64,000 bases of DNA, from assembly GCA_963744655.1 (NCBI GenBank), contig CAVUUJ010000002.1, positions 1,277,864 through 1,341,863 on the forward strand, given 5' to 3'. Positions within the stretch are counted from its first letter, which is position 1; every line of letters starts with the position of its first letter. Under the pieces are notes generated by a model. The model saw only the letters and a program-made list of their open reading frames with translations, was not told the origin of the DNA and made no database searches. Source of the DNA: an uncultured bacterium (GTDB lineage: Bacteria > Verrucomicrobiota > Kiritimatiellia > PWTM01). This document shows positions 1 through 64,000 of this stretch, one piece after another. Made by a program: the position numbers and the translations under genes.

Positions 1-897
1 GTCCTCCACCGTCGTCGTGGCCAGCGCGACCCGCTGGTCGGCGGCGCCGTAGTAGACCAGCAGCCGCCCGTCGGGGTGCTCCACCGCGCCGCTGGTGAAG
101 ACGACGTTCGGCACCTGGCCGAGGCACTCGTAGTCGCGCAGCGGCGCGAGGATGAAGCGGTCGGGCGCGGCGAGCACCTTCGAGGGATCCTCGAGGTCGA
201 GCAGGCAGACGCCGAGGTAGTAGTTCCCCGCCGCCGGCGGGTGCGAGACGGCGTGGTAGATCTCGAGCCAGCCGTGGGGCGTGCGGATCGGCACCGTGCC
301 CGCGCCGTTCTTGGCGAAGCTCCAGCTCGTCTCCGGCAGGCGCAGCGGGCGCGGGTCGCCCCAGTGCAGCAGGTCGGGCGAGTAGCTGACCCAGGCGACG
401 CTGGCCTGGCCGTCGGGGCGCTCCATGCGGCAGTAGCGGCCGCCGATTTTCCCGGGGAAGAGCACGGCGTTGCGGTTGCTGACCGTGGACACGCCGCCGA
501 CGGGTTCGAAGCGGTGGAAGTCGGTCGTGCGCGAGAGGGCCACGGTGCTGCCGAGCCCGTTGAGCCAGGTGCAGTGGTAGCCGTACCAGGCGTCCTCCAT
601 CCGCGTCAGCCGCATGTCGAACCGCACACAGCCGCACTCCTCTTCGAGCGGACGGAGCGGGTAGTCGATCGGCTCGGGGTTCACGTCGAACCGCACGCCG
701 TCGGCGCTGGTGGCGACGTGGAAGCGGCTGCGGCGCCGGTAGTCCTCGACGCGCAGCACGAGCAGGACGCGGTCCTCGAACCAGGTCGCGCCGGCGTTGA
801 AGACCGCCGAGGCCTCCATGGGCAGGTCGTCGGCGGTCAGGATGGGGTTGGCCTCGTGCCGCGTGAGCGGCGAGGGGTCGGACGCGGGCTTCTTCAC
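1..897 (-). CDS. GH130-family glycoside phosphorylase/hydrolase (beta-mannoside phosphorylase-like); 3' end runs off the window
   Basis: Absent from the ORF track because its stop lies left of the window. Manual translation from GTG at 897-895 gives VKKPASDPSPLTRHEANPILTADDLPMEASAVFNAGATWFEDRVLLVLRVED...CTWLNGLGSTVALSRTTDFHRFE...NRNAVLFPGKIGGRYCRMERP...LLVYYGAADQRVALATTTVED. A GGAGA RBS lies just upstream. GTGA start/stop overlap with the upstream gene. Confidence 0.8.
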   Translation of the reverse strand, partial: MKKPASDPSPLTRHEANPILTADDLPMEASAVFNAGATWFEDRVLLVLRVEDYRRRSRFHVATSADGVRFDVNPEPIDYPLRPLEEECGCVRFDMRLTRMEDAWYGYHCTWLNGLGSTVALSRTTDFHRFEPVGGVSTVSNRNAVLFPGKIGGRYCRMERPDGQASVAWVSYSPDLLHWGDPRPLRLPETSWSFAKNGAGTVPIRTPHGWLEIYHAVSHPPAAGNYYLGVCLLDLEDPSKVLAAPDRFILAPLRDYECLGQVPNVVFTSGAVEHPDGRLLVYYGAADQRVALATTTVED

Positions 898-2993
898 GCT
901 CGGGTCTCCTCGTGGGTGTCGGCGGCCCGCGGCGCGAGCCGCGGGACGGCCGGTTTCCGGTACAGCCCGGACGCGAGCGCCAGCAGGGCGGCCGAGCTCC
1001 AGGCGAATTCGTTGTGCCCGTTGGGATAGCCCGTCAGGCTGTCGTTGCACTCGCAGATGGACTCGGTGCGGCCGGCGGCCTCCAGGATGCGGTCGGCGAG
1101 GCGGTCGGCCTCGCGCCGGCGCCCGGCGCGGCAGAGCGCGCCGAGGAACCAGACGTCGCCGTGCAGCCACGTGCGCCCGCGCCAGTAGGCCTGTTGCACG
1201 AGCGCGCCCGGATGCTCCGGCGGCGCGTAAAGCAGGCCGCCGTGCCGGAACGTGGGGTGGGCGAGGTCGATGACCGGGAAGGGCAGCGGGGTGAGGAAGT
1301 GCTCCGGGCTCAACAGGTACCGGTCGCAGGTTTCCGCCGCGCGGCGGCGCGGGGCGAAGCCGGCGTAGACGGGAATGAAGCTGCCGAGCGAGGTCACGCC
1401 GTTGAACCGGCCGGAGGGCAGGTGCAGGTCCTGGTAGGCGCCGGCTTCGGCGTTCCAGAGGCGGCGGTTGATCGCGCCCCGCAGCCGCCGGGCCTCCGCG
1501 CGCCGGCGCGCGGCGTCGGCCCCGAGCCCCAGCGCGTCGGCCATCGCGGCGAGCGCGAGCAGTTCGAGCGCGACGAAGGCGTTGATGTCCGGCGCGGCGT
1601 GCTCGTCGGGCCGCATCGGGCCCGCCGGCCGCTCCGCCCAGGGGGCCTGCGGGCCGTAGGCGTCCGCGAGCCCCGGCGACCAGCGCAGCGCGTCGTCCAG
1701 CCCGTAGCAGTGGCCCCGCGGTGGCACGATCAGACCGTGCCCGCCGCGGAAGCCGAGCCACTTGTCCGCGTAACGGGACAGGGGCGCGTAGGCCCGCTCC
1801 ATCAGCTCGCGGTCGGGCTGGAGGGCGAGGTAGCGGACGAGCCCCCACGCGAGAATCGGCATCTGGTAGCCGGGCCGGTAGCTCCCGGCCTGGTAGGTGC
1901 ACGGCGGGGTGCCGTCCTCCGCGATGCCGCCGGTCAGCACCCGCGCGGCGCCGCGCGCCGTCTCGCGGTCGCCGGTCAGTCCCAGCCCGACCAGGGCGAG
2001 GGCGGTGTCCCAGAACCAGGTGGCGCAGACGCCGGTCTTGCCGGCATGCAGCGTCATGGCGGGCCCGCCGGCGCAGGTCCGGTCGCGGTAGCGCAGGGAC
2101 GAGAGCGTGCCCGCCGCCTTGCGGGCGAGGTCGCGATGCCGCGCCGCCTCGCCCTTCATCGGCGGTAGCCCCGCGTAGAGCGCCTCGTGCCGGTCGAGCA
2201 CGGCGGGCAGCCCCTCGTCCGCCGCCCCGCCGGCGGGCGCGTCGGGCCAGGCCTCGTCCTCGAAGGCGAACCGGACGAGGAAGTCGAAGGTCCTCGCGCC
2301 GCCGCCCTCGAGCGTCACGGCCTGCGGCGCGGAGGCGGCGCGGTTCCCGCCCGGGACGAGCGCGGGCACGCCGGGGCCGGGCTCGAGGAGCGCGCGCGCC
2401 CGGTAGGCGAGGTCCTGGATCTTGTGCCGGTTCGTGAAGACGAGCCCCCCGTCCCCGGGCGCGAACCCGCTGCCGGGGGTTGCGGCGCCCTCGGAGCGCC
2501 ACGCGAGCCGGGCCCGCACCGGGCCCCGTGCCGCGTTGCGGAGTTCGTAGCGGATGCGGAGGACGTCGGCGGCGGCGAACCACGCCAGGCAGCGCACGCG
2601 CACGGGCGGCGCGGGATCGGTGCCGTTCCAGCAGACGAACTCGTCCACGTGCGACCGGTAGTAGTTCATCGAGTTGTAGGCGAGCAGCCGGGCGTGCTGC
2701 GCCGGGTCCATCTCCGGGAAGGCGACGGAGAGGCCGAGCAGCTTGTCGAACAGCGGCCGGGCGTCGAGGGCGTAGACGCCCCAGCAGGTGTCCGGTCCCG
2801 CCCCGGTCCCGGTGCTCTTGAGGAACATGAAGCGACTGCCGGCGTCGCGGAAGGCGAAGGCGCCCGCGAAGGAGGCGTCCATGGTCTCCTCCGGCAGGTG
2901 CCGGCTGAAGCGGACGAGGTTGCGGGTGGAGGCGACGAGTGGCCAGCGGCCGTGCAGGTCAACGGGGATCATGAGGGAGCCTCTGCGGGTCAT
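894..2993 (-). CDS. (alpha/alpha)6-barrel glycoside hydrolase, GH63/MGH1/trehalase-like
   Basis: 699-aa ORF with balanced composition. Motifs WFWDTALALVGL, YQMPILAWG, YWRGRTWLHGDVWF and EFAWSSAALLAL. ATGA overlap with the upstream gene at 2990-2993. Alternative start at M 2972. Confidence 0.75.
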   Translation of the reverse strand: MTRRGSLMIPVDLHGRWPLVASTRNLVRFSRHLPEETMDASFAGAFAFRDAGSRFMFLKSTGTGAGPDTCWGVYALDARPLFDKLLGLSVAFPEMDPAQHARLLAYNSMNYYRSHVDEFVCWNGTDPAPPVRVRCLAWFAAADVLRIRYELRNAARGPVRARLAWRSEGAATPGSGFAPGDGGLVFTNRHKIQDLAYRARALLEPGPGVPALVPGGNRAASAPQAVTLEGGGARTFDFLVRFAFEDEAWPDAPAGGAADEGLPAVLDRHEALYAGLPPMKGEAARHRDLARKAAGTLSSLRYRDRTCAGGPAMTLHAGKTGVCATWFWDTALALVGLGLTGDRETARGAARVLTGGIAEDGTPPCTYQAGSYRPGYQMPILAWGLVRYLALQPDRELMERAYAPLSRYADKWLGFRGGHGLIVPPRGHCYGLDDALRWSPGLADAYGPQAPWAERPAGPMRPDEHAAPDINAFVALELLALAAMADALGLGADAARRRAEARRLRGAINRRLWNAEAGAYQDLHLPSGRFNGVTSLGSFIPVYAGFAPRRRAAETCDRYLLSPEHFLTPLPFPVIDLAHPTFRHGGLLYAPPEHPGALVQQAYWRGRTWLHGDVWFLGALCRAGRRREADRLADRILEAAGRTESICECNDSLTGYPNGHNEFAWSSAALLALASGLYRKPAVPRLAPRAADTHEETRA

Positions 2994-4696
2994 GGCGCGG
3001 CCGGCGCGGCGCCGGCGTCACGGTAGATTTCACGGACGAGGGTGTTTTCCGGGGCGTCGTACCAGCCGGTGTAGAACAGAATGTCGCCGCGCCGCACCGA
3101 GGCCGCCAGCTCCGCGAGCTTCCCCTCGGCGTCGGCGCGGCCGATGCGGTTGACGAAGAACGCTTCCGGATAGGTCCGCAGCGCGTACGGCGGCGGCGCG
3201 GTGAGCTTGTTGTGGTTGAGCTGGGAGTAGGGCGCCGCGTAGGCATAGCAGCGCAGGGTCTCCCACTCGGGCAGGACCAGGATGTCGGGGTGCTCGCGCA
3301 TGAGGTCGCGCAGGAGTTGCGCGTCGGGCAGCGCGGTGTAGCCCGCCGCGTCGGGAATCTTCACGGGGTCGCCGACCCATACGATGTCGGAGTCGAGGTA
3401 GAAGAGCGTGCAGCCCCACCGCTCCGTTGCGTGGCGAATCTTGTCGGAGAGGTTCTTGAACCGCGCCGTGCGATCGCGCCAGGCGACCTGTTCGACCTTG
3501 TCGTCGTAGGCGGGCCGCATCGGGCGCTGCGGCCGGACGCAGATGCCGGTGCGCAGGCCGGCCGCGCGGATCCGGTCGAAGAAGGCGTCCGCGAGCGGCT
3601 TCGCGTCCTCGCCCTCGCCGACCGGGAGCCGCATCTCCGGGGGCAGCGAGCGCGGGTCGCCGAGGAAGCTGATCATGTGCGGGTACTCCTGCCCCTCCAC
3701 GTCCCAGACGACGACGCCCTGCGCGTTCAGGCCGCCCGCGACGCGGACTATGCGGTCGGCGTAGGCGAGCACGTCCGTCTTGAAGGCTTCCCGGCCCTCG
3801 TCGGTGCCGGTGTCCAACTCCTTCGGCTTCTTCACGGAATGGTGCCAGCCGCGGGGGTTGCCCGGCCAGTCCTGCCCGGCGGAAGAGAGCATGCACATGC
3901 CGATGGGGCGCCGGTCGTCCCACGCGAGCTCGAAGGGATACGCTTCCGCAAACCGGCGGCAGAGGTCGGCGACCACGGCGTCGAGCTGCGCGTCGGCGGG
4001 CGCGGCGCGCAAGCTGATCCGCCAGCGGTCCGTGCCGCCCGGCGCGACGGGGCGGTCGATCCAGGGGAACTTCTTCGTCTCCAGCGGGTGGCGCCCGGTG
4101 AAGGCCAGCACGGGGACCTCGGTCTTCCCGGGCCCGCGCGGCTTGCCGAAGCCGGCCGCGAGCGGGCGGGCGACCTGTTCGGCGCAGACGGCGACGAGAC
4201 CACCGGGCCCGCGCGAGGCGACGACGCCGAGGCCCTGCAGGTTGTGGGCGAGGTCCGACTTCATGTAGAAGAGCCAGCTCAGGTTCTCGGTCTCGCGCTC
4301 CCCCTCCAGGCGCAGAACAAGCGGCTCGACGTAGAGCGCGACCAGTTCGCCGGGCGCGTCCTCCGCGACCTGGACGCTCACGTCCACCACGAGCCGGCCG
4401 TTCTCGATCGCGTACGCGGCGCCCACGCGGCCCCAGGGGAAGGCGAGCACGGGACGGCCCGGTTCGCCGCCGGTCGCGGCGTCAAGGTCCGCGGCGACGA
4501 CGTCGCCGTCGGGCTCCCGGAAGAACGCGCCGGTGACCCGGAACGTCCCGTCGGCCAGCAGGTCCCGCCCGCCCGCGCGCAGCGCGGACAGCCCGCCGGG
4601 GCCGGGCGCCGCCTCCAGGCCGGCAGCCCGCACTGCGGGGACGGCAAGGGCGAGACCGACGGCGAGCGCGGCGAGGCAGGGGCGTGTGTGCATCAT
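2990..4696 (-). CDS. secreted hypothetical protein, possibly a glycoside-hydrolase-like TIM barrel (family not assigned)
   Basis: 568-aa ORF. Signal peptide MMHTRPCLAALAVGLALAVPAVRAAG. AGGAG RBS about 8 nt upstream. The C-terminal half (GVVVWDVEGQEYPHMISFLGDP, LFYLDSDIVW, ILVLPEWE) looks enzyme-like. Confidence 0.65.
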   Translation of the reverse strand: MMHTRPCLAALAVGLALAVPAVRAAGLEAAPGPGGLSALRAGGRDLLADGTFRVTGAFFREPDGDVVAADLDAATGGEPGRPVLAFPWGRVGAAYAIENGRLVVDVSVQVAEDAPGELVALYVEPLVLRLEGERETENLSWLFYMKSDLAHNLQGLGVVASRGPGGLVAVCAEQVARPLAAGFGKPRGPGKTEVPVLAFTGRHPLETKKFPWIDRPVAPGGTDRWRISLRAAPADAQLDAVVADLCRRFAEAYPFELAWDDRRPIGMCMLSSAGQDWPGNPRGWHHSVKKPKELDTGTDEGREAFKTDVLAYADRIVRVAGGLNAQGVVVWDVEGQEYPHMISFLGDPRSLPPEMRLPVGEGEDAKPLADAFFDRIRAAGLRTGICVRPQRPMRPAYDDKVEQVAWRDRTARFKNLSDKIRHATERWGCTLFYLDSDIVWVGDPVKIPDAAGYTALPDAQLLRDLMREHPDILVLPEWETLRCYAYAAPYSQLNHNKLTAPPPYALRTYPEAFFVNRIGRADAEGKLAELAASVRRGDILFYTGWYDAPENTLVREIYRDAGAAPAAP

Positions 4697-4712
4697 CTTT
4701 CCGACTCCTCTT

Positions 4713-4742
4713 CCTGCATTTTGACGTCCTGCATTTTGACGT
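4713..4742. repeat. 15-nt tandem direct repeat CCTGCATTTTGACGT x2, followed by CTAACGTC
   Basis: Read directly in the 55-nt gap between two minus-strand genes. The 3' part (GACGTCTAACGTC, 4738-4750) recurs at 19924-19936 and 21028-21040. Confidence 0.8.
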
Positions 4743-4751
4743 CTAACGTCT

Positions 4752-7604
4752 TTATCCTATTTGCGGCCAGTACGTTATGTAGCAAATGGGGTCTGAAACG
4801 GCCCTTAGAGGACCGAAAGGGGGCCGGATTCGGCGTTCTAAGGGGGGCCGCCCGAGGGTTCCACCGGACGCCCGGCGCTTCTCGTGTTGATCAGAGGTCA
4901 TGTCTGATCGGCCCTGCTTCGCGTGCCTGCTTCGGATGGCACCGGACAGCGCCTCATGTTCCCTGCGTCCCTTCTTCCGCCCGCGCGGCGGCGGCTGCAC
5001 GCGGACCGTTCCGCTGCCCGGGCCGCGTGTCGCCCGCGCGGCTGCGGCACGTCCGGCGAGGTCCGGCATCGCCCAGCCGCCGCACACGCGCGCGTCCAGC
5101 TCCCGGGCCGTCGCCGCGAAGGCCGGGTCCGCGGCGAGGTTCGTCAGCTCGCCCGGGTCGTTCTCGAGGTCGTAGAGCTGGTGCCGGTCGCCCTCGCTGT
5201 GCACGTACTTCCATCGCCCGGTGCGGATCATGCGTTCGGCGGTGCCCGCCGAGTAGTACTCGCTGAAGACCGCGTCGGGCCCCGGCGCGGCGGGGTCGTC
5301 GAGGAAGGGCCGCAGCGAGCGCCCGTCGAGCCCGTCCGGCGCCGCCAGCCCGCAGGCGTCGGCGAAGGTCGGGAACAGGTCGACCAGGCCGGCGAGCTGC
5401 GGCCGGACCGCGCCGGCGGCGGGCTCGGCGGGGCGGCGCACCATCAGCGGCACGCGCACGGCGGTGTCGAAGAAGCAGTGCTTCTGCACCATGCCGTGGT
5501 TGAAGAGGTTCTCCCCGTGGTCGGAGGTGTAGACCACCAGCGTACGGCCGGCGAGTCCGAGCCGGTCGAGCGCGTCGAGCACGCGCCCCGCCTGCTCGTC
5601 CATGTAGCTCACGTTCGCGTAGTACGCGGCCATGGCGCAGCGCAGCTCGCGGTCGGTGTACGCCCCCGGCGTGAGGACGGGGAACTCGGGGTTGTCGGCG
5701 ATGGTGTCGGGGAAGCCGTCGCGGGGCTGCGCGAGGTCCGGCGGCAGCTCGATCGTGTCCGGGTCGTACAGGTCGTGGAAGCGCTTCGGCGCGTACATCT
5801 CGTTGTGCGGCTTCTCGAGGCCGACCCAGAGGAAGAACGGCGCGTCCCCGCGGCGCTCGAGGAAGTCGATCGAGCGGTCCGCCACCATGCGGTCGAGGAT
5901 CAGCTCCTCCTCCAGCTCGATGGGTGCGTTGGCCGGGTTGATGCCGTTGCGGGGCGGGGGGGCGTCGGGCGGACGGTACTTCGGCAGGTAGCTGGCGTAC
6001 TTGTAGAAGTTCTCCAGCCCGATCGTGTGCTGGTAGTCGTTCGCCATCGGCGTGTAGATGCGGAGCGCCCGCTCGTCGAAGCCGAGGTCGTTCCCGTCCG
6101 TCTCGCCGGCGACGTGCACCTTGCCGAAGGCGGCGGTGGCGTAGCCGGCCCCGCGGAACAGCTCCCCGAGGAGCGGCAGGCCCATGTCGCGGCGCATGTG
6201 CCCGTGCGTGAGCGTGCCGCAGCGGTGCACGTGGCGGCCGGTGACGAGCGCGGAGCGGCAGGGGCCGCAGAGCGGCGAGGCGGCGTAGGCGCGTTCGAAG
6301 CGCACGGAGGAGGCGGCGAGCCGGTCGAGGTTCGGCGTGCGCACCACGGGATGGCCCGCGCAGCCGAGCGCGTCGAACCGGTGCTGGTCCGAGATGAGGA
6401 AGAGGACGTTGAGGGGCGCAGCGGGCTTCACGCTTCGCGCCCCCGTCCCGTCGTACCCGCCCTCGTCCAGCACGGCGTCGTAGACGGCCTGCAGGTTCTC
6501 CCGCGGGACGAGCGGGGGCAGGTTGTTGCCCTCGCGCATGCCGAAGCGGCCGCCTTCCTTCACCCCGGAGCGGAGGATGTCGCGCGCCGCCGCGTAGCAG
6601 CGTGCGGGCGTGCCGCCGAGGAGCAGCTCGACCGGCGGTCCGCCGGTGATCGTCACCTCCGGCCCGAGTTCGCGCCGGAGCCGGCCGTGGTCGACGGGGA
6701 AACCGGTGTCGAACGCGTTGACGCCGAGCCGCTCGCTGAGGAACGGGAAGTGCCGGGTGGCGTCGCCGCAGAGGTGGATGCCGCGCCGGCGCGCCTCGCG
6801 CGGCGCGGTCCCCATCTCCTCGTACCACAGCTCCATCGCCGGCAGCACGACCTCCTCGAGCAGATCGTGCCCGATGAGCTGGATCGAGTCGTCCGCCAGC
6901 GAGGCCCACTCGTCGCGCTCCGGCCGGCCGGCGATGCGGCGCAGGGCCCGGGTGCGCAGGATGGCCGCCCGCGTGATGTGCAGCAGCAGCTCGCGCGCCT
7001 TCTCCGGCTCCTCGGCCAGCAGCAGGAAGATGTCGGGGCCGAACAGGATCGTCCCCACGGTCAGGGGGCCGTCGAAGACGACGACGAAGGGCACCACCTC
7101 GCCCGCGCGGCCGAGGTGGCGGAACCCCTCCGCCGCCGCGAGCAGCTCCTCGCGGTAGGCGAGCGTGCGGCGGATGAAGGGGTTCTCGAGCGGGCGCGAG
7201 AAGTCGCGGCGCAGGAAGTCGTCCACGTCGTCGAGCCCGAGGAACGGCGCCACGTCGGGCACCTGGCCGTCGTGGAAGGAGGGCTGCCCGCCGAAGTACT
7301 GCCCGTCGTAGGTGTTGTGCCATTCGACCGAGAAGGTCCACCGCTCCGGGAGTTCGGCGACGTGGTCGCTGGAGAGCGAGAGTTCCTCGGCGCAGAACCG
7401 GTCGAAGCGCGCCTGCATGGCGAAACAGGCCTCCGGCTCCCGCAGCATCTGCTCGTAGGTGACACCCTCGGGGTTCCACGCCGGGTTCAGCACGACGACG
7501 CGGCTGTTGCAGCCCCAGTTGAGCGGGACGCGGACCGGCCGCCCGGCCCGGAACGCCTCCATCACCGCGCGCTTCTCCCCGTCGGTCGGGATCGGGTTCT
7601 TCAC
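4752..7604 (-). CDS. fusion protein: N-terminal URO-D/MtaA-like (uroporphyrinogen-decarboxylase superfamily) domain plus C-terminal Cys-type sulfatase
   Basis: 950-aa ORF with a GTG start in a GTGA overlap at 7601-7604. N-terminal half: ADDSIQLIGHDLLEEVVLPAMELWYEE...RGIHLCGDATRHFPFL...GVNAFDTG. C-terminal half: NVLFLISDQHRFDALG, SPLCGPCRSALVTGR (CxPxR), VVYTSDHGENL, DLENDPGELTNL. The last ~100 aa are a basic low-complexity tail read through an intergenic repeat. Confidence 0.8.
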   Translation of the reverse strand: MKNPIPTDGEKRAVMEAFRAGRPVRVPLNWGCNSRVVVLNPAWNPEGVTYEQMLREPEACFAMQARFDRFCAEELSLSSDHVAELPERWTFSVEWHNTYDGQYFGGQPSFHDGQVPDVAPFLGLDDVDDFLRRDFSRPLENPFIRRTLAYREELLAAAEGFRHLGRAGEVVPFVVVFDGPLTVGTILFGPDIFLLLAEEPEKARELLLHITRAAILRTRALRRIAGRPERDEWASLADDSIQLIGHDLLEEVVLPAMELWYEEMGTAPREARRRGIHLCGDATRHFPFLSERLGVNAFDTGFPVDHGRLRRELGPEVTITGGPPVELLLGGTPARCYAAARDILRSGVKEGGRFGMREGNNLPPLVPRENLQAVYDAVLDEGGYDGTGARSVKPAAPLNVLFLISDQHRFDALGCAGHPVVRTPNLDRLAASSVRFERAYAASPLCGPCRSALVTGRHVHRCGTLTHGHMRRDMGLPLLGELFRGAGYATAAFGKVHVAGETDGNDLGFDERALRIYTPMANDYQHTIGLENFYKYASYLPKYRPPDAPPPRNGINPANAPIELEEELILDRMVADRSIDFLERRGDAPFFLWVGLEKPHNEMYAPKRFHDLYDPDTIELPPDLAQPRDGFPDTIADNPEFPVLTPGAYTDRELRCAMAAYYANVSYMDEQAGRVLDALDRLGLAGRTLVVYTSDHGENLFNHGMVQKHCFFDTAVRVPLMVRRPAEPAAGAVRPQLAGLVDLFPTFADACGLAAPDGLDGRSLRPFLDDPAAPGPDAVFSEYYSAGTAERMIRTGRWKYVHSEGDRHQLYDLENDPGELTNLAADPAFAATARELDARVCGGWAMPDLAGRAAAARATRGPGSGTVRVQPPPRGRKKGRREHEALSGAIRSRHAKQGRSDMTSDQHEKRRASGGTLGRPPLERRIRPPFGPLRAVSDPICYITYWPQIG

Positions 7605-10600
7605 GGCGCCGCCTCCACGATCACCTGCCGGTAGCCGTGCCGGCCGACGGGGACGGTGATCGTGTCCCCGCCGTCATGCGAAAGGGGCGCCTCGTCGTCG
7701 GACGACCAGCCCTCCTTGCCGCTGTCGGTGTCCGCCTCCGCGTCCGTCACGCGCCAGCGGGCGGGTGCGGGCAGGCCGAGGGCCTTCGCGTCGAGGCGCA
7801 CGTGCGCGTCGACCGCTTCACCGTAGTTGACCACCGCCACGAGCACCTTGCCCGGCCGCTTCCAGGCGACGAGGTGCACGTCCGGGGCGTCGCAGGCGAG
7901 GCCCGCGTCCCCGCGCCAGGGGGCGACGAAGACCACGTCGTCCGCGTCGATGCCGAAGCGCCGCCGCCCGATCCACACGGGCCGGTTGAGGCCGTTCGCG
8001 TTGGAGGAAGGCAGGATCTCGTAGAGGAGGCAGGCCCCGGTGTAGGCGCGCATCACCTCCGTCTTGCGGCGGGGGTCCCACCGGCCCTGGTACTCGTGCA
8101 GGAACTAGACCGCCAGCCCCCAGGCCGGGCCGTAGGCGAGGCGCAGGCGGTCCGGCGTCCAGAAGTCCATGAAGTCCTTGCCCATCTCCGGGTAGATGAC
8201 GTGGTGCTCGCCGTCGAGCGCGATGTCGGCGGCGCCGAGCCAGGGGCCGATGAAGTTGTTCGTCGTGTGCAGCACGAAGGTGCTGCGCCCGTTCGCCTCG
8301 TGGAACGCCGCCCGCATGCGCAGCAGGAGGCGGCGCACGGCGAAGACGTTGTAGGTGGGCTGTGCACGGCCGTCGGGCAGCCGGTAGCCGCGGCCGGCCT
8401 CGAGGTTGGCGCAGGCCTGCGGGCGGGAGTTGTCCAGGTAGAAGCCGTCGATGCCGCAGGACTCGGCCCACGTGTAGGCGTGGTGGACGATGAAGTCGAC
8501 GAGCGTGTCGTCGAACGCCGAGCCCGTCGCTGACCGAGGTGCGCCACTGGTCGCCGAAGTACGCCACCTCCGGCGCGAAGCGGGCGGCGATGCGCTTCCA
8601 TTCGATGTAGGGCACCGCGGTCGAGCGGCGGGTTGCACCCTCGCCGAAGATGTAGCTGTTGGCCGTTGCGTGCTGCTTCTCCACCAACTCGCGGGACGCC
8701 GCCTCGTCCAGGGGGAAGGGGATGTTGCTCCAGATCAGGTGGCCGCCCTTGGCCTTGATGCCCTGGTAGTCCCTGAACGTGTCGCCGGTCCACCAGCTCT
8801 CCGCGCGCCACCCCTTGCGGACGGGCTTCACGGGCGTGGCCTGGAAGGCGAAGACGAGCGTCCGCGGGCCGTCGATGACGGCCGGGCGGCCGACGAGGTG
8901 GAAGACGAGATCGACGCTTCCCGGGCCGTCGCGCCGCAGCTCGAAGGCGGGCACCCCGTCCGCCTGCACCCAGCCCTCGTCGCTGTCCGCGTACCAGCAC
9001 AGGCCCGCGTCCGGGCCGCCGACGTACACGTAGGGCACGAAGGACCCGACGGCCATCGGGTTGCCGCTGACCTTCCGGCAGTCCCAGAGCCGGCCTTCGC
9101 CCTCCTTCGGGATCGCGCCGTAGTCGAAGCCGTAGCGGATGCCCCGGCCCGCCGCGTGGAACGCGTCGGCCTGCGAGGGGTCGAACGGCACGACCAGGCG
9201 CAGGGCGCCGACCTCGACCGGCTCCGGGCCCGGGTCGAGGGTCAGCTCGTAGCGGAGCATGCCGTCGAACTCGGTGGTGACGGTGGATCGCACCTGCAGC
9301 CCGCCGAGCGTCGCCCCGGCGGCGTGGACGGCGCGGTGCTCCGCCGACGCGACGCGGCGCAGCGAAACCGGCTCGGCCGGCGCGGCCGTCCCGCCGGGCG
9401 CTTCCGCCTCGAGCCGCACCGGCCCGGCCAGCAGCCGGCGGCCCTGGGAGACCACCTGCTCCGGCAGGCCCGCGGCGCCGAGGCGGACCTCGCGGCCCCA
9501 CACGGCGACGGACGTGTCCGAGGCCCGCACCGGGGTCCACGGGTCGATCACGCGCTCGATGTCGCCGTGGGGGGTCTCCCACCAGGTGAAGGCCTCGGCG
9601 GGGTCCTTCTTGCTGAACGTGCTCTCCCGTTCCAGGGCGACGCGGCCGTCCGCGTCGCGCGCGACGAGGCGCGCGGTGTACTCGCCCGACGGCAGGCCCG
9701 GCAGCGGCAGCAGCCCCTCGACGTAGGCCAGGTCGTCGAGCGCCAGGTCCGCCGCCGCCAGCTCGCGGCCGTCCGCGTCGACGACGGAGGCGCGGAACGC
9801 CGCCAGCGTGCCGCGCGCGTCGTAGTTGATGAAATCGCCCGCGACGCGCAGGTAGTCGCGCACGGGGTTGAAGACCAGCTTCAGGCCGACCTCGTCGCCG
9901 CGGTCGTCGAGACGCGGTTCGACCTTCGCGCTGTCGAGTTCACGCAGCGAGGCCCAATCGGCGAGCACCGCGCCGCCGTCGGCCGTGGTGACGGTGATCC
10001 GGTACAGCCCCTCGCCCGGCGGGACCGCCGCCGGGTCGTCGGGCCCGGCAACGGCCGCGCCGCCCGGAAGGTCGAGCATGCCCGAGCGGGCGGCGCCCTC
10101 CGCCTCCAGCGTCCAGCGCAGGGCCGCGGGCTCCTTCGACCAGGCGCCGAGCCGGAACCCGAAAGCGCCGGAGGCGGGATCGCCCACCGCGTCCAGGTGC
10201 ACCGCCGGTGCGGTGCGGGAGAGGACGCAGCGAGAGTGGCTGTCGAGCACGGTGAAGGAACTCGTGCCCTCGATGGAGTTCTGCTCCCACGGCCGCTTGA
10301 AGTTGCGCGCGATGAGCAGCGTCAGCTCCTGCCCGTCCTCGAACGGCCCGTCGAGAAACAGCGAGGCGCGCGGGATAGCCATCTCCCACTCCCACACGTT
10401 GTCGTCCGTGAGGCGGTTGACCGGCTCCCACCCCGACGACCAGCCGATGCGGCTGTTGCCCACGGCGGGCAGGTGCAGGACGTCGTAGCGCGCGCCGGCG
10501 AAGTTGGCGAGGAACTGGAAGAAACAGGGCTGCCCGTCCTCCGTGCGCGTGCCGACGTCGAGGAAGATCTCGTAGCTGTCGTCGAAGACCACGTTCCGTT

Positions 10601-10919
10601 CCGGCATGCGCCGGCGCAGGGCCTGCATCGGCCGCTCGCCGGGGCGCAGCGGGCTCTGCATGGCGACGTAGAGGTGCTCCTCGTCCCAGCAGAGGCGGAA
10701 GGTGGCCTGGCGGACACTCACCTGTCCGCGCTTCGCGCGCAGGCCGCGGACGGCGAGCGCGCCGCGCCATTCGTCGGCGCCGACCGCCCCGTCGATGACC
10801 GGCTTCTCGAGGGCATAGGGGAGGGCGAAGACGGGGCGCCGGTACGCGTCCGGCGCCGCCTCCTGCGCGACGGCTCCCGCGGCAATCAGGAAGAGCGGAA
10901 CGAGGGCGATACGCTTCAT
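7601..10919 (-). pseudogene. giant-paralog family member A (CBM9/DOMON-like N-terminus); disrupted by one frameshift and one in-frame TAG
   Basis: Start MKRIALVPLFLIAAGAVAQ (ATG 10919, AGGAG RBS). The reading frame changes near 8520 (..YFGDQWRTSVSDG | SAFDDTLVDFIVHHAYTW..). An in-frame TAG at 8105-8107 sits between ..GPAWGLAV and FLHEYQGRWDP... The homologous sequence continues to the stop at 7601. Confidence 0.75.
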
Positions 10920-11094
10920 GGGGAATCTCCTTCCGGTCGCCTTGCGCATGAACGGTGCCGCGTTCATGAAGAAGGCAGGCTAGCGGTGTCGCGGGGGGGT
11001 GTCAGGTTCTTTGTTGTCCTGATTGATGCGCTCCGGGAGAGATCAAACCGTTCCCGGTATGCCGCGCGGGAAGGCATGGCGGTCGGTCGGGGGG

Positions 11095-11268
11095 GAGACG
11101 GAGGGCGGAGGGCGGAGGTCGGAGGGCGGAGTTCGGAGTCGGAGGTCGGAGGGCGGAGGGCGGAGGGCGGAGAGCGGAGGTCGGAGGGCGGAGGGCGGAG
11201 GGCGGAGGGCGGAGGTCGGAGAGCGGAGGGCGGAGAGCGGAGGTCGGAGGTCGGAGGTCGGAGGTCGG
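11095..11268. repeat. heptanucleotide tandem array, about 25 units of GAGGKCG (variants GAGAGCG, GAGTTCG)
   Basis: Read directly. The period is 7 and the G-rich strand is the + strand. The array is intergenic between two minus-strand operons. Confidence 0.9.
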
Positions 11269-11413
11269 TCAGGTTTCGCGGGGGGGCAACGGAGGCAACA
11301 GGGGGCGGAGGGCGTTGGGACCGTCGGGCCGTGTAGCAGCGCTCTCAGAGCGCCTGCGTGGCGCGGGGCGGGCCGTCGGACCGTGGAGCGGCCCTGCAAG
11401 GGGGAGGGCGGGA

Positions 11414-12904
11414 TCAGTAGGCGTGCAGGCGGAAGCGGACGGCGGTGACGGTGTCGCCGAACAGGGCGCCGGTGCCGTGGGCGGTCTCGTCGCCGTTGAG
11501 CCGGCGGGCAGCGCGCCAGGCGCCGTCCTCGAACCGGCCCTCGTCGAGCCAGAGCAGCTCGGCGGTCGCGCCCGGGCCGCCGGTCCGCTCGAACGTGAAG
11601 ACGATTCGCTGCCCCACGGCGGTGAAGGTGTCGTCGCCCTCGGCCAGCACCAGCGCGGCGCCGGGCACGGCGGTCTCCCCCGTCGGACCCCGGGTGCGGG
11701 CCCGGAGGCGCCAGCCGTCGAGCTCTGCGTCCCACGTCTCCTCGTCCGCCTGCTGCAGGAAGCCGGCGAGCCGCCCGGCGCCGCGCGCGGCGGCCAGCCG
11801 CGCGCCCATGGGGCGGAGCAGGCGGTAGACCGCTCCGAGCGGCGCGTCCGCGGGGAGGTCCTCGACGCCGAAGGGCGCGAAGCCGAGCGCCTCGTGGCGG
11901 CCGAGGGCGTAGAGGGCGCGCGCGCCGGCGCCGGCGTCGGCCCTGGACTCCGGGATCAGCAGCGGGTTGCCCAGCCGCGTGTAGGCGGCGCAGTAGCCGC
12001 GGAAGTCGGGGTCGTAGATGTCCGGGGCGACGAAGTCGATGCGCGGCGCCGCGGCCCGCCACACGGGCAGCATGCGCGCGGTCGGCCCGCCGCTGGGGTA
12101 GTCGCCGGCCTGGTAGCCCGGGCCGCGGTCGAGCCAGGCGTTGACGCCCATCGGCAGGTCCCACGCCGCCCGGCCCGCGGCCGCCACCGCGTCCACGTAG
12201 CGGGCGATGTGCCAGGCCATGAAGACCTCGGCGGCGTCCTCCCCGAAGACCGCCTCCCAGCCGCCGGCCCCGCGCAGGGGTCGCAGGGGTTCGGCGAAAC
12301 CGTCGTCCGCCTCCTCGAGCGCGCGGAGCAGCCCGGGCGGCACGTCGCCGCGGAAGGCGGCTTCCGCCGCGGGCGAGAAATCGCGCGGGGTGCCGAGGAT
12401 GCCGACCTCGTTTTCCACCTGCACGAACGGAATCGCCCCGGCCGCCCCCGGCCGGCCGCGCAGGTGCGCCATCACCGCGGCGAAGGCGCGGGCGTCGGAC
12501 TCCCGCGTGGCGGCCTCGAAGCAGGAGAGGGTCCACAGCGCCCTGCCCCCGCGGTCCCGCGCGCGGGGGAACCGCCCGCCGCCGGTCTTCACCCACGCGG
12601 GGGCGTAGCAGGAGATGGCGTTCTTGAAGGCGCCGAACCAGAGGGGGACGAAGCGGAGCCCGCGCTCGCGGCAGAGGTCCAGGGCCGTGTCCGCGGACGC
12701 GAAGTCGAAGGCGCCTTCCTCCGGCTCGAGGAGTTCCCAGTACAGCGGCACGAAGGCCGCGTCGCCGCCGAGCGCGGCGAGCCGGTCGAGCGCGGAAGCG
12801 AGGGTCCCGCGCGAGGCGGCGGCGGAGTTGTGCACCTCCCCGCCGAGCAGCGGCGGCAGCGCGGCCAGGGCCGGCGGCAGCGCGGGGGCGCGGGACGCGG
12901 TCAC
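11414..12904 (-). CDS. GH35-like beta-galactosidase-type hydrolase (GH35 N-domain plus DUF5597-type architecture)
   Basis: GTG start in a GTGA overlap at 12901-12904. Motifs LLGGEVHNSAAAS, FVPLYWELLEPEEGAFDF, LRFVPLWFGAFKNAISCYAPAWVKTGGGRFPRA and FVQVENEVG. The longer track ORF (to 14104) is a shadow extension. Confidence 0.75.
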   Translation of the reverse strand: MTASRAPALPPALAALPPLLGGEVHNSAAASRGTLASALDRLAALGGDAAFVPLYWELLEPEEGAFDFASADTALDLCRERGLRFVPLWFGAFKNAISCYAPAWVKTGGGRFPRARDRGGRALWTLSCFEAATRESDARAFAAVMAHLRGRPGAAGAIPFVQVENEVGILGTPRDFSPAAEAAFRGDVPPGLLRALEEADDGFAEPLRPLRGAGGWEAVFGEDAAEVFMAWHIARYVDAVAAAGRAAWDLPMGVNAWLDRGPGYQAGDYPSGGPTARMLPVWRAAAPRIDFVAPDIYDPDFRGYCAAYTRLGNPLLIPESRADAGAGARALYALGRHEALGFAPFGVEDLPADAPLGAVYRLLRPMGARLAAARGAGRLAGFLQQADEETWDAELDGWRLRARTRGPTGETAVPGAALVLAEGDDTFTAVGQRIVFTFERTGGPGATAELLWLDEGRFEDGAWRAARRLNGDETAHGTGALFGDTVTAVRFRLHAY

Positions 12905-14034
12905 GCCTTCACCCGGGCCAGGTCCGGCCCGCCGCGGCCGAGGCCGAGCACCTCGTGGCGGAGGCGCAGGTAGGCGAGGTAGTTGTCGAACGACACGTCC
13001 ATCGGGCAGCAGTGGTCGAGCGTCGGGAAGTACCCGCCGCGCTCCACGGCCGGGCGGACGCGTTCCAGCTCCGCCCGGATCGCGCCGGGGCCGCCGGTCA
13101 GCCGGTGCTTGTGGATGTTGCCCCACCACAGGGCGCGCTCGCCGTAGCGCGCCTGCAGCTCGTTGACGTCCACGCCGGCCTGCGCCTCCAGGGGCCAGAA
13201 CAGCTTCACGCCGCCGTCGAGCCACGCGTCGAGCAGCGGCCGGATGTCGCCGTCGGAGTCGACCGAGACCACGTCGTAACCGTAGCCGCGCGCGAGGTCG
13301 GCGACGCGGCGGTAGCGCGGCACGACCAGCTCCCGGAAATGCGCGGGATTCATGATCGGCCCGTTCTTGAAGCAGATGTCCTCCCAGAAATGCACACCCT
13401 CGGCGGGCGCGCCGCGTTCGCCGAAGATGCGCACCTGCCGCTCGGCGGCCCGGGCGTGGGTCTCGATCATGTCCTCGAGCCACGCCGGGTCGTCGTAGGC
13501 CATCATGGCGAAGACGTTGAACCCGAGCAGGTCGCGCGGCCGGCCCGCGAGGCTGCCCGCGTCGATCCAGACCGGATGCCCCGCGGCGCGGGCGCGCCCG
13601 GCGACCGCCGCCGCCACCGGGTCGTCCGGGCCGGGCAGCGGCGCATCGACGTCCATCCACGCCTTGTAGCGCTCCCACTCGTCGCGGTCGCGGACGGCGG
13701 GCCGGACCTCGTGCGGGATGGTCTTGTGCGAACCCTTGTTGTCCTGGATGACCGACCCGTCCGCGCGCCGCGTGGTCACGGTGGTTTCCGTCTCCTCGAG
13801 CACGTCCGTCTCGAACAGCGGCGTCCGGGGCGGCGCGTACGAGAGGCGCAGGGGGTAGCGGTCGAGCCCGAACGCCTCGCACCACGCGTCGTAATCGCGG
13901 GGATCGAGGTCGGGACTCAGCCCCTCGCCCTGCCACCGCTCGTAGGCGGCGAGCAGCGGCCCGTGGTCGATGTTCGGCGGCGGCACGCCGGGCTCCCGGC
14001 GGACAAAACGACGGTACTGCTCGCGCGGATTCAC
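12901..14034 (-). CDS. URO-D-superfamily protein (uroporphyrinogen decarboxylase-like TIM barrel), DSDGD subtype
   Basis: 377-aa ORF with balanced composition. Motifs FKNGPIMNPAHFRELVVPRYRRVADL, VVSVDSDGDIRPLLDAWLDGGVKLFWPLE and FPTLDHCCPMDV. Alignable with the 25195..26268 product. Confidence 0.75.
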   Translation of the reverse strand: MNPREQYRRFVRREPGVPPPNIDHGPLLAAYERWQGEGLSPDLDPRDYDAWCEAFGLDRYPLRLSYAPPRTPLFETDVLEETETTVTTRRADGSVIQDNKGSHKTIPHEVRPAVRDRDEWERYKAWMDVDAPLPGPDDPVAAAVAGRARAAGHPVWIDAGSLAGRPRDLLGFNVFAMMAYDDPAWLEDMIETHARAAERQVRIFGERGAPAEGVHFWEDICFKNGPIMNPAHFRELVVPRYRRVADLARGYGYDVVSVDSDGDIRPLLDAWLDGGVKLFWPLEAQAGVDVNELQARYGERALWWGNIHKHRLTGGPGAIRAELERVRPAVERGGYFPTLDHCCPMDVSFDNYLAYLRLRHEVLGLGRGGPDLARVKA

Positions 14035-14185
14035 AACATCCTCCCCGGCGGACTGCGCCCGCTCTCCGCCCCGCCGTCCCCGAACGGGACGCGGCGGGCG
14101 GCACGGACCCTACTACGCGGCCCGCGGCCGGGCAAGGGGCGACGGCGGCGGCTGCGGCCGGGCCGGCGGAGGGTCGGACCGTGGG

Positions 14186-14296
14186 GAGACGGAGAGCGGA
14201 GGTCGGAGACCAGAGGTCGGAGGTCGGAGTCCAGAGGTCGGAGGTCGGAGACCAGAGGTCAGAGGTCGGAGTTCAGAGGGCGGAGGGCGGAGGGCG
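14186..14296. repeat. heptanucleotide tandem array, about 16 units (GAGGTCG / GAGACCA / GAGGGCG)
   Basis: Read directly. It opens with the same GGGGAGACG GAGRGCG lead-in as the 11.1-kb array. Confidence 0.9.
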
Positions 14297-14312
14297 GGGT
14301 CGCAGAAAAGGT

Positions 14313-14371
14313 GGTCCGCGCTGGCCCTCCGCCGCCCCTGGGGCTATGGAGGACAAGCCCGAACGCGGGCA
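14313..14371 (+). repeat. dispersed ~60-nt intergenic repeat (core CCCYGGGGCTATGGAGGA), copy 1
   Basis: GGTCCGCGCTGGCCCTCCGCCGCCCCTGGGGCTATGGAGGACAAGCCCGAACGCGGGCA. Reverse-complement copies lie at 40693-40753 and 46758-46815. Confidence 0.8.
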
Positions 14372-14384
14372 AGGCGAACGGCGG

Positions 14385-14428
14385 AGCGGAAAAGAGAACG
14401 GCCCCGCCGGGTTTCCGGCGGGGCCGTT
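14385..14428 (-). terminator. Rho-independent terminator candidate for the decayed PEP-CTERM gene
   Basis: 14-bp perfect stem AACGGCCCCGCCGG / CCGGCGGGGCCGTT with a GTTT loop (14397-14428). On the minus strand it is followed by CTCTTTTCC. It lies 27 nt past the TAG at 14455-14457. Confidence 0.6.
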
Positions 14429-14454
14429 CGTTGCCGTTCGGCTGCGTTCGCCGT

Positions 14455-15235
14455 CTAGCCGCGGCGGCGGCGCAGGACCAGGGCCGCCCCGCCGAGGAGC
14501 AGCAGGCCCACCGAGGCCGGCTCGGGGATGAGGTCTACTCCATCGTCCAGACCGGCCGGTCTGGTTGTTGGACCACTCGATGCCATACTGCGTATGGCAA
14601 ACTGGTGGTCACGGTTGCCATCGCGTCCGCCCGGCGGATGGCGATGCCGAAGTTCTCGACGGGTTCTGGATCATGCGTCGAAGTCGGCCGCGCGCCCCGC
14701 GGCGGTGTCCCGAGATCGAAGGTGAAGGTGTCGGCGGTAGCGGCACCGCCATCCGCGACGCCATCCGAACTCGGCCGCGAAAACGGACTCGTCGCCGAAA
14801 TGCACCATGGAGGGAGGCGTATCGCCCACGGCGAGGGTGGCATCCCAATCGCGACGTGACGCGGAAGAAGGAGATATCGGCAGATCGCCCGTCGTGGGAT
14901 TGAGCCGAATTCCAGAATCTCATCGTGAGCGTCCAAGCCGAAGCCGCCTTCTGGTCCGTAGCGTCTTGGCCGTCAGGTCCACCTTCTCGTAGAATCCAGT
15001 AGGTCCAGGGTCGTTGGGAAACTGCCCGTCCAGGTAGCCAGATTCTGGCATAGCTGGCCGCCGACCTCCTGCATGAATAGTCTGGTCCTCGATACCGTGT
15101 CGACCTGATCTGACGTCCACCCACAGGCGCCGCGTCGGCGCCGATGCCCGAGTCATAGGTCACCAGCGCGGCCATGGCCCCCGTGCCAACCAGCAGGGCG
15201 GCGGCGGCAACGGCCATCCACTTGCACTTTCTCAT
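14455..15235 (-). pseudogene. decayed PEP-CTERM protein gene (multiple frameshifts)
   Basis: The signal peptide MRKCKWMAVAAAALLVGTGAMA (ATG 15235) and the sorting signal DLIPEPASVGLLLLGGAALVLRRRRG* (stop 14455-14457) are in different frames. The span is 781 nt, which is not a multiple of 3. Protein-like segments switch frame several times between them. GC is locally lower. Confidence 0.65.
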
Positions 15236-15371
15236 CCTCTTCTCCCGTGTTGGGGCCGGACTCCGTCGCCGGCCATCTCTTCGCTCCGAACGAAGGCCCG
15301 AAGCACAGTTCACGCTTGCATATCACCAGAAGCTCCTGTTCCAATCAAGCAGATTCGTGTAATGAAGTGAT

Positions 15372-16517
15372 ATGGATACATCGAAACAAGAAGACCATGC
15401 CGGACGGGCCCGGCCGCGCACGGCGGAGGTGGCGGAGAGGGTGCGCGCGATGATCGTAGAGCGCGGGCTGCGGCCGGGCGGCGCGATTCCGACGCGGCGG
15501 GACCTGGCGGACGAGTTGCGCGTGAGCCTGACCTCGGTGCAACGGGGGGTGGCCCGGCTGGTGGAACAGGGCTTCGTGGCGGTGGACGGGACGCGGCGCA
15601 CGGTGGTGGCGGAAACCCCGCCGCACCTGTACCGCTACGCCGTGGTCTTCCCGCAGGAAACGCGGCTGCTGCTGGAGTCGCCGTTCCTGCTGGCGATGTA
15701 CCGCGCGGCGGCGGACCTGCCCGAGCTGGCGCCGCGCGTCTTCGAGCGGCACGCCCTGCCGGACTACTACCCGGGCGTCGGCGCGGCGCCGTTCGCCCGG
15801 CTGGCCGCGGAGGCGCGGGCGCGGCGGCTGGCGGGCCTGCTCTTCGCAGGCGACGCGAGCCAAGCGACCCGGTACGGCCTGGCCCTCGACGGCGCGGCCG
15901 CCCCCCTCGCCGCGGTATGGTACGAGCGCACGAAGTATCCGAACCCGGCGGCGGTGCTGGTGGACGTGGACTGGGGTTCGTTCGTCGCGCGGGCGGTCGA
16001 CCTGGTGGCCGCCGCGGGGCTGAAGCGCATGGCGATCCTCTGGAACGGCAGCCTGCGCGGCGCGGAGGGCATCACGGAGCGCGAGACCGAGCGCGCGGGG
16101 CTCCGGTGTCCGCGCGGCTGGCAGCAGTTCCCCGGTGCCTACCACCCCCAGCCGGCGCGGCACGCGGTGCGGCTGCTGTTCGAGGCGCCGGCGTCGCGGC
16201 GGCCGCAGGCGCTCGTCGTCGCCGACGACGGCCTGACGGGCGCCGTCTGCCGCGAGCTGGTCGACATGGGCCTCGGCTCCGGCCGCGACCCGCTCATCAT
16301 CTCCCACACCAACTACCCGCGCCCGCAGGGCGTCCACCTGCCGGTCACGTGGCTCGGGTTCGACACGCACGAGTGGTTCCGGACCGCCGTGGCGGCGCTG
16401 GAGGCCCGGAAGCCGGGCGACGCGCTGCGGTCTTGCAGGATCCCGGCGCGCACGCCGGAGGAGGTCGCGGCGGCGGGCGAGGCGGCGCACGCGAACGGCG
16501 CGAGGGGGGCGGCGTGA
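15372..16517 (+). CDS. GntR-type HTH regulator with a LacI/periplasmic-binding-like sugar-sensor domain
   Basis: 381-aa ORF. N-terminal winged helix: VAERVRAMIVERGLRPGGAIPTRRDLADELRVSLTSVQRGVARLVEQGFV. Divergent from the PEP-CTERM pseudogene and first gene of a sulfatase operon. Confidence 0.75.
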   Translation: MDTSKQEDHAGRARPRTAEVAERVRAMIVERGLRPGGAIPTRRDLADELRVSLTSVQRGVARLVEQGFVAVDGTRRTVVAETPPHLYRYAVVFPQETRLLLESPFLLAMYRAAADLPELAPRVFERHALPDYYPGVGAAPFARLAAEARARRLAGLLFAGDASQATRYGLALDGAAAPLAAVWYERTKYPNPAAVLVDVDWGSFVARAVDLVAAAGLKRMAILWNGSLRGAEGITERETERAGLRCPRGWQQFPGAYHPQPARHAVRLLFEAPASRRPQALVVADDGLTGAVCRELVDMGLGSGRDPLIISHTNYPRPQGVHLPVTWLGFDTHEWFRTAVAALEARKPGDALRSCRIPARTPEEVAAAGEAAHANGARGAA

Positions 16518-18094
16518 GCGGCGCGCGCGGAAAGGCGAAGGAGCCGGGCGCGGCGCGCGGGGGCGCGAACCTGCTGGTCGTCTGCACGGACCAGCAGCAC
16601 CCGCTGCTCTCCGGCTTCCGCGGCCACCCGTTCGTGGAGACGCCCCACCTCGACCGGCTGGCCGCGCAGGGCGCGCAGTTCACGCGCGCGTACTGTACCA
16701 ACCCCATCTGCACCCCCAGCCGCATGAGCCTGCTGACCGGGCGCTACACGCACGAGATCGGCGTGCCGAACAACGGCTTCCCGCTCGATCCCGCGCTCCC
16801 CACCTGGCCCCGTCTGCTGGACCGCGCGGGCATCGAGAGCACGATGCTCGGCAAGATGGACCTGTGCGGCGACTACCAGGACGGGGGGTTCACGCACCAC
16901 CGGATCATCCGGCGCCGGGCCGCGCACCCGGCGATGACCGCGGAGCCGCCCTACCGCATGACGGCGCCGCTCCGCGAACGGATGCCCGCGGCCAGCCGCT
17001 CGTGGCGCCCCGTGTCGCGCGCCCTGCGCCACGCGGGGCCGCGCACCCACCGCATCCTCTGCCGCGAGAAGTTCGAGGCGAACGAGATCGACGGCGAGAA
17101 CGACGATTTCCTGGGCAACTACGACCACGACGTCATCGTCACCGACTGGGCCGTGGACGCCCTGAAGGAGAAGGGCGCGGCGCATCGCGCGGGCGGGGCG
17201 GCGCCCTGGGCGCTCTACGTCGGCCTGATCCTGCCGCACGAGCCGTTCACCATCCCCGCCGCGTACTACGACCGCTACTACCCCGACCGCGTCGCCCGGC
17301 CGGTCGACGCCCGCTTCCCCAACCCGGACCTGCACCCCGCCCTGCGGTTCCTGCAGCGGGCCCACGGCACGGGCACGCCGACGGAGGACGACCTGCGCCG
17401 CGCGCTGGCCGCGTACTACGGCATGGTGACCTGCGCCGACGAGCTGCTCGGCCGGATCCTCGGCGAGCTCGAGCGGCAGGGCCTGGCGGAGGACACGCTG
17501 GTGGTCTTCACCTCCGACCACGGCGAGTCGCTCGGCGAGCACGGGCTCTTCTTCAAGAAGTGCAGCTACGAGGGCTCCGCCGGCGTCCCGCTCGTCCTGC
17601 GCGGCCCCGGCGTGCCCGCCGGGGCGCGGGTCGACGCGCCGGTGAGCCTGGTCGACCTGCCGCCCACCCTGCTCCGCGCCGCCGGGTTGACGCCGGGGCC
17701 GGGCCTGCCCGGCATGGACCTGCGGGCCGTCGCCGCCGGCGCGCCGCCGCCGCGCGATTTCGCCTTCGCCGAGTACCATGGCTACTTCATGCGGCACGAC
17801 TGGTTCATGACCGTGCACGACGGCATGAAGTACACGTGGTACAGCGACGGCGAGCGGCCCACGCTGTTCGACCTCGAGCGCGACCCGCACGAGCTGCGCG
17901 ACGTGGCCGCCGACCCCGCCTACACGGACCGGCTACGCGCCTGCCGAGAGCGGCTGCTGGCCGTGTGCGATCCCGGGGCCGAAAGCCGCCGGGCCCGGGA
18001 CCTGCTCGGGCTGATCGGCCCGGACGGCGAGGACTACCTGTGCGGGGAGGCGACGGCGCGCGGGTCAACGCCTGACGGGAGGAAGACGCCATGA
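16514..18094 (+). CDS. Cys-type sulfatase with no obvious signal peptide
   Basis: GTG start in a GTGA overlap at 16514-16517. Motifs NLLVVCTDQQH, NPICTPSRMSLLTGR (CxPxR), VVFTSDHGESLGEHG and FDLERDPHELRD. Confidence 0.8.
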   Translation: MSGARGKAKEPGAARGGANLLVVCTDQQHPLLSGFRGHPFVETPHLDRLAAQGAQFTRAYCTNPICTPSRMSLLTGRYTHEIGVPNNGFPLDPALPTWPRLLDRAGIESTMLGKMDLCGDYQDGGFTHHRIIRRRAAHPAMTAEPPYRMTAPLRERMPAASRSWRPVSRALRHAGPRTHRILCREKFEANEIDGENDDFLGNYDHDVIVTDWAVDALKEKGAAHRAGGAAPWALYVGLILPHEPFTIPAAYYDRYYPDRVARPVDARFPNPDLHPALRFLQRAHGTGTPTEDDLRRALAAYYGMVTCADELLGRILGELERQGLAEDTLVVFTSDHGESLGEHGLFFKKCSYEGSAGVPLVLRGPGVPAGARVDAPVSLVDLPPTLLRAAGLTPGPGLPGMDLRAVAAGAPPPRDFAFAEYHGYFMRHDWFMTVHDGMKYTWYSDGERPTLFDLERDPHELRDVAADPAYTDRLRACRERLLAVCDPGAESRRARDLLGLIGPDGEDYLCGEATARGSTPDGRKTP

Positions 18095-19692
18095 CGGACG
18101 GAAGCCGCAGCACGCCACACGAAGCCGGAGAGGCCGCCGGGGGGCCGGACATCGTCCTGGTCCTCTTCGACCAGCTCTCCGCCAAGTGGCTCGAGGCGGC
18201 GCAGGCCGGGGCCTGCCCCGTGCCGCACCTCGACCGGCTCGCGGCCGAGGGCGTCTCTTTCCGCCGCGCGATCACGAGCAACCCCGTCTGCTGCCCCGCG
18301 CGCGCCACGCTCGCCACGGGCCGCACCTCGCGCCAGCACGGCGTGCTCCAGAACGGCTACGCGCTCGACCCCGCAATCCCCACCTTCATGCGCCTGCTCC
18401 AGCAGGCCGGCCGCCGCACCGGCTGCTTCGGCAAGCTGCACCTGCATCCGCACTTCGCCGGGCTGCGCCCGGACTACTCCGTGTACGGGTTCGACGTCAC
18501 GCGCCTCACCGAGGACCCGCGCGGCGGCGCGTGGCTGGACGGGGTGGAAGCGGAGTACCCGGAGCACTACGAGGCGGCGCTGGCCACGATCTGGGCGGGC
18601 TCCATCCCCGAGTTCGCCGCCTACGGCCCGGACCGTCGCGACCTGCGGCCCCGCATCCGCGCGGCGCGCGAGGGGCGGGACTGGACCTCGCCCGAGGTGC
18701 CGGACGGCGACGCGCGCCACGCCGTGCTGCCCTTCCCCGACGAGGTGAGCCAGACGGAGTGGATCACGCGCGGCGCGGAGGCGTTCATCGCGGAGACGCC
18801 GCCGGACCGGGCGCTCTTCGCCCACGTCGGCTACGTCCAGCCGCACAGTCCCTTCCAGGCCCCGGCCGCGTACTTCCGGGACCTGGACGACGCGCGCATC
18901 CCCGACGCCCTCCCCGCGACCTGGCGGGACGACCCGCACCACCCCCGCTGCTGGGACGGAGGCGGCGCGGCGGAGGACCTGCCGCCGGAGCGGGTCCGCT
19001 CCATGCGCCGCTGCTATTTCGCCGACCTCGCCCACCTCGACGCCCAGGTCGGCCGGATTCGCGCCGCGCTGGAAGCCGCCGGGCGGTGGGAGCGCACGCT
19101 GCTCGTCGTCGCGGCCGACCACGGGGAACTGCTCTACGACCACGCCCACCACGGCAAGGGCAACCCGCACTACGACGCCTGCGTGCGCGTGCCGCTGCTC
19201 GTCGCCGGGCCCGGCCTGCGCGGCGGACTCGTCCGCGACGAGTTCGTGCAGCTCGAGGACCTGTTCCCCACGTTCCTCGACGCCGCCGGCCTCGAGGCGC
19301 CCGCGCCCCCCGCCGCCGGCCCCTACCTGCGCGGCGTCCAACCGGCCCGCCTGCCGGGCCGCTCCCTGCTGCCGCTCTGCCGCGGCGAGGCCGCGCCGGC
19401 GGACGGGCGGGACCACGCCTACGCGGAGAGCTACAGCGATATCTTCTCCTGCACGCCCGACGCCTGGGCCCGCACCGTGCGGACCGACCGCTGGCGCTAC
19501 ACCCGGTTCCCCGGCGGCGCCGGGGAGCAGCTCTTCGACCTCGAACGCGACCCCGACGAGCTCGTCAACCGCGTCGCCGACCCCGCCTGCCGGGACGCGC
19601 TGACCGAACTGCGCGAACGGCTGCTCGATGCCGTCATCCTCCAGGACCACCCCCACCCGCCCCGCGGCCTCTTCTCGCACGGCGTGCACTGA
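18091..19692 (+). CDS. Cys-type sulfatase with no obvious signal peptide
   Basis: 533-aa ORF with an ATGA overlap at 18091-18094. Motifs IVLVLFDQLSAKW, NPVCCPARATLATGR, LLVVAADHGELL and FDLERDPDELVN. Confidence 0.8.
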   Translation: MTDGSRSTPHEAGEAAGGPDIVLVLFDQLSAKWLEAAQAGACPVPHLDRLAAEGVSFRRAITSNPVCCPARATLATGRTSRQHGVLQNGYALDPAIPTFMRLLQQAGRRTGCFGKLHLHPHFAGLRPDYSVYGFDVTRLTEDPRGGAWLDGVEAEYPEHYEAALATIWAGSIPEFAAYGPDRRDLRPRIRAAREGRDWTSPEVPDGDARHAVLPFPDEVSQTEWITRGAEAFIAETPPDRALFAHVGYVQPHSPFQAPAAYFRDLDDARIPDALPATWRDDPHHPRCWDGGGAAEDLPPERVRSMRRCYFADLAHLDAQVGRIRAALEAAGRWERTLLVVAADHGELLYDHAHHGKGNPHYDACVRVPLLVAGPGLRGGLVRDEFVQLEDLFPTFLDAAGLEAPAPPAAGPYLRGVQPARLPGRSLLPLCRGEAAPADGRDHAYAESYSDIFSCTPDAWARTVRTDRWRYTRFPGGAGEQLFDLERDPDELVNRVADPACRDALTELRERLLDAVILQDHPHPPRGLFSHGVH

Positions 19693-19915
19693 GCGCCCCT
19701 GCAGGTGTTCAATATTGCCGTCGCGACGGCCGCCCAAACGAAGGTTATCGCCCCCTCGCGCAACATGAGCTGTCAACCAGTTCTCCTCAGGTAGGAGTCC
19801 CGGCATCCCCCTCAAGAGCGTCTCGGAATAGGCCGTGCTTCTGCCGGAGCACTCGGCATCTCTTCATGCTCCTCTGTGCTTTCGGACATTCACCGCCTTC
19901 CACTGCAGTAATGCT

Positions 19916-19946
19916 TCTCCTTCGACGTCTAACGTCGTCGGAATCC
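19916..19946 (+). repeat. 31-bp perfect direct repeat, left copy (TCTCCTTCGACGTCTAACGTCGTCGGAATCC)
   Basis: An identical 31-mer recurs at 21020-21050. The pair brackets the PEP-CTERM cassette. Confidence 0.9.
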
Positions 19947-20024
19947 GAACGGGCCGGAGGCGCCGGCTGGAGCCGAAGGCCGGCGTAGTCATAAAAGACT
20001 AACACAAATTGGAAAAAAGCACTT

Positions 20025-20053
20025 TACAGTTGGGGGGGGGGGGGGGTAGAAAG
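20025..20053 (+). promoter_or_regulatory. candidate sigma70-like promoter TTTACA-N17-TAGAAA whose spacer contains an uninterrupted G14 run (20034-20047)
   Basis: An A-rich tract lies upstream (AAAAGACTAACACAAATTGGAAAAAAGCAC). The same -35/17-nt G-rich spacer/TA-hexamer layout is seen at 26675-26703 and 29027-29055. Confidence 0.45.
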
Positions 20054-20134
20054 GACATCGTAATCGGCGGAGAGGTCCTGTTCAGCATGGGGTCGGCACA
20101 GGCGATGGAAGCCGCCGGATGAGGAGAACAAGAG

Positions 20135-20902
20135 ATGAAGAAGCGAGCAATCAGTGGCCTGATCTGCGTCGGCCTGTTGCTGGTCGCATTGTCGGCCGTG
20201 AGCGTTCATGCGGCGGTCATAACGGGGTTCACGACAGCAGAAGGCTATGACTTCGGAACAACCTACTGGAAGCATCCGAAGACGTTGACCAGCTACACGA
20301 CGGCCAACGGGACCGTCGATGGGACGAACTTCCACGCGGCCGACACGGCGACCGCCCATGCTAACTACTACTACGGCGAGCAGAGCACCGATCCGGGCAG
20401 CTCCGCGGGGCTGCTCGAGAACCTGGACGTCATGACCGGGTACGTCAACATAGCGGGGCAGACGAACTACGACTTCATGTTCAACGCGCCCTACCGCTTC
20501 AGCAGCGCGACGGGCAACCCCGGTAACGATGACGACTTCTTCGTGTTCGAGATATCGCCTAGCGATAGTCCCGACAACGTGACGCTGCAGGCTCTGGACT
20601 CCAGTTCCTCGCCCCTCGGCTCCGCGGTGTTCCTCAACCAGACGGCCATCCCCGGTGACGTGATCCGCTTCCGCGCCCCGAATCCCGCCCAGACTGACAT
20701 GAGCGGGTGGGGGTTCGATTACGACGATTTCGGAGTGGCGGATGCGACCCAGATCGCCGGCCTGCGCATCTACGATAGCCGCTCCGGCGGCGGCTTCGAT
20801 CCGGGCGTCGTAGGCATCAACAATGCCATCCCCGAGCCGGGGACGCTCGGCCTGCTCGGCGTGGCGGTGGCGGCCATGCTGCTCCGCCGGCGCCGTGCGT
20901 AA
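20135..20902 (+). CDS. PEP-CTERM sorting-domain protein
   Basis: 255-aa ORF. Signal peptide MKKRAISGLICVGLLLVALSAVSVHA. C-terminus IPEPGTLGLLGVAVAAMLLRRRRA*. RGGAG-like RBS. Confidence 0.85.
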   Translation: MKKRAISGLICVGLLLVALSAVSVHAAVITGFTTAEGYDFGTTYWKHPKTLTSYTTANGTVDGTNFHAADTATAHANYYYGEQSTDPGSSAGLLENLDVMTGYVNIAGQTNYDFMFNAPYRFSSATGNPGNDDDFFVFEISPSDSPDNVTLQALDSSSSPLGSAVFLNQTAIPGDVIRFRAPNPAQTDMSGWGFDYDDFGVADATQIAGLRIYDSRSGGGFDPGVVGINNAIPEPGTLGLLGVAVAAMLLRRRRA

Positions 20903-20927
20903 CAGACGGCGACAGCGCTCCATTCGG

Positions 20928-20965
20928 GCGGGCCCTCCCGGCGGGAGGGCCCGCTCTTCTTCTTC
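20928..20965 (+). terminator. Rho-independent terminator candidate
   Basis: Stem GCGGGCCCTCCC / GGGAGGGCCCGC with a 3-nt loop, followed by TCTTCTTCTTC. It lies 26 nt after the TAA. Confidence 0.6.
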
Positions 20966-21019
20966 GCCCCCGTCACAGGGGGGGGTGGTGCGTGATTGAG
21001 CGCCCCCGCCGGGCGGGCC

Positions 21020-21050
21020 TCTCCTTCGACGTCTAACGTCGTCGGAATCC
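21020..21050 (+). repeat. 31-bp perfect direct repeat, right copy
   Basis: Identical to 19916-19946. It is followed (21051-21150) by a ~100-nt repeat that also occurs at 4751-4870. Confidence 0.9.
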
Positions 21051-21628
21051 TCCTCATCCATGCGTTACGCGGACAATGGGGGCTGAAATGGCCCTTGGAG
21101 CGTTTCTGAGGGCGGGTTCCGGCGTCTCCAAGGCGGTTTGACCGAGAAGGCGCCCGGGGCGGCCGGGCTCGACAGGCTGCTCTCCTTCACCTGCCCACGT
21201 ACGGAAGAGGCGGGCAGGGCGTTCGGCGCCATTCCGGCAGCGGGGTGCCGCCGTGGCCGGGAAGGTCAGGTCTCTCGGATTCCGCCCTTCGCAGGAGCGT
21301 CGCGTTCCGGGCCGCGGCGGCCCGGGTCCGGTGAGCCCGTCGGACCCGGGCACCGGGTGCGGCCGGTCCCCTTCGCCCGCCGTATCGTGCCCCCCGTTCC
21401 GCGCGGCGCCGGCCGCTGCCGGCCGCGGACCCGCAACACCGGGGCCGGCGGCTTTCGGCCCGGGGGCGGTCGGTGGTTGACGTGACCCGCGGGCCGGTGT
21501 TCTGCTTCGCCCGCACGGAGACGGAGACGCGGGGGAGGGCGGGCCTCCCCGGCGAGGCGTGGATCCGGGCCCGGGTGACCCGGCAGGCGCCTCACCTCGC
21601 GCCGATGTGCACAACAGGAGATCGTCCC

Positions 21629-24600
21629 ATGGCTCTTCGCACCGCGCTTTCCGCCCTGCTCTCCCTGCTCCTCGCCGGCCCCCTGTTCGCGGCCCGGGAA
21701 GGCGAGTACTTCAGGGAAGACCGCAACCTGGGGCAGGTGGACAGGGGGGTCGACCGGATCGAAGGCCTCCTGTTCTGGCTCAAGAGCGATGCGGGCGTGG
21801 AAGTGGACGAGCAGGGCCATGTCGTCGCCTGGACGGACGCGTCCGGCCGCGGGCATGTCTTCGAGGCCCTCCCCGGGGCCGCCCACCCCGCCAGGCTGAC
21901 CCCGGGGGTCGTCCGTGGCCGGCCCGCGCTGACCTTCACGGCCGCCCAGCACAAGCCGGGCGGGCTGGTCAACCGGGAGATCGGTATCGACCCGGCCAAG
22001 GGGCTCTCGCTGGTCCTGCTTGCGCGCGTCGCGGGCATGGATCGCCACGCGTTCCTCGTCGTCTACGGCGACCAGTACAGGACCAAGGGCTCCCTCGGCA
22101 TCGGCTCGACGGGTTACGAGACGTACGGCAAGAGCTGGTGGCGGGTCGTGGCGGACTCGGAGGAGCTCTTCAAGTCCACGGACGACAACATCGCCGGCAA
22201 GGGCTTCGTGCTCTTCGTGGCCGCCTACGATCCGGGCACGAAGACCCTGACCGCCTACCAGGACGGTGTGCAGGTCGGACAACGGGAGTGCGACCTTGCC
22301 CTGGCGCCCGGGCACCCCTTCGGCATCGGCGCGGAACCCCGCGGTCAATGGTCCTTCGGCGGCGAGGTGCTCGAAGCGCTTGCCTACAACCATGCCATGG
22401 ATCGGGACGAGGTGCGGGCTCTCACCCGGGCCATCCTGTCCCGGCATGGTCTCGGGGGCGCGCCCGTGAGTTCCATGGCCCCGCTCCTGCCCTTCGCCTA
22501 CTACCCCTCCAGGAACCAGATGGAGGTGGCCGTGGAGCTGAGCCCGGACCTGCTGCGGAAGGCGGGCACCACGCCCGGGGAGGTCCGGGTTCGCGTGCGC
22601 GACGCCGGGACCCGGGCGGTCGTCGCCACGGGCACGGTGCCGCTCGACGCCCAGGCCCGGGGCCAGGCGCTGTTCGACGTGCCGGACTTACCCGACGGCG
22701 AGTACGCCGTGGAGTACGTCATCGGAAGGCACGTCGAGATCTCGCCCAAGACCTTCCGGCGCATACATTTCCCCTTCGAGACCTCGTCCCTCGGCGAGGA
22801 ACACGAGGTCTACCCCCCGTTCACACCCGTCGAGGTCGAGGGCGCGTCCGTGTCCGTGGTGGGCCGCACCTACACCCTGAACGCCTTCGGTCTCTTCGAC
22901 CAGGTCACCAGCCTCGGCCGCCCCCTCCTGGCCGGCCCCATCGCCCTTCACGGCCGGACCGGGGCCGGCCCGATCCGGTGGCAGCCGGGCGCGCTGGAGG
23001 GCAAGCGCGTCCACGACGACGAGGCGCTCTTCCACGCGGCCTGCGCGGGCTCGGGGGTGCGGGTCCGAACCCGGACCGTGATCCAGGAGGACGGGTGCGC
23101 CCGCATCGACATGATCCTCAAGCCCGGCGCGGACCGGGCCGAGATCGAGCGGCTCGTGCTGGAGATTCCCTTCCGGGACCGCGAGGCCCCCCTGTTTCAC
23201 TACGTCGCGGACAACGGCATGCGCTTCAACTACGCGGGCCGCACCCCGCGGGGCGGCACGATCGAGTGGTACAGCGAGCCGTGGGACGGCTGGGTGCCCA
23301 TCCGGTGGCGCGTCAGGCAGCCCGGCCCGGACGACGGCGTGATCTGGACCGGCGCGCATCCGCGCCAGCACGGCAACACCCAGCGCTGGGATCACCGGCC
23401 GTTCGCGCCCTATATCTGGCTCGGCGCGGAGCAGCGGGGGCTGGCCTTCTTCATGGAGAGCGAACGGGGCTTCGAGACCGACTACCGCACGCCGGTGCAA
23501 CAGCTGATCCGCCGGGGCGACGAGGTGATCCTGCGCGTGGAGATCTTCCAGCGGCCCGTGACCCTCACGCGTCCCCGCCGTCTGACCTTCGGCCTCATGG
23601 CCAGTCCGGGCAAACCGATGGAGGAGCGGTTCCGCACCCGGACCCTGGCCTCGGGCATAGGACCCGTGTCCTGCTGGGGGGGCTGGCAGTGTTCGAGCAA
23701 GTACCCGGACCACCGCGACTGGACCCTCGTGGACCGGATCCAGGAGATCCGCAGGCGGGGCGAGTACACGGAAGCGGACCAGCAGTGGTTCGAAGCCAAG
23801 GCCGAGGACGTCCGGGCGCGCTGGCCCGAGCGCAAGATCAACGGCAGTTCCGACTGGCTCTGGCTCACCACCCTCTTCGCCCGCCGCGCGGCGGAAAAGG
23901 GGGCCGGGCATTCCGGCACTTACTTCGAGGAGCACGCCACCGATCCGCTCCTGCCCGAATGGCAGGTCTTCCAGGACGAGTGGGCCAGTTCCGAGTTCAA
24001 CCGCTTCCGCGAGCGCAGCGCCAACTGGGGCGTCTTCTCGCCGAGTTACCACGATTTCGCGCTCTACATGGCCAACGAGTGGATGCGGCGCGGGGTGAGC
24101 CTCTACTTCGACAACACGAACCCCAAGCGGTGCTACAACGAACGCTTCGGCCCCGCGTTCCGCGGCCCCGACGGCGCCCTGCGCTACGGCATCAGCCTCT
24201 TCGGCCAGCGCCGCTACTACCGGCGCGTGTACAAGCTGCTGAGCAAGTGGAACGAGAAGGGCGCCCCGTACCCGGTCGACTTCACCCTGCACATCACCAA
24301 TACGCAGACGCTTCCGTTCAACACGTGGGCGACCGCCACCCTGGACCTCGAGCAGCGAGCGCACACGCTCAACCCGGAGTTCTTCCCGCCGGAGACCGAG
24401 ATGACCGTGGCCGAACTCACGGCGGGCAGGGGCCGGATCGTCACCGAGCGCGCCCGGGAGCGCCACGCGGCCCGGGAGGAGAAGGCCCGTCGCGCCGGGT
24501 ACCAGCTGCCCTGGCCGCCGGACTACACGCGCACCGTCACCTTCGGCCGCCAGGTCGGAGCCATCCCCCTGGCGCTCGACTTCGTCAGCGGCCACAGCCG

Positions 24601-25141
24601 GCACCATGGCCCCGACTACACGCCGGCGATGGTGCTGCGCAACTGGGCCATGCGCCGCCTTCACGACATCCGCGCGGGGGCCCTGTACTACAAGAGCGCC
24701 GCCCGGGCCCGGGACTACGAGGCCCTCCTGCTCGGCTTCGGGTACGGCGACGCCGACCGGGTGGCGGAGAGCAACTACTGGGAGCCGGACCCCGCCGTCC
24801 GGGTTGGCGACCCCCGCATCAAGTGGATGGCCCTGACCCGGCGCGACCCCGGCGCGGACCCCTTCGGCCTCCTGCTGCTGCAGAGCTACACCCGTGCCGA
24901 CGCGGTGACCGCGCAGGTGACCCTCCCGGGGGCCGCGGCCCTGGTGGACGTGGAAACCCGCGAGCGCATCGCGGTGGCCGGGGACCGGGCCGCCGTGACC
25001 ATGCCCGCCAATTTCTCGACGCGCATGTTCCTCGCGGTCCGGGATCCCGAACGGGCGGCGAGCCTGGCCCGGTCCCAAGGCATACGGGTGGAGGACCTGG
25101 CGCCGCCCCCTGTCCCGGGGTCGGCCGACGGATCGCCCTGA
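21629..25141 (+). CDS. giant-paralog family member B (N-terminal LamG/concanavalin-like module)
   Basis: Start MALRTALSALLSLLLAGPLFA (ATG 21629, CAGGAG RBS 8 nt upstream). LamG-like block: FWLKSDAGVEVDEQGHVVAWTD...FVLFVAAYDPGTKTLTAYQDGVQVG...FGGEVLEALAYNHAMDRDEV. Family motifs FPFETSSLG..VYPPFTPV, LTFGLMASPGKP and SLYFDNTNP. Confidence 0.8.
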   Translation: MALRTALSALLSLLLAGPLFAAREGEYFREDRNLGQVDRGVDRIEGLLFWLKSDAGVEVDEQGHVVAWTDASGRGHVFEALPGAAHPARLTPGVVRGRPALTFTAAQHKPGGLVNREIGIDPAKGLSLVLLARVAGMDRHAFLVVYGDQYRTKGSLGIGSTGYETYGKSWWRVVADSEELFKSTDDNIAGKGFVLFVAAYDPGTKTLTAYQDGVQVGQRECDLALAPGHPFGIGAEPRGQWSFGGEVLEALAYNHAMDRDEVRALTRAILSRHGLGGAPVSSMAPLLPFAYYPSRNQMEVAVELSPDLLRKAGTTPGEVRVRVRDAGTRAVVATGTVPLDAQARGQALFDVPDLPDGEYAVEYVIGRHVEISPKTFRRIHFPFETSSLGEEHEVYPPFTPVEVEGASVSVVGRTYTLNAFGLFDQVTSLGRPLLAGPIALHGRTGAGPIRWQPGALEGKRVHDDEALFHAACAGSGVRVRTRTVIQEDGCARIDMILKPGADRAEIERLVLEIPFRDREAPLFHYVADNGMRFNYAGRTPRGGTIEWYSEPWDGWVPIRWRVRQPGPDDGVIWTGAHPRQHGNTQRWDHRPFAPYIWLGAEQRGLAFFMESERGFETDYRTPVQQLIRRGDEVILRVEIFQRPVTLTRPRRLTFGLMASPGKPMEERFRTRTLASGIGPVSCWGGWQCSSKYPDHRDWTLVDRIQEIRRRGEYTEADQQWFEAKAEDVRARWPERKINGSSDWLWLTTLFARRAAEKGAGHSGTYFEEHATDPLLPEWQVFQDEWASSEFNRFRERSANWGVFSPSYHDFALYMANEWMRRGVSLYFDNTNPKRCYNERFGPAFRGPDGALRYGISLFGQRRYYRRVYKLLSKWNEKGAPYPVDFTLHITNTQTLPFNTWATATLDLEQRAHTLNPEFFPPETEMTVAELTAGRGRIVTERARERHAAREEKARRAGYQLPWPPDYTRTVTFGRQVGAIPLALDFVSGHSRHHGPDYTPAMVLRNWAMRRLHDIRAGALYYKSAARARDYEALLLGFGYGDADRVAESNYWEPDPAVRVGDPRIKWMALTRRDPGADPFGLLLLQSYTRADAVTAQVTLPGAAALVDVETRERIAVAGDRAAVTMPANFSTRMFLAVRDPERAASLARSQGIRVEDLAPPPVPGSADGSP

Positions 25142-25194
25142 ACGCGCCGGGGCCGACCGGCGCGTCCCCCTGGCGCCGGAGAAAGGATGTGTGC

Positions 25195-26268
25195 ATGAAC
25201 GTCGCCGAACGCTACCTGGCTTTCATGAGGTACGAGACGGTGGACCGGCCGCCGCTCGTCCTGCCCGGCGGGATCTTTCCGGTGACCCGGCGGCGCTGGG
25301 AGCGGGAAGGGCTGCCCGCGGGGGTCGACCTCAACGAGTTCTTCGGCGGCGAGCCCATGCCCGTCCGGCCGCTGGCCCTCGACACCCTGCTCCGCCCGCC
25401 CTTCGAGGAAGAGATCCTGGAGGAAACCGGCGAGTTCGTCGTGAAGATCGACCAGCACGGCGTGAAGTGCCGGAACTTCAAGGACGAGACCTCGATGTCC
25501 GAGCATCTCGAGTATCCGGTCAAGGGACCGGAGGACCTGGCCTGGCTGCGCCGGCGTCTCGACCCCGCCGCGCCCGGCCGCATCGCGCCCGACTGGCTTG
25601 AACGGGCGCGGGAGAGCCGGGCGCGCGGGGTGCTGACACAGATCAACGGCGGCATGTACTTCGCCTTCCTCAACGAGCACATGGGCACGGAGGCGGCCCT
25701 CGTGGCCTACTTCGACACCCCCGAACTCGTTCACGAGGTCAACGAGCTGCAGTGCCGCCTCTGCGAGCAGGCCATGAACACGGCGCTGCCCCGCTTCAAG
25801 CCCGACCGCATCGGCTACCACGAGGACATGGCCTACAAGAACGGCAGCATGATCTCGCCGGCCATGTTCCGCGAGTTCATGACGCCCTACTACAAGCGGG
25901 TGACGTCGATCACCTCGCGGCATGGCCTCGACCATCACCTGATGGACAGCGACGGCGATATCCGCGAGCTCATCCCGCTCTGGCTCGAGTGCGGGATCAA
26001 CGCCTTCGCCCCGCTCGAAGTGGCCGCCGGCATGGACGTCGTGGCGCTGCGCGAGGAATACGGCCCGGCGATCAGGATGGAGGGCGGGTTCGACAAGCGC
26101 ATCCTCGCCTCGGACAAGCCCTCCATCCGGCGCGAGTTCGAGCGGCTGGCGCCGGTAATCGACGGCGGCGGCTACCTGCTCAGTTGCGACCACACCGTGC
26201 CGCACAACGTGCCGCTGGAGAACTACGCCTACCTCGTGGAACTGATGAAGGTCCATTTCGGCATGTGA
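25195..26268 (+). CDS. URO-D-superfamily protein, DSDGD subtype
   Basis: ATG 25195 with a GGAGAAAGGA RBS. Motifs YKNGSMISPAMFREFMTPYYKRVTSI, HHLMDSDGDIRELIPLWLECGINAFAPLE and LLSCDHTVPHNV. Confidence 0.8.
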   Translation: MNVAERYLAFMRYETVDRPPLVLPGGIFPVTRRRWEREGLPAGVDLNEFFGGEPMPVRPLALDTLLRPPFEEEILEETGEFVVKIDQHGVKCRNFKDETSMSEHLEYPVKGPEDLAWLRRRLDPAAPGRIAPDWLERARESRARGVLTQINGGMYFAFLNEHMGTEAALVAYFDTPELVHEVNELQCRLCEQAMNTALPRFKPDRIGYHEDMAYKNGSMISPAMFREFMTPYYKRVTSITSRHGLDHHLMDSDGDIRELIPLWLECGINAFAPLEVAAGMDVVALREEYGPAIRMEGGFDKRILASDKPSIRREFERLAPVIDGGGYLLSCDHTVPHNVPLENYAYLVELMKVHFGM

Positions 26269-26674
26269 CCACGCGAAGGCGGCCACGGCCACCGGCCGCC
26301 TGCCGGCCCGGGGCGAAGCGCGAGCCCGGCGCCCGGGGCCTCACCCCGCCATCCCCCGCGGCGGACAGGGGGGGCGTGACGGGTCAGGCCGTGGCACGTG
26401 ATCACGCCTCGCTCGCGGCTCCGGGGCGGCGCGAATCGTGGCGGCGCGGCGCGTGCCCGCCGGTTCGGTGCCGGGAGCGTCGCGCTGTCCGCCCGGCCCC
26501 CGGCGCCGCGCTCCGCAACTCAAGGCCCCGGCTCGGGAGCCCCCCCACCACCGGAGGCGGGCGGACATCGAAAGCCGCTACGCCGGCTTGCCCCCGAACG
26601 CCGCCAGGGCCGAACAGGCCGCGAACAACGGGCTAGTCCATTGGGACTAGGGGCAAGAAAATGCAGAAAGGGGC

Positions 26675-26703
26675 TTGACCTGGATGGGGGCGGGGGGTAA
26701 GAA
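26675..26703 (+). promoter_or_regulatory. candidate promoter TTGACC-N17-TAAGAA (G-rich spacer TGGATGGGGGCGGGGGG)
   Basis: Same architecture and downstream leader (CATCGTAATCGGTGGAGAGGTTCTGTTCGGCATG) as the 20.0-kb cassette. Confidence 0.4.
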
Positions 26704-26766
26704 GGGCATCGTAATCGGTGGAGAGGTTCTGTTCGGCATGCTGCCGGAACAAGAAGGAAGGGGAGA

Positions 26767-27657
26767 ATGATGAAGGTGACTATGTTTCGTCGAGTGACGG
26801 TTGCGGCGTCGATCGCCCTGTTCTGCGGTCTCATGTGGCCCGCGACGGCGGAGGCCACGACCGTCGGCTGGTGGCGCTTCGAGGACGGTGCGTTCCAGGA
26901 GGATTCCGGTCCTAACAACTTTGATCTGACCGTGCCCGCGGGTGACAACAACCCGGTCCAGGTCACTCCCTTGCCGGGCAGCGGCGACGGCAGCGCGTTC
27001 CAGAATCCGATTGCCAAGACCGGCGACTCCAATACCGGCCTTGCCCAATTCACGCCCAGCAGTTCTCGACCCCGGCTGCGTTCAGCGCCGGTTCCTCGTC
27101 GCTCTTCGCACTCGGCGCCGACTACACCTTCGAATTCATGTTCAACCGGGATACCGACGCCTACGGGTTCCTGTTCGCCCAGTGGACGGACGGCGGCGGA
27201 AGTGCCGGTAACACATTCGGCTTAGCCGTCGGCCAGGATGGCTCGGACTACATACGTGTGGCTCGGGGCAGTTCGTCCGCGAACCTCACGGCCGCGGGCG
27301 CGTTTACCACCGGCACGGACTACTATGTCGCCCTGGTCCGGGACGGCACCGCGAATACGGACCTGCTCTACCGCCAGGACCTGACCAACGGTGGGGCCCT
27401 GCAGGTGTTCGATGTCACCGCTGCCACGGCCGGCCAAAACAAGGTCATCGGTGACACGGGTCTCGGATGTGATCATCGGCGCGCTGCGGACGGGGTCTAC
27501 CTCCACCGACCTTCCGTTCAACGGGTTGATCGACGAGCTGCGCATCTCGGACACGGCCCTCGCGCAGAGCGAGCTCCTGGTCGTCCCCGAACCGGCGACG
27601 CTCGGCCTGCTGGGCCTGGCGGGTGTGGCCATGATCCTGCGCCGCCGCCGCGGCTGA
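26767..27657 (+). pseudogene. PEP-CTERM/LamG-like protein gene, copy 1; two compensating frameshifts
   Basis: The N-terminus (MMKVTMFRRVTVAASIALFCGLMWPATAEA...) and the C-terminus (..VVPEPATLGLLGLAGVAMILRRRRG*) are in the same frame. The homologous middle part (27138 ORF: MFNRDTDAYGFLFAQWTDG...) is in another frame. Relative to copy 2 there is a 1-nt deletion at 27061-27070 and a 1-nt insertion at 27449-27460. Confidence 0.7.
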
Positions 27658-27680
27658 CGAACGGCGACAGCGCTGCATTC

Positions 27681-27720
27681 GCGCGGGCCCTCCCGATCGG
27701 GAGGGCCCGCGCTCTTTCTC
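27681..27720 (+). terminator. Rho-independent terminator candidate
   Basis: 14-bp perfect stem GCGCGGGCCCTCCC-GATC-GGGAGGGCCCGCGC followed by TCTTTCTC. Confidence 0.65.
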
Positions 27721-27952
27721 GTCCGGGTGCGGGGGATTGCCCGGCGCGGCCCCGCCCCTCTGCGCCAAGAGGACGAACCGCGAAGAGACGCGAACGGGAC
27801 GGGGGGCCTGGGGAACGGGACATCGAAGGCCTGCGTCGCGTCGTCGCGGTGCAGGCGCGCGGCGGCCGGCCTGCCGCGGACGCATGTCCCGATCGCGGAG
27901 CCGCGTAATCAGCACAACACACTTCCTGACAGCACGGCATGGCTTGGGCAAG

Positions 27953-29002
27953 ATGGCGCACATGGAGCACGTGCGGGTCACGGACGACGAGCGGGGCGTT
28001 CTGCGCGGGCTGGCCGCGCGCGTGGCGGAGCTTGCCGCTGACCCCGCGCAGGAAGCGAAGCGCGAGGCGGTGCGCGCGCTGAACCGGCTCGACCCCGTTC
28101 CGCCGCGCATCTACTGCTTCCCGGAGGCGGCCTGGCTGGAGGCGATCCCGCCGGCCTCGCTCGCCTGTGCCGGCCCGCTGCTCCGCGGCTGGGAAACGCG
28201 GCTTCGCATGGCGATCTACACCGCCGAGGTGCTGCGCGACGACCAGCCGGTGGACGCGGTCTTCAACCTGCCGTGGCACGGGGGCACGACGGGCTGGGGG
28301 CTGGAGGCGGACGTGCGCGCGACGGGCCGGGGCGAGGCGTCGGTCTACTACCTCCACCCCTATTCCGGCTACCGCCTCGCCCGCCCCTCCGACGGCGGCG
28401 CGGTGCACTACGACCCGCCGCTGCGCGAGCACGCGGACCTCGACAAGCTCGGCGCCCCGGAGGTCCGGGTCGACCGCGAGGCGTCGGCGCGGCAGCTCGA
28501 CCTGGCGCGCGAGCTTTTCGACGGCCTGCTCGAGGTCCGCCGCCGCGGCGGCTGGTGGCCGCTGCTCGGCGGCCTCTCCCAGGCCGCCGTGACGCTGCGC
28601 GGCGCGGACGCGCTGATGCTGGACCTCTACGACGACCCGGCGTGGGTGCGCGCCTACCTCGGCCGCCTCGCCGAGGGCCACCACGCCCTGCTCGACCGGC
28701 TCGAGGCCGAGGGTTTCCTCACGCTCAACAACGGGTGCGAGTGGATCCACACGGGCGGGATCGGCACCTCGGACGAGCTGCCCGCGGCGGGGTTCGACCC
28801 CGCGCGGCCGCGCTGCGCGGACCTCTGGGGCGGCGTGGAGAGCCAGGACCTCGTGGGCATCTCCCCCGCGCTCTTCGAGGCCCTCCCCGGGGCCGCCCAC
28901 CACCGGAGGCGGGCGGACATCGAAAGCCGCTACGCCGGCTTGCCCCCGAACGCCGCCAGGGCCGAACAGGCCGCGAACAACGGGCTAGTCCATTGGGACT
29001 AG
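27953..29002 (+). pseudogene. truncated, chimeric duplicate of the 30302..31636 URO-D-like gene
   Basis: Identical to the full copy through ..VGISPALFE (duplication junction at 28880). It then reads into repeat-derived sequence ALPGAAHHRRRADIESRYAGLPPNAARAEQAANNGLVHWD*. Confidence 0.75.
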
Positions 29003-29026
29003 GGGCAAGAAAAAGCAGAAAGGGGC

Positions 29027-29055
29027 TTGACCTGGATGGGGGCGGGGGGTAAGAA
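29027..29055 (+). promoter_or_regulatory. candidate promoter TTGACC-N17-TAAGAA (duplicate of 26675-26703)
   Basis: Identical hexamers and spacer. The same conserved leader follows. Confidence 0.4.
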
Positions 29056-29118
29056 GGGCATCGTAATCGGTGGAGAGGTTCTGTTCGGCATGCTGCCGGA
29101 ACAAGAAGGAAGGGGAGA

Positions 29119-30006
29119 ATGATGAAGGTGACTATGTTTCGTCGAGTGACGGTTGCGGTGTCGATCGCCCTGTTCTGCGGTCTCATGTGGCCCGCGACGG
29201 CGGAGGCCACGACCGTCGGCTGGTGGCGCTTCGAGAACGGTGCGTTCCAGGCGGATTCCGGTCCTAACAACTTTGATCTGACCGTGCCCGCGGGTGACAA
29301 CACCCCGGTCCAGGTCACTCCCTTGCCGGGCAGCGGCAACGGCAGCGCGTTCCAGAATCCGATTGCCAAGACCGGCGACTCCAATACCGGCCTTGCCCAA
29401 TTCACGCCCAGCGGTGCTACGACCCCGGCTGCGTTCAGTGCCGGTTCCTCGTCGCTCTTCGCACTCGGCGCCGACTACACCTTCGAATTCATGTTCAACC
29501 GGCCTGCCGAAACTTACGGGTACCTGTTCGGCCAGTGGACGGACGGCACAGGTGCCGGTAACGTTTTCGGCTTCGCCGTCGGCCAGGGTGGCTCGGACTA
29601 CATACGTGTGGGTCGGAACGCTAATGGCGTGAACCTCACGGACGCGGGCGCGTTTACCACCGGCACGGACTACTATGTCGCCCTGGTCCGGGACGGCACC
29701 GCGGATACGGACCTGCTCTACCGCCAGGACCTGACCAACGGTGGGCCCCTGCAGGTGTTCGATGTCACCGCTGCCACGGCCAGCCAAGACAAGGTCATCG
29801 GTGACACGTCTGCGAAAGTGATCATCGGCGCGCTGCGGACGGGGTCTAGCAGCACCGACATTCCGTTCAGCGGGTTGATCGACGAGCTGCGCATCTCGGA
29901 CACGGCCCTCGCGCAGAGCGAGCTCCTGGTCGTCCCCGAACCGGCGACGCTCGGCCTGCTGGGCCTGGCGGGTGTGGCCATGATCCTGCGCCGCCGCCGC
30001 GGCTGA
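29119..30006 (+). CDS. PEP-CTERM sorting-domain protein with a LamG/concanavalin-like body
   Basis: 295-aa intact ORF. Signal peptide. Motifs GADYTFEFMFNRPAETYGYLFGQWTDG, TDYYVALVRDGTADTDLLYRQD and FSGLIDELRISDTAL. C-terminus VVPEPATLGLLGLAGVAMILRRRRG*. Confidence 0.85.
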   Translation: MMKVTMFRRVTVAVSIALFCGLMWPATAEATTVGWWRFENGAFQADSGPNNFDLTVPAGDNTPVQVTPLPGSGNGSAFQNPIAKTGDSNTGLAQFTPSGATTPAAFSAGSSSLFALGADYTFEFMFNRPAETYGYLFGQWTDGTGAGNVFGFAVGQGGSDYIRVGRNANGVNLTDAGAFTTGTDYYVALVRDGTADTDLLYRQDLTNGGPLQVFDVTAATASQDKVIGDTSAKVIIGALRTGSSSTDIPFSGLIDELRISDTALAQSELLVVPEPATLGLLGLAGVAMILRRRRG

Positions 30007-30029
30007 CGAACGGCGACAGCGCTGCATTC

Positions 30030-30069
30030 GCGCGGGCCCTCCCGATCGGGAGGGCCCGCGCTCTTTCTC
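30030..30069 (+). terminator. Rho-independent terminator candidate (duplicate of 27681-27720)
   Basis: Same perfect 14-bp stem and TCTTTCTC tail. Confidence 0.65.
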
Positions 30070-30301
30070 GTCCGGGTGCGGGGGATTGCCCGGCGCGGCC
30101 CCGCCCCTCTGCGCCAAGAGGACGAACCGCGAAGAGACGCGAACGGGACGGGGGGCCTGGGGAACGGGACATCGAAGGCCTGCGTCGCGTCGTCGCGGTG
30201 CAGGCGCGCGGCGGCCGGCCTGCCGCGGACGCATGTCCCGATCGCGGAGCCGCGTAATCAGCACAACACACTTCCTGACAGCACGGCATGGCTTGGGCAA
30301 G

Positions 30302-31636
30302 ATGGCGCACATGGAGCACGTGCGGGTCACGGACGACGAGCGGGGCGTTCTGCGCGGGCTGGCCGCGCGCGTGGCGGAGCTTGCCGCTGACCCCGCGCAG
30401 GAAGCGAAGCGCGAGGCGGTGCGCGCGCTGAACCGGCTCGACCCCGTTCCGCCGCGCATCTACTGCTTCCCGGAGGCGGCCTGGCTGGAGGCGATCCCGC
30501 CGGCCTCGCTCGCCTGTGCCGGCCCGCTGCTCCGCGGCTGGGAAACGCGGCTTCGCATGGCGATCTACACCGCCGAGGTGCTGCGCGACGACCAGCCGGT
30601 GGACGCGGTCTTCAACCTGCCGTGGCACGGGGGCACGACGGGCTGGGGGCTGGAGGCGGACGTGCGCGCGACGGGCCGGGGCGAGGCGTCGGTCTACTAC
30701 CTCCACCCCTATTCCGGCTACCGCCTCGCCCGCCCCTCCGACGGCGGCGCGGTGCACTACGACCCGCCGCTGCGCGAGCACGCGGACCTCGACAAGCTCG
30801 GCGCCCCGGAGGTCCGGGTCGACCGCGAGGCGTCGGCGCGGCAGCTCGACCTGGCGCGCGAGCTTTTCGACGGCCTGCTCGAGGTCCGCCGCCGCGGCGG
30901 CTGGTGGCCGCTGCTCGGCGGCCTCTCCCAGGCCGCCGTGACGCTGCGCGGCGCGGACGCGCTGATGCTGGACCTCTACGACGACCCGGCGTGGGTGCGC
31001 GCCTACCTCGGCCGCCTCGCCGAGGGCCACCACGCCCTGCTCGACCGGCTCGAGGCCGAGGGTTTCCTCACGCTCAACAACGGGTGCGAGTGGATCCACA
31101 CGGGCGGGATCGGCACCTCGGACGAGCTGCCCGCGGCGGGGTTCGACCCCGCGCGGCCGCGCTGCGCGGACCTCTGGGGCGGCGTGGAGAGCCAGGACCT
31201 CGTGGGCATCTCCCCCGCGCTCTTCGAGGAGTTCTTCCTGCCTGTGTTCCGGCCCGTCGTCGAGCGCTTCGGCCTCGGCTGCTACGGCTGCTGCGAGCCG
31301 CTGCAGGACTGGCTGCCGGCGCTGCGTACGATCCGCAACCTGCGGCGCGTGTCCGTCTCGCCCTGGGCCGACGTGGCGGCCTGCGCGGAGCGCATGGGCC
31401 CGGACCTTGTCTTCTCGCGCAAGCCGTCGCCGACGCCGCTCTCCACCGGGCGGGTGGACGGGGACGCCATCCGGCGCGAGTTGGAGGAGACCTTCCGCAT
31501 CGCGAAGGCGAACGACTGCCGGGTGGAGGTCATGATGAAGGACTTGCAGACCGTGCGCGGCGATACCGCGCGCCTGCGCCGCTGGGTGGAGCTGGCGCGG
31601 GCGGCGCGCGCCGCGGTATACGGGGAGTCGGCATGA
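30302..31636 (+). CDS. distant URO-D-superfamily-like protein (GCYGCCEP subtype)
   Basis: ATG 30302 (MAHMEHVRVTDDERG...). Motif QDLVGISPALFEEFFLPVFRPVVERFGLGCYGCCEPLQDWLPAL matches the ISPxxFxEFxxP block of the other URO-D-like paralogs. ATGA overlap with GH116 at 31633-31636. Confidence 0.65.
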   Translation: MAHMEHVRVTDDERGVLRGLAARVAELAADPAQEAKREAVRALNRLDPVPPRIYCFPEAAWLEAIPPASLACAGPLLRGWETRLRMAIYTAEVLRDDQPVDAVFNLPWHGGTTGWGLEADVRATGRGEASVYYLHPYSGYRLARPSDGGAVHYDPPLREHADLDKLGAPEVRVDREASARQLDLARELFDGLLEVRRRGGWWPLLGGLSQAAVTLRGADALMLDLYDDPAWVRAYLGRLAEGHHALLDRLEAEGFLTLNNGCEWIHTGGIGTSDELPAAGFDPARPRCADLWGGVESQDLVGISPALFEEFFLPVFRPVVERFGLGCYGCCEPLQDWLPALRTIRNLRRVSVSPWADVAACAERMGPDLVFSRKPSPTPLSTGRVDGDAIRRELEETFRIAKANDCRVEVMMKDLQTVRGDTARLRRWVELARAARAAVYGESA

Positions 31637-34290
31637 CCGGGCGCAGCTACGCAGGCGCGGAGACCGCCCAGATTTCCTTCCCGCTCGGCGGGATCGGGGC
31701 GGGCTGCGTCGGCCTCGCCGGCAACGGGCGGCTGGTGGACTGGGAGATCCTCAACCGGCCCGGCAAGGGCTGTCTCAACGGACTCAGCCACTTCGCCGTG
31801 CGCGCGGAGCGCGGCGGCCGGGTGCTGGACGCGCGCGTCCTGCAGGGCGACCTGCCGCCGCCCTACACCGGCGAGTTCGGGCAGCGCCTCTTCACCGGGT
31901 TCGGCTGGGGCCCGCGCCGCGAGAACCTGGCCGGTATGCCGCACTTCCGGGAGCACGTCTTCCGCGCCGCCTTCCCGACGGCGGAGATCGGGTTCGGCGG
32001 CGAGCCCGCCTTTCCGGGGGAGGCCGTGCTCCGCGCCTGGAGCCCCTTCATCCCCGGCCGCGAGGACGACTCCGGCGCGCCGGCGGCCTTCTTCGAGGTC
32101 GAGTTGACGAACCGGTCGGACGAGCCGGTCGACTTCACCGTCGCCGCCGCTCTCTCCAATCCCTTCCCCGGCGACCGGCCCGTTCACGCGCTGCGGCTCG
32201 ACGGCGGCGCCGCCCTGCTGACCGTCGCGAACGAAGCCTGCGCGCCGGACAGCCCGGAGGCGGGCCGGCTCGCGCTGGCCACGGACGCCCCGGACACGAG
32301 CGGCCAGGCGTTCTGGTACCGCGGCCGCTGGGCGGACAGCCTGGAGGTGTACTGGCGGGACCTGCTGGCCGGCGGCCGCTTCCGGGACCGGACCTACGGC
32401 CCCGGCAGCCAGGGCTGCTGGGAACGGCGCGACACCGGCCACCTCGCGGCCCATGCGCCCGCCGCCCCCGGCGCGTCGGTGCGGGTCCGCTTCGTCCTCG
32501 CCTGGCACGTGCCGAACCGGGCCAACGACTGGTCGGCCGACAGCGCCGCCTTCCGCCGCCGGCTGGCGGAGGACGGCGTGCGCAACGCGTGGCGCAACTG
32601 GTACGCGACGCGGTGGCGCGACGCGGAGGATGCGGCCCGGTGGGGGCTGGCGTCGTGGGACGAGCTTCACGGGGAGACCGTGGCGTTCCGCGACGCGCTC
32701 TTCGCCACGAACGCCCCCGCGCCTGTCGTCGAGGCGGTCGCGGCCAACCTCTCCATCCTGCGGTCGGCGACCTGCCTGCGCCTCGAGGACGGCACGTTCT
32801 ACGGATGGGAAGGCGTCGGCGTCGGCGCCGGCAGCTGCGAGGGCTCCTGCACGCACGTCTGGGGCTACGAGCAGGCGCTCGCGTATCTCTTCCCCCGGCT
32901 CGAGCGCTCGATGCGGGAGGCGACGCTGCGCTACGGGGTGGACGAGGCGGGCGGCTGCCACTTCCGGCTGCCGCTCCCGCTGGGCGTGCGCGCGCGGACG
33001 GACGACTTCCGGCCGGCGGCGGACGGGCACTTCGGGGAGATCGTCCGCACGTACCGCGACTGGCGGCTCTCGGGCGAAACGGACTGGATGAGCGCCCGGT
33101 GGCCCGCGGTGCGCCGGATGATCGCCTACGCGTGGAGCCCGGAGAACCCGGACCGGTGGGACCCGGAGCGCACCGGCGTCCTGCACGGGCGCCAGCACCA
33201 CACGCTGGACATGGAGCTGTTCGGGCCGAGCGCCTGGCTGACGGGGATCTACCTGGCCGCCCTCAAGGCCGCCGCCGCCATGGCGGAGGCCTGCGGCGAC
33301 CCGGCCTTCGCGGCGGAGTGCCGCGCGGTCTTCGCGCGCGGAAAGGCCTGGGTCGAGGCACACCTCTTCGACGGCGAGGTCTACGGGCAGGCCGTGGACC
33401 TGGACGACCGCGGCGCGCTGGCGCCCTACGGGGACGCGGACGAAGCCTACTGGGGCGCGGAGCACGGCGAGATCAAGTACCAGGTCGGCGCCGGCGTCGA
33501 GGTGGACATGACGCTGGGGCAGTGGTTCGCCGACCTCTGCGGCCTCGGCGAGATCCTCGACCCCGCGCGCACGGCCTCGACGCTCCGCGCGGTCTTCCGC
33601 CACAACTTCCGCCGCTCGCACCGCGACGCGCCCAACCCGTGGCGGCTGTTCGCGCTCAACGACGAGGCGGGGCTGTGCATGTGCTCCTGGCCGGAAGGCC
33701 GGCGCCGGCCTGCGATCCCGCTGCCCTACGCCGAGGAGACGATGCACGGCTTCGAGTACGCCGTCGCCTGCCAGCTCATCGCCCGCGGCCTGCGCGACGA
33801 GGGACTGGAGATCGTCCGCGGCGTCCGCGACCGCTACGACGGCGAGCGGCGCAACCCGTGGAACGAGATCGAGTGCGGGAGCAACTACGCCCGCTCCCTC
33901 GCCTCCTTCGGGCTGCTCCACGCCTTCAGCGGGTTCCGTTACGACGCGGTCGACCGCTTCCTCGCGCTCGCGCCCGCCGCGGACGGCGCCGGGCCGCTCG
34001 CCTGCTTCTGGTCGACCGGCGCGGCCTGGGGGCTCGTCCGCACCGGGCCGGGCCGGGCCGGGGTGGAGGTCCTGCGCGGAGAACTGGTGCTGGAGGCGGC
34101 GGACTTCGGCTTCGCGCCCGGCACGGTCGAGGCCGGCGGCGAGACCGTTGCCCGGAGCGTGGACGGCACGCGCGTCGTGTTCGCGGCGCCCTGCCGCCTC
34201 CGGCCCGGCCGGCCGCTGCGCGCCGGCCGACGCCCGGCGGGGAAAGGCCCAAAGCGGGCGGCGGCGCGGGGAGGAGCGGCGGGAAGATGA
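31633..34290 (+). CDS. GH116-family beta-glucosidase (GBA2-type)
   Basis: N-terminus ISFPLGGIGAGCVGLAGNGRLVDWEILNRPGK. Motifs GSCTHVWGYEQA, GRQHHTLDMELFG and RNPWNEIECGSNYARSLASF. ATGA overlaps at both ends. Confidence 0.85.
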   Translation: MTGRSYAGAETAQISFPLGGIGAGCVGLAGNGRLVDWEILNRPGKGCLNGLSHFAVRAERGGRVLDARVLQGDLPPPYTGEFGQRLFTGFGWGPRRENLAGMPHFREHVFRAAFPTAEIGFGGEPAFPGEAVLRAWSPFIPGREDDSGAPAAFFEVELTNRSDEPVDFTVAAALSNPFPGDRPVHALRLDGGAALLTVANEACAPDSPEAGRLALATDAPDTSGQAFWYRGRWADSLEVYWRDLLAGGRFRDRTYGPGSQGCWERRDTGHLAAHAPAAPGASVRVRFVLAWHVPNRANDWSADSAAFRRRLAEDGVRNAWRNWYATRWRDAEDAARWGLASWDELHGETVAFRDALFATNAPAPVVEAVAANLSILRSATCLRLEDGTFYGWEGVGVGAGSCEGSCTHVWGYEQALAYLFPRLERSMREATLRYGVDEAGGCHFRLPLPLGVRARTDDFRPAADGHFGEIVRTYRDWRLSGETDWMSARWPAVRRMIAYAWSPENPDRWDPERTGVLHGRQHHTLDMELFGPSAWLTGIYLAALKAAAAMAEACGDPAFAAECRAVFARGKAWVEAHLFDGEVYGQAVDLDDRGALAPYGDADEAYWGAEHGEIKYQVGAGVEVDMTLGQWFADLCGLGEILDPARTASTLRAVFRHNFRRSHRDAPNPWRLFALNDEAGLCMCSWPEGRRRPAIPLPYAEETMHGFEYAVACQLIARGLRDEGLEIVRGVRDRYDGERRNPWNEIECGSNYARSLASFGLLHAFSGFRYDAVDRFLALAPAADGAGPLACFWSTGAAWGLVRTGPGRAGVEVLRGELVLEAADFGFAPGTVEAGGETVARSVDGTRVVFAAPCRLRPGRPLRAGRRPAGKGPKRAAARGGAAGR

Positions 34291-35843
34291 AGAAGGCGCC
34301 GGGCTGGGCCGTGAGACTGGGAGGGATCGCCATGCTGGCTCTTTCCGTTGCGCGCGGGGAAGACGGGCTCCGGCTTCCGAGCGTCTTCTCCGAGGGCATG
34401 GTTCTGCAGCGGGACCTGCCGGTCCCGGTCTGGGGCGAGGCCCGTCCGGGCGCACGGGTGACGGTGCGGTTGTACGACCACGGGCGGCTGCTGGCCGACG
34501 CGTCCGCTACGGCGCGCGCGGACGACGGGGCCTGGCGCGTCGATCTCCCGCCGCAGCCGGCGGGCGGACGGTTCTCGCTGCTCGTCGAGAGCCGCCCGGC
34601 CGGCGCGGACGGGCGGGTCGCGCGGCGGCTTTTCACGAACGTGCTGATCGGCGAGGTGTGGATCCTGTGCGGCCAGTCCAACGCGCTTTTCGCGATGAAC
34701 GGGTGCGCGGAGCGGGAGGACGCGCTTGCCCGGCTCCGGGACTACCCGCTGATTCGCGTCTTCCAGCTCGGCGGCCGGGAGGACGTCCTCGAGGCGCGGG
34801 CGCCCCGGACGGACACGCAAGGGTACTGGGGACCGGCCAAGTGGGAAGAGGCCGCCTACACCGTGCCGCGGTCGAGCGAGACGGACGTGCCCGGCTCCTC
34901 GTCCGCCGTGAGCTACTTCTTCGCCCGGGCCCTCGCCCGGTGGCTGGGCCCCGGCGTGCCGGTGGGCATGATCGAGATCGGGGCCATCCTCCCCGTCGAA
35001 AGCTGGGTCGACGACCGGACCCTGGAGGGGGTCCCCGCCTTGCGCGGGCTGCGGGGCAAGGACTACCCCCACGCCACCGGGCGCGCGTTCAACGCCCTCA
35101 TCGCGCCGCTGGCCCCGTACGCTGTACGCGGCGCCGCCTACTACCAGGGCGAGATGAACGCCGGCCGTCCGGCAGACTACTACCACGGGCTGAAGGCCCT
35201 CGTCGCCGGCTGGCGCCGGGCGTGGGACCGCCCGGATCTGCCCTTCCTGCTCGTGCAGCTGCCGGGCTTCATCGAGCACCTCGCCGGGAAGACGGATCTG
35301 GACATGAACGCCGAGCAGTTGGCCCGCTTCGACGGCCGGAACGCCGATCACCCGTTCTGCCGCATTCGCGAGGCCCAGCGGCGGGTCAGCCGCGAGGTGC
35401 CCGGCGTCGGGCTGGCGGTGACGATCGACACGGGCGAGCGCTTCGACATCCATCCGCCGCGCAAGCGCGCCGCGGGCGAGCGCCTGGCGCTGCAGGCCCG
35501 CAAGGTGGCGTACGGCGACGGGACGGCGGCGGCCGACGGGCCGCGGCCCCGCGCCTTCCGGCGCGAGGGCGGGGCGTACCTCGTCGCCTTCGACGGCGTC
35601 GGCGGCGGCCTGCGGGCCAGGGGCAGGCTGGACGGGTTCGAACTGCGCGACGCGGACGGCGCGTGGCACCCCGCCCCCGCGCGAATCCGCGGCGACACGG
35701 TGGAAGTCCGGGCCGAGGCCGCGGCCGCGCCCACCGGTGTGCGCTACGCCTGGGCCGGGTATCCCCCGACGCCGCTCTACAACGCCGAGGGATTGCCCGC
35801 GACGCCCTTCCACGAACCGCCTGTCGCCTTCGACGTCCCCTGA
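34287..35843 (+). CDS. sialate O-acetylesterase-like (SASA/DUF303-type) carbohydrate esterase, secreted
   Basis: Signal peptide MKKAPGWAVRLGGIAMLALSVARG. Motifs LPSVFSEGMVLQRD, GEVWILCGQSNALFAM, RGAAYYQGEMN, FLLVQLPGF and VRYAWAGYP. Confidence 0.8.
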   Translation: MKKAPGWAVRLGGIAMLALSVARGEDGLRLPSVFSEGMVLQRDLPVPVWGEARPGARVTVRLYDHGRLLADASATARADDGAWRVDLPPQPAGGRFSLLVESRPAGADGRVARRLFTNVLIGEVWILCGQSNALFAMNGCAEREDALARLRDYPLIRVFQLGGREDVLEARAPRTDTQGYWGPAKWEEAAYTVPRSSETDVPGSSSAVSYFFARALARWLGPGVPVGMIEIGAILPVESWVDDRTLEGVPALRGLRGKDYPHATGRAFNALIAPLAPYAVRGAAYYQGEMNAGRPADYYHGLKALVAGWRRAWDRPDLPFLLVQLPGFIEHLAGKTDLDMNAEQLARFDGRNADHPFCRIREAQRRVSREVPGVGLAVTIDTGERFDIHPPRKRAAGERLALQARKVAYGDGTAAADGPRPRAFRREGGAYLVAFDGVGGGLRARGRLDGFELRDADGAWHPAPARIRGDTVEVRAEAAAAPTGVRYAWAGYPPTPLYNAEGLPATPFHEPPVAFDVP

Positions 35844-36119
35844 ACGCGTGAACTCAACGGCGGCACTCCGTCCGCTGAAGGAACTTGTTCGAATCTCTTC
35901 TCTCCCGCAAGGCCGCCAAAATCGCCGAGGTTTTCCTGTTCAGGCAGGCCGTTGACCGTGCGTGCGATGCCACGTTTCATCATGTCCTCACCGAAGTTCA
36001 GCAGGTAACCGAGCTTCAAGCCGGTGAGCTTCACATAGGTCAAGAGCCGCTTCTCGTGGGCCTCGGTGATCCGCTCAACGGACTTCAATCCGGCGCTCGA
36101 TTCAGAAAGAAATGACCGG

Positions 36120-36148
36120 TTGACGTTGTAACGTTGTAGCGCTATGCG
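36120..36148 (+). promoter_or_regulatory. candidate TA promoter TTGACG-N17-TATGCG overlapping the tandem 8-mer ACGTTGTA ACGTTGTA (36123-36138; possible antitoxin operator)
   Basis: Read directly. A GGGAGG RBS at 36160-36165 precedes ATG 36172. Confidence 0.4.
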
Positions 36149-36171
36149 GTTGTCGTGAAGGGAGGTAAGAC

Positions 36172-36594
36172 ATGAGCATCCTGACGAAACGCGCAACGGT
36201 CTATCTTGACCCGGTTCTGCACAAAGCGCTTCGCCTGCAGTCCGTCGAGACCTCACGGTCCGTTTCCGAACTGATCAACGACGCCGTTCGGGACGAACTC
36301 GCCGAAGATGCTCGCGACCTCGCCCAGTTTGATGAGCGAGTGAAGGAGACCACCGTTGACTTCGAGGACTTCGTGAAGAGTCTGCAGCGCGATGGCACGA
36401 TATGGAGTCATCGTCCGCAAGTCCGTCGCAAAGGACATGAGGGGCATCCCGAGGAAGGATGCCCGGCGCCTTGTTGCAGCCATCAAGTCCCTTGCGGACG
36501 ATCCTCGCCCGCCAGGTGCCAAGAAGCTCTCCGGTCAGGAGCGGTACCGTCTCAGGCAGGGGAAGTGCCGAATCCTGTACGAAGTCCGGCATGA
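36172..36594 (+). CDS. ribbon-helix-helix (CopG/RelB-like) antitoxin; the ORF is abnormally extended over the toxin gene
   Basis: MSILTKRATVYLDPVLHKALRLQSVETSRSVSELINDAVRDELAEDARDLAQFDERV... The first ~78 aa look like an antitoxin. The remaining ~60 aa are an out-of-frame overlap with the RelE gene. Confidence 0.65.
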   Translation: MSILTKRATVYLDPVLHKALRLQSVETSRSVSELINDAVRDELAEDARDLAQFDERVKETTVDFEDFVKSLQRDGTIWSHRPQVRRKGHEGHPEEGCPAPCCSHQVPCGRSSPARCQEALRSGAVPSQAGEVPNPVRSPA

Positions 36595-36649
36595 CAGGCT
36601 GATCGTCTGCGTCGTCCGAGCCGGAGGCCGCCGCGACGTCTACCGATGA
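36392..36649 (+). CDS. relE: RelE/ParE-family type II toxin
   Basis: 85 aa: MARYGVIVRKSVAKDMRGIPRKDARRLVAAIKSLADDPRPPGAKKLSGQERYRLRQGKCRILYEVRHDRLIVCVVRAGGRRDVYR. This is a canonical RelE/StbE-like pattern. Confidence 0.85.
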   Translation: MARYGVIVRKSVAKDMRGIPRKDARRLVAAIKSLADDPRPPGAKKLSGQERYRLRQGKCRILYEVRHDRLIVCVVRAGGRRDVYR

Positions 36650-36970
36650 GATAATCGAACAGGGCCCATGGACGGCACGGCGTACAGCCGCCCGTCATGG
36701 CCGGCGATCACCTTGCTCTGGACAACCGTATCGGCCCGGAAGCCTTCGACGAAACGCACGCCCCGGCACACCATGGCCACCGGCACTTGGCGTTCCGCGC
36801 TGAACCCTCGCTTCCGGATCTCATCCGGAAGGACGACTTTGTGGACCGTCTCCAGCCGTTCCGGACCAGGTTCGAGATGAACCGCCATAGCAGCGTCCAC
36901 GATTTTCCGGCTCTTTCGCGAATGCTGTGGGTTGCAGCTTGATTCCGGGCGTCTTGTGTCGCCACGGCGG

Positions 36971-37245
36971 GGTGAAGGTGTCGGGTTTCAGGTGTCGGGT
37001 TTCAGGGTCACTTCCCGAGCCGCAAGGGGTGTGGTTTTCGGTCACGTGCCGGCATTGATCGCCGGACCCGGCTGCCGGGTTCATGGCGCTCTCCTGCCGG
37101 CCTCTGGTGACCCGCATACCTCCGGACGCAGCCGGCACAGCTTGCGGTAGACCTCGAGGTCTTCCACCGCCATGCAGGTCCTCTCTGCCCTCTTTCCGTC
37201 CTGAAACCCGACACCTGAAACCTGAGCCCCGACACCGTTGTCACC
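36971..37245. repeat. imperfect ~40-bp inverted repeats built from 7-nt units (GTGTCGG GTTTCAG x2) flanking ~185 bp
   Basis: Left arm GGTGAAGGTGTCGGGTTTCAGGTGTCGGGTTTCAGGGTCAC. The right arm (37198-37245) is its approximate reverse complement. Confidence 0.7.
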
Positions 37246-37429
37246 GCCTACGGATCACGCCGGGGCTTCGACATGCCGGTCATCCACAGAATTCCAGACA
37301 GACCCCGATTTCTTCGCCTATGCTGTCCTCATCCATCTTCGCGATCTCTGCGCCTTTGCGAGAGTCGTTCCTCCTGTCTTCGAACGCCGGGCCCGCCGGG
37401 AGCCGGCGCGCCCCGACGTCCGCCGACCT

Positions 37430-39673
37430 TTACCGCGTGTGCGGGCAAGCCAGGACGCAGGCCTCGAAGGCGCAGGGGCGGGCCCGTTCGATGGCCGGAA
37501 GCTTGCGCAGCGCTTCCTCCAGCGCTTCGGCGGTCACGTCCTCCGGCGGGCGGACGTCCAGTTGCCAGCCGAGCAGCCCCGGGCCCTCCTCCGCCACGAG
37601 CCCGTGGCGCTTCGACCAGTCGCACCGAACGCGTTCGATCGGGTGGAAGGTCTCGGTCGCGCTTCCCACCGCCACCGTGACGGGCTCGCGGAACGCCCCG
37701 ACCGGGCACACCTCAAGGCAGCGCGAGCAGCCTTCGCAGTCCGGGCGCACGGCGTCGTCCGCCGGTCCCGACACCGGCAGGGGCGCGTCGGTCACGATGC
37801 TGACCGTGCGGAGGTTCGAGCCGTGAACGGGGTGCACCACGTGCCCGCAGCGGCCGAGGCGGCCGAGGCCCGCCGCCACGGCGGCGAAACGGTTGCAGAA
37901 CCAGTCCGGCTGCGTGCCGCGGGAGTTGGCGGTCCCCGACCCGGTGCCCAGCAGGTCGTGGGAGACCCACGCGCGGTGGCCCGCCGCCTCGAGGCGGGCC
38001 GCGACGCGCCACGCCGCCAGCAGCAGCAGCACCTGCGATTCGTACTCGGCCAGGCTCAGCGGGCCGGGCGCCTCGGCCGGGGGCCGCCCGGTACAGGCCA
38101 CGGACTCACGGGGGAGCGGCAGGCCGAGGACGAGGACCGACGCGGCGCCGGGCCAGCGTTCCCCGGGCCCGCGGACGTCCACGGCCTGCTCCGTCACCGC
38201 CGGGTCCATCGGCAGGAACCGGTTCTCGAAGCCTTGCCGGTCCCGGGCCGCCAGGTCCCGCTGGCCGGCCCAGTGCGGCCGGAGCTGCGCGGCCACGTCG
38301 TCGAGGACGCCCGCCGAGGCGACGCCCGAGAGGAAACCCTCGGCGACGCGGTCCGCCTCGCGGCGGAGGTCCTCCAGCCCGGCCCGGACCCGCGCGGGGG
38401 CCGGCAGGCGGGCGGCGGTCGGCTCCAGCGGGGCGGTCGTCAGCACCGTCTGCGTCAGGATCGGCACCCCGGCCTCGATCTCCGCCGCGAACCGCGCCTC
38501 GTCGTGGTCGGTCTCGCAGATCGCGTCGTGGCCGTTCCGTTCCAGCTCGCGGGTGATGTCGTAGGCCGCCTGCGCCAGGATGCGCCCCGCCATCTCGTCC
38601 CGCCGCGGCATCGGCGTCCCGGGCAGGCGCAGGACCACGGTCACGCCGCGGACCGCCCCGGGCAGGTGCGCGTCCATCTCGCCGGCCGCGAGCGGGACGA
38701 CCGCGAGGCCGTCCGCTCCGCGGCCCTCGGCCAGGCCGGCGAGCCGCCACGCGATCGCGCGGCCGGGCGGGGTCTCGCCCGGCACGACGTCGCGCCGGCG
38801 GCGCGGCGCGTCGGTGTAGGCCGGGTCCCGGTACCGGCGCGCCGCGGGGAGGCAGTAGCGGAGGCAGCTTCCCATCTCGCCGCCGCGGAGGCCGTGCCGC
38901 GCGCGGGCCTCCTCGATCGTCTCCGGCGTCACCGTCTCGGGTAGGTCCAGGTCCAGGTCCAGGTCGAAGTGCTCGCCCCAGGCGCAGCGCCAGAGGTTCT
39001 TGCGCGCGTAGCGGTAGACCTTGTCCTCGATCCGGACCTCGTTCCAGCCGTCGACCTCCTTCGAGAGCGCCCCGCTCATGCAGTGTTTGCGGCACAGCAT
39101 GCAGTGGTCGCACACGCTCCCGGGCTCCAGCAGCGGTGTCGGGGTCAGCGCCGCGTCGGTGAGGACCGTGATCCAGCGGTTGCGCGCGCCGAACTCCGGG
39201 GAGATCGCGAGGCCGCTGAAGCCGAACTCCGCCAGCCCGGCCGCCACCGCCGCGTGCATGTGGGAGAGGTCCGGCGCGAAGACCTCCGGCATCTCCTTGT
39301 ACGACCGGTAGCGCCAGCTATTCGAACTGAAGACCGCCACCGCCTCGTGCCCGAGCGACTGCAGGTGGTTGGCGAGCCGGAAGCTCATCTCGTCCAGCCG
39401 CTGGTTCATCCGGTACTGCACGCGGTAGGGGCCGATCTCCTGCGGGTGCGTCCTGCCGCCGAGCTCGATGCAGGCGTCCGGATGGTGCACGGCCATCACG
39501 ACGACGCTGCGCGCCGAGGGCATGATGCCGGCGGGGCTCATGCGGGGCGGCGCGTGCAGGAACCGCTCCACGTTGGCGATGCCGCACAGGTCCGCGCGGA
39601 GCGTCTCCAGGGCGTAGCGCCGAAGGCAGGTCGAGGCCGGGGTCTCGATGGCGGGTTTCTCGGGCATCTTCAT
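37430..39673 (-). CDS. tandem (two-module) QueG/reductive-dehalogenase-like 4Fe-4S protein
   Basis: Start MKMPEKP (ATG 39673, 7 nt after AGGAG; alternative start 39679). Module 1: SHMHAAVAAGLAEFGFSGLAISPEFGARNRWITVLTDAAL...CDHCMLCRKHCMSGAL. Module 2: NRFAAVAAGLGRLGRCGHVVHPVHGSNLRTVSIVTDAPL...CEGCSRCLEVCPVGAF...CAFEACVLACP. The upstream 400 aa of the track ORF are shadow. Confidence 0.7.
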   Translation of the reverse strand: MKMPEKPAIETPASTCLRRYALETLRADLCGIANVERFLHAPPRMSPAGIMPSARSVVVMAVHHPDACIELGGRTHPQEIGPYRVQYRMNQRLDEMSFRLANHLQSLGHEAVAVFSSNSWRYRSYKEMPEVFAPDLSHMHAAVAAGLAEFGFSGLAISPEFGARNRWITVLTDAALTPTPLLEPGSVCDHCMLCRKHCMSGALSKEVDGWNEVRIEDKVYRYARKNLWRCAWGEHFDLDLDLDLPETVTPETIEEARARHGLRGGEMGSCLRYCLPAARRYRDPAYTDAPRRRRDVVPGETPPGRAIAWRLAGLAEGRGADGLAVVPLAAGEMDAHLPGAVRGVTVVLRLPGTPMPRRDEMAGRILAQAAYDITRELERNGHDAICETDHDEARFAAEIEAGVPILTQTVLTTAPLEPTAARLPAPARVRAGLEDLRREADRVAEGFLSGVASAGVLDDVAAQLRPHWAGQRDLAARDRQGFENRFLPMDPAVTEQAVDVRGPGERWPGAASVLVLGLPLPRESVACTGRPPAEAPGPLSLAEYESQVLLLLAAWRVAARLEAAGHRAWVSHDLLGTGSGTANSRGTQPDWFCNRFAAVAAGLGRLGRCGHVVHPVHGSNLRTVSIVTDAPLPVSGPADDAVRPDCEGCSRCLEVCPVGAFREPVTVAVGSATETFHPIERVRCDWSKRHGLVAEEGPGLLGWQLDVRPPEDVTAEALEEALRKLPAIERARPCAFEACVLACPHTR

Positions 39674-39735
39674 CTCCATGCTCCTTTCCGTGCAGACGCG
39701 CGCCATCCTACCGCGGGCTGGACCCGCGCCGCGAA

Positions 39736-40527
39736 ATGCGTATGTTATTCCACTATGCGGAATACGGAGCCGTTTGTCGGGCAAGGGGCAGGGCGGTGAG
39801 CCAGGTGCTGCAGCGGGCCACCCGGCTGCTCGAGGCGCTTGCCCGCCGGCCGGTCTCGCCCCTCGGGCCGCTCGCGCGGCAGGCGCGGATCCCCGCGTCG
39901 ACCGCGGTGCGGCTGCTGCAGGCGCTGGCGGCGCTCGACTGGGTCGAGCAGGTCCGGCCCCGGGGGCCCTACCGCCTCGGGCCGCGCAGCTGGATGCTGA
40001 CCGAACGGTACAACGCCGTGGAGCCCCTGCTGCGGCGGACCCGGCCGCTGCTGGCCACCCTGGCGGCCGAACTGCGCCAGCCGTTCGTCCTGGTCCGCCT
40101 GAGCAACGGGCGGCGCCAGGTGCTCCAGCTGCGGGCTCCGCGCGGGGCGGCGCCCGCCGTGCTGGCACGGACCGAGGGGCACCTCTACGAGACGCCCACC
40201 GGCCGCCTGCTGCTCGCCCACGAGCCCGCCCGGAACCGCAAGCGGCTGCTGGACCGGCTGGGCCTGCCGGCGCCGGAGGTGTGGCGCGGCATCGCGGATC
40301 GCGACGAGCTGGAGGCGGAGCTGCGGGAGCTGCGCCGCGAGGGCTACATCGCGGAGGAGACGGCCCGCTGGCACCACCATGCGGCGTGGATCGGCCGATG
40401 GAACGGCGAGGGCGCCTGCATCGGCACCTTCGCGCCGCCGGGCCGGCTGCACCCGGACACCGGGCCCCGGCTGCGTGCCGCCCGGGAGGCGGTGCGCCGG
40501 CCCGCCCGCCCCCGGCAGGCGTCCTGA
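39736..40527 (+). CDS. IclR-family transcriptional regulator
   Basis: VLQRATRLLEALARRPVSPLGPLARQARIPASTAVRLLQALAALDWVEQ (winged HTH) plus an effector domain. The more likely start is GTG 39796. Divergent from the QueG-like gene. Confidence 0.7.
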   Translation: MRMLFHYAEYGAVCRARGRAVSQVLQRATRLLEALARRPVSPLGPLARQARIPASTAVRLLQALAALDWVEQVRPRGPYRLGPRSWMLTERYNAVEPLLRRTRPLLATLAAELRQPFVLVRLSNGRRQVLQLRAPRGAAPAVLARTEGHLYETPTGRLLLAHEPARNRKRLLDRLGLPAPEVWRGIADRDELEAELRELRREGYIAEETARWHHHAAWIGRWNGEGACIGTFAPPGRLHPDTGPRLRAAREAVRRPARPRQAS

Positions 40528-40692
40528 AAGCTTCGCCCCGCGGTCCTGCCGGTCCACTATCCCCCGCCCCACAGCCCCGCGCTCGCCGCCCGTGCAGCCT
40601 GCGTTGGGGCCAACGCGGGCCACCTGCCGCTGGATACGAGACATACCGCCGGTGGGCGGCGTTAGCCTCAACGCCGCTCTGCTGCGCGCCGT

Positions 40693-40753
40693 CTGCCCGG
40701 GTTGAGGCTCGTTCCTCCATAGCCCCGGGGGCGAGGGAGGGCCAACGCGGGCC
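40693..40753 (-). repeat. dispersed ~60-nt intergenic repeat, copy 2 (reverse orientation)
   Basis: The reverse complement reads GGCCCGCGTTGGCCCTCCCTCGCCCCCGGGGCTATGGAGGAACGAGCCTCAACCCGGGCA. Confidence 0.8.
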
Positions 40754-40838
40754 ACCGGGTCTGCACAGGAGCCAACAGAGGAAACGGAGACCACCCCCTC
40801 CGCCTCCACCTCCGTTACCTCTGTTCCCTCCTGTGCAA

Positions 40839-40868
40839 GAAATCCGAAATCCGAAACCCGAATCCGAC
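40839..40868. repeat. short heptanucleotide array GAAATCC GAAATCC GAAACCC GAATCC
   Basis: Read directly. Intergenic. Confidence 0.8.
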
Positions 40869-40933
40869 CTTCGCAGGGCAATCCGTCCCACCGTCCACCG
40901 ACCTGCCGGCGCGGACGGGAGGGGCGACGCAGG

Positions 40934-43900
40934 CTAGGGCTGGATGCGAAGCCGGTTGAACTGCCGCCCGGTGCCGCCGGGAAGCTCGTGGGTCATCGTG
41001 CGGCGTACCGTCGTGTCCGAGAGCACCTCGTCCTGCACGGCGGGCGAGGGTACGTCGTCCCAGGAGGCCAGGTTGTCCGTCGACTCGAGGACGTAGTCCG
41101 GTTCGCGGTCGCGCGGCTTCTCGAAACTCACCGCGACGCGGGCCGCCCCGCCGCCGGCGGGTTCGACCGCGATGGCGATGCGGCCGCCGTCGGGGTCGGC
41201 GGTCATGCCGCGCAGGCCGAAGCCGAACTCCGCGTCGTTGCGCAGCCCGTCGCCGTCGGGGTCGCGGTCGCCGCCGTCCTCGCCGGGCGGGAAGCCTTCG
41301 CCGCCGGCCCATTCCGTGTAGGTCAGGGGCCGGACGGTGACGAGCGTTTCGGCGAAGCCCGCGACCCCGCCGCCCCAGGCGGTGAGACGCAGGCCGTAGT
41401 CGCCGGGCAGGCCGAAGGCGGCGGTGGTGGCGGGCGCGTCGGGGTCGGCGAAGACCACGGGGGAGGGCCCCGTGGCGCGGCTCCAGGCGGAACTGACCGC
41501 GGTGCCGCCGATGCTGCCGCCGAGGGCTGCGCCCGCGGTGTACGCCACCGTCTGCGGCGGGCCGGCCTGCGCGTCGAGCGCGGGCCGGCGGAACCAGGCG
41601 AGCGTGGCCACCTCGTCGGGGGTCAGCACCCGGTCGTAGAAGCGGAACAGGGCGATCCGCCCGTCGAAGGGTCCGTAGCCCGTGCCGCCGCCCAGCAGGT
41701 CGTTGCCGCCGAGGTGGCCTCCGTCCGCGGTCTCGGCCGACGAGGCGTCGACGATGGTCCCCAGGCCGGAATAGCTGGTTCCGCACCAGTCGTGGACCAC
41801 GGCGGCGGTCTCGGCATCGGCCTCGACGCCGTCGGCGTAGAGCCGGACGACGTCGCCCGCCAGGTCGATCACGCCCACCACGTGCACGAAGCCGTCCCAG
41901 CCCGGCCGCGCCGAGAAGGACGCCTCGGCCAGCGCGCCCTGCGGGGCCGCGCCGCCGTCATCCACCGCGAAGCGCAGCGTGGCGCCCTCGCGCGTGAGCG
42001 AGGCGCCGGTGTCGCCGCCGGTCTCCCACAGCACTTGCTTGCCCCCGCCGGAGGGGTCGTCGGGCCGGAACCACAGCTCCACCGAGGCGCTGCCCGTGCC
42101 GTAGGCGTCGAGGTGCAGACTGCGCCCACCGCTCGGGGGCGCGGCGCCGCTGAAGACATAGGCGGCCTCCAACCCGGCCACCGAGGGCGCGTTGTCGGAG
42201 CCGTCACGCACGACCGCGCCCGCGCCGGTGGCCAGCGCCCAGTCCCGCCCCGTCACGCCCGTGGTGTTCTCCCAGGCCGTGTTGCCGTCGGTGTCCGCCG
42301 TCGCGTCGTAGGCCAGCAGCGGCGGGGACACCGGCACGGCGTTCGTCCCGCCCCCGACGCGCACCGTGATCTCGTCGGTGCGCCCCGGCATGGCCTGGCC
42401 CGGCCAGGAGGCGGCCAGCCGCACGGTGTACTCCCCGTCGGCGGGAAAGGCCACGGCCGTCGCCTGGGCGGCCGGGTCCGACACGGTGGCCGAGCCGGGG
42501 CCGGCTACGGTCCACGCGAACTCCGCCCCGGCCGGGTCCGGGACCTCGTTGACGGTCGCGCCGCCTTCCGCCAGCAGCCGCACGTGCGGGCCCGCCAGGT
42601 TCGCCGGCGCGCTCTGCGGCGAGCGGATCGCCGCGTCCGCGCCCGGCACGGCGTCGTCGTCCTGCTCGAAGGCGAAGATCTCGCGGATCTCGTTCATGGC
42701 CGAGGTCGCGCACCGGAACGTCGCGCCGCGGTCGAGCGTGTCCGCGTCCTGCGCGGCGGCCAGATCGACGGTCTGCCAGGCCGCCCAGTTGGAGCTGTCG
42801 AAGGCCAGGGTGCCGCCCGAAGCGACCGAGAGGTCCGGGTCGCCGGAGAAGGGGGTGACCGTGACCGTGACCGGTCCGCCCGGGTCGTGCGAGAGCCGCG
42901 CGCGCAGCGCGGCCGTTCCGCCTTCGGGCACCGTCACCCGGGTGTGCTCCAGGTCCACCTCGAAGCTCGTGAAGCTGCCGGGGGAGCGCTTGGAGGCGTT
43001 GAGCGAGGTACTGAAGCCGGTGCGCAGCGCCTGGAGGCTAGCCGCGACGTCGGGATGCGCCGCCGCGACGTTCGTCCGCTCCTGGATGTCGCTCTCCAGG
43101 TCGAAGAGTTCGCCGTTCCGGTACTTCCACTTGCCCTGCCTCACGGCCTCGAGCGTGCTGCCCTGCCCTGGTAGATGTAGTGCGCTTCGCGGGGCGAGAC
43201 GGCGCCGGGGGCGCCGGAGAGCAGCGGCCACATGTCGGCCCCGTCGATCACGCGGTCCGTGGGTGGCGCCGCGCCGGCCAGCCCGGCCAGGGTCGGGAGC
43301 AGGTCGATCAACCCGCAGACCTCGTCGCTTTCCAGGCCGGCGGGGATGTGTCCCGGCCAGCGCGCGATGAACGGCACGCGGACGCCGCCCCCGAACGTGG
43401 TATGTTTGCCGTCGCGCAGCGGATACGCGGAGCCGACGGCGTTGTTCGTGGTATTGGGGTTGCTCTTGCTGAGCCACGGGCCGTTGTCGGAGGTGAAGAT
43501 GACGAGGGTGTTGTCGTCAAGCCCGAGGGCCTGGAGGCGGTCGAGCAGCCGCCCCATGCTGTGGTCCAGCTCCATGGCGATGTCGTAGTACCAGCTCACG
43601 CCGCTAGCGCCCTGGAACTTCGGCCAGGTGGTTCCGTCGGCGTTCGTGTAGGTGCTGTCCGAGGGGTACGTTGGCACGTGGGGCATCGTGTGCGCGATGT
43701 ACAGGAAGAACGGTCGGGTCCGGTTGCGCTCGATGAAGTCCAGCGCGCGTTCCGTGTACCGCCAGGTCAGCTGCGCCTGCTCGGACGGCGTCTGGAAGTC
43801 CGCGTCGAGGACCGTCTCGCCGTCGATCAGCGGATAGCCGGGCATGTCGTTGCTGTGCGGCACGGCGAGGCACTCGTCGAAACCGTGCCGGGTGGGCCAC

Positions 43901-44424
43901 AGCTGCATCGGGTTGGCCGCGCCGGTGTAGTAGCCGAGGTGCCACTTGCCGACCATGGCCGTCGCGTACCCCCGCTCCTTGAGCTGTTCCGGCAGGGTCA
44001 CTTCGCGCGTGCCCAGGCCGCCGTTGGTGTGCCCCCAGAAGACGTTGTTGACGCCCACGCGCGGGTGGTAGGAGCCCGTCATCAGGCAGGCGCGCGACGG
44101 CGAGCACAGCGGCGAGGCGTAGAAGGAGGTGAGGCGCGCGCCCTGCGCGGCCATGCCGTCGATGACCGGCGTGAGCAGCCGCGCGTGGTTGGGCTGCGGG
44201 ATGTCCGGGTCCGTGTAGGGAAAGTTCGTCGGGGGCCCGGCGTGGGGGTAGTAGTTCGTCGGGCTGGGGTAGGTCTGCGCCCCGAGGTCGTTGTAGCCGA
44301 AATCGTCACAGAGCACGACGATGAAGTTGGGCGGCCGTTGCGGCTCGGGCACGTCGGCCGGCGCCGTGTACGCCCGGAAGAAGAGGTAGCCGGCGAGGGC
44401 GCGGAGGATCGGGTGCTTCAGCAT
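40934..44424 (-). pseudogene. Cys-type sulfatase fused to PKD-like/LamG modules; broken by a 5-bp tandem duplication
   Basis: Sulfatase part from ATG 44424: NFIVVLCDDFGYNDLG, SPLCSPSRACLMTGS, VIFTSDNGPW. The frame is lost at CTGCC CTGCC (43158-43167), giving a premature stop at 43141. The downstream frame continues STLEAVRQGKWKYRNGELFDLESD..., then the LamG block (ASVELWFRPDD...FDGRIALFRFYDRVLTPDEV) to the stop at 40934. Removing 5 nt gives one 1,161-codon ORF. Confidence 0.8.
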
Positions 44425-44522
44425 CGCGGGTTTCCCGTGGGGCAAGGTCGCGGGCTCGAAGAAGAAGCGGGCGCCCCGGAGACCGGGGCGCCCGCCGCAA
44501 GACAGGCTCGGTTCCGGGGAGG

Positions 44523-45257
44523 TCAGCCGCGGCGCCGGCGCAGCACGAAGGCCATGCCCGCGAGGCCCAGCAGGCCCAGCGTGGCCGGCTCGGGAATCGC
44601 CGTCACCGAGAGGTTGTCGACCAGGCTCTGGGTGCCGGTGATGCTGTCCTCGATCTGGATCCAGAGCTTCTGGCCGTCGGAGACGCCCGTTGCGAGCAGG
44701 CTGTCGGTCAGGCCCTGCTGGACCCGGCCTCCGCTCACCGCGACCCACCCGGCGTCACCGTCCGTGAACGTCGCTGTCTGGTCGAGTATCGCGTGCGAGG
44801 CGTCCGTGGAGAGCTTGGTGCCGTCGGCCGGCGTGAAGCCCGCGCTCGTGGCCACGAGGTAGAGGGTCAAATCCCCGAAAAGGTGGCTGCTGCGATCTCC
44901 GAGGTCGAAGCTCACGTCGAACTGGGTCGGGTTGCCCGTGTTCCACGTGCCGAGGAGCTGGTACACCCCCGCGGGATCGGTCGACTCGGAATTGACGTTC
45001 ACCCAGTACTGGCCTTCCTGCGCATCGGGCACCGTGCTGTTCGTCTCGTCCTGCAGCGTCGACCAGTTGGACCCCGTTTGATCCTCGTACCAGTTGTCGA
45101 TCCCCTGGTAGTTGGTGAAGCCGGTACCGAAGGGGTCTGTTCCGGGCGTTTCCAGTGCCGGGACAGAGATCGGACCGGCCACGATCGTCGCCTGTGCCAG
45201 CGGCGCCGTCAGCGCGACCACCAGCGCGAACACCCATGCTTGCTTGCTCATACTCAT
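44523..45257 (-). CDS. PEP-CTERM sorting-domain protein
   Basis: Start MSMSKQAWVFALVVALTAPLAQA (ATG 45257, AGGAAGGAG RBS). C-terminus AIPEPATLGLLGLAGMAFVLRRRRG*. Confidence 0.85.
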   Translation of the reverse strand: MSMSKQAWVFALVVALTAPLAQATIVAGPISVPALETPGTDPFGTGFTNYQGIDNWYEDQTGSNWSTLQDETNSTVPDAQEGQYWVNVNSESTDPAGVYQLLGTWNTGNPTQFDVSFDLGDRSSHLFGDLTLYLVATSAGFTPADGTKLSTDASHAILDQTATFTDGDAGWVAVSGGRVQQGLTDSLLATGVSDGQKLWIQIEDSITGTQSLVDNLSVTAIPEPATLGLLGLAGMAFVLRRRRG

Positions 45258-45420
45258 CGCTCTCCTTCCTTTCTTTCCGGAAGTTCTCCGGAGTTCCGAA
45301 CCCGCACCGTCCCCACTCCACTCGGGACGCCTCCCACAAGGCATGTTAAGTATCGCCGTCATGTTCTAGGAAGTATCGACAAATCCAGACAATAACTATA
45401 CAGCTACAGACACAGACAAC

Positions 45421-46632
45421 ATGAGATGTGTGCCCCACATTATCCTGGATTTCGACCCCTATCTCCCCTGGTTTCGGCGGGTCCTGGCGGGGGTGGAGGC
45501 CTACGCCGCGCGGTGCGGAGGCTGGCAGTTTCTGTTTCTCCGCATGCTGTCCCGGCAGGCTCTGGGGCGGTTGCCGAAGGAATGGAAAGGTGTGGGGCTG
45601 ATATCCCAAGGCCCGCAGCCGTGGGCGTTGGAGCGGGGGCTGCCCCAGGTGTGCATCGACAGGCCGGGGCAGGCTGTCCCGTGCCCCTGCCTGACCACCC
45701 GGTTCGCCGGGGTGGGGAGGTTGGCGGCCGGGCATCTGGTGGAGGCGGGATACCGGCACCTGGCCGTGCTGGGTCTGGCGCCGCAGGCTTCCGGGGCCGA
45801 CCGGGAGCGCGACGAAGGATTCACCGGGGAGGCGGAGCGCCTGGGGATACCGGTGCATCGGCTGCAGATCTCGGGATGGGACGCCGAACGTCTGCTCGCG
45901 GTATCTCCGGAGGTCTTAAGGGCCTGGGAGAAGATGGTGAAGGATCTCCCGAAACCCCTGGGCGTGTTCGCCCGGAATCTGCGGGAGCTGTACCCGTTAC
46001 ACTTCCTGCTGCGGGAGCTGGGGCTGGAGATCCCGGCGGAGGCGGGGCTGATCGTGGGGGGCGAGGACGAGCAACTGCTCGATGCTCTGCGGCCGTCCGT
46101 GACGGCGATCGATCGGAACGACTGGGGGATCGGCTACCGGGCAGGGGAACTGCTGCGGGCCGTCATGGAGGGTCGGAAGACGCCCGACATCACCTTCGTC
46201 GATCCGGCGGGGGTGATTCCACGGGACAGCACCCGCTTGTGCAGGGGCCGGGATCCGCTCGTGGAGGAGGTGATGGCGGCGATGCGCGCAGGCCTCGCCC
46301 GCCCGGTGAGCCTGCCGGAGCTGGCCCGGAGCTACGGGATGTCCTCCAAGACGCTGGAGCGCCGGTTCCGGTCGGATATGTACCAGACCCCGGGGCGGGT
46401 GCTGATGCGGATGCGGATGGACCGTGCCAAGGAGCTGCTGCGGGACGGACGCCTGTCGAGTTCGGAGATCTCGGAGGCCTGCGGCTACCAGGAAAGCTCC
46501 GCGTTGTCCCGCGCCTTCCGGAAGGAGACCGGGATGAGCCCGCGGGACTGGAGAAAGCGCAGCCAATCCCGGCCGGCCCTGCCGGGGCCGGCCGGGCCGG
46601 CCGAAGCGGTAAGCCCCGGCCGCAGCAGATAG
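45421..46632 (+). CDS. AraC/XylR-type regulator (periplasmic-binding-like sensor plus AraC HTH)
   Basis: 403-aa ORF. C-terminal HTH: SLPELARSYGMSSKTLERRFRSDMYQTPGRVLMRMRMDRAKELLRDGRLSSSEISEACGYQESSALSRAFRKETGMSPRDW. An AT-rich divergent promoter region lies at 45340-45420. Confidence 0.85.
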   Translation: MRCVPHIILDFDPYLPWFRRVLAGVEAYAARCGGWQFLFLRMLSRQALGRLPKEWKGVGLISQGPQPWALERGLPQVCIDRPGQAVPCPCLTTRFAGVGRLAAGHLVEAGYRHLAVLGLAPQASGADRERDEGFTGEAERLGIPVHRLQISGWDAERLLAVSPEVLRAWEKMVKDLPKPLGVFARNLRELYPLHFLLRELGLEIPAEAGLIVGGEDEQLLDALRPSVTAIDRNDWGIGYRAGELLRAVMEGRKTPDITFVDPAGVIPRDSTRLCRGRDPLVEEVMAAMRAGLARPVSLPELARSYGMSSKTLERRFRSDMYQTPGRVLMRMRMDRAKELLRDGRLSSSEISEACGYQESSALSRAFRKETGMSPRDWRKRSQSRPALPGPAGPAEAVSPGRSR

Positions 46633-46757
46633 CGCCCTTTCGAGGTGTCGGCGGGCCGGCCGCGGCTACAGCGCGTGCCGCGAGGCATGCGCGTTCCGCC
46701 GTGTCCTGTAGCCGGGGCGTTGACCCCGGCTTGCCGCGGCACCAGCGCGTCGCATCC

Positions 46758-46815
46758 TGCCCGCGTTGGAGCTTGTCCTCCATAGCCCCGGGGCGGTGGG
46801 CGGCGTTGGCCCCAA
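46758..46815 (-). repeat. dispersed ~60-nt intergenic repeat, copy 3 (reverse orientation)
   Basis: The reverse complement reads ..GGGGCCAACGCCGCCCACCGCCCCGGGGCTATGGAGGACAAGCTCCAACGCGGGCA. Confidence 0.8.
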
Positions 46816-47152
46816 CGCCGCCGTGCGCTTGCGGCACGGTCCCTTCTCCTTCTGATCTCACGCCCGTTCGGGCGCCGGGGAAACCGGCGGCCCGGGACGG
46901 GGGCCTTCGGCCGGCGCCCTCACTCGAGACGCAGAGCCCGCAGAGTCCCGCGGGGCCTCCCGCCGCCTGACGTCCAAGGCGAACCGCCCTCCGCGCACTC
47001 TGCCCCTCGAGCGAGCCCCGGGCACGCCCCGTGCGACCCTGCTCCGCCAAGGGCTTTGTGGGGCAAGCCGACTCCGGCTCCGCGGCCACGGGGCGAGCGG
47101 GCGTGAGATCCCTCCCCGTCCGTTACCGCTGCTCACGGTTCCGGAGATCTGA

Positions 47153-47222
47153 GTGTACGAGTACGTGTACGAGTACGAGGCCTGCGGGCCGTCTTCCCGT
47201 ACTCGTACACCTACTCGTACAC
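47153..47222. repeat. hairpin-forming inverted arrays of 6/12-nt units (GTGTACGAGTAC x2 ... GTACTCGTACAC)
   Basis: The left arm is at 47153-47180 and the right arm at 47197-47222, separated by a 16-nt spacer. Confidence 0.75.
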
Positions 47223-47380
47223 GCGAATCTCCCCCCCCTTCATCCCTCCCGCCGAACAGGTCCTGCCGGCCGTTCTTTACCACGGATCCTCCTTCGCGCT
47301 TCGTGCTTGCGTTACGCGCGGATCGGGGTCCGACCTCCGCTCTCCGCAGGGCAGTCGTCTCACTGCCCCACTGTACGACT

Positions 47381-48907
47381 CTACTCCGCCAGGGGCTTCG
47401 TAGGGCAGGCCGACCCCGGGTCCGCCGGCCGGAGGGGGGCGAGGGGCAGGCGGCGTGCGCCGGGGGGCACGTCGAAGCGCTGGCCGTCGACACGAAGCGT
47501 GAAGGGGGTGTCGGTCTCCACCTCGACGGCGCCGCGGCCGTCGTAGAGGAGGGAGGCGGTGACGCGGCCGAAGCGGAGTCGGCGGACGCCGTGGGGGCCC
47601 CGGTCGCGGCGCAGGCGCCATGTCACGGTGCGCGCCCGGCCGTCGCAGGCGAGGCCGAGGACGTGCTCGACGAGCATGGAGATGGGCCCGAGGGCGGACC
47701 AGCCGCAGAAGTCGGGCCGGACGATCCGGTCGGGGCGCTTGCCCGTGGCGGGGCGGGGTGCGACGGGGGCGTAGGCTTCCCAGATCGTGTGCGGCTCGAC
47801 CGCGCGCCACGCGGCGAGCATGTGGCGCACGAGGCGTTCGGCGGCGTCGGCGGCGAGCCCGGCGAAACCGTTTTCGGCCAGGGCGCGGCAGGCCATGCAG
47901 GCGAGGGGCAGCCAGACGCCGCCGCGCCAGTAGCCGCCGTCGGGGTCGAACGAGGGTTCGTCGCGCGCGACGCTCGGGAAGGGCGCGGGGCCGCCGAAGA
48001 CGGCGGGATCCGCCGCGTGCGCGGCGAGGCGCCGTGCGCGCTCGGGCGGGCAGGCCCCGGCGAGGAGCGGCCAGTAGGCCGCGGGGGTCTTGACCCGGAA
48101 GAAGGCGTGCGGCGCGGCGGCGCGGATGTCGTGGTAGATCCCGTCCCGCTCGTCCCAGTACCGGTCGTTGAGCAGGTCGGCCCGCTCCCGGTGCCGGGCG
48201 CGCCAGGCTTCGGCGCCGGCGGCGTCGCCGAGCGCGCCGGCGATGCGCGCGAGGCGGTCGGCGGCGAGGGCCTGCTGGGCGAGCGCGTCCAGCCAGAGGA
48301 TGTCCGGGTAGCCGTGGCGGGAGTCGTCCGGGCGCGGGCCCGGGGCGGCCCCGCCGCCGCCGCGCGGTGTGTTGTCCATCCCGCTGCAGCAGCCGGCCCA
48401 GTGGTAGCCGAGCAGGACGCGGCGCAGGAAGGTCTCGTTGGGGCTGCAGGGCGGGGGTTCGGGCAGGGGGAGGCGCTCGACGAGGTCGAAGTGCCGCTGG
48501 AGCCAGCGGGCCTCGTAGACGCGGCGCAGCCGGTCGAGGTCGCCGGTGTGCGTGAAGTGCTCCCACTCGACCCACGCGAACAGCGGCGGGTTGTCGAGGT
48601 GGTGGATGCGGAGCCTCGTCGGGGCGCCGTCGTGGAGGGGGCGGTAGAAGTTCTCGAGGCTCTCGACGCCGGGGAAGACGTCCGGGGCGTACTTGCAGAA
48701 CAGCGCCATGAAGCACGTGTCCCAGATCCAGACGACGCCGGGCGTGTGCGCCTCGTCCATGTAGGGCGAGCGGGGCGCCCCGGGCCAGGCGACGACGTGC
48801 TCCCACGCCAGTTCCCACGCCCGGCGGTGCAGCGCGGCGAAGCCGGGCTCGTCCTCGAAGACGACCTCCGGCACGCGCTCCGCCGGGAAGGGCCCCGGCG
48901 GGCTCAA
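47381..48907 (-). CDS. (alpha/alpha)6-barrel glycoside hydrolase, GH63/MGH1/trehalase-like (second copy in the window)
   Basis: Putative TTG start in a TTGA overlap at 48904-48907. Motifs VVWIWDTCFMALF, NPPLFAWVEWEHF, GYHWAGCCSGMDN, GGYWRGGVWLPLACMA and IWEAYAP. The last ~16 codons lie in a dispersed repeat. Confidence 0.7.
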   Translation of the reverse strand: MSPPGPFPAERVPEVVFEDEPGFAALHRRAWELAWEHVVAWPGAPRSPYMDEAHTPGVVWIWDTCFMALFCKYAPDVFPGVESLENFYRPLHDGAPTRLRIHHLDNPPLFAWVEWEHFTHTGDLDRLRRVYEARWLQRHFDLVERLPLPEPPPCSPNETFLRRVLLGYHWAGCCSGMDNTPRGGGGAAPGPRPDDSRHGYPDILWLDALAQQALAADRLARIAGALGDAAGAEAWRARHRERADLLNDRYWDERDGIYHDIRAAAPHAFFRVKTPAAYWPLLAGACPPERARRLAAHAADPAVFGGPAPFPSVARDEPSFDPDGGYWRGGVWLPLACMACRALAENGFAGLAADAAERLVRHMLAAWRAVEPHTIWEAYAPVAPRPATGKRPDRIVRPDFCGWSALGPISMLVEHVLGLACDGRARTVTWRLRRDRGPHGVRRLRFGRVTASLLYDGRGAVEVETDTPFTLRVDGQRFDVPPGARRLPLAPLRPADPGSACPTKPLAE

Positions 48908-51021
48908 GCGCGCTCCACCGCCAGGGCGACGCCCACGCGCGGGTCGCAGGTCACCGTGAGCCGCCCGTCGGGGTCCGGCTCGAGGGCGCCGCCGCCGAGG
49001 AGGTCCTCGAACGCCGCGCGGGGCCGGTCCGCGAAGCGCAGGCGCACGGGGCCGTCGCCCGCGTGGATGACGAACGCGGCGCGCCGGCCGCCGACCGTGC
49101 CGGCCTTGACGTAGACGTAGTCCCCGGCCTCGGCCTCGACGGGCGCGGCGACGCCCGCGCGCCGGGCGACGGCGGCGGCGAAGCGCTCGAACGCGGGGGC
49201 GTACTCCTTCCACGCCGGGGCCCCGACGAGGTCCGCCTCGGCGTAGGGGTCGGCGGCGTAGCAGGCGAGCTGGACGACGCGGCCCTCGCCGACGGGCGTG
49301 TCCGCGATCCGGTCGCCGTCCGGCGCGCCCGCGCGGTCGGCGAGCGGCTCGAGCCACTGGGTGGCGGGCAGCCGGTAGGCGGCACCGTCGAAGGACACGT
49401 CCACGTGCTCGTCCTCGAGCGGGCGGCGGCCGACGGCCACGCGCCCGGTCAGGGCGGCGGTGAAGCGCTCGGCGGGGTCGCGGAAGAAGCCGTGCCGGTC
49501 GTAGGCGCCCGCGCCCGGGTCGCAGAGCAGGGTGCCGCCCGCGCGGACGAAGGCCTCCAGCCGTTCGGCGAGCGGAGCCTCGACGACGGCGGTGCGGGGG
49601 AGGACGAGGAGCTTGAGGCCCTCGATCGCCCCGGGCCGGTGTTCCTCGACGAGGCGGAAGGGGATGTGGCGCTTGAGCAGCGCGCGGCCCCAGCCCTGGA
49701 GCGCGATCTGCGCCCGGCCGCCGCGGCCCTCGCAGGCCCAGTGGAGGTAGTAGCTTTCCGGTGAGAAGAGCACACCCGCCTCGGCGGGCAGGGGGCGGAA
49801 GGAGGCCACCGTTTCGCCGTGGCGCTCGAGCAGCTCGCGCGTGCGGCGCATGGACGCCGCGCGGTCGGCGAAGCAGCCGTCGTGCCCGCTGAAGCCGAAG
49901 CCGCCGGCCTCGGTGGTGAAGACCTCGTCGCGCCAGCACCAGAACAGCACCGTGTCCGCCCCGTTGGCCAGCCCGGTCCAGAGCCAGTTCTGCTGGGGTC
50001 GCCCGGGGACGGGCGGCAGGGGCCGCAGGCCGCAGGAGGCCTGGCCGCCCTGCACCTCGCTCAGCCAGACGCGCTTGCCGCGCGCGGCGGCGGGCAGCGC
50101 CTCGATGCGCGCGGCGAAGTCGGGCGGGTCGGTCAGGCCCCAGAACGGGAAGCTCGAGCAGCCGACGCCGTCGACCCGCTCGGCGTAGTCCCAGTCGTTG
50201 CCGCGGTCGAGCGGGGGCGCTTCGCGGCCGCCGCCCTTGAGGAAGGAGGGCGAGTCGCCGTGCACCGTGGCGGGCCGCGTGCCGTCGAGCCGCCGGAAGA
50301 TCTCGTGGCGGCGCGCGGCGTGCTCCGCGCAGCGCCGGGTGATGAAGCGCGCGAAGGCCATCGCCTCGGTGAACGGGCGGCCGGTGGCGAGCGCCGGACG
50401 GACGTCCTCCCAGCTCGCGTAGCGGCGGCGCCAGGCGCGGTTGAGGCCGTCGAGGCTGCCGTAGTCCGCCTCGAGCCAGGCCCGGAAGGCGGCCAGCGTG
50501 TGCGGGCAGCAGCAGACGAGCTCGCCGGCCTGCACGTTCCAGCGCAGCTCGTTCCAGATGTCCCAGCCCCGCAGGTGGGATGCGCCCTTGTAGCGCTCGA
50601 CGGTGCGCTCGATGAAGGCGGCCATGCGGGCCCAGACGTCCGGGTGGTCGAAGCAGCCGCCCGGGGTGACGCCGAAGTGGCACTCGTTGCGGTTGCCGGA
50701 GGGGACCGGCCGGCCGCGGACGTCGACCAGCTCGCTGCCGGGCACGACGCGGTGGATCCAGTGCGGCTGCAGCTCGGGGATGACGCTGAGGACGACGCCG
50801 AGCCCGTTCTCCGCGGCCAGCCCGACGAGCCGGTCGTAGTCCCCGTACTCGAACCGGCCGGGTTCGGCCTCGACCCAGCTCCACAGCACCCAGAGCTGGA
50901 CGCTGTTGAAGCCGCTCTCGCGGATGGCCCGGAAGTCGGCCTCCCAGTGGCGGTCCTCGGGGAAGGGGGGGCGGTAGTACTGGACGCCCACGGTGAAGGG
51001 GTTCGCGTCGCGTTCGCTCAC
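48904..51021 (-). CDS. GH42-like beta-galactosidase
   Basis: GTG start in a GTGA overlap at 51018-51021. Motifs FTVGVQYYRPPFPEDRHWEADFRAIRESGFNSVQLWVLWSWVEAEPGRFEY, WDIWNELRW and LSEVQGGQAS. Confidence 0.75.
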   Translation of the reverse strand: MSERDANPFTVGVQYYRPPFPEDRHWEADFRAIRESGFNSVQLWVLWSWVEAEPGRFEYGDYDRLVGLAAENGLGVVLSVIPELQPHWIHRVVPGSELVDVRGRPVPSGNRNECHFGVTPGGCFDHPDVWARMAAFIERTVERYKGASHLRGWDIWNELRWNVQAGELVCCCPHTLAAFRAWLEADYGSLDGLNRAWRRRYASWEDVRPALATGRPFTEAMAFARFITRRCAEHAARRHEIFRRLDGTRPATVHGDSPSFLKGGGREAPPLDRGNDWDYAERVDGVGCSSFPFWGLTDPPDFAARIEALPAAARGKRVWLSEVQGGQASCGLRPLPPVPGRPQQNWLWTGLANGADTVLFWCWRDEVFTTEAGGFGFSGHDGCFADRAASMRRTRELLERHGETVASFRPLPAEAGVLFSPESYYLHWACEGRGGRAQIALQGWGRALLKRHIPFRLVEEHRPGAIEGLKLLVLPRTAVVEAPLAERLEAFVRAGGTLLCDPGAGAYDRHGFFRDPAERFTAALTGRVAVGRRPLEDEHVDVSFDGAAYRLPATQWLEPLADRAGAPDGDRIADTPVGEGRVVQLACYAADPYAEADLVGAPAWKEYAPAFERFAAAVARRAGVAAPVEAEAGDYVYVKAGTVGGRRAAFVIHAGDGPVRLRFADRPRAAFEDLLGGGALEPDPDGRLTVTCDPRVGVALAVERA

Positions 51022-54000
51022 GGCCGGTCCTCCGGTGCGGCGTCCGCGGCGGCGACGGGCCGCACGCGGAACGCCTTCAGGTCGTGGCTGCGCAGCGTGA
51101 AGCACAGCCCTTCGGGGCGCACATCCTGCCGCGCCCCGGTCTCGATGTCCACCGTCTCGCAGGGCCCTTGCAGCCCGAGCGCGCCGAGGTCGATCCGCAC
51201 CCGGGCCTCGCGGGACTCGCCGGCGAAGTTGGTGAAGACGCACAGCGCCTCCTCGCCCGGCACGCTGTAGACGATGCCGGGCAGGTCGGGGTCGTCGGCC
51301 GCGACGGGCTGGGGCCGTTCCTCCCAGTAGCGGTAGACGACGACGCCGGGGCGCAGGGCGATGGCGGTGACCGGCTTGCGGAAGAGGTCGTAGACCGGGT
51401 TGGGCGGCGGGATGGCCTGGTGCCACACATAGTGGTCGATGGTGATTTCGTGGACGAGGCACACGCCCATCCAGGTGCGGCTCGTCCAGGGGTCGCCCAC
51501 CAGCGGGCCCTGCTCGTGCAGGAAGAGCGGGATCGCCCCGAGGTGGTCGCCCGTGCTCATGGCGAGCAGGTAGGCGCGGCTGTAGCGGGTGTGGAAGTCG
51601 CCCTCGGAGTGCTTCCACTCGCCGTCGTAGCGGACGGTGTAGAAGGCGTTGATCGGCAGGATCTCCAGCGTGGAGGTGTGGACCATGTTCCAGGGGTAGC
51701 GGCCCTGCTCGTGCAGGAGCCGGAACTGGCGGCGGCCCAGTTCGCGCAGTCCCCACAGTCCGTTCGAGGGGGCGGTCGTGCCGTCGTCGCGGCGGTACGC
51801 CCCGGTGAAGAAGCGGTTGAAGGAGGGCGCGAAGTAGTTGTTGTCGACGTAAATCCCGGTGTTGCCCGCGTGCTCGAAGCTCTTGACGTACCACCAGGCG
51901 GCGAAGTCCAGGTAGGAGGGCGTGGGCACGATGCGGCGCTCGAGCGGTTCGTCGGTGTCGCGGTCGTCGCAGAACGCCCGCACGCCCCACTCGTCCATGA
52001 ACGTCTGGTACTCCTCGATCACGGGCGAGGAGCTGCGGTTGAAGTAGAAGACGAGGGACAGGCCCTCGCGCTGCTGCAGCGTGGTGCGGGCGCATTGCTC
52101 GAGTTCGCGCATCCGGCCCTCGTCCTCCGTGAACTCGGGGTGCGGGGCGAGGTGCCGGCGGTAGGCGGCGAAGCCCTCGCGGAACTCTTCCTCCGCGAAG
52201 GCGCGCCGGTTGGCCCGCCGCACCATGTGCCACAGGGAGAGGTCGCGGTTCGCGGGGTAGACGGAGCCGCAGCAGCCGAGGGCGAACCAGTGGAAGTCGC
52301 AGCCGACGAGGCCCACGCGCCCGGTCCAGTAGCGCGTGCGCCAGTCCGGCGGGCGCGGCTTCACGGGCGAGGCCTGCAGGCCGAAGGTCATCCGGCGCCG
52401 GCCGGCGAAGGTGAGCGGGCGGTTCACGAGGTGGACGCGCAGGACGAGCCGGTCCCCCTCGCGGGAGAGCGAGAGGTTCGGCCGGCCGGGGTCCCATCCC
52501 CAGCCGCGGTCGTTCTCCGCGAACCAGGCGAGCCCGCGGTTGGGGTTGCCGACCCAGCAGTAGGTGCAGAAGTTTCGCGGCAGGCCCCAGGTCTCGAGCC
52601 GCGAGGCGTCCCAGACGACGCCCTCGCCCGCGGGGACCTCGTCGGTGAAGACGGCGAAGCGGCCCGCCGTCGATGAGCGCGTGCAGGAGCGTGGCGTCCG
52701 CCGAGGGCAGGGGCAGCTCGAGGTCGAGCGACTCGACGGTGCGCGACGCGGCGCCGGCGTCGAGCTCGAGGTCGACCCGCAGCATCCCGTCCTCTTCCAG
52801 GGTCGCGTCGATCCGGGCCGCCAGCGGGCCGAGCCCGAAGCGGGAGCGGATCCGCGCGCGGTCGGCCTCGACGGGGCCGATGCGCAGCCGCGCGTCGCGC
52901 GGCGCGGCCTCTTCGCCGTCGAACCGCGCGCGCAGGCGGGGCGGTGCGGCGAGCAGGGGGCGGGTGGCGATGCGCTCGACGCTCGTCGGCCTCGATCTGT
53001 TCCGGCAGGCCGAGGGCGCCGAACCGGTACGCGCGCAGGACGACCTCGAGCGTGCGGCCGCGGCGGCGGATCGGCTCGAACGGCGGGTACACGGCGCGGC
53101 GCGCGCCGAGCGTGTTGCCCTCCCACTCGAAGCGGCGGCGCTCGAACGCGCGGCGCACGGGCTGGGGGTCGAGCCCCCTGCCGCGGACGCGGCAGACGAT
53201 CTCGTAGCCGCCCTCCAGGGGCGGCAGGCGCACGGTGCGCTCGCGGAAGCCCCCGGCGTCGAACCCCTCGCGCGGCAGGCGGAAGCCCGCCGCTTTCCGC
53301 CCGTCCGCCCGCCGGAGCACCTCGAAGGCCAGTGCCCGGAAGGCGGGGCGGCCGAGCAGGTCGCCCGCGAAGGCCCGCACGTGGAGCCGGTCGAGGCCGG
53401 GGTAGTACGCGAAGAGGAAGCGCGGCGTGTCGGCGAGGGTGCGCGCGTCCCAGCGCGGCCCCTCGCGGGGCGTCCAGCGGAGGCAGCGCGCGTAGTCGAA
53501 CGGCCCGTCCTCGCGGCCCGCGCCGCGGACCAGCGCGAAGAGGGAGAAGGCGCCGCTGACGGGGTCGGCCGGCACGCGCAGCCGCCGTTCCGCCGTGCCG
53601 CCGGGCGGGACGGCGACGCGCTCGTCGAGCCGGACCTCCGACTGCTTGTCGCGGGCGAGGTAGAGCTGCACATGCGCTTCGGCGGGCCGGTCGAACGGGT
53701 TGTGGAGGCTCAGCACGGTGTCGAGGCGGCGGCCGGGCAGGGCGGCCTCGTGCCGCACCTGCACCGCGAGTGCGTCGCGGTCGTGGAAGCTCACGCGCAC
53801 GCTGCGGCGCGGGTTGTAGGCGCCCCGGCTGCCGAGGTGGCTCCAGGCCCAGGGCTGCTTCCAGCTCCGGCACAGGTTCACGGCCCAGACGCCGTCGCCG
53901 GCCCGCCGCCCGGGGGCCACGGCCTCGACCGGGACCTCGACCTCGACGTGCCAGGCGCCGTCGTGGAAGCCCTGCGCCCAGCGGTAGCCGCCCTGCCAGC

Positions 54001-54454
54001 CGTAGTAGCGGTTGACGTCCGCGCGGCCGCGCGGGTGGGCGAGGTAGCCCGCGCGCCCGAGGGCGTTGAGCAGGAACTGGTAGGTGGCGCCCTCTTCCGC
54101 GTCGGGGTCGGGGTCGATCCAGACCTCGACCGCGTCGTCGCGTCCGACGAAGACGCTGTCGGCGTCCTGCTCCGCCACGAGCGCGGCGGGCGGGGGCGGC
54201 AGCTCGGAGACGACGGCGAAGTGGAAGTGCGTGGGCGTGGCGGCGATCCACGCCTCGGCGCGGCGCCGGGACAGGGACTCGGCCTCGCCGTCGATGCCCG
54301 CGGGGAAGCCGTCGAGCCGCGCGGCCACGGCCCACTCCCCCGGCTCGACCCGCCCGTCGAGCACGGGCGGGTCGCGGCGCAGCGGCACGCGGTAGCGGTC
54401 CGCGAAGGCGTAGGGCGCCAGGGACGCTGGCACGAAGGGGAGGGGATTGTCCAC
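51018..54454 (-). pseudogene. giant-paralog family member C; two frameshifts
   Basis: Start VDNPLPFVPASLAPYAF (GTG 54454). The frame changes near 52985 (..GLPEQIEADE | VERIATRPLLAAP..) and near 52672 (..LLHALIDGG | RFAVFTDEVPAGEG..). The C-terminal part is homologous to the other members through to the stop at 51018. Confidence 0.75.
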
Positions 54455-54471
54455 CGGCGTCCCTTCCCGCT

Positions 54472-57400
54472 TCAGCGGACCCGCAGGAAGCGCGCCTGGT
54501 GCGGGGCCATCGGCAGGAGCACCGCGCCGTCCTCCGGCGCGAAGTCCTCCTCGGCGGCCACGTCGCGGACCCCGGCGGCAGGCCGGCCGAGCAGGGCGTC
54601 GCCCAGCGCGAGGCGCACGCGCAGCGGCGTCTCCGTCGGGTTGACGACCGCGAGGGCGGCGAGGCCGCTGCCCGCGTGGGCGAAGCCGCCGGCGAGCACG
54701 CGGGCGTCCGAGACCTCCACGAGCCCGCCGGGGTTCCAGTAGCGCACGTGGCGGAGGGCGGGGTCGGCGAGGGGCAGTTCCCGCACGAGCGCGCGGGCGC
54801 GGCCGCCCGGCACCGACAGCCAGTCCCCGGGCGGGCTGCCGACGGGCATGTCGTGCAGCAGGCCGTAGGCGTAGGCCAGGAGGCAGGCTTGGTCCTCCGC
54901 CTCGTTGAGCCGGTCCGCTTCCGCGGTGGGCATGTGCGAGGCCACCATGCCCATGCCGCCCATCGAGACCGTGTAGCCGGCGAAGCGGTCGGGGGTCAGG
55001 CCCTGGTCGATCCAGTCGTCGCCCGCGCGGCGGTGGTACATCGGGCCCTCGACGAACCAGGTGGGGCCGTAGCTGTTCTCGTGGTTGTTGCTCTGCAGCA
55101 GGGCGGGGGGCTTGCCGGAAAGCCACAGGGCGGTGGCGTAGCGGCGGGCGCGCTCCCGGTAGCGGAGCATGGGAGTGAAGGATCGCAGCGCGCCGTCGTC
55201 GCGCCGGTAGGCGCCGCCGGTGAGGTCGCTCCGGAAGACGCCGGCGAACGCGCGCGGATGGGGCTCGTAGCAGTCGAAGAAGCAACCGTTGGCCCCCGTG
55301 GCGTCGCTGATGCGCATCATGTACCAGAGCCAGGCGTCGACGAAGCTGTCGTTCATGACGGAGTAGAACACCGTGAGCTGTTCGGGCCGAATCCAGTAGG
55401 CCGTCCCGCCGTAGTTCGTCCAGCGCGCGAAGTCGGAATCCGGGCGGCGGGTCTCCAGGGTGCGCGAGGAATGCGTCCAGCCGCTGCCGAAGGTGGGGAA
55501 CTCCCGCATCGCGCAGCTCGCGGCGAAGGTGCACCCGTAGAGGGTCAGCGGGTAGCCTTGCTGGAAGCGCTCGAGGCGGACGCGGTAGCGCGAGTTGTGC
55601 CCCGGGGGGGCGTCTTCGGGCCTGAAGTAGTGCGGCGCGTAGCCGTCGCTCTCCCGCAGGAAACGGCGCAGGCCCTCGAGGCCCTCGGCGGTGTCGAGCT
55701 GGAAGCCGTTGACCCCGTCGCCGTAGTAGCGGTAGCCGGCGGTGTCGTGCGAGCGCAGGCCCTGCCAGAAGGCCTGCCGGTAGCCGGCGGCTTTCGGGCG
55801 CGTGGGCGTGGCCGCCAGGGCGAAGTCGATCGTGCGCGGGCGGTCGAGCCGCGTCGGCCGCGCGAACAGGCGCAGGCGCAGGGCCAGTTCGCCGTTCTCG
55901 CGCACGAGCAGGACCTGGTCCTCGCCGTCGGGCACGTTCCAGCCGCGGTCGCTCTCGTTGATCCAGAAGAGGCCGTGGTCGAAGTCGCCCGCGAAGATCA
56001 GCGGCACGAAGTGGCCCGTGAAGGCGGGGTGGGGCTGCAGGTCCGACCCGCGGGCGAGGACGCCCTCGCCCGCCGGGATGGCCCCGAGGCCCTCGATCTC
56101 CGTGAGCCGGCCGAACCGGTAGATCGAGGCGGAGGGGTTGACGGGCACGGTGAGGGTGAGCGCGTCGACGGTGACGGGTTCCGGCGCGTCGAGCGTGAGC
56201 CGCACGCGGTAGTAGCCGTCGTAGTCCAGCCGCCCCTCGACCGCGGCGCGCACGGGGCCGAGCCGAGCGGCGGCGCGGACGTCGGCGGCGAAGCCGTCGG
56301 TCGGCTCCAGTTCGAAGTCGCGCCCGGCGACGGGGCAGGCGTTCGTGGCCAGCTCGTAGCGATCGAACCCCGCGGGGAAGCGGGTCCCGGGCATGCGCTT
56401 GAGGGTGAGGGGGCCTTCGCCGACGGCCCCGACGCGCCGGCCGTCCACGACGGCTTCCAGCCGCACGGGGCCGCCGAGCACGTCCTCGCCCTGCGAGACG
56501 AGGGCGGCGGGCAGGCCGGCGGGCCCGAACCGGTAGGTCCGGCCCCACACGCGCAGCGAGGCGTCGTCGGGGCCGGGCTCCACCGGCGTCCAGGGCGGCA
56601 GGACGACGGCGTCCCGCCCGAGGGTGTTGCGCTCCCACGGGAAGTGTTCCCGGACGAACGGGAGGACGGCCGCGCCGGAGGGCCCGTCCTCCGCGGCCAC
56701 CGCGAGGTCCAGCCGGTACGTGCCGTCGGGCAGGGGATCGGGGAGTTGCAGAAGCACGCGGCCCTCGCTGTTGCTCACGGCGCCCGCGCCTTCGGCGAGC
56801 ACGCGGCCGGCGGCGTCGAGCGCCCGGGCGGTGAGCCGGTCGGCCCGGGTGATCCGCCGGGCTTTCTCGAGGTTCTCGCCGGTGTAGAGCTGCAGGTTGA
56901 GGCGGGTGCTCACGCGCGCCTCGACGCGTTCCGTGTACGGGTCGTAGACGTAGTCGAACGGGACGCTGATCTCCGGTTCCCGGTAGTGCAGCTCGCGCCA
57001 GCGGGCGTGGGCCGCGGCGACGTCGGCCCGGCCGGGCGTGTAGGGCAGTTCGTGGCGGAAGAGCGGGACCTCGCGCCCGGGCAGGCCGGCGGTCAGTTCG
57101 ACGCTCAGCGTGTTCGGGACGCCCGCGGCCGGCTCGACGCCGGACGTTGCCCGCCACTCGAGGCCCCGCTTCGCCTGGCCGGAGCCGTTCCAGGTCCGGT
57201 CCCACGTCGTGCGGCCGCCGGCGGTGTTGGCGAAGCGCGCGGTGAAGGAGGCCGGGGCGTCGGCCTCGCCGGTCAGCAGCAGGCCTCTGAGGTCCGCGTG
57301 GAGCGAGCCCGAGGGCTGGAGCAGGCGCGGGTAGCTGCCGTTCAGCTGGAAGGTTGCGGGCGCCTCCGGGTCGAAGAGGACGGCCGGCATCCGGTCCCAC

Positions 57401-58095
57401 CCGTCCGCCCCGGCGCCGCCCCAGCTCAGGTAGTGCGGATCGGTCGACCACGCGAGGTGCAGCTTCGCCTCGCGCCCGTCGAGCGGGGCCCCGTCGAGCA
57501 GGTCCAGGGGGATGCGCCACTCCACCTGCCACCACAGGCCGGGCACGTGCGCCACGCCGACGTAGTTCCCGACGGCGATGCGGCCGGGGTCGACGGGCAG
57601 GTTCTGCCCGGGGAGCGCCTGCATGCGGTAGGCCCACAGGGCGCCGTTGGGGTTGAGGGCCAGGCGCAGGTAGGGGACGCCGGGCGTGCCGACGCGGGGG
57701 TCGAGCGCCACCTGGACGACGAGGTGGTCGTCGTCGAAGACGGCCGGGTCGTTGGGTTCCGTCGCGCGGGCGACGAAGTGTTCGCCCGCGGGCTCGAGCT
57801 GGACCATGGTGGCCAGGTACAGCGCCGCGTCGTCGTAGGTGATCCACCAGCTCGCGTCGCGGCCGACGGCGGGCGCGCCGGGCAGCCGCGTGTCGCGCAG
57901 GCCGCAGAAGGCGGAGGCGCGGCTCCAGCCGAAGCCCTTGAACGGGCCGCCGGTGCAGTGGGGGGGCACGCCGCGGACGGGCGCGACCCGGACCCAGGGC
58001 GCATCGGGCCCCCCGGGTTCCGGGGCGGCGTGCGCGAACGGGGCGAGGAGAAGGGCGAGGGCCGCCGGGAGGAGTCGTCGCAGGTGCATGGTCAT
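54472..58095 (-). CDS. giant-paralog family member D (secreted)
   Basis: 1,207-aa intact ORF. Signal peptide MTMHLRRLLPAALALLLAPFAHA. Motifs HFPWERNTLG..VLPPWTPV, VWGRTYRFGPAGLPAALVSQG, IDFALAATPTRP and GANGCFFDCYEP. Confidence 0.8.
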   Translation of the reverse strand: MTMHLRRLLPAALALLLAPFAHAAPEPGGPDAPWVRVAPVRGVPPHCTGGPFKGFGWSRASAFCGLRDTRLPGAPAVGRDASWWITYDDAALYLATMVQLEPAGEHFVARATEPNDPAVFDDDHLVVQVALDPRVGTPGVPYLRLALNPNGALWAYRMQALPGQNLPVDPGRIAVGNYVGVAHVPGLWWQVEWRIPLDLLDGAPLDGREAKLHLAWSTDPHYLSWGGAGADGWDRMPAVLFDPEAPATFQLNGSYPRLLQPSGSLHADLRGLLLTGEADAPASFTARFANTAGGRTTWDRTWNGSGQAKRGLEWRATSGVEPAAGVPNTLSVELTAGLPGREVPLFRHELPYTPGRADVAAAHARWRELHYREPEISVPFDYVYDPYTERVEARVSTRLNLQLYTGENLEKARRITRADRLTARALDAAGRVLAEGAGAVSNSEGRVLLQLPDPLPDGTYRLDLAVAAEDGPSGAAVLPFVREHFPWERNTLGRDAVVLPPWTPVEPGPDDASLRVWGRTYRFGPAGLPAALVSQGEDVLGGPVRLEAVVDGRRVGAVGEGPLTLKRMPGTRFPAGFDRYELATNACPVAGRDFELEPTDGFAADVRAAARLGPVRAAVEGRLDYDGYYRVRLTLDAPEPVTVDALTLTVPVNPSASIYRFGRLTEIEGLGAIPAGEGVLARGSDLQPHPAFTGHFVPLIFAGDFDHGLFWINESDRGWNVPDGEDQVLLVRENGELALRLRLFARPTRLDRPRTIDFALAATPTRPKAAGYRQAFWQGLRSHDTAGYRYYGDGVNGFQLDTAEGLEGLRRFLRESDGYAPHYFRPEDAPPGHNSRYRVRLERFQQGYPLTLYGCTFAASCAMREFPTFGSGWTHSSRTLETRRPDSDFARWTNYGGTAYWIRPEQLTVFYSVMNDSFVDAWLWYMMRISDATGANGCFFDCYEPHPRAFAGVFRSDLTGGAYRRDDGALRSFTPMLRYRERARRYATALWLSGKPPALLQSNNHENSYGPTWFVEGPMYHRRAGDDWIDQGLTPDRFAGYTVSMGGMGMVASHMPTAEADRLNEAEDQACLLAYAYGLLHDMPVGSPPGDWLSVPGGRARALVRELPLADPALRHVRYWNPGGLVEVSDARVLAGGFAHAGSGLAALAVVNPTETPLRVRLALGDALLGRPAAGVRDVAAEEDFAPEDGAVLLPMAPHQARFLRVR

Positions 58096-58108
58096 CCTTT
58101 CTGCCGGG

Positions 58109-61100
58109 TCACTCGGCTTCGAACGCGATGAGACGGACGTCGTGCCAGGGCACGTCCACGGGGCCGGCGAGGCGCAGGCCGCCGCCCTCCGCCGGCTCGA
58201 GCGGGACGTCCTTCCAGGTTTCCAGGTCGTAGGCGCGCAGGGGGCGGTCCGCGGCGGCGGCGCCGAGGAGGGCGGCCGGGACGACGACCGTGCCCGCGGC
58301 GTCGAGGTCGCGGCCCTCCGCGGTGTTCACGATCACGGCGACGGCCGTCCGCCGGCCGTCGTGCCGGTAGAGCGACACGGCCAAGGCCGGGTCCGGGGGG
58401 CGGACGGCGTCGCCGGTCCGCCAGTAGCCGCGGAAGAGGCAGGCCCGCGGGTTCTCGTAGTCCACGGCGAAGACCAGCCTGCGCAGCGCGTCCGGCAGGA
58501 ACTCGCCGTCGCCCTCCGCCCCGCCGCGCACGTCGTGCAGCAGGCAGACGGCGGCGACGCTGCGGCGCACCTTGCGGTCCAGCTCCGGCGTCGTGCCGCG
58601 GTAGTGCCGCAGCGAGGGCACGGGCACGAGCATGGTGCTGCGCGTGCGTGTCATGGCGCGCCACTCGGCCAGCGACATCTGCTGCAGCGCCGTGCGGTCC
58701 GGGCCGTCGGCGTAGTAGTCCCCCTCGATCATCCAGAAGTACTGCGTCCAGGCGTAGTCGGTGTGGGCGTGCTGGACGTACTGCGGGGGCCGGGCCAGCC
58801 GCCAGCCGAGCACGTTGAGCCGCTTCGTCAGTTCGCGGCGCCGGGGCTGGTTCCAGACCTCGAGGACCGCGTCCGCGTCCGGGTCGTACTCGCGCACGGT
58901 CCACAGCTGGCTGTCGTCCCACCACGTCCCGTTCACGCCCGCGTCGCGCAGGAGGCGGCGGTGGTTCCAGACGTAGTGGTCGACCAGGCTGCGGGTCCAG
59001 TTCACGCTCGCCGCGCTGACCTGCCGGTCGGCGGTCCACTGCCGGGTGCCGCCGTAGTTCCACCAGCCGAGGTACTCGACCCCGTTGCGCGGGGCGGTCC
59101 AGGCCTGGTCGCCCATCCACTCGCCGCCGAAGGTGTCGGATTCCTCCATGCCGAGGCCGGTCATGACGGTCGAGCCGTACAGGATCACGCGGCCGCCCCC
59201 GCGCGCGGCGGCGTGGCGGTCGACGTTGTGGCCGGGCGCGTAGCGCGCCTCGCTCCGGCCCGACTGGCCGCGGGGACCGTAGAGGAGGAAGCGGCGCAAC
59301 GCGTCGTAGTCCTCGTCCGTGTACAGGTCGTAGCCGTTCACCGAGGCGCCGTAGTAGCGCCAGCCCGACGTGTCCTGGTAGCGGCGCGGGCCGCCCGCGC
59401 GGTAGTCGCGGTCGTTGGGCTTCACGGGCAGGAACTGGAAGGCGAAGTCGACGGGGGGGCGGTCGCGCATGGCCGTGCGCCCGGCGACCAGGCGCACGCG
59501 CAGCCGGACCGTGCCGTCCGGCAGCCGTTCGACGCGCACCGCGGGGTCGTCGCCGGACGTGACCCAGCCCCGGTCGCTCCACGCGTGGAACTGCAGGGCG
59601 CGGTCTCCGTTGCCGACGAGCACGTTCGGCACGAAGCTGCGCCAGTCCTTGCCCGTCGGGGAGGCGCTGCGCCCGAGCGGGAGCAGGTCGGTGGACCGGA
59701 AGTGCACCCCCGCTTCCCGGGGGATGCCGCCGAGGAAGTTGCCGTAGCGCGCGCCGCCCATCCGCTGGACGTACAGCGTGTCCGCCGGGCTGTCCGGCGT
59801 GTCGCGCAGGTCCGCGACGAGGTCCAGGCGCTCGACCTCGGCGCCGCCCTCGACGCGCAGCCGCGCCTGGTACCAGCCGTCGTAGTCCACGAAGCCTTCC
59901 AGCGAAGCGGCCAGCGGGCCGAGCCGGGAGGCGGCGGTGAAGGCGACGCGGTGGTCCGCGGCCTGCGTGAAGACCGGACCTTCGCCTTCGGAGACGACGA
60001 CGGCCCCGTCGACGACCGCCTCCAGGCGCATGGGCGCCGCCAGCAGCGGCGCCGCGGCGCCGGCCGTGCCGGTGGGCGGGTCGAGCAGGGCCTGCCCGAC
60101 GAGCCCGTCGGCGCCGAGCGTGAGCACGCGGCGGAGCCGCGTGTCCGCCAGGCCGCCCTGGCCGTCGAGCGTGAGGCGGCGGGCGGCCGGGTCGGCCGCG
60201 ATCGGGAGGTAGGGCGGGATGACCTCGTCGTCGAGGCCGAGCGTGTTGTGCTCCCAGGGATAGTGCTTGCGGCGGAAGGGGACGACCTTCTCGTCGAGCG
60301 GGCCGCCCGCGTCGTCGAGCAGGCGCACGACGGCCTCGTAGCCGCCGTCCTCCAGGTCCGGCAGGTCGAGGAGCAGTCGCTCCCCGGTCCGGTCCGCGAT
60401 CGCCCCCGCTCCCCGCGCGAGGACCTCGCCGCCGGCGGTCCGCACCTCGCCGGCGAAGCGGCGCGCCGCCTCCACGCCCGGCGGGAGGCCGAAGAAGTCG
60501 AGGTCGACCGTCGCCTCCAGCTTGTTCGCGTACGGCAGGTAGGCCGCGAGGGCCTTCCAGTCGCCCTTGGGCCGGCGTTCCACCCAGGGCCGGATGCGCG
60601 CCGCCACGTAGGCCTCGTCCAGCTTCACGAACGGTTGACGGTGCCGGTAGAGCAGGCGGGGTCCGCCGTCGCGCTGTTCGACGACGCGCAGTTCGACGTG
60701 GTTGCGCTCGCCGTAGCGGGCGAGGTCGACCGCCGCGACCGGCACCTCGGCCTGCCAGAGGAGTTCGGCCGTCGCGCCGGCGTCCGGGTCGGTCGTCCGG
60801 GTCTCCTCGTACACCGCCCGGCCGGAGGGGTCCTCGACGCGGAGCGTCGCCCCGATGCGGCGCGGCGCGCCGCCCGCGGCGACGCCGACGCGCGCGTCGA
60901 GCCGGCCGGCCATGATTTCGCCGAGCCGGTCGAAGGCCACCGCCGGGGCGTCGGAGCGGAAGGTGACGCGCGCGAAGCGCGTCCAGGAGTTCCACGACTG
61001 GGGGACCCACGCGGCGTAGTAGATGCCCGTCGGCTCGTCGGCGCGCACGAGCTGGATCATGAGCGTCCGGCCCTCGAGCGACGCGAGCCCGAGCTGCCGG

Positions 61101-61681
61101 ACGGGGATGGCCATCTCCATCTCCCAGGCCCGGTCCGTGACGTGCGAGCGCACGTCGCCGCCGAAGGACCAGCGGTCCTCCGTGCCGGGCGTGCCGTTGA
61201 AGTGGTGGGCGTCGGACACGACGTCCTTCGCGTTGGTCATGATCTTGTAGAAGCCGCGCGGCGGGGCCGTGGCCTCTTCGGGAGGGCCCGTGCAGATCTG
61301 GATCTCGGTGTGGTCGTCCCAGAGGATGTGGTAGGCGTCGTCGAAGTCCTTGACCCGGGTCACGGGCCAGGTGCCCTCGGGGTGGGGCGAGTGCATGGCG
61401 AGGTAGAGGCGCGCGCCGTCGTAGCCGATGCGCCAGGTCACCTGCTGGAGTTCGGGCACGAGCGTGTAGGGGCCGACGCCCGAGCCGACGGCGGCCATGC
61501 CGGTGAAGGCGGCGGCGCCGCCCCACTCGTCCTCCCCGATGCGCCCGTCGATCACGGGCGCGCGGTCCAGGGCCGGCGCCACGAGTTCGGGGTGGTCGTC
61601 GGCCGCGTGCTCCCGGGCTTGCCCCGCCGGAGGAACCGCCGCCAGCGCCAGGCCCGCCAGGACGAATGCCGTGCGCGTCAT
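58109..61681 (-). CDS. giant-paralog family member E (secreted, CBM9/DOMON-like N-terminus)
   Basis: Start MTRTAFVLAGLALAAVPPAGQA (ATG 61681, GGAGGAGA RBS). Motifs APVIDGRIGEDEWGGAAAF, AWEMEMAIPVRQL, HYPWEHNTLG..VIPPYLP, VDFAFQFLPVKP and GVNGTWWDDSQL. Confidence 0.8.
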   Translation of the reverse strand: MTRTAFVLAGLALAAVPPAGQAREHAADDHPELVAPALDRAPVIDGRIGEDEWGGAAAFTGMAAVGSGVGPYTLVPELQQVTWRIGYDGARLYLAMHSPHPEGTWPVTRVKDFDDAYHILWDDHTEIQICTGPPEEATAPPRGFYKIMTNAKDVVSDAHHFNGTPGTEDRWSFGGDVRSHVTDRAWEMEMAIPVRQLGLASLEGRTLMIQLVRADEPTGIYYAAWVPQSWNSWTRFARVTFRSDAPAVAFDRLGEIMAGRLDARVGVAAGGAPRRIGATLRVEDPSGRAVYEETRTTDPDAGATAELLWQAEVPVAAVDLARYGERNHVELRVVEQRDGGPRLLYRHRQPFVKLDEAYVAARIRPWVERRPKGDWKALAAYLPYANKLEATVDLDFFGLPPGVEAARRFAGEVRTAGGEVLARGAGAIADRTGERLLLDLPDLEDGGYEAVVRLLDDAGGPLDEKVVPFRRKHYPWEHNTLGLDDEVIPPYLPIAADPAARRLTLDGQGGLADTRLRRVLTLGADGLVGQALLDPPTGTAGAAAPLLAAPMRLEAVVDGAVVVSEGEGPVFTQAADHRVAFTAASRLGPLAASLEGFVDYDGWYQARLRVEGGAEVERLDLVADLRDTPDSPADTLYVQRMGGARYGNFLGGIPREAGVHFRSTDLLPLGRSASPTGKDWRSFVPNVLVGNGDRALQFHAWSDRGWVTSGDDPAVRVERLPDGTVRLRVRLVAGRTAMRDRPPVDFAFQFLPVKPNDRDYRAGGPRRYQDTSGWRYYGASVNGYDLYTDEDYDALRRFLLYGPRGQSGRSEARYAPGHNVDRHAAARGGGRVILYGSTVMTGLGMEESDTFGGEWMGDQAWTAPRNGVEYLGWWNYGGTRQWTADRQVSAASVNWTRSLVDHYVWNHRRLLRDAGVNGTWWDDSQLWTVREYDPDADAVLEVWNQPRRRELTKRLNVLGWRLARPPQYVQHAHTDYAWTQYFWMIEGDYYADGPDRTALQQMSLAEWRAMTRTRSTMLVPVPSLRHYRGTTPELDRKVRRSVAAVCLLHDVRGGAEGDGEFLPDALRRLVFAVDYENPRACLFRGYWRTGDAVRPPDPALAVSLYRHDGRRTAVAVIVNTAEGRDLDAAGTVVVPAALLGAAAADRPLRAYDLETWKDVPLEPAEGGGLRLAGPVDVPWHDVRLIAFEAE

Positions 61682-61749
61682 CTTCCGTCTCCTCCACTTC
61701 CCGTCGTGGTTCCCGCGCGCCGCGCGCGGCCGTCGCCCCGTCCCGGCGG

Positions 61750-62523
61750 TCACGGCCCGTAGCGCTCCGCGAAGCGGCCCGCCGTCTCCGCCGTGAAGTA
61801 CCGGGCGCCGGGGTCGTCGCCGGCCCCGTCCGTCAGCGGCGCGGCGTCGAGCCAGGCCCCTTCGAGAACGGTGGTCCGGAGCAGGGCCGCCAGGTCCTCG
61901 CGCGCCGGGAGGCCGATCGCGTACAGCGCCGGGCCGCCGCCCTTTTCGGGGAGCTCGCCCTGTTCCAGTCTCGTGGGCAGGCCGACCAGCGAGACCACCG
62001 CGTCCGCGCGGCCCGCGGCGCGGGCCAGCAGGGCGCGCGCGTCCGCGCCGGTCCACCACAGGCCGCAGTCCACCGGCATCATCGAGGACGTCGCGCGGCG
62101 GCTGCGGAAGGCGGAGGCGGGCAGGCGGGCGAGGCCCTCGCTCACCTCGGGGTCGAGGGGAATGCCCTCGCGCTCCACCACGAGGCCGGCCGACGCGAGC
62201 GCCCGCTCGAGGCGCGACGCCAGTCCCGCCACGCGGCTGCCGACGCCCGCGCCGGTGTCCTCCGGCAGCGTCCAGATCGTGACGCGGCCGCCGGGGTGGC
62301 GCCGCCCCACGTCTTCGGCCACGGCGTCGATCGCCGCGTCGCGCCAGTCGGCGGCCAGCCGGTCGCCCGGCGCGGGCGGCCGGTGCGCGGCGCGGCCCAG
62401 CGCGAGCAGGCAGGCGAGGACCGCGAGACCTGCCGACGCGGGCCCCGCGTGGCGCACGCCGCGGCGTCCGAGCCACGCGAAGGCGACGGTGCCGAGAACC
62501 AACAGCACGATCCATCCGATCAT
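61750..62523 (-). CDS. membrane-anchored hypothetical protein
   Basis: Start MIGWIVLLVLGTVAFAWLG (ATG 62523, GGGAGGGAG RBS). Two N-terminal hydrophobic helices followed by a ~200-aa soluble domain. No family recognised. Confidence 0.6.
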   Translation of the reverse strand: MIGWIVLLVLGTVAFAWLGRRGVRHAGPASAGLAVLACLLALGRAAHRPPAPGDRLAADWRDAAIDAVAEDVGRRHPGGRVTIWTLPEDTGAGVGSRVAGLASRLERALASAGLVVEREGIPLDPEVSEGLARLPASAFRSRRATSSMMPVDCGLWWTGADARALLARAAGRADAVVSLVGLPTRLEQGELPEKGGGPALYAIGLPAREDLAALLRTTVLEGAWLDAAPLTDGAGDDPGARYFTAETAGRFAERYGP

Positions 62524-62804
62524 CGCTCTCTCCCTCCCGCCGGCCGGCCTTCCGGAAGGCGCACGACGGGCCGGGCCGGCAGCGCGGGCGCGTCGTACGA
62601 ACGGCAGGTGCCCGGCTCCGCGCGCCCCGGACCCGCCTTCCGGTGGAGCGGGCCGAGGGGGTTGCCGCGGCGTCCGACCCCGGTCACGCGCGGCGTGTGC
62701 GGGCCGGTCCGCCCCGTGCCGCCGAGGCGGCCGCCCCGGGACCACGGCTTCGCGAACTCGCGCCGCAACGCGCGGGCCGGTGCGTGAAGGGGGCCCATCA
62801 CGCC

Positions 62805-63515
62805 CTACCAGGGATAGTGCGGGGTCTTGTTCGGGTTGAGCGAGCCGCTGGGCAGCGTGGAGATGTCCTCTTCCTCCACGCGCGCGACATGGCCGTCGCC
62901 GAACGAGAGGTTCGCCGCGCCGCGATGCCAGAGCCCGATCTGCGTCGACTGCCACATCTGGTACCAGTGCCCCGTCAGGTATTGCGACAGCGCGACATCC
63001 CCGTAAAGGAAGCGCGAGGAGAGTCGCGGGACCCGGTCGCTCCGCGGCCAGCCCTGGCTCCACGTGTGGACCTTGGCATTCATCGCGTAGCCGGCGCCCC
63101 AGGTGTAATGGAAGGCGTGCGCCTCGCGGGCCGTCTGTATCCAGGCGGGGCAGTAGAGGATCGGGTAGTCGCTCGACTTCCGGCCTGTGCGGTACGTCTG
63201 CGAACCGTCGAGGTACCCGTAGTCGCGCAGGATCGAGGCCCACACACCGTTCCGCTGGAAGGGCGCGCCGGGCGGGGAGCCTGTCCACGTCGGCGGCAGG
63301 AAACCCTGGTCGGCCTCGAACAGAAAGGCCAGGTGGGTCAGGTTGCGCAGGTTGTTCACGCAAACGAGATCGCGCGCCCGTTCGCGGGCGTTGCGCAGCG
63401 CCGGCATCGTCAGGGCGATCAGCGTGGCGATGATCGCTATGACGACGAGCAATTCCACCAGCGTGAAGGCGCGCCGTCCGCCGCACCCGCGTTTTCCGGC
63501 CGCACTCGCTCCCAT
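62805..63515 (-). CDS. prepilin-type N-terminal cleavage/methylation domain protein with an H-X9-DG motif (DUF1559-like pseudopilin)
   Basis: ..[29 protein letters not shown] (class III signal) and [14 protein letters not shown] near the C-terminus. ATG 63515 lies 6 nt after GGAGGA (alternative start 63521). Confidence 0.8.
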
Positions 63516-63631
63516 CGGCATTCCTCCGCGCGATTCCGGACCGCACCCCCCCGGCGCTTGCCCGCCGAACGCGGACGCCATCCTGCGGCCCGCCGGCGGA
63601 GAAGGCAATAAAAGAATCGATATGATAAGAG

Positions 63632-64000
63632 TCAGCCGCCGAGGCCGGCGGCGGCGGGGGTGAAGCCGCGTTCGTGCAGCAGGTCGTAGATGCGGTCCAT
63701 GACCGGGCCCTTGCGGACGATGTCGCTGAACCACCAGGAGAGGCAGGTGGTGTCGGTCATGGCGTCGAGGCAGTAGCGCAGGAAATCGGCCTCGTCGGCG
63801 AAGTCCCGTCCGAGCCGGAGCACGTCGGTCGTGCGGTGCATGTCGGCGGTGAGGTGCAGGGCGAGGACGGCGGTGCCGGAGAAGGCGCGGATCAGCTCCG
63901 CGGGGTCGTCGGAGTTCCCGGGATTCCAGTTCCAGGCCCGGACGCGCTCGAGGCGCCGGAGGTTGTCGAAGTAGGGCCGGCGCCACGTGCAGGAGTGGTA
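63632..64000 (-). CDS. C-terminal part of an unidentified protein; the 5' end lies outside the window
   Basis: Manual translation from the window edge gives [122 protein letters not shown]. Composition is balanced. Confidence 0.55.

Follow-up and report, generated by a model that had tools for sequence, protein, structure and literature searches.

A 64,000-nucleotide stretch of bacterial DNA, here called the window, contains a 950-codon open reading frame in which a URO-D-like module is joined to a sulfatase. We conclude from its sequence, with a probability of about 0.8, that this frame represents two ordinary neighbouring genes merged by one extra G at their overlap, and not an evolved enzyme.

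The assembled frame occupies positions 4752–7604 of the minus strand, running from a GTG start at 7604 to a stop at 4752 as one open frame of 950 codons plus the stop, and the plus-strand translation of the same interval contains many stops. An earlier note on this DNA had described a single frame with two modules; the frame is present, and all of the motifs quoted for its two halves (LLEEVVLPAMELWYEE, RGIHLCGDATRHFPFL, GVNAFDTG, LFLISDQH, CGPCR and TSDHGE) are found in the minus-strand translation. In the Pfam scan that had been suggested as a check, both PF01208 (URO-D) and PF00884 (Sulfatase) were matched above the gathering score. GC3 is 0.93–1.00 from codon ~6 to codon ~830 and, since it is unbroken at the junction between the modules, there is no frame change at that point in the sequence as assembled; in the tail of the frame it falls to 0.5–0.7. 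Both catalytic cores keep all of their invariant residues. The uninterrupted frame, the coding-type GC3 and the intact cores speak for a genuine, selected bifunctional enzyme, the two modules of which would process one sulfated or modified sugar in successive steps, a reading that we regard as unlikely.

The URO-D-like module (codons 1–385, 6450–7604, minus strand) is a full-length member of a family of standalone proteins of ~385 aa. Its placement in the URO-D superfamily agrees with a PF01208 match at aa 159–378 (44.6 bits versus a gathering score of 23.9) and with a Foldseek search of its AF2 model (pLDDT 94.7), which matched UROD and MtaA with E ~1e-13 and TM 0.61–0.70. The extent of the module suggested by Pfam needs adjusting, since the match covers profile positions 124–343 only and just 220 aa, and the N-terminal half is the whole ~385-aa family protein. 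We base the fold assignment, that of a predicted URO-D-superfamily barrel, on AF2 and Foldseek because searches of PDB sequences gave no significant match: phmmer with the N-terminal half returned chance matches only, with no UROD among them, and the best match of the family profile, MtaA (4AY7), was non-significant (E 0.34).

Sequence conservation within the family is strong. The invariant motifs of the module are H277-x-C279-G-D, FDTGFPVD (298–305) and REGNNLPP (357–364), with H277 and C279 being invariant across the 33 aligned members, and the conserved sequence stops at GGY384. At 7 of 121 highly conserved columns the N-terminal half deviates from its relatives, within the family range of 0–12. 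The earlier note had placed the H-x-C-G where MtaA-type enzymes have zinc ligands. This stands in so far as H277-x-C279 is invariant and aligns with the HICG of 4AY7, in an overall profile alignment of E 0.34, but the third zinc cysteine of the MtaA type appears not to be conserved in the family; C336 is frequent without being invariant. The family, represented by 420 loci in species-representative genomes, is large, highly conserved and uncharacterised; it occurs widely among phyla that degrade polysaccharides and has a loose link to sugar catabolism. The URO-D-like enzyme would act on a substrate derived from sugar by means of a metal site of the His-Cys(-carboxylate?) type. The second and third URO-D-like genes of the window belong to another subfamily, in which DSDGD replaces HLCGD, and similarity between the N-terminal half and the second of these genes is undetectable.

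The sulfatase core, read in its native frame, spans codons 392–850 (5054–6431, minus strand). PF00884 matches aa 399–752 with 158.7 bits against a threshold of 25 and covers profile positions 2–300 of 301, while SGSH_C matches aa 702–839 with 70 bits. In S1 sulfatases a C/S-x-P-x-R motif is the site that is converted to formylglycine. Here the motif is C446-G-P-C-R450, of which C446 and R450 are invariant among the aligned homologues, as are D406 in LFLISDQH (SDQH, 405–408) and D695 in TSDHGE (693–698); both of the latter blocks align with 4UPL. These motifs identify the C-terminal half as a predicted Cys-type S1 formylglycine sulfatase. Its orthologues have no signal peptide, and no FGE or anSME domain was found in the subset of window ORFs that was scanned. 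The enzyme would use the formylglycine nucleophile to hydrolyse sulfate esters on small sugars or oligosaccharides that have been imported.

The two modules meet at codons 386–397 (GTGARSVKPAAP, 6414–6449, minus strand), a segment that contains GGG at 6447–6449 and GGGGG at 6440–6444. Within it lies an apparent relic of a GTGA overlap (6428–6431), composed of the in-frame GTG codon 392 (6431–6429) and a TGA in the +1 frame (6430–6428). Natively, the GTG probably starts the sulfatase and the TGA probably ends the URO-D-like gene, to judge from several features of the sequence. Sulfatase orthologues begin 1–7 residues ahead of the N in the (L)N(V/I)(V/L/I)F strand, and the N-terminus of one of them, MKPRPNVVF in locus L009, compares with MKPAAPLNVLF when the window sulfatase is read from GTG392. 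The GGGGG run lies 8 nt 5′ of this GTG and resembles a Shine-Dalgarno sequence; genes of this organism show GGAGG-type sites. The +1 frame is open from codon 349 up to the TGA that overlaps GTG392. Residues 381–392 have low pLDDT in the AF2 model. NTGA overlaps also join three other gene pairs of the window, at 7601–7604, 2990–2993 and 18091–18094.

When one G is deleted from the G-rich stretch in a reconstruction, the frame resolves into proteins of 391 and 491 aa, both within the lengths of their families, and an extra base is likely to lie somewhere in codons 385–391. In favour of a relic, the 950 codons hold no more than 8 NTGA sites in frame and 7 homopolymer runs of at least 5. Taken individually, the relic signals are modest: by our own estimate the chance of one falling in the linker is ~7% for an in-frame NTGA and ~5% for a G5 run. 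The linker consists of the tail of the URO-D-like gene and the start region of the sulfatase and still retains both the GTGA and the G run, which argues against a selected bifunctional enzyme.

The C-terminus of the frame is disturbed as well. Two single-base insertions at 5033–5053 (minus strand), one at ~5051–5053 and one in GGG at 5033–5035, split the conserved motif VP(K/Q)(R/P)RGDTRPGQR over the other two frames. GDTRPGQR is present in all seven of the sulfatase orthologues compared, and the window encodes it only in another frame. Since this conserved C-terminus is out of frame, the last ~100 codons (~852–950, 4752–5050, minus strand), where GC3 decays, are non-native sequence; removal of both insertions would let the native frame end at the TGA at 4954–4956. 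The sulfatase had been described as complete, which holds for the core motifs CxPxR, SDQH and SDHGE but not for the native C-terminus, out of frame from ~codon 851.

Four more lesions break three other genes of the window. The GH123_N-like gene immediately upstream (GH123a) carries a +1 frameshift at ~8513–8525 and a TAG at 8105–8107, as confirmed against an orthologue; a GG>GGG insertion is found at ~52664; and a 5-nt tandem duplication at 43161–43170 truncates the conserved C-terminus of a sulfatase. All six indels detected are insertions. What looked like an in-frame stop at 62805 is where a DUF1559-like prepilin gene normally ends, and long overlapping ORFs (for example 15372/15917 and 30086/30622) are first-start extensions typical of high GC and not frameshifts. 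With approximately one frame-disrupting lesion per 10 kb, every other claim about gene structure drawn from this stretch has to be tempered. A frameshifted C-terminus and a broken upstream gene are unlike what either strong selection for a bifunctional enzyme or error-free sequence would be expected to leave.

Searches for other fusions point in the same direction. No second protein combining URO-D and sulfatase was found in a search of 5.8 billion clusters; the window protein alone pairs PF01208 with PF00884. Exhaustive phmmer against 1.84 billion representatives likewise gave no two-domain match among the best 150, below which a fusion with both halves under ~30% identity could rank; the ten long matches checked are tandem sulfatases. 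The best 120 of the 635 relatives of the N-terminal half are standalone proteins (342–424 aa, PF01208 only, 86–99% query coverage), with the exception of one 583-aa partial duplication. At all 80 genome loci fetched the URO-D-like gene is unfused. The lack of a second example among billions of proteins and 80 loci weighs against a selected bifunctional enzyme; the architecture, for which the earlier note had proposed a database search, turned up only once and so is not a conserved fusion. Its statement that no characterised enzyme is known to have this combination is borne out, both by the sequence searches and by the literature, where no relevant paper was found that connects URO-D to sulfatases, to polysaccharide utilization loci or to PVC bacteria.

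A sulfatase lies directly downstream of the URO-D-like gene on the same strand in 2 of the 80 loci, both from Planctomycetes MAGs (L069 and L091) and both with non-orthologous sulfatases; in one further locus the opposite strand carries a sulfatase gene 59 nt downstream, and in 8 of 80 there is one within 10 kb. Such numbers are close to the chance expectation for genomes rich in sulfatases. The few relatives with a sulfatase just downstream count in favour of a bifunctional enzyme, as does the location of the frame in a dense glycan/sulfatase region with three URO-D-superfamily genes among glycoside hydrolases and sulfatases, and given L069 and L091 the pairing of the two genes may not be entirely accidental. 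Against this, the fetched loci that hold orthologous sulfatases (L001–L011) contain no URO-D-like gene. The URO-D-like family has no conserved neighbourhood, the commonest neighbour families each occurring in only 11 of the 80 loci. Its neighbours are glycoside hydrolases, sulfatases and sugar oxidoreductases, with no haem-pathway context, and one relative is near MTHFR and MttB-type genes. The nearest relatives in the collections searched are 63–69% identical, and these collections contain neither the window's genome nor any near relative of it.

The surroundings of the frame also bear on whether two unrelated genes were united by an assembly join or rearrangement, and not by a point indel. 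Such a chimeric contig could be suspected from the fact that the best relatives of the two halves are in different MAGs and that the two genes are usually not neighbours in relatives. However, GC, skew and GC3 are unchanged at the join, there is no repeat or mobile-element boundary, and the genes form a coherent operon that has NTGA overlaps to either side of the join. Upstream, the stop of the GH123_N-like gene (7601–10967, minus strand) overlaps the URO-D-like start as GTGA (7601–7604). Downstream lies a gene for a 568-aa protein with no Pfam match (2990–4696, minus strand) and a strong AGGAAGAGGAG ribosome-binding site, followed with an ATGA overlap by an MGH1-like glycoside hydrolase gene (894–2993). 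Moreover, the position of the join coincides exactly with a stop/start overlap that has a ribosome-binding-like site, which is unexpected for a random breakpoint. We therefore consider a chimera highly improbable.

In the merged-gene reading that we prefer, two adjacent and translationally coupled genes would form part of a cytoplasmic glycan-processing operon, the first encoding a URO-D-superfamily barrel (~391 aa) that belongs to an uncharacterised family and the second a cytoplasmic S1 sulfatase of the Cys type, ~491 aa long. In the native state the two genes would share a GTGA, the TGA of which ends the first while its GTG starts the second. One extra base in GGG 6447–6449 or GGGGG 6440–6444 would bring the end of the URO-D-like gene into frame with the sulfatase, so that the native stop is skipped and one 950-codon ORF results, and the two further insertions near 5050 and 5034 would derail the sulfatase C-terminus. 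We infer that the fusion was caused by the extra base. This base may be an indel introduced in sequencing or assembly, or else a true mutation of recent date; we rate the two about equally likely, with a slight lean towards error, since every one of the six indels detected is an insertion. A true mutation would yield a two-domain protein with a 16-residue linker, both cores intact and a scrambled sulfatase C-terminus, and the internal G run and GTG could still permit separate synthesis of the sulfatase. The fused protein shows no sign of inactivity in its sequence. It seems to us unlikely that the extra G exists in the organism and that a working URO-D-like::sulfatase protein of ~100 kDa is made.

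The earlier note had taken the covalent link as a clue to function. We do not uphold this, given that the fusion is a singleton with a GTGA relic and a G run at its join and that similar lesions occur in the same ORF and in three other genes; the fusion itself is of little importance and a Rosetta-stone inference from it is unsafe. In a high-GC genome, alternative frames stay open for hundreds of codons, and a single-base indel at an NTGA stop/start overlap can create a convincing ‘novel domain architecture’. If the working protein were real after all, the fusion together with L069 and L091 would be the first functional clue to the URO-D-like family, and would hint that, in PVC bacteria that degrade glycans, sulfated sugars undergo a metal-dependent step in the cytoplasm, for instance the loss of an O-alkyl group or another substituent. 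The remaining interest lies in the URO-D-like family itself, with its HxC metal-site signature and no corrinoid partner, the biochemical assignment of which would be useful to the glycan-degradation field.

Compared with known systems, the N-terminal half shares its (beta/alpha)8 fold with MtaA/MT2-type methylcobamide:CoM methyltransferases (4AY7/4AY8; Foldseek E 6e-13, TM 0.61–0.70) but is only 15–16% identical to MtaA and scores below the cut-offs of the MtaA-type family models (PRK06252, 31.4 versus 244; TIGR01463, 20.2 versus 235.4; MtaA_Meth, 10.2 versus 400). At the position aligned with the second Cys of MtaA (alignment E 0.34) it has the invariant Asn-Asn N360/N361 instead, with Glu358 just before. 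Unlike MtaA-type systems, the window offers no B12-binding or corrinoid protein or MT1 partner among its scanned ORFs, nor is there one among the recurrent neighbours in the 80 loci. UroD-superfamily methyltransferases have a His-Cys-Cys zinc site, and O-demethylases use His and carboxylates (PMC10418091). HemE/UROD (1R3Y, 1URO) gave the top structural matches (E 2e-13, TM 0.62–0.68) at 17–18% identity; UROD, however, is not a metalloenzyme (PMC539065), while an invariant HxC marks the URO-D-like family, and no HemE model was among the NCBIfam matches.

The best PDB matches of the sulfatase half are the cytoplasmic S1 sulfatases 4UPL and 4UPI, BetC (6FNY) and the arylsulfatase 6HHM (E 1e-49 to 1e-44). 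NCBIfam arylsulfatase and choline-sulfatase models are matched at full length with 259 and 239 bits, below every equivalog cut-off (481 and 433 bits), and hence we assign no substrate. True orthologues have the C-terminal motif in frame, whereas that of the window sulfatase is out of frame. Natural fusions of a sulfatase to a second catalytic module do exist, as in tandem sulfatases and the PDB entry 6HR5, named as a GH78 rhamnosidase/sulfatase, and this precedent favours a bifunctional enzyme. However, tandem sulfatases recur in many independent clusters, whereas the URO-D and sulfatase combination turned up once, with a frameshift signature at the join.

The frame of 950 codons described in the earlier note is present in the assembly, where it runs on the minus strand from the GTG at 7604 to the stop at 4752, and every motif quoted there is found in its translation. 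The Pfam check confirmed both modules, with matches to URO-D (aa 159-378, 44.6 bits versus a gathering score of 23.9), Sulfatase (aa 399-752, 158.7 bits) and SGSH_C (aa 702-839). Among NCBIfam models, arylsulfatase and choline sulfatase matched over their full length below threshold, and MtaA-type methyltransferases matched weakly (31 bits versus a cut-off of 244). The proposed architecture search yielded no second URO-D plus sulfatase protein. The PF01208 and PF00884 pairing occurred only in the window's own protein in a search of 5.8 billion clusters, and an exhaustive phmmer search of 1.84 billion representatives listed sulfatases and URO-D-like proteins separately, with no two-domain match listed; the ten long matches that we inspected were tandem sulfatases. 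The URO-D-like family is encoded at 420 loci in species-representative genomes, and none of the 80 fetched carried a fused gene. Likewise, no URO-D-like gene lay within reach of the orthologous sulfatases in the fetched loci L001-L011.

At the junction between the modules, the conserved part of the URO-D-like family stops at GGY384 and sulfatase homology begins at L398-N399, with orthologues starting 1-7 residues ahead of that asparagine; the intervening DNA reads GAC GGG ACG GGG GCG CGA AGC GTG AAG CCC. Codon 392 is GTG and the next base is A, and thus the +1 frame, open from codon 349, closes exactly at the TGA of a GTGA stop/start overlap. Such NTGA overlaps are found at three further gene pairs of the window, including the one with the gene directly upstream. 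The GTG is preceded, 8 nt upstream, by a run of GGGGG, and other genes of the window have GGAGG-type sites at this same spacing. Deleting one G from this run in silico gives a 391-aa URO-D-like protein ending in ...GGYDGTGREA and a separate sulfatase starting MKPAAPLNVLF, similar to the MKPRPNVVF of the orthologue in locus L009. Third-position GC (0.93-1.00 from the ORF start to about codon 830) shows no dip at the junction. Both in-frame NTGA sites (eight) and homopolymers of at least five (seven) are rare in the 950 codons; that the two should meet by chance in a 7-codon slot is unlikely, although each element alone is only suggestive. The simplest account, to which we give a probability of roughly 0.8, is that two coupled genes, one URO-D-like and one sulfatase, would have been merged by a single inserted base.

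The sulfatase had been described as complete and Cys-type. It is indeed a Cys-type S1 sulfatase, and its nearest counterparts are the cytoplasmic enzymes 4UPL/4UPI and choline sulfatases, but its native C-terminal tail is out of frame. Its true orthologues, which share 55-71% identity with it, are encoded by standalone genes of planctomycete, lentisphaeral and verrucomicrobial MAGs; one of them, P0003 (L001 5426-7036, 55% identical), has C-I-T-T-R at the formylglycine CxPxR position, without the proline. All seven orthologues compared end in ...MPD(L/T)xxxP(K/R)RRGD(T/A)RPGQ(R/K) followed by 3-9 residues. In the window each of the three frames carries a piece of this motif: the ORF frame reads MPDLAG, another frame VPQPRG and the last one DTRPGQR. 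Two single-base insertions, one at ~5051-5053 and one in the GGG at 5033-5035, would explain the split. Removing both in silico gives a 491-aa sulfatase with its stop at TGA 4954-4956. Because these insertions shift the frame, the assembled ORF ends in ~100 codons that do not encode native protein, in agreement with the decay of third-position GC to 0.5-0.7 over this stretch.

Other genes of the window are also disrupted. The GH123_N-like gene at 7601-10967 (minus strand) has a +1 shift at ~8513-8525 and an in-frame TAG at 8105-8107, both confirmed against its L005 orthologue (42-49% identical). A large gene without a Pfam match (51018-54400, minus) is split by a GG>GGG single-base insertion at ~52663-52665 (~52664), and its L005 homologue aligns over both frames. 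In the sulfatase at 43141-44748 (minus), a 5-nt tandem duplication (CAGGG CAGGG, 43161-43170) shifts the frame, and the conserved C-terminus (...AVRQGKWKY...ELFDLE...) lies past the present stop in another frame. With those of the 950-codon ORF included, the 64 kb contain about seven lesions; the remaining frame plot is clean. That the base at the junction is an assembly error, which we hold slightly likelier than not to be the case, is favoured by the insertion-only pattern (6/6 indels) and by the fact that large glycoside-hydrolase genes are disrupted in an apparent free-living glycan degrader. Real mutation and decay, given a little under half of the probability, are favoured by the TAG, which is a substitution, by the duplication of 5 nt and by the way the lesions cluster in a single operon, although this clustering is partly ascertainment because this operon was examined most closely. 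On either view the architecture is not a conserved one, and the suggestion that a covalent link implies a shared substrate fails. As an evolved domain architecture the fusion is most likely not real, and each module belongs, as an ordinary member, to a known superfamily.

By gene content the window is a glycan-degradation region, with five sulfatases, three GH123_N-like genes, GH42-type, GH116 and MGH1-like hydrolases, a SASA esterase, two sugar-type regulators and three URO-D-superfamily genes. The first of these (6429-7604, minus) is directly downstream of the GH123_N-like gene 10967>7601, the second (12901-14034, minus) directly upstream of a GH42/DUF5597 gene, and the third (25150-26268, plus) directly downstream of the GH123_N-like gene 21473-25141; the latter two belong to a different subfamily, with DSDGD instead of HLCGD. 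The window also encodes two PEP-CTERM proteins (20135-20902, plus; 44523-45362, minus) and a prepilin-type protein (62805-~63400, minus) with an N-terminal methylation motif and ...FGDGHV..., DUF1559-like by inspection, and its best matches include Tepidisphaerales MAGs; taken together, these features suggest that it probably derives from a member of Planctomycetota. Neither module shows a signal peptide by eye, which suggests that both are probably cytoplasmic and act on imported small sugars.

Two of the 80 loci have a sulfatase gene immediately after the URO-D-like gene and on its strand; in a third, the sulfatase begins 59 nt downstream but on the other strand, and eight loci have one within 10 kb. 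This is about as expected for sulfatase-rich genomes and adds little. In the two same-strand cases, both planctomycete MAGs (L069 9926-13212 and L091 9929-12986), the sulfatases are non-orthologous to the window's (23-28% identical over their length); the gap is 70 nt in L091, and in L069 sulfatase homology starts ~85 nt past the URO-D-like stop. Recurrent neighbours, each in at most 14% of loci, are URO-D paralogues (among the commonest, 11/80), Gfo/Idh/MocA oxidoreductases, sulfatases, PhyH dioxygenases, AGE epimerases, GH4 and aldo-keto reductases, with no corrinoid protein among them. URO-D-like genes of differing subfamilies often stand in tandem, 40-440 nt apart (L043, L063, L068, L089, L093). 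The closest relative, P0121 (63% identical; L014 486-4548), adjoins an MTHFR+DUF5981 gene and an MttB-family fragment, a hint of one-carbon or methyl-transfer context and the sole one met.

What remains of interest is the uncharacterised URO-D-like family and its occurrence in glycan loci. The N-terminal half is a complete member of this large, tightly conserved family of standalone proteins of ~385 aa, with 635 matches in total, 47-63% identity among those listed, and coverage of residues ~5 to ~385. One member, P0240 (583 aa), has an apparent N-terminal partial duplication of the barrel's C-terminal half, including a second HLCGDATRHFP...FDTGFPVD block. An alignment of 33 members has 45 invariant columns, among them H277, C279, G280, FDTGFP (298-303), GGP (321-323) and E358/N360/N361; the window's protein differs from the consensus in 7 of the 121 highly conserved columns, a number inside the family range. 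The barrel fold proposed earlier is borne out by the above-threshold Pfam match and by an AF2 model built from the family alignment (pLDDT 94.7), for which Foldseek returned UROD and MtaA (E ~1e-13, TM 0.6-0.7, 15-18% identity). In a non-significant profile alignment HLCG lies opposite the HICG of MtaA, whereas the downstream MtaA cysteine is opposite Asn. S-methyltransferases of the UroD superfamily have a His-Cys-Cys zinc site, its cysteines being replaced by carboxylates in the O-demethylases (PMC10418091), and UROD itself is metal-free (PMC539065). As a working view, we infer that the family may carry out a metal-dependent transformation of a sugar derivative, using His-Cys and a probable carboxylate; it is neither a canonical corrinoid methyltransferase nor HemE.

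Follow-up and report, generated by a model that had tools for sequence, protein, structure and literature searches.

Organization of the locus

The window, which is the whole stretch of DNA analysed (64,000 nucleotides, 64 kb), encodes four proteins of the UroD superfamily, named here A, B, C and D, and a truncated copy of D. The five reading frames were backed at their coordinates by GC3 frame analysis. The four URO-D-like genes plus one truncated duplicate described in the first-pass annotation were borne out, A, B and C by hidden Markov model searches and C and D by fold and profile. These genes and other features of the window are the following:

4752..7604, minus strand: gene A, one open reading frame of 950 codons, UroD-like domain fused to a sulfatase
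11414..12904, minus strand: beta-galactosidase-like gene (DUF5597 1.2e-29; Glyco_hydro_42 6.5e-4, weak), translationally coupled to B
12901..14034, minus strand: gene B, 377 aa, D-x-D-G UroD-family protein (Pfam URO-D 1.2e-9)
16433-18094 and 18091-19692, plus strand: two cytoplasmic-type sulfatase genes (Pfam Sulfatase 1.4e-45 and 5.4e-41), between B and C
21473..25141, plus strand: GH123_N-like/LamG giant, 1222 aa (GH123_N 5.6e-10; Laminin_G_3 1.2e-5), directly upstream of C
25195..26268, plus strand: gene C, 357 aa, D-x-D-G UroD-family protein (Pfam URO-D 2.3e-13)
26534..31229, plus strand: tandem direct repeat (units 26534-28880 and 28888-31229)
27953..29002, plus strand: truncated D copy, first ~309 codons identical to D
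30302..31636, plus strand: gene D, 444 aa, unannotated family, UroD-like barrel with Cys-Cys-Glu
31633..34290, plus strand: GH116 glycosidase (Glyco_hydr_116N 9e-41; GH116 catalytic domain 1.6e-31), translationally coupled to D
34287..35843, plus strand: SASA-type carbohydrate esterase (Pfam SASA 3.9e-9) with a signal peptide, coupled to the GH116 gene
37430..39784, minus strand: reductive-dehalogenase/QueG-like protein, 784 aa, in two halves, each with two 4Fe-4S motifs

All four genes adjoin or overlap a glycosidase gene, as had been noticed from the sequence. Overlaps of 4 nt join the stop of B to the start of the DUF5597/GH42-like gene downstream, and the stop of D to the start of the GH116 gene. 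C begins 54 nt past the GH123_N-like giant, and A overlaps a GH123_N-like fragment gene at the stop of the latter. Inspection of the N-termini revealed no signal peptide in A, B, C or D, so these proteins are predicted to be cytoplasmic, as expected for oxygen-sensitive corrinoid chemistry; the GH116 glycosidase has no signal peptide either. Within the 64-kb window neither tetrapyrrole genes, whose absence had been pointed out earlier, nor a corrinoid protein, a RACo activase or a cobalamin riboswitch were found. The previous statement that the window contains no corrinoid protein is correct for MtaC-type carriers, but the product of 37430-39784 belongs to a B12 plus Fe-S enzyme superfamily. 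In NCBIfam this protein matched the reductive dehalogenase model TIGR02486 (8.1e-26, in two stretches) and QueG (3.6e-13), both under the cut-off, and its PDB matches were PceA (2e-7), NpRdhA (9e-5) and QueG (6e-4). A 349-aa homolog comes after an H-x-C-G UroD gene in the related locus L005, and a role of this protein as a cobalamin-dependent partner of the UroD-like genes is possible.

The truncated D copy is part of the tandem repeat, whose 2.35-kb units are 97.6% identical over 2350 columns (blastn). Within each unit, a PEP-CTERM/LamG-like gene is accompanied by a perfect palindrome of 32 nt and by the first 930 bp of D. The units show 56 differences, every one of them within 26534-27521, and none over 27522-28880. 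In unit 1 the PEP-CTERM gene carries frameshifts at G runs, whereas unit 2 has an uninterrupted version of it (29119-30006). At the junction (28880/28888) the frame of the truncated copy enters the next unit and stops, so that both the C-C-E motif and the four final strands of the barrel are missing. This duplicate may be an assembly artefact.

Superfamily membership and conserved sites

The matches of A, B and C to the Pfam URO-D model (PF01208) all exceeded its cut-off of 23.9 bits, and none of the four proteins reached the thresholds of the curated models for MtaA/CmuA or HemE. Scores against the curated MtaA/CmuA/MtbA models were 13-34 bits, compared with cut-offs of 235-600, and the HemE equivalog model gave 14.5 bits compared with a cut-off of 303. 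The latter value, together with the lack of nearby tetrapyrrole genes, makes it highly improbable that these genes encode ordinary haem-pathway uroporphyrinogen decarboxylases, as the Pfam domain name URO-D might suggest. Decayed, functionless copies are likewise highly improbable: although 27953-29002 is a truncated copy and the giant gene next to it is interrupted, the GC3 values of 0.93-0.95 and the full-length conservation (50-85% identity over many lineages) indicate selection on these genes.

Searches of Pfam, NCBIfam and PDB with the D sequence gave no match. Its assignment to the UroD superfamily is based on profile-profile comparison (hhalign of the D-family against the C-family profile, probability 91.7%, E 7.8e-7) and on the predicted fold, the closest PDB folds to the AF2 model of D (pLDDT 93.0) being those of HemE and MtaA (4AY7), with E 5.5e-7 to 1e-4 and TM ~0.46-0.59. 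The same folds were retrieved more strongly with the model of C (pLDDT 93.4; E 1.6e-11, TM ~0.6), in agreement with the URO-D fold initially proposed. The C homolog search collected 1439 proteins at E<=1e-5, and the D family includes 905 50%-identity representatives at E<=1e-30.

The motifs considered are located as follows:

6762-6779: A, IHLCGD, H-x-C-G class at the MtaA zinc position
13246-13263: B, VDSDGD, D-S-D-G class at the MtaA zinc position
25942-25959: C, MDSDGD, D-S-D-G class at the MtaA zinc position
31277-31300: D, GCYGCCEP, C-C-E class at the MtaA zinc position

The sequences and places of these three motif classes read as in the first-pass annotation, which had assigned them to the MtaA zinc position, and when A, B and C are aligned with H-S-C-G paralogs of other loci, their motifs fall in the columns of the MtaA-type His-x-Cys. 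The D-[SC]-D-G of B, C and their corrinoid-protein-adjacent relatives occupies the exact position of H-x-C-G in A and the other paralogs. The ISP/NP-xxF block described as common to all the proteins is present in A only in a degenerate form (IGHDLLEEVVLP). B carries the motifs FWEDIC, VDSDGD, WPLEA and LDH, and C the motifs YHEDMA, MDSDGD, PLE and CDH; (W/H)EDM, D[SC]DG, PxE and DH were kept in 80 of 80 B/C-type loci. Invariant residues are H209, E210, D211, D251, D253, G254, E275, D300, K301, R302, D332 and H333 in C, and C330, C331, E332, K374, K413, D414 and T417 in D, and in both AF2 models they sit at the C-terminal ends of successive barrel strands.

Whereas the zinc ligands of MtaA are His-x-Cys, B and C have Asp-x-Asp at the same place. 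Because this Asp-x-Asp, an invariant Glu and Asp-His end neighbouring strands, B and C may have a hard-metal site, to which a sugar oxygen could be bound as the leaving group. The corresponding sites of A (H-x-C-G) and D (Cys-Cys-Glu) resemble softer, zinc-type ones. Glycosidases and sugar isomerases, too, typically have Asp/Glu-rich active sites where the strands of a TIM barrel end, and GH156 appeared among the fold matches of the C model, although weakly (TM ~0.33). In addition, the B/C profile matched by sequence only HemE in PDB, a cofactor-free decarboxylase, and did not find MtaA. These data would fit UroD-fold enzymes that modify sugars without methyl transfer, metal-dependent or cofactor-free, such as a sugar-acid decarboxylase, an isomerase/epimerase, a lyase or a new type of glycosidase, acting in the cytoplasm on what the neighbouring glycosidases release; the link to corrinoids would then be limited to a few branches. 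This explanation is considered somewhat less likely than methyl transfer in view of the operons described below.

In A, residues 1-384 (6453-7604) form the UroD-like domain, with H277-x-C279-G, which is joined by a linker of 13 residues to a Cys-type sulfatase (residues 398 to ~840, CGPCR at 6255-6269). Pfam matches were URO-D (1.2e-11, residues 159-378), Sulfatase (2.6e-46) and SGSH_C (3.3e-19). GC3 is at least 0.9 across the domain junction and falls below position 5054, and the last ~100 codons (4752 to ~5050) look non-coding by this composition. PF01208 was the only domain in the best 120 homologs of the N-terminal domain, none of which is fused to a sulfatase; 119 of them have 342-424 aa, the exception being P0359 (583 aa). 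H277, C279, G280, D238, D239, D299, E358, N360 and N361 were invariant across 36 sequences.

The four genes had been described as a paralog expansion. This is not recent, since B and C are 31% identical over their full length (E 2e-41) and A and D can barely be aligned to them. From these sequence comparisons, co-location of four old subfamilies appears to describe A-D better.

Gene context in relatives

The association with glycan genes proposed earlier recurs in related genomes, in which the UroD-like genes lie beside glycosidases (GH4, GH36, GH29, GH38, GH123-like, GH116, GH1), sulfatases, GFO/IDH/MocA sugar dehydrogenases, xylose-isomerase-like barrels, PfkB kinases and CUT1/CUT2 sugar ABC transporters. 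Immediate neighbours of B/C-type genes are very heterogeneous (116 Pfam families in 123 proteins), and monosaccharide ABC transporters and sugar kinases/dehydrogenases predominate in D-type loci. In L009 a B ortholog (61% identical), a sulfatase and a C ortholog follow one another, and the giant-plus-UroD arrangement is also found there and in L051 and L057. L005 encodes, 3.7 kb away from its D ortholog, a GH116 protein 50% identical to that of the window. The arrangement at the P0133 locus is much like that of the window, with a UroD gene, three sulfatases, an Fe-S protein, the D ortholog, a fucosidase, SASA-like genes flanking this ortholog, and a second UroD gene.

Corrinoid genes were found in several relatives. 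The metagenome contig L137 carries, in this order, a GH1 gene, a corrinoid protein gene (DxHxxG), a D-x-D-G type gene (product 37% identical to C), a C-C-E type gene (37% identical to D) and a RACo gene with Fer2, linker, middle and C-terminal domains (3.4e-84). L161 has a UroD-like gene, a D-type gene and RACo, the cluster being cut by the contig end. In L023 (Victivallales) an operon holds, in this order, C-like (53%) and B-like (36%) genes, two H-S-C-G paralogs and an MtgC/MtbC-like corrinoid protein (E 1e-51); the genes share a strand and either overlap slightly or are separated by no more than ~60 nt. A corrinoid protein also directly adjoins a UroD-like gene in L061, L067, L070 and L073. 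Among the 80 B/C-type loci of the tree, gathered using the C-family profile, the corrinoid-linked ones lie in three separate parts; the sister group of the C clade is among them, and so is L067, the closest relative of B. UroD-family neighbours accompany D-type genes in 12 of 76 loci and B/C-type genes in 17 of 80, a pairing that resembles two-methyltransferase systems.

The proposal of corrinoid-dependent methyltransferases made in the first-pass annotation has therefore gained comparative-genomic support from L137, L023 and other loci, but at more than 90% of related loci neither a corrinoid protein nor an activase lies nearby. Within the fetched flanks, 6 of the 80 B/C-type loci had a corrinoid protein and 74 had none, the corresponding D-type figures being 2 and 78 of 80, and none was found beside A-type genes in the five distinct loci examined. 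This scarcity favours enzymes without methyl transfer, as do the commonest non-UroD neighbours (GFO/IDH/MocA, GH4, xylose-isomerase-like, PfkB, Zn-ADH), which require no methyl chemistry. Against them stand the three places of corrinoid-linked loci in the tree, the paired UroD-family genes and, in L137, the position of both a B/C-type and a D-type gene between the corrinoid protein and its activase.

Other loci raise the question of the methyl donor. In L061 a D-x-D-G protein and a corrinoid protein are clustered with an MttB-family methyltransferase and peptide-type (Opp-type) ABC genes, and the D-x-D-G protein may serve there as second methyltransferase of a system that does not act on sugars. 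In L067 and L073 the cassette consists of two genes and lies outside any glycan context, and near the corrinoid protein of L135 there is a homocysteine S-methyltransferase. Moreover, the characterised UroD-type MT1 enzymes all use aromatic ethers, halomethanes or thiols. Corrinoid-dependent enzymes could accordingly act on methanol, methylated amines or osmolytes, methylthio compounds or methoxylated aromatics, and be co-located or co-regulated with glycan genes since such compounds accompany algal or plant biomass. This is rather improbable, because each UroD-like gene of the window is translationally coupled to, or adjoins, a glycosidase gene, a GH1 gene opens the L137 cluster, sugar uptake and metabolism genes dominate the D-type loci, and the window holds sulfatases and acetyl-esterases, not transporters for small methylated compounds.

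Proposed function

A-D, predicted to be cytoplasmic, represent four old subfamilies of the UroD/MtaA/MetE barrel superfamily, all of them uncharacterised. Corrinoid-dependent demethylases of O-methyl, S-methyl and halomethane substrates (OdmB, VdmB, CdmB, MtaA), some of them zinc-free, belong to the same superfamily (PMC10418091; PMC13222342). From the fold, motifs and gene coupling observed in the window and the operon links observed in relatives, we infer the corrinoid dependence of A-D themselves, their MT1/MT2 roles, metals and substrate. Because operons of relatives hold both the corrinoid carrier and its activator, A-D are probably B12-dependent methyltransferase components recruited to glycan breakdown, corrinoid-dependent methyl transfer being given a probability of about 0.55. 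They would be the methyltransferase halves of demethylase systems, in which a substrate-specific methyltransferase would transfer the methyl group of the donor to a small corrinoid protein with its cobalt as Co(I), a second one would hand it from this protein to an acceptor, and a RACo-type activase would re-reduce oxidised cobalt. The corrinoid protein and activase could be encoded elsewhere in the genome and be common to several methyltransferases.

O-methylated sugars freed from decorated (sulfated, acetylated, methylated) glycans would be the likeliest donors, because the genes are coupled to glycosidases and their families recur in glycan loci; both proposals being right together is plausible at somewhat under even odds. 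Cleavage of an alkyl methyl ether by Co(I) is chemically harder than that of an aryl ether, and no enzyme performing the former was described in the literature searched. Known sugar demethylation is carried out by O2-dependent cytochrome P450s (PMC6292453), whereas the route proposed for A-D needs no oxygen and, if it operates, would be an oxygen-independent counterpart of the P450 sugar demethylases.

UroD-like genes of the window and their neighbors

The G+C content of the window is 73% and long spurious ORFs are common, so its genes were picked by means of third-position G+C. This analysis supported the five reading frames of the first-pass annotation, which are the following:

A. 4752-7604 (-), UroD-like domain fused to a sulfatase
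B. 12901-14034 (-), UroD-like protein with a D-x-D-G motif (B/C type)
C. 25195-26268 (+), UroD-like protein with a D-x-D-G motif (B/C type)
Truncated copy of D. 27953-29002 (+), inside a tandem repeat
D. 30302-31636 (+), UroD-like protein with a C-C-E motif (D type)

Each UroD-like gene had been described as lying beside a glycosidase gene and none in a tetrapyrrole context. Both statements were borne out, with 4-nt overlaps for A, B and D and a 54-nt gap for C, and no haem, cobalamin-pathway or other tetrapyrrole gene was found among the window genes.

Table. Coupling of the UroD-like genes to glycosidase-like genes in the window
A: GH123_N-like fragment, its stop overlapped by the start of A (7601-7604)
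B: DUF5597/GH42-like gene, overlap at 12901-12904
C: GH123_N-like giant, start of C 54 nt downstream
D: GH116 gene, overlap at 31633-31636, coupled in turn to a secreted SASA esterase gene

Two further sulfatases, a GntR-type regulator and PEP-CTERM proteins are encoded between the UroD-like genes. Signal peptides are absent from the four UroD-like proteins, the GH116 protein and both sulfatases of 16433-19692, and present in the giants, the SASA esterase and the product of 2990-4696.

The absence of a corrinoid protein from the window, as previously stated, holds for small corrinoid proteins, and no activase was found within the 64 kb either. However, the gene at 37430-39784 (-) encodes a 784-aa protein with two reductive-dehalogenase (RDH)/QueG-like halves, each with two 4Fe-4S motifs, a member of a cobalamin and Fe-S enzyme superfamily. 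A 349-aa homolog is encoded after a UroD-like gene in a related locus (L005), and an Fe-S protein of similar size is encoded among the sulfatase genes of another (P0133). Searches of the window and of the 1.7-kb gap that precedes D, at the gathering threshold and at E<=1, revealed neither a cobalamin riboswitch nor any other known RNA.

The GH123_N-like giant upstream of A (7601-10967, -) is broken, with a change of coding frame near 8400-8550 and an in-frame stop near 8104, and its C-terminal GH123_N match (7601-8056) and middle match (7818-10967) are in different ORFs; it is either a pseudogene or the product of sequencing errors. Another giant paralog (51018-54454, -) appears to be split in two, the overlapping ORFs 52424-54454 and 51018-52427 matching successive parts of one 1246-aa GH123-like protein of the related locus L009. 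Between the giant upstream of A and the beta-galactosidase-like gene, imperfect short direct repeats (11078-11268) with offsets near 33 and 59 nt are 86-88% identical. ORF A ends in ~100 codons (4752-5054, -) of low complexity, where third-position G+C drops from at least 0.96 to 0.6-0.76; the annotated stop of A is probably reached by read-through into non-coding DNA.

The truncated copy of D is the product of a tandem repeat with units of 2.35 kb (26534-28880 and 28888-31229). All 56 differences between the units fall in the first 1 kb, within a PEP-CTERM/LamG gene, and the other 1.36 kb are identical. The unit 1 copy of this gene (26767-27657) carries frameshifts at G runs, and the unit 2 copy (29119-30006) is intact. 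This pattern fits a very recent duplication and, equally, an assembly or polishing artefact. Just past the PEP-CTERM gene and some 240 nt ahead of the start of D, both units carry a perfect G+C-rich palindrome of 32 nt (GCGCGGGCCCTCCCGATCGGGAGGGCCCGCGC; 27681-27712 and 30030-30061), which looks like a terminator hairpin.

Placement of the proteins in the UroD superfamily

A, B and C, with 44.6, 38.2 and 50.4 bits respectively, exceeded the cut-off of PF01208 (URO-D, clan URO-D_CIMS; 23.9 bits), the match in A being confined to the N-terminal half. After a 13-residue linker A continues as a Cys-type sulfatase, its C-terminal half scoring 158.7 bits against PF00884 (Sulfatase), with the C-x-P-x-R maturation motif present as CGPCR at residues 446-450. 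The fusion was ruled out as a conserved architecture because the 120 best homologs are all unfused, although a UroD-like gene adjoining a sulfatase gene recurs in relatives.

No match to D was found in Pfam, NCBIfam or PDB sequences, and the profile of its family and the A domain gave nothing relevant in PDB sequence searches either. Homologs of C, D and the A domain were gathered and aligned per family, and the profile of the D family matched that of the C family with an hhalign probability of 91.7%. The best PDB folds for the AF2 models of both C and D (pLDDT 93.4 and 93.0, respectively) were HemE and the M. mazei MtaA (4AY7), with values of 1.6e-11 for 2INF and 8.1e-11 for 4AY7 in the case of C (TM about 0.6), and of 5.5e-7 for 6W2O and 2.3e-6 for 4AY7 in the case of D (TM 0.46-0.59). 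Because of this profile match and the predicted folds, D is placed at fold level in the UroD/MtaA/MetE superfamily of (beta/alpha)8 barrels. The D family, for which there is no Pfam model, comprises about 905 representatives at 50% identity (E<=1e-30).

The genes had been regarded as an expansion of paralogs. Four superfamily members do lie together, but the expansion is not recent: B and C share 31% identity from end to end, A and D can be aligned with B/C over short stretches only, and the four are ancient subfamilies that are co-located.

Identity with HemE was ruled out for all four proteins. The B/C type resembles HemE, which is its top PDB sequence and fold match and shares with it an N-terminal DRPP-like motif and a C-terminal His, but the active-site signature is different, the tetrapyrrole pathway context is lacking and the scores are far under the cut-off of the equivalog model TIGR01464 (302.95 bits), with 14.5 bits for C and no match for A, B and D. 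True membership in MtaA/CmuA was discarded for the same reason of score: with TIGR01463 and NF004889 (cut-offs 235-244 bits) the A domain gave 33.9 and 22.9 bits and C 15.9 and 14.6 bits, B and D having no match, and over the NCBIfam MtaA/CmuA-type models as a whole scores were 13-34 bits against cut-offs of 235-600.

Motifs and predicted metal site

The motifs IHLCGD (A), VDSDGD (B), MDSDGD (C) and GCYGCCEP (D) all read as first described. The ISP/NP-xxF-xE-xxP block, thought to be common to the four proteins, is found in B, C and D, but in A it is only degenerate (IGHDLLEEVVLP). In a joint alignment the D-[SC]-D-G of B, C and their relatives occupies the same columns as the H-x-C-G of A, of two paralogs of the Victivallales locus L023 and of an L005 paralog, the latter motif being the zinc His-x-Cys of MtaA-type enzymes (see the references in PMC10418091).

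Four signatures, (W/H)EDM, D[SC]DG, PxE and DH, are kept in 80/80 B/C-type loci fetched from species genomes. The C-terminal strand ends of a TIM barrel form its catalytic face, and the invariant residues of the C model are located there (205-209, 248-251, about 270, 294-296 and about 331), like C330/C331/E332, K374 and K413/D414 in the AF2 model of D. Invariant positions of the A family include H277, C279, G280 and E358. The MtaA-type zinc site is made of His-x-Cys plus a downstream Cys, whereas A has H277-x-C279-G followed by Glu358 at the downstream position, with no conserved third cysteine in the family alignment, and B, C and D lack H-x-C-G, having D-x-D (B/C) or C-C-E (D). The published zinc motif of the vanillate MT1 (first methyltransferase) is E-X14-E-X20-H, and no match to this motif was found among the conserved residues of C. 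Because His-x-Cys is replaced by Asp-x-Asp, the B/C-type site may hold a hard metal that would bind sugar oxygens. With His-x-Cys, Asp-x-Asp or Cys-Cys-Glu in the same place of the barrel, these proteins would be a useful example of how a metal site is retuned within a single fold.

Genomic context in relatives

The nearest B/C-type relatives are from Victivallales and Lentisphaeria MAGs (74%), and the family is also present in Kiritimatiellae, Armatimonadota, Chloroflexota, Planctomycetota, Bipolaricaulota and Bathyarchaeia. A survey of relatives for association with CAZyme genes had been proposed, and glycosidases, sulfatases and sugar transporters recurred near members of these families, the immediate neighbors of the B/C type being very diverse and glycosidase-rich.

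Table. Neighbors of B/C-type genes (80 loci, within 6 kb)
Further UroD paralog: 17/80
GFO/IDH/MocA: 8/80
Sulfatase: 7/80
GH4: 6/80
Small corrinoid protein: 5/80 (6/80 after HMM search)
ABC permeases: 4/80
GH36: 4/80
GH123-like: 3/80

Table. Neighbors of D-type genes (76 loci having neighbors)
CUT2 sugar ABC ATPase: 14/76
UroD-family gene: 12/76
Sugar-binding protein (Peripla_BP_4): 9/76
CUT2 permease (BPD_transp_2): 8/76
Zn-ADH: 5/76
GFO/IDH/MocA: 5/76
Sugar MFS transporter: 4/76

The gene order in L009 is B-ortholog, sulfatase, C-ortholog. In L005 a GH116 gene lies near the D ortholog, after which come an H-x-C-G paralog and an RDH/QueG-like gene, and the gene order around another D ortholog (P0133) is UroD, sulfatase, Fe-S protein, sulfatase, sulfatase, D ortholog, GH29, ..., SASA, UroD. 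Three tandem D-type genes, 38-40% identical to D, are found in one metagenome contig (L109, 1216-5009).

Link to corrinoid proteins

The UroD-like proteins beside glycosidases had been proposed to remove O-methyl groups from sugars in a corrinoid-dependent manner. Operon links in relatives speak for corrinoid methyl transfer. The locus that tells most, a 7-kb metagenome contig (L137), carries genes for a GH1, a corrinoid protein (DxHxxG), a D-x-D-G protein 37% identical to C, a C-C-E protein 37% identical to D and a reductive activase of corrinoid protein (RACo) with all four RACo domains; by its gene content it is a predicted complete four-component corrinoid methyltransferase system, in which a B/C-type and a D-type protein take the places of the methyltransferases, right behind the gene of a glycosidase. 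The same order of D-type gene and RACo gene, the latter partial, occurs at a contig end in L161. The Victivallales locus L023 encodes a C-like protein (53%), a B-like protein (36%), two H-S-C-G paralogs and a corrinoid protein (1e-51 with the MtgC model), and in L061, L067, L070 and L073 a corrinoid protein gene directly adjoins. RACo-like pieces were found in L135, and weak ones in L023/L024. The corrinoid-linked loci fall in three separate places of the neighbor-joining tree, with L023/L024 sister to the clade holding C and L067 nearest to B among the 80 fetched B/C-type loci, and therefore the link is not peculiar to one branch.

Against the proposal, corrinoid proteins (B12-binding plus B12-binding_2, ~210 aa) are near only 6/80 B/C-type and 2/80 D-type loci, and in L023, L061, L067, L070, L073 and L137 their genes adjoin the methyltransferase-like gene or share an operon with it; none is in the window, and the A subfamily was not seen next to one in the loci examined. 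A sugar chemistry other than methyl transfer would fit these low counts and the glycosidase-rich surroundings, but not the operon links, and is the stronger of the two main rivals, with a fair but less than even probability. Corrinoid-dependent methyl transfer by these proteins is judged slightly better than an even chance. As to the donor, the one-to-one coupling to glycosidases is the reason for proposing methylated sugars, and the full statement, corrinoid-dependent methyl transfer with methylated sugars as donors, is given a probability of roughly 0.35-0.4. Some corrinoid-linked loci count against it: the partners of the L061 protein are a methyltransferase of the MttB family and genes for peptide-type transport, and L067 and L073 have no glycan context. 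These loci would agree with corrinoid methyl transfer from non-sugar donors, the other main rival, which the glycosidase coupling makes rather improbable.

On the favored reading, B, C, D and probably A would be methyltransferase components using a corrinoid protein and an activase encoded elsewhere. The partners of D-type proteins are of the D-x-D-G kind in L137 and of the H-x-C-G kind in L155 and L145, and D as a common second methyltransferase (MT2) would fit both. In the D-type locus L135 (12914-16597), genes for a RACo-like protein, a corrinoid protein and a homocysteine S-methyltransferase are close together, which hints at methionine synthesis as one methyl sink.

Comparison with known systems

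Methyl ethers block ordinary sugar catabolism. Methylated sugars include 6-O-methyl-galactose of porphyran and agar, 2-O-methyl-fucose and 2-O-methyl-xylose of pectins, 4-O-methyl-glucuronate of xylans and methylated deoxy-sugars of microbial glycans. Characterised removal of methyl ethers from sugars is known only from oxygen-dependent P450s, and the 6-O-methyl-galactose demethylases of marine Bacteroidota act oxidatively and release formaldehyde (PMC6292453). These enzymes share with the window proteins the role proposed here, the removal of catabolism-blocking methyl ethers by products of glycan-utilisation loci, but they belong to an unrelated protein family, and methyl transfer by the window proteins would be independent of oxygen.

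Both MT1 (OdmB, VdmB, CdmB) and MT2 (MtaA, MtbA) of corrinoid systems are drawn from the UroD superfamily; some UroD-type MT1 enzymes have no zinc (PMC10418091, PMC13222342), and some lack the His-x-Cys site (PMC13222342). The O-demethylase and halomethane systems (OdmB, VdmB, MtvB, CdmB) are similar to the one proposed here in that MT1 is a UroD-fold barrel, in some cases without His-x-Cys, and in that the components, all cytoplasmic, are four, all of which occur with B/C and D types in L137, and some of which do so in L023 and L161. However, the window lacks a corrinoid protein and an activase, those systems serve the use of aromatic ethers or halomethanes and the present loci glycan breakdown, and the leaving group would here be a sugar alkoxide. 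To our knowledge, the D-x-D-G and C-C-E signatures have not been described for O-demethylase or halomethane methyltransferases. The methylcobamide:CoM methyltransferases MtaA, MtbA and MtsA and the MtaA-like 'Mlp' clusters of bacteria are also of the UroD superfamily, their zinc motif H-x-C-G is retained in A and in several partner paralogs, and the Mlp clusters are like L023 in combining several UroD paralogs with one corrinoid protein and an activase, although the identity of the window proteins is far under the 25% that defines Mlps (PMC10418091). The literature searched yielded nothing pertinent on corrinoid-dependent sugar demethylation or on UroD homologs in glycan loci; a Bathyarchaeia 'novel methyltransferase' paper was rejected as precedent, the protein being of another family and ~300 aa.

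Biological meaning

A more specific and tentative proposal is that the B/C type (Asp-x-Asp) and the D type (Cys-Cys-Glu) may be the two methyltransferases of an unrecognised, oxygen-independent corrinoid system for the removal of sugar O-methyl ethers. Such a system would occur widely among uncultured anaerobes that degrade glycans (Lentisphaerota, Kiritimatiellota, Planctomycetota, Armatimonadota, Chloroflexota and Bathyarchaeia), with dispersed methyltransferase genes, each with its own glycosidase, served by one common corrinoid protein. If these proteins are corrinoid sugar demethylases, a gap in the anaerobic mineralisation of glycans would be closed and glycan breakdown would be bound to cobamide supply and one-carbon metabolism. 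Thousands of proteins named 'uroporphyrinogen decarboxylase family' or hypothetical would then also be given a function, one family that has no Pfam model among them.

Follow-up and report, generated by a model that had tools for sequence, protein, structure and literature searches.

To our knowledge, homopolymers in promoter spacers are textbook contingency loci, and almost all of them have been documented in host-adapted pathogens (Neisseria, Haemophilus, Bordetella, and Mycoplasma). Long G/C tracts slip. In Neisseria meningitidis, a spacer homopolymer of porA (poly-G) or opc (poly-C) gives graded (rheostat) expression through its length. In Bordetella, the tract separates the site of an activator (BvgA) from the -10 element, and in Mycoplasma hyorhinis the vlp genes encode lipoproteins, with the conserved signal peptide included in the shared 5' block. 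PEP-CTERM proteins (TIGR02595) reportedly belong to an exosortase sorting system, and regulation of PEP-CTERM genes in proteobacteria involves the PrsK/PrsR sigma-54 system. In the literature searched, we found no paper tying PEP-CTERM genes to phase variation or to locus-specific homopolymeric tracts, and none on planctomycete promoter motifs.

We analyzed a 64-kb stretch of DNA, referred to as the window, in which a G homopolymer precedes a PEP-CTERM gene at 20135. As in porA and opc of N. meningitidis, the homopolymer would fill the -35/-10 spacer of a putative surface-protein gene. The neisserial tracts are reportedly shorter (~9-14) and belong to a host-restricted pathogen with many contingency loci and, unlike the 20-kb locus, they come without paralogous modules or a conserved leader. 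The fimbrial promoters of Bordetella are a paralogous family with a common 'C-stretch' (C7 to C19; C7 in fimX, 10-15 in fim2, and 13-18 in fim3) whose length sets transcription, a 1-nt tract difference giving a 3.8-fold change in fimX (PMC1891110). The present locus resembles fim2/fim3/fimX of Bordetella pertussis and Bordetella bronchiseptica ('C-stretch' and 'fim box') in combining promoters of paralogous surface genes, a high-GC bacterium, and a G/C homopolymer, here G15 against G5CG6. Unlike in the fim promoters, the tract here lies between -35-like and -10-like hexamers with no activator known, the products are PEP-CTERM proteins rather than fimbrial subunits, and the bacterium is an environmental, planctomycete-like one. 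The vlp genes of M. hyorhinis give separate transcripts and all share a promoter with a poly-A tract, in which indels switch expression ON/OFF; a conserved promoter region ahead of differing mature surface domains is common to vlp and the present locus (PMC10502178). In contrast, the vlp tracts are poly-A in an AT-rich genome, whereas here the tract is uninterrupted in just one paralogue of the two and signal peptides are not shared.

The tract consists of 15 uninterrupted G at 20032-20046 (plus strand), as computed over the 64-kb window; the first-pass annotation had counted 14 G at 20034-20047, which is corrected here. Apart from it, G/C runs in the window reach at most 8, as in G8 at 20978-20985 and C8 at 47231-47238, and the counts of such runs fall about 4-fold with each extra base. 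A run of 15 is expected 0.015 times under an iid model and 2e-4 times when the window's own decay is extrapolated, and no 15-long run was reached in any of 200 order-3 Markov simulations. These results indicate that G15 is an extreme outlier, beyond what chance would give. Runs of at least 8 numbered 3 in the window against ~26 expected under iid. As long homopolymers are thus strongly depleted in this genome, the persistence of G15 beside an intact gene is unusual.

In the intergenic region, the best -35-like and -10-like hexamers directly flank G15 and the GTT before it. GTT and G15 together form an 18-nt spacer (20029-20046, plus strand). The -35-like hexamer TTTACA (20023-20028, plus strand), identified by sequence reading and a weight-matrix scan, matches TTGACA at 5/6 positions, and the -10-like hexamer TAGAAA (20047-20052, plus strand), identified by the same type of scan in combination with the -35, has T-12 and A-11 and lacks T-7. 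The hexamers had been recognized before, within 20025-20053 and with a 17-nt spacer; the motifs stand, and both the coordinates and the spacer length are revised. In a sigma-70 weight-matrix scan built by ourselves and applied to both strands of the window, TTTACA-N18-TAGAAA ranked third among 639,720 hexamer pairs, and the paralogous TTGACC-N17-TAAGAA ranked tenth. A strict sigma-70 consensus scan of 19000-31000 called no promoter, which speaks against the hexamers; it misses the pair flanking G15 because the -10 lacks the final T. The -10-like hexamers of both paralogues are non-canonical in this respect, without the highly conserved T at -7. The hexamers occupy identical alignment columns in both paralogues and are identical at 4/6 positions each. 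Upstream, an AT-rich island (19979-20037) in a window of 72.7% GC provides an A/T-rich, A-tract-containing stretch in UP-element position (20002-20022, plus strand). It is preceded by a palindrome, TAGTC-N6-GACTA (19986-20001, plus strand), which the alignment finds again in the paralogues (26634-26649 and 28986-29001), at a distance to the -35 that is not conserved (29.5 versus 33.5 nt). TTTACA and TAGAAA may constitute the promoter.

The gene at 20135-20902 (plus strand) is intact and encodes a protein of 255 aa with a signal peptide, an orphan mature domain, and a PEP-CTERM sorting tail (PF07589, TIGR02595). As in other PEP-CTERM/exosortase substrates, the tail combines a C-terminal PEP motif, a hydrophobic helix, and an Arg cluster. 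The 20135 product and the product of a LamG/PEP-CTERM gene 9 kb away scored 25.8 and 25.0 bits for PF07589 and 24.3 and 28.0 bits for TIGR02595, above the curated cut-offs of 20.7 and 16 bits, respectively, which bears out the earlier assignment of both to this family. The mature domains are also unrelated, as first described; the 23-residue PEP-CTERM tail is all that the two proteins have in common, and their signal peptides differ. Judging from its family, the 20135 product is probably located at the surface. No exosortase of the EpsH/XrtA family was found among the window proteins scanned, and, unlike in proteobacterial PEP-CTERM regulation, no PrsK/PrsR sigma-54 counterpart is visible in the window. 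Among 5.8 billion proteins, the 20135 product had no homologue except itself, and it gave 0 matches to PDB sequences; structure prediction without an alignment reached a pLDDT of 37.6. The codon composition of the gene is atypical (GC3 of 0.83 versus 0.91-0.96 in neighbours), and the locus lies in a context of sulfatase and glycoside-hydrolase genes.

The 20135 gene is monocistronic and terminator-bounded, and the sulfatase gene upstream ends 330 nt before it. Downstream of the gene, the 3' tail ACGGCGACAGCGCTCCATTCG (20906-20926), a 14-bp GC hairpin (20926-20956), and a TTCTTCTTC run make up a terminator at 20906-20965 (plus strand), 88% identical to the copies at 27661 and 30010. The shared tail ACGGCGACAGCGCTSCATTCG, with a hairpin and a T/C run after it, had been noted previously and was recovered at 20906-20965, 27661-27722, and 30010-30071. 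The GC hairpins have 14-bp stems at 20926-20956, 27681-27712, and 30030-30061 and folding z-scores of -3.4 and -3.6. A GC-rich hairpin with a U-rich run after the stop codon identifies these elements as intrinsic (rho-independent) terminators, with tails of mixed T/C rather than pure T. An intact gene with a signal peptide, a PEP-CTERM tail, and a strong terminator needs a promoter of its own.

The paralogous promoter-like element TTGACC-N17-TAAGAA was confirmed at 26675-26703 and 29027-29055. With the leader, it spans 26675-26740 (spacer TGGATGGGGGCGGGGGG) upstream of the LamG/PEP-CTERM pseudogene 26767-27657, which is broken by two frameshifts, and 29027-29092 upstream of the intact LamG/PEP-CTERM gene 29119-30006, all on the plus strand. 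The spacers of these copies are interrupted (G5CG6 at 26686-26697 and 29038-29049, 17-nt spacing), in agreement with the first-pass annotation, and a single step separates the G15 allele from this canonical 17-nt spacing. The leader 34-mer CATCGTAATCGGYGGAGAGGTYCTGTTCRGCATG, described earlier as common to the three genes, occurs exactly three times in the window (20056, 26707, and 29059), always on the plus strand, and 0/100 shuffles matched. A tandem duplication of ~2.34 kb was identified, in which 26541-28880 corresponds to 28893-31229 with 97.6% identity over 2342 nt. Because the 26-kb and 29-kb copies both belong to this duplication, the homology rests on two independent sequences; the three cassettes described at first do share their elements but amount to only two independent instances. 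In the window, nhmmer recovered the three module copies at E-values of ~1e-28 to 1e-30 and nothing else below E = 20. These results indicate that the shared module reflects more than chance.

We tentatively propose, with a probability of roughly 0.45, that the copies have in common a lineage-specific expression module, of which one carries a hypermutable spacer tract. Positions 19986-20134 would serve to express a small monocistronic gene whose product is an exosortase-sorted (PEP-CTERM) surface protein. This module would comprise the A/T-rich upstream stretch, a sigma-70-type promoter (TTTACA, 18 nt, TAGAAA), a 5' UTR of ~75 nt in which conservation is strong over the first ~32 nt, and a Shine-Dalgarno site. 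Paired with a 3' UTR/terminator that matches as well, it would also drive the unrelated LamG/PEP-CTERM gene, and it therefore appears to behave as a cassette frame, specific to the lineage, that may have received different mature domains by recombination. An ancestrally G-rich spacer (paralogue G5CG6) would have become the uninterrupted G15 of the 20-kb copy, and this tract is expected to gain or lose single G's at high frequency by slipped-strand mispairing. Because the tract lies between the hexamers, each slip would alter how far apart they are and also how they are rotated relative to each other. With G14, the spacing would be the paralogue's 17 nt, which is predicted to be strongest, G15 (18 nt) is predicted to be weaker, and tracts of at least 16 or at most 12 G are predicted to be near-off. 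By altering hexamer spacing, slippage would act as a phase or rheostat switch and make expression of the 20135 gene heterogeneous among clonal cells. A switch in which tract length varies and expression follows is plausible, and G15 is a candidate for such a switch on a PEP-CTERM protein.

Given its decaying neighbourhood, the tract could also be a neutral accident. The surroundings contain two PEP-CTERM pseudogenes, a LamG remnant, and a truncated duplicate. The promoter may then be right, and G15 would have arisen when slippage expanded an already G-rich spacer, to neutral or mildly deleterious effect, in a recently inserted and poorly integrated orphan cassette, with no selected switch. The 34-nt direct repeats that bracket the 20-kb cassette, the ORFan nature and lower GC3 of its gene, the pseudogenes and remnants around it, and the finding of no second phase-variable-looking tract in the 64-kb window are all consistent with this explanation. 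However, the depletion of long homopolymers makes G15 by an intact gene unusual, and a G15 in the spacer would make expression heterogeneous whatever its selective history. We regard an incidental tract as unlikely.

The conserved leader (20056-20089, plus strand), a block of 34 nt defined by the exact 34-mer match and the identity profile, contains an SD-like GGAGAGG with an ATG 11 nt later. Between the 20-kb copy and its paralogue, identity is 33/37 (89%) from the -10 to GCATG and 42% beyond, so that conservation of the module is strongest downstream of the -10 and not at the hexamers, and it ends exactly at the ATG after GGAGAGG. This ATG would open a possible upstream ORF of 11 codons (MGSAQAMEAAG*; 20087-20122, plus strand), read from the sequence, that stops 12 nt before the main ATG. 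The corresponding frame of the paralogue has 10 codons (26738-26770), and its TGA overlaps the main ATG (ATGA). GGAGAGG and the ATG may thus start a short ORF whose peptide is irrelevant, with termination at or before the main start coupling or tuning translation of the PEP-CTERM gene, which would be compatible with the expression module proposed above. The point at which conservation ends and the presence of short frames of unrelated sequence in both copies, one closely preceding and the other overlapping the main start, argue for such a translational leader. Against it, there are only two independent copies, the 11-nt SD-ATG spacing is long, short open frames are frequent in GC-rich DNA, and the main genes have strong SD sites of their own. 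On balance, a translational role of this kind is unlikely.

Two other small ORFs overlapping the module were considered and rejected as the main explanation, namely a poly-Gly ORF on the plus strand, which starts upstream of the best promoter, and a minus-strand poly-Pro ORF of 29-30 aa, which extends from the CAT in GCATG as far as the palindrome's TAG and has no SD. Substitutions at third codon positions (3/6) were not significant, which was counted against these ORFs.

As identity reaches 89% downstream of the -10 and only 4/6 at each hexamer, the key control element may lie elsewhere than in the hexamers. The conserved 34-nt block itself could be the main control, as a repressor operator over the start site, as part of an alternative-sigma promoter, or as a divergent minus-strand promoter. 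The true core promoter would in that event not include the G tract, which would be located upstream of it or elsewhere outside it. In an upstream position, the tract could still act by changing the distance from a more distal site to the core, as in the fim promoters of Bordetella. In addition to the identity peak, the non-canonical -10-like hexamers and a minus-strand pair, CTGAAC-N17-TACGAT (score of 10.2, rank ~16 in the window), point in this direction. On the other hand, the plus-strand pair outscores the minus-strand pair, no conserved gene lies upstream of either copy on the minus strand, and the block has no evident dyad symmetry. When the block was read by eye against alternative sigma factors, the spacings did not fit sigma-54 (GG-N10-GC), sigma-28, ECF (AAC-N16/17-CGT), or SigR (GGAAT-N18-GTT). 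Control by the 34-nt block is considered unlikely.

The first-pass annotation had also suggested that the leader could be a cis-regulatory RNA, which would make it a structured element, riboswitch-like or protein-binding, specific to PEP-CTERM genes. The strong conservation of the first ~32 transcribed nt between otherwise unrelated genes would suit this suggestion. However, the minimum free energies of the leaders do not stand out from those of shuffled sequences (z = +0.40 and -1.30), and their consensus fold amounts to -4.55 kcal/mol and contains 0 compensatory pairs. Rfam 15 gave 0 matches over the whole window at the gathering threshold and, at E <= 5 over 19700-21500, only noise with no match over the leader. 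The leader is also absent from the two other PEP-CTERM genes of the window and from distant LamG/PEP-CTERM homologues, and the genome and metagenome scans gave no real match. These results largely refute the proposal at the level of structure and leave a regulatory RNA very improbable.

An artefact of sequencing or assembly, against which the first-pass annotation had cautioned, would be conceivable since every sequencing platform is prone to errors in long G homopolymers and both available assemblies may stem from one sample, but it is highly improbable. The k-mer-based Logan short-read contig L001 (run ERR11523668) matches the window exactly, with 100% identity over 19917-20958, and contains the same G15, so that no single assembler can have produced this length as an artefact. 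Against a variable tract, this single further assembly shows no difference in length, and its contig runs unbranched through the tract.

Searches with nhmmer --max and with a pattern allowing 3 mismatches found no leader copies in the window beyond the three, and the module is missing at 2/4 independent PEP-CTERM genes there. The case for the module as a general feature of PEP-CTERM genes is weak. Elsewhere, two leader patterns and a pattern for a ~130-nt element gave 0 matches in the genome collection (185,579 species-representative genomes for the leader), and the strict leader pattern gave 0 matches in JGI metagenome contigs. A codon-degenerate leader pattern matched three times in JGI metagenomes, in each case by chance inside unrelated coding DNA. 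The association of the leader with PEP-CTERM genes in other genomes, for which a search had been recommended, was therefore not borne out, with 0 real matches in the 185,579 genomes and the JGI metagenomes. Protein relatives of the LamG product share at most 38% identity, and the contigs of LamG/PEP-CTERM relatives contain no similar sequence upstream or downstream and no leader. For the sulfatase next to the locus and for a glycoside hydrolase, even the best matches reach only ~55%, and no related strains of the source organism were found in the collections searched.

If the proposed G15 switch on a PEP-CTERM protein is functional, stochastic surface switching would extend to the ecology of an environmental and very GC-rich bacterium, with possible roles in escape from phages or grazers or in bet-hedging during attachment to polysaccharide particles, and it would be a first hint of the regulation of an individual exosortase substrate in that ecology. 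That mature domains without relationship sit in common 5' and 3' frames also suggests diversification of PEP-CTERM repertoires by cassette exchange. A more far-reaching reading, which we regard as quite unlikely, is that modular cassettes bounded by direct repeats display interchangeable exosortase-sorted proteins in a free-living polysaccharide degrader and are switched stochastically by slippage in the promoter spacer. Each cassette would then begin with a slippage-prone G-tract promoter and an invariant 34-nt leader carrying a coupling uORF, and end with a PEP-CTERM tail and an equally invariant 3' UTR/terminator. If true, PEP-CTERM proteins would have their first contingency-locus system, and it would be one from outside the host-associated pathogens.

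The left copy of the direct repeat that brackets the 20-kb cassette, C[T]TCTCCTTCGACGTCTAACGTCGTCGGAATCC, has a length of 34 nt (19913-19946, plus strand) and matches the right copy at 21017-21050 with 97% identity by blastn. The right copy forms the start of a ~130-nt element (21017-21150, plus strand) that is also present at 4735-4860. The 34-nt repeat contains the palindrome CGACGT-CTA-ACGTCG, and its exact 25-mer was found twice, with 0 occurrences expected.

A homopolymer of 15 G lies on the plus strand (20032-20046) in the 440-nt intergenic gap that separates a 255-codon gene (20135-20902) from the sulfatase gene before it (18091-19692; Pfam Sulfatase), as found by script count and by reading the sequence. 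The tract fills most of an 18-nt spacer (GTT followed by G15) between a -35-like hexamer TTTACA (20023-20028) and a -10-like hexamer TAGAAA (20047-20052), both on the plus strand. The first-pass annotation had placed a G14 run at 20034-20047 in a 17-nt spacer, and both values are corrected here. The paralogous elements upstream of the two LamG/PEP-CTERM genes at 26 and 29 kb, TTGACC-N17-TAAGAA at 26675-26703 and 29027-29055 (plus strand), lie where it had put them, and their spacer (TGGATGGGGGCGGGGGG) is indeed interrupted, as G5CG6.

The window has a G+C content of 72.7% and contained 12 G/C runs of length 7, two of length 8, none of 9-14, and one of 15, the frequency dropping approximately 4-fold per extra base. 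The expected number of runs of 15 was 0.015 under an iid model or 2e-4 by extrapolation of the window's own decay, and no run this long arose in 200 order-3 Markov simulations. Since the G15 tract is far beyond chance in a window where long runs are depleted (3 runs of at least 8 observed against ~26 expected), it looks like a slippage-expanded repeat. The second-longest G run, G8 at 20978-20985, lies in the same cassette, 22 nt past the terminator stem (20956). An assembly artefact had been considered in the first-pass annotation; the length of the tract was reproduced by an independent k-mer assembly. Logan contig L001 (1,042 bp, from short-read run ERR11523668) encodes exactly the 20135-20902 protein and is an exact substring of window positions 19917-20958, G15 included, which speaks to the main length and not to minor variants; the run may share its sample with the genome of the window.

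With a strong hairpin terminator at its end, each gene requires its own promoter, which TTTACA/TAGAAA and the paralogous hexamers probably provide. In a weight-matrix scan using E. coli sigma-70 base frequencies against the window composition, TTTACA-N18-TAGAAA ranked 3rd and TTGACC-N17-TAAGAA 10th of the 639,720 hexamer pairs from the two strands; in its own intergenic region, each is clearly the top-scoring pair. The hexamers of both paralogues share alignment columns, and directly upstream of the -35-like hexamer is an A/T-rich stretch with an A-tract, which is very unusual in this genome. A strict sigma-70 consensus scan of 19000-31000 called no promoter because it demands T as the last -10 base, which TAGAAA and TAAGAA lack. 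If these hexamers are the promoter, transcription would start near 20057-20061, and the 34-nt leader that follows them would open a 5' UTR of ~75 nt (~57-60 nt in the paralogues).

In simple-sequence contingency loci, a long G tract slips often and a 1-nt change in the -35/-10 spacing alters promoter strength; the classical promoter-spacer cases are Neisseria porA and opc. By analogy, the G15 tract would slip frequently, and one-base shifts would change the strength of the promoter. From the present 18-nt spacer, the loss of one G would give 17 nt as in the paralogues, while gains or bigger losses would weaken or silence the promoter, and the interrupted G5CG6 would be the stable counterpart of G15. 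This phase- or rheostat-type promoter, as proposed in the first-pass annotation, is the best explanation available, to which we give a probability of about 0.45, and it would extend a known type of regulation, promoter-tract phase variation, to an unusual organism and an unusual class of genes. Paralogous fimbrial promoters of Bordetella have a common 'C-stretch' of C7 to C19, in which one additional C lowers the fimX transcript 3.8-fold and some tracts are variable inside single cultures (PMC1891110); G5CG6, as a stable form, would be comparable to the short fimX tracts. In M. hyorhinis, switching of the vlp genes runs through a poly-A tract in the promoter region that they all share (PMC10502178).

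The 20135-20902 product consists of a signal peptide, a mature part for which no relatives were detected, and a PEP-CTERM sorting tail. It shares only the 23-residue tail with the LamG products, in agreement with the first-pass annotation. The module of promoter-like hexamers, spacer and leader is shared by all three genes as claimed (the leader occurs exactly three times in the window and in no shuffle). However, only two sequences carrying it are independent, since those at 26 and 29 kb lie in the two units of a single ~2.34-kb tandem duplication (26541-28880 and 28893-31229, 97.6% identical). The duplicated unit comprises the LamG/PEP-CTERM cassette and the first ~1.1 kb of a 516-codon gene downstream. 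In the first unit, the LamG/PEP-CTERM gene (26767) is a pseudogene with two frameshifts, and the 516-codon gene copy is truncated (27737-29002), running into the upstream region of the second unit, whose LamG gene is intact (29119-30006).

Between the 20- and 29-kb copies, identity was 57% before the palindrome TAGTC-N6-GACTA, 62% in it, 44% from there to the -35, 4/6 in each hexamer, 72% in the spacer, 89% (33/37) from the -10 to GCATG, 42% from GCATG to the start codon, 55% in the signal-peptide codons, 79% in the PEP-CTERM codons, 87% from the stop codon to the hairpin, and 79% in the hairpin and tail. Conservation thus peaks in two segments, the 3' UTR and the ~32 nt that directly follow the -10-like hexamer. 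Since the proteins have only the sorting tail in common, mature domains and signal peptides that are unrelated between the two genes are set in one frame of expression signals at the 5' and 3' ends. A uniform recent duplication would not yield such an uneven profile, which points to constraint on the leader and 3' UTR or to breakpoints of recombination where these two segments end. The palindrome (19986-20001, 26634-26649, and 28986-29001) is conserved in the two lineages of the module, where it precedes the promoter-like element at a varying distance from the -35; in the 26- and 29-kb copies it is longer (CTAGTCC-ATT-GGGACTAG) and supplies the stop codons of the reading frames upstream.

The 20-kb promoter, gene and terminator are enclosed by 34-nt direct repeats (19913-19946 and 21017-21050, ~1.07 kb apart, one mismatch) containing the palindrome CGACGT-CTA-ACGTCG, which suggests insertion or recombination of the cassette at a repeated element. 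Contig L001 begins 4 nt into the left repeat, at 19917. Directly past the sulfatase stop codon (19690-19692) and in the same frame, an 18-residue LamG/PEP-CTERM-type remnant (19696-19749; PLQVFNIAVATAAQTKVI versus PLQVFDVTAATASQDKVI) agrees at 12 of 18 positions with the protein encoded at 29119 (residues 210-227), and coding-like GC3 persists beyond it to ~19800; it is what is left of either a paralogue or an earlier fusion. The remnant, the tandem duplication and the pseudogenes indicate that the region is recombinationally active. Such activity agrees with mature domains having been swapped while the flanks stayed fixed, and equally well with the rival view, in which the cassette moved recently and is decaying and the G15 tract is a by-product.

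The right repeat is the start of a ~130-nt element present on the plus strand at 4735-4860 and 21017-21150 (72% identity), which opens with the palindrome GACGTCTAACGTC and includes a conserved AATGGGGNCTGAAANGGCCCTT. Its two-sequence consensus fold reached -26 kcal/mol with five both-sided pair changes, and it had no match in Rfam or in the genome contig collection. The 4.7-kb copy has a minus-strand gene on either side, and its start overlaps a promoter-like TTGACG-N17-TAACGT. Candidate identities for this sequence are a miniature repeat element, a gene for a small RNA and a regulatory site.

The leader holds an SD-like GGAGAGG followed 11 nt on by an ATG, exactly where conservation stops. 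The open frame after this ATG has 11 codons in the 20-kb copy, ending 12 nt before the main ATG, and 10 codons in the paralogue, where the stop codon TGA and the main ATG overlap in an ATGA; the two frames are unrelated in sequence. On these features we prefer a coupling uORF for the leader, at low confidence. As the block is more conserved than the hexamers, it may alternatively hold an operator over the start site or a promoter-like pair on the minus strand (CTGAAC-N17-TACGAT; score 10.2 in the weight-matrix scan). The cis-regulatory RNA offered as an alternative in the first-pass annotation is unsupported: the leader was not more stably folded than its shuffles (z = +0.40 and -1.30), the consensus structure of the two sequences (-4.55 kcal/mol) had no compensatory pair, and Rfam gave no match. 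Nor was the leader matched in species-representative genomes or JGI metagenomes, and nothing similar was found in the flanks of the nearest LamG/PEP-CTERM homologues' contigs (<=38% identity). Matches to a codon-degenerate leader pattern were rejected, all lying in unrelated coding DNA.

The module is not a hallmark of PEP-CTERM genes even within the window, because two further such genes, each with its own terminator, lack it: 44523-45257 (minus strand) and 14455-15235 (minus strand), a fourth lineage. The latter contains several frameshifts, with its signal-peptide start and PEP-CTERM end in different frames, and is likely a pseudogene. A promoter-like TTGATT-N17-TGATAT lies upstream of it at 15348 (minus strand).

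The window encodes polysaccharide degradation, including several sulfatases, GH116, GH123-like, GH42 and MGH1-like hydrolases and a SASA esterase, as well as GntR/LacI-type and AraC-type regulators. Another product is of the DUF1559 / prepilin / H-X9-DG type, a combination that is typical of Planctomycetota. The nearest database relatives of two window enzymes were only ~55% identical, so the lineage is effectively unsampled; the single named match was a Phycisphaeraceae MAG (42%). In the long ORF 30622-34290, the GH116 domains start only at residue ~353 and the ORF overlaps the 516-codon ORF 30086-31636 in a different frame; the true GH116 start is probably near 31650, or a frameshift is present. 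Three URO-D-like (uroporphyrinogen decarboxylase fold) domains were identified (4752-7604 and 12901-14034 on the minus strand; the C-terminal part of 21559-26268 on the plus strand), one of them fused to a sulfatase, an unusual association for a glycan-degradation locus.

Follow-up and report, generated by a model that had tools for sequence, protein, structure and literature searches.

A 2.34-kb tandem duplication with a templated junction, carrying two alleles of a candidate hypervariable lectin-type surface protein gene in a glycan-degrading bacterium

How can two adjacent copies of the same DNA be identical in one half and diverged in the other? The question is raised by a locus in a 64-kb stretch of genome (the window hereafter) from a high-GC sulfated-glycan-degrading bacterium of the Lentisphaerae/Kiritimatiellaeota type. 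The initial annotation of this locus described a tandem duplication whose left part is diverged and whose right part is identical. Three explanations were offered: an old duplication whose right part later underwent gene conversion, the import into one copy of a different allele, or diversification focused on the body of a surface protein. All features discussed below lie on the forward (+) strand.

Extent and identity of the two units

The tandem duplication was recovered at the annotated position by both a repeat finder and local alignment, as a direct head-to-tail repeat of ~2.34 kb. Unit 1 (26544-28880) comprises a spacer with a promoter region, the first copy of a LamG-PEP-CTERM gene, a terminator and the first 309 codons of the downstream gene, and is followed by unit 2 (28896-31229). 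In the local alignment, the offset between the units drifts from 2352 to 2353, then to 2350 and 2349. The identical right part is real: positions 27522-28880 and 29871-31229 show 0 differences in 1359 bp, and the open reading frame (ORF) pairs 27727/30076 and 28167/30516 translate identically, as the annotation had stated. The left part of unit 1 (26544-27521, ~980 bp) differs from unit 2 by about 50 substitutions and several small indels, a difference density distinct from that of the right part (Fisher P = 6e-20). The pairwise alignment that had been proposed as a check thus excludes uniform divergence across the unit and places the identity break at 27521/27522.

The divergence described for the body of the PEP-CTERM gene was found, but it is not spread across the gene body. 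The differences within the gene fall in short patches (27061-27066, 27150-27161, 27191-27215, 27262-27280, 27458-27468 and 27500-27521), and outside these patches the two copies of the LamG gene are distinguished by five isolated N-terminal changes. At neutral sites, the left part contains 3 differences in about 448 sites, versus 0 in 1359 for the right part (P = 0.015). Two of them fall in the 222-nt spacer and the third, among about 226 synonymous sites, is a lone synonymous change. This neutral level matches the divergence between strains, which is what the import of an allele tract would produce.

The duplication junction

The junction is not a simple join and contains a templated filler that the initial annotation had missed. 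The 30 nt at 28872-28901 are an exact copy of positions 21858-21887 (chance matches expected, 0.00), which lie 7 kb upstream inside a GH123-like/LamG gene (21623-25141). Within this stretch, 28872-28880 (TCTTCGAGG) is a 9-nt microhomology with the downstream gene, 28881-28895 is the 15-nt filler and 28896-28901 (CCCACC) is a 6-nt microhomology with the spacer. A 15-nt templated filler between microhomologies of 9 and 6 nt is the signature of two replication template switches. The head-to-tail junction is novel, the only homology at the breakpoints is that of 9 and 6 nt, and a repeat search of the window found no long repeats flanking the duplicated unit, as expected for microhomology-mediated duplication.

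Independent reads cover the right half of the junction, from filler to spacer, in one metagenome run (X2) at about 3x depth, the left half being uncovered. In X2, a 161-nt Logan contig opens with 11 nt of the filler (CCTCCCCGGGG), and its remaining 150 nt match the spacer exactly. Position 28895 is G in the window, which is the state of the donor, versus C in X2, which is the state of the copy-1 spacer. Metagenome depth over the duplicated block is not visibly doubled, at a coverage (2-6x) that is too low to judge.

The LamG/PEP-CTERM gene and its disrupted twin

Copy 2 of the LamG/PEP-CTERM gene (29119-30006) is intact and encodes 295 residues with a signal peptide, a ConA-like lectin domain and a PEP-CTERM anchor. 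The annotated PEP-CTERM/LamG label is upheld by matches above the family thresholds for Laminin_G_3 (PF13385, 31.6 bits against 27.6), PEP-CTERM (PF07589, 25 against 20.7) and TIGR02595 (28 against a cut-off of 16). The AF2 model (pTM 0.75) is a beta-sandwich that matches CBM40, domain 4 of AbnA and legume lectins at E = 1e-6 to 1e-5. The product is predicted to be a secreted, PEP-CTERM-anchored surface protein of the LamG/ConA-like lectin type; its closest protein relative is only 38% identical. Like exosortase-sorted proteins (TIGR02595, PF07589), it combines an N-terminal signal peptide with a C-terminal VPEP motif, hydrophobic helix and basic tail (RRRRG). The locus differs from such systems in that no exosortase (XrtA/EpsH-type) gene was found among the ORFs scanned in the 64-kb window, which contains five PEP-CTERM genes. 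Sulfatases and glycoside hydrolases are encoded in the neighbourhood.

Copy 1 (26767-27657) is disrupted by two frameshifts that the initial annotation had overlooked, a loss of 1 nt near 27066 and a gain of 1 nt (an extra G at 27458-27460), both inside variable patches. It is out of frame between ~27066 and ~27459, with a stop in the shifted frame at 27223-27225, and retains its own putative promoter and start codon. Judged from the sequence, copy 2 is the only intact copy and copy 1 has been inactivated by the two 1-nt indels, provided that these are not errors of the consensus.

Loop-confined variation and alleles in other strains

The coding changes between the two copies, whose character the initial annotation had not recognised, amount to 43.5 nonsynonymous versus 3.5 synonymous differences (dN/dS about 4.5; binomial P = 0.0007-0.003), and 32 of the 39 variable residues fall in loops of the AF2 model, versus a loop content of 59% for the domain (P = 0.0013). 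The main hypervariable block (27061-27292 in copy 1, 29413-29642 in copy 2) covers loops 99-101, 129-132, 142-149 and 165-171, and a second variable block (27432-27521 and 29782-29870) covers loops 222-233 and 244-251. The substitutions arise from all four bases, without adenine specificity, and are accompanied by several indels. This pattern suggests that the loop patches of a putatively hypervariable surface-protein gene are under diversifying selection.

At least three further alleles, all in frame and varying at the same loops as the window copies, were reconstructed for metagenome strains from contigs of 150-250 nt, so that each allele could sit in unit 1, in unit 2 or elsewhere in its genome. 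Across the window copies and these reconstructions, loop 1 reads DG-TGAGNVF, DGGGSAGNTF, DGGGRTSNPF or DG-GSANTF, loop 2 reads RVGRNANGVN, RVARGSSSAN, RVGRNTNGVN or RVVRMNSPSVN, and a third variable site reads SAK, VSD or SAH. The loops diverge by 11-12%, versus 0.1-0.5% for the flanks of the same metagenome strains. One allele (X1var) is mosaic, with a copy-2-like loop 2 and copy-1-like residues 157 and 175; the X2 allele differs from both window copies, and the metagenome alleles carry sequences present in neither copy. The loop sequences proper to copy 1 and its frameshifts were absent from every other data set examined.

Origin of the mosaic identity

The locus probably results from a true tandem duplication of 2.34 kb that is young in evolutionary terms, was produced by template switching and holds two alleles of one hypervariable gene; if not young, the duplication would have been homogenised by conversion. 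As read from the junction, the growing DNA strand would have come off its template in the downstream gene, at codon 309. It would then have re-annealed 7 kb upstream through the 9-nt microhomology and copied about 15-21 nt of the GH123-like gene, before a second switch, through CCCACC, into the spacer that precedes the LamG gene, from which 2.3 kb would have been replicated again. The unit would carry the promoter region, the lectin-type gene, the terminator and, as a by-product, a truncated form of the next gene. The LamG gene would be hypervariable in the population, the patches and in-frame indels of its exposed loops being shuffled between strains by short-patch recombination. Once the duplication had formed, homologous recombination most likely replaced the allele in one of the units, and copy 1 would since have been inactivated. 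We infer this order of events, as the searches returned no close relative whose genome has the locus in single copy.

That the two units hold different alleles of one hypervariable gene follows from the neutral divergence between them, which is essentially nil. Likewise, the loop-confined and amino-acid-changing differences, together with wild alleles varying at the same loops, argue for a hypervariable gene inside a young or homogenised duplication rather than for uniform ageing. Of the three explanations in the initial annotation, allele import and focused diversification are both compatible with the data (dN/dS, loops and wild alleles). An old duplication with conversion of the right part is the least supported, since neutral divergence is near zero in the left part too and there is no old divergence to erase. 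Alternatively, the duplication could be old and its units evolve in concert, with gene conversion repeatedly homogenising them and with loop patches that stay distinct through selection for two lectin specificities. The filler-to-spacer half of the junction occurs in X2, and the LamG allele of X2 is unlike either window copy, so that the duplication may predate the strain split; if X2 and the window strain inherited it from a common ancestor, the complete identity of the right block points to copy-to-copy conversion rather than to youth. The difference between units in that block (0/1359) is indeed lower than the 0.1-0.5% found between strains, and the two states of position 28895 are as expected from conversion between units, an ongoing process at which this junction variant hints. 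Nevertheless, X2 is nearly identical to the window strain, which weakens the argument from age, conversion would have to halt precisely around many short patches, and the frameshifts in copy 1 imply that two working lectins are not currently maintained by selection. This scenario is considered rather unlikely.

A dedicated variation system, in which copy 1 is a silent out-of-frame donor that supplies segments to copy 2 through gene conversion (as in pilE/pilS and vlsE) or in which loops are rewritten by some targeted process, appears improbable. It would account for an intact gene adjoining a frameshifted near-copy, for mosaic alleles such as X1var, for loops that diverge far more than their flanks and for the location of both frameshifts inside variable patches. 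However, a single possible donor faces at least four or five alleles, some with sequences in neither copy, and copy 1 keeps its promoter and start codon. Furthermore, neither additional cassettes nor a reverse transcriptase, invertase or recombinase was found in the 64-kb window. There is only a slim chance that the intact gene and its twin are part of an active loop-variation system, by cassette conversion or short template-switch patching, that rapidly retunes a surface lectin which binds glycans and belongs to PUL-like loci of bacteria of the Lentisphaerae/Kiritimatiellaeota type. Such a system would account for loop-allele differences above 10% between strains whose identity otherwise exceeds 99.5%. 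An assembly artefact, with two haplotypes of a single-copy locus chained in tandem or copy 1 being a mis-polished consensus, is very improbable. A diverged part followed by an identical part does resemble haplotype-induced false duplication, the organism is present in metagenomes as several allelic strains, the copy-1 frameshifts lie where alleles differ in length and copy-1-specific loop sequence occurs in no run. Yet a false duplication cannot create a 15-nt filler from 7 kb away with in-register microhomologies, and the filler-to-spacer join is carried by a short-read contig from another data set. Base quality is also argued to be high elsewhere in the window, where ORFs of 1000-1500 residues are uninterrupted. 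The young duplication holding two alleles thus remains the preferred reading.

Comparison with known systems

In the FoSTeS/MMBIR model, described mainly in human copy number variants and yeast, successive template switches leave behind short templated inserts with microhomology on either side. The present junction shares the templated insert and the microhomology, and differs in its bacterial chromosome, its kilobase scale and a mechanism inferred from one junction. In Escherichia coli, template switching generates tandem repeats with 4-15 bp of G-rich microhomology at their borders (Slack et al. 2006, PMC1428787). As in the lac amplification of that study (PMC1428787), the repeat is direct and head-to-tail, without long flanking repeats, and its G/C-rich microhomologies of 6 and 9 nt are within the 4-15 bp range. 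The unit is smaller, however (2.3 kb, versus 7-32 kb in PMC1428787). Unlike lac amplification, which was obtained under laboratory selection, the present case comes from a wild genome, and its junction is compound, a third site at a distance of 7 kb having served as template for 15 nt. The locus offers a clean natural case of a bacterial tandem duplication in which two successive template switches appear to be recorded at the junction, whereas comparable junctions have so far come mostly from laboratory selections or eukaryotes.

The variable regions of neisserial PorA, Opa and pilin are hypervariable surface-exposed loops with mosaic alleles. The LamG gene resembles them by its loop-confined patches with in-frame indels, a framework conserved even at synonymous sites and mosaicism among close strains, but its product is a LamG/ConA-like lectin with a PEP-CTERM anchor, from an environmental bacterium that degrades glycans. 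Phage, grazers or substrate range are candidate selective agents. Silent-cassette antigenic variation does not fit the window, which holds one extra copy with its own promoter and no patch donors, and the metagenome alleles contain sequence that neither copy has; donors for the loop patches were found nowhere else in the 64 kb. Diversity-generating retroelements (DGRs) with Mtd-type targets also vary a ligand-binding protein near its C-terminal half and have a second copy of the variable region nearby. A DGR was nevertheless rejected: the substitutions come from all four bases, indels are present, the fold is LamG and not a C-type lectin, and no large ORF of the window contains a reverse transcriptase domain. 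The mtd_2nd Pfam match is weak (18.4 bits, below the cut-off of 24.6).

Overall, the case is a clear but fairly ordinary surface-protein diversification. It flags a PEP-CTERM-anchored LamG lectin-type protein as a surface protein that is a candidate for hypervariability at strain level, in a phylum that has received little study. Should glycan or phage specificity be set by its loops, the gene would help to study niche partitioning or phage pressure among the glycan degraders of sediments.

Control elements and downstream gene

The spacer had been called repeat-rich, which is not the case: Tandem Repeats Finder returned nothing there, and the spacer contains only a palindrome and G-runs. In copy 1, the upstream control region (26633-26703; same elements at 28985-29055 in unit 2) comprises the palindrome CTAGTCC-ATTG-GGACTAG (26633-26650), a -35-like TTGACC (26675-26680), a 17-nt G-rich spacer and a -10-like TAAGAA (26698-26703). 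Since a consensus promoter scan returned nothing and these elements were read from the sequence, the promoter is a putative one. The annotated terminator is present in both units, as an intrinsic hairpin of 14 pairs followed by a T-rich tail (27681-27712, with its twin at 30030-30061).

The locus also calls for caution in annotation, one LamG copy being a pseudogene and the "URO-D-like" name of the downstream gene having no support. No Pfam or NCBIfam match was obtained for the latter even at E = 10, nor any match to PDB profiles, and an assignment to URO-D (PF01208) or to a URO-D/MtaA type was discarded for want of a family or solved-structure match. Similarity to a neighbouring URO-D-like protein is faint (blastp E = 7e-4, hhalign probability 3.7%) and the predicted structure has no usable fold (pLDDT 37). 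The chimeric ORF announced at the junction does exist (27953-29002) and its 349 residues correspond to 309 codons of the downstream gene and 40 new codons from filler and spacer. The full-length downstream gene (30302-31636, 444 residues) belongs to a conserved family of unknown function that occurs in metagenome-assembled genomes of Victivallales, Lentisphaerae and Kiritimatiellaeota.

Extent of the tandem duplication

The tandem duplication was confirmed and is very probably real; it has a probable template-switch junction, and its units carry different alleles of a lectin-type surface protein that is hypervariable. A repeat finder and local alignment both placed its direct repeats at 26544-28880 (unit 1) and 28896-31229 (unit 2). 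Because of small indels, the offset between units drifts from 2352 to 2353, 2350 and 2349 along the local alignment. The right block (27522-28880 versus 29871-31229) shows 0 differences in 1359 bp on pairwise alignment, whereas in the left 980 bp the units differ by about 50 substitutions as well as several indels, a non-uniform divergence across the unit (Fisher P = 6e-20). Within this left part, the 222-nt spacer upstream of the LamG gene has 2 differences. The diverged left part and identical right part described in the initial annotation are thereby borne out. Its ORF pairs have identical translations in both units and its chimeric 349-aa ORF is present at 27953-29002; since alignment, ORF pairs and chimeric ORF all agree, the observation stands. 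No long repeats or mobile elements were found flanking the duplication unit. The locus is a well-documented case of already known kinds.

Structure and origin of the junction

Base-by-base comparison showed that the join of the units is compound (TCTTCGAGGCCCTCCCCGGGGCCGCCCACCACC). The match to the downstream gene runs through 28880 and the uninterrupted spacer match starts at 28896, while the 15 nt of filler between them match only a GH123-like gene upstream. The junction at 28872-28901 is an exact 30-nt copy of 21858-21887, inside this gene 7 kb away, and no such copy is expected by chance. At its two ends the matches overlap by 9 nt (TCTTCGAGG) and by 6 nt (CCCACC). Judging from the sequence, two successive template switches during replication would have made this junction. 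Tandem amplifications attributed to template switching in E. coli involve microhomologies of 4-15 bp (PMC1428787), a range that includes both the 9- and the 6-nt overlap.

An artefact of assembly, such as the chaining of haplotypes, could in principle also place two alleles side by side. We consider it very improbable, because chaining would not produce a filler that is an in-register copy of a site 7 kb off. Moreover, an independent 161-nt contig from the metagenome run X2 is made up of 11 nt of filler (CCTCCCCGGGG) and, directly after them, 150 nt that match the spacer without a difference; it covers the right half of the junction only, and in the window this adjacency is unique to the duplication junction.

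The duplicated genes

The LamG-PEP-CTERM gene of unit 2 (copy 2, 29119-30006) is intact and encodes 295 aa. Its protein scores above threshold for the Pfam families Laminin_G_3 and PEP-CTERM as well as for TIGR02595; its nearest match in the protein database does not exceed 38%. An AlphaFold model with ten homologues as input (pLDDT 74, pTM 0.75) predicts a signal helix at the N-terminus, a beta-sandwich and a helix at the C-terminus, and its Foldseek matches are carbohydrate-binding modules and lectins (CBM40, AbnA domain 4, legume lectins). The gene of unit 1 (copy 1, 26767-27657) is disrupted by two frameshifts that the initial annotation overlooked. Relative to copy 2, one base is missing near 27066 and one G is added at 27458-27460; the 395 nt between these indels are out of frame, with a TAG stop at 27223-27225. 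Copy 1 now appears to be a pseudogene.

The downstream gene, only part of which is duplicated (full length 30302-31636, 444 aa), has relatives at 61-64% in Victivallales, Lentisphaerae and Kiritimatiellaeota MAGs, around which no synteny was found in GTDB genomes. Its earlier URO-D-like label is not supported: neither Pfam and NCBIfam nor PDB profiles gave a match, and all that links it to URO-D is a faint resemblance to the URO-D-like protein encoded next to it. A single-sequence structure model was unusable (pLDDT 37). The truncated version retains its own start and upstream region and could therefore, as read from the sequence, yield a 349-aa product lacking the C-terminal 134 residues.

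Strain-level alleles of the LamG gene

Read in the frame of copy 2, the two copies differ by 43.5 nonsynonymous and 3.5 synonymous changes (dN/dS about 4.5; binomial P = 0.0007-0.003 for the nonsynonymous excess), and among these changes a single one is both isolated and synonymous. The variable residues concentrate in predicted loops (32/39, for a loop content of the domain of 59%; P = 0.0013).

A few metagenomes from sediment and soil contain the organism at a depth of 2-6x, too noisy for copy counting. Searches for better-covered runs again led to the five to seven of low depth, of which X5-X7 were uninformative, and no RNA runs were found for it. In metagenome contigs, precisely these patches carry further alleles, which all stay in frame because their lengths change by multiples of three only. 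Loop 1 reads DG-TGAGNVF in copy 2, DGGGSAGNTF in copy 1, DGGGRTSNPF in an X1 variant and DG-GSANTF in an X2 variant; loop 2 reads RVGRNANGVN, RVARGSSSAN, RVGRNTNGVN and RVVRMNSPSVN, respectively. A third site is SAK in copy 2, VSD in copy 1 and SAH in run X4, and a copy-2-like X1 contig has two additional replacements. In these contigs no codon difference is silent. Segments of the alleles recur in one another in mosaic form, alongside sequences absent from both window copies. Outside the LamG gene, these strains depart from the window by no more than 0.1-0.5%; this gene is therefore hypervariable at strain level, and each tandem unit has a different allele of it.

Scenarios for the mosaic

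At neutral sites the units have hardly diverged, given the 2 spacer differences, the unchanged right block and the single isolated synonymous change. An old duplication with later conversion of the right part, one of three explanations initially offered, is therefore not called for: the left part too is nearly unchanged at neutral sites. These sites show 3 differences in about 448 in the left part versus 0 in 1359 in the right block (P = 0.015), which is at the level of strain divergence. This fits a recent duplication after which the allele of one unit would have been replaced through recombination with that of another strain. There are also hints that the duplication is not simply young and that conversion occurred between units: the junction occurs in X2 as well, which counts against pure youth, and at position 28895 X2 has the copy-1 spacer state, not the donor state. 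The observations fit both youth with allele replacement and inter-unit conversion, whose common core is the near-zero neutral divergence together with the selected loop differences.

Judged from the window, which spans 64 kb within a contig 2.16 Mb or more in length, a dedicated variation mechanism for the LamG loops is not supported. The window contains no reverse transcriptase, invertase or recombinase, and blastn-short and tblastn found in it no donors for the variable patches. A DGR was rejected, as no RT was found, the substitutions have no adenine bias and indels are present. Related sequence in the window is limited to the PEP-CTERM tails that other genes encode, a shared promoter/leader of 55 nt (20035-20089) and a LamG remnant of 63 nt (19688-19750). 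The latter lies right behind a sulfatase stop codon, is 75% identical to LamG codons 207-228 and suggests an older decayed LamG copy. No single-copy ancestor, which the initial annotation had proposed to seek in related genomes, was found among GTDB genomes, the protein database and JGI metagenomes; pattern scans of JGI metagenomes and GTDB for the LamG core and terminator gave no match.

If the identical 1359-bp blocks recombined, the intact LamG copy would be lost and the broken one kept, and thus selection for a working LamG could maintain the duplication.

Genomic neighbourhood

The window has a G+C content of 72.7%, and the surroundings of the duplication form a sulfated-glycan utilisation region. 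Encoded there are several sulfatases, two GH123-like proteins, GH116, GH42, an MGH1-like hydrolase, a sialate-type esterase and AraC/IclR-type regulators, besides five PEP-CTERM genes and four ORFs that match URO-D. Between 4755 and 26268, genes of the PEP-CTERM, URO-D-like, GH123-like and sulfatase types are repeatedly found side by side on either strand, and in ORF 4755-7673 a URO-D-like domain is fused to a sulfatase domain. The PEP-CTERM gene at 14457-15313 (- strand) apparently has multiple frameshifts, its signal peptide and PEP-CTERM tail lying in different frames, and is likely a second pseudogene of this class.

In the promoter region (20023-20052) of the PEP-CTERM gene 20135-20902, a 15-G run (20032-20046) fills the stretch that separates a -35-like TTTACA from a -10-like TAGAAA, the classic layout of slipped-strand phase variation. 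The LamG units share the leader of this gene (26686-26740 versus 20035-20089, 87% identical), with the G-run interrupted. Both contain a perfect palindrome, CTAGTCC-ATTG-GGACTAG, upstream of the -35 (26633-26650, 28985-29002), and a similar GTAGTC-N6-GACTAA precedes the other PEP-CTERM gene (19985-20002); these may represent a shared operator.

An Rfam scan of 19-32 kb gave no match. Two mutually related intergenic arrays of 7/14-nt tandem repeats lie 3 kb apart (11091-11317, 14141-14332). Short inverted-repeat elements (36-52 nt, 85-92% complementary) common to three intergenic sites (14302-14371, 40713-40764, 46758-46793) could form a small dispersed repeat family. Finally, a 1.5-kb lower-GC patch (35.7-37.2 kb) contains a small lower-GC ORF with a PD-(D/E)XK_3 nuclease domain (35780-36274, - strand), near which TCGGGTTTCAGG occurs twice as an inverted repeat (36981-37225).
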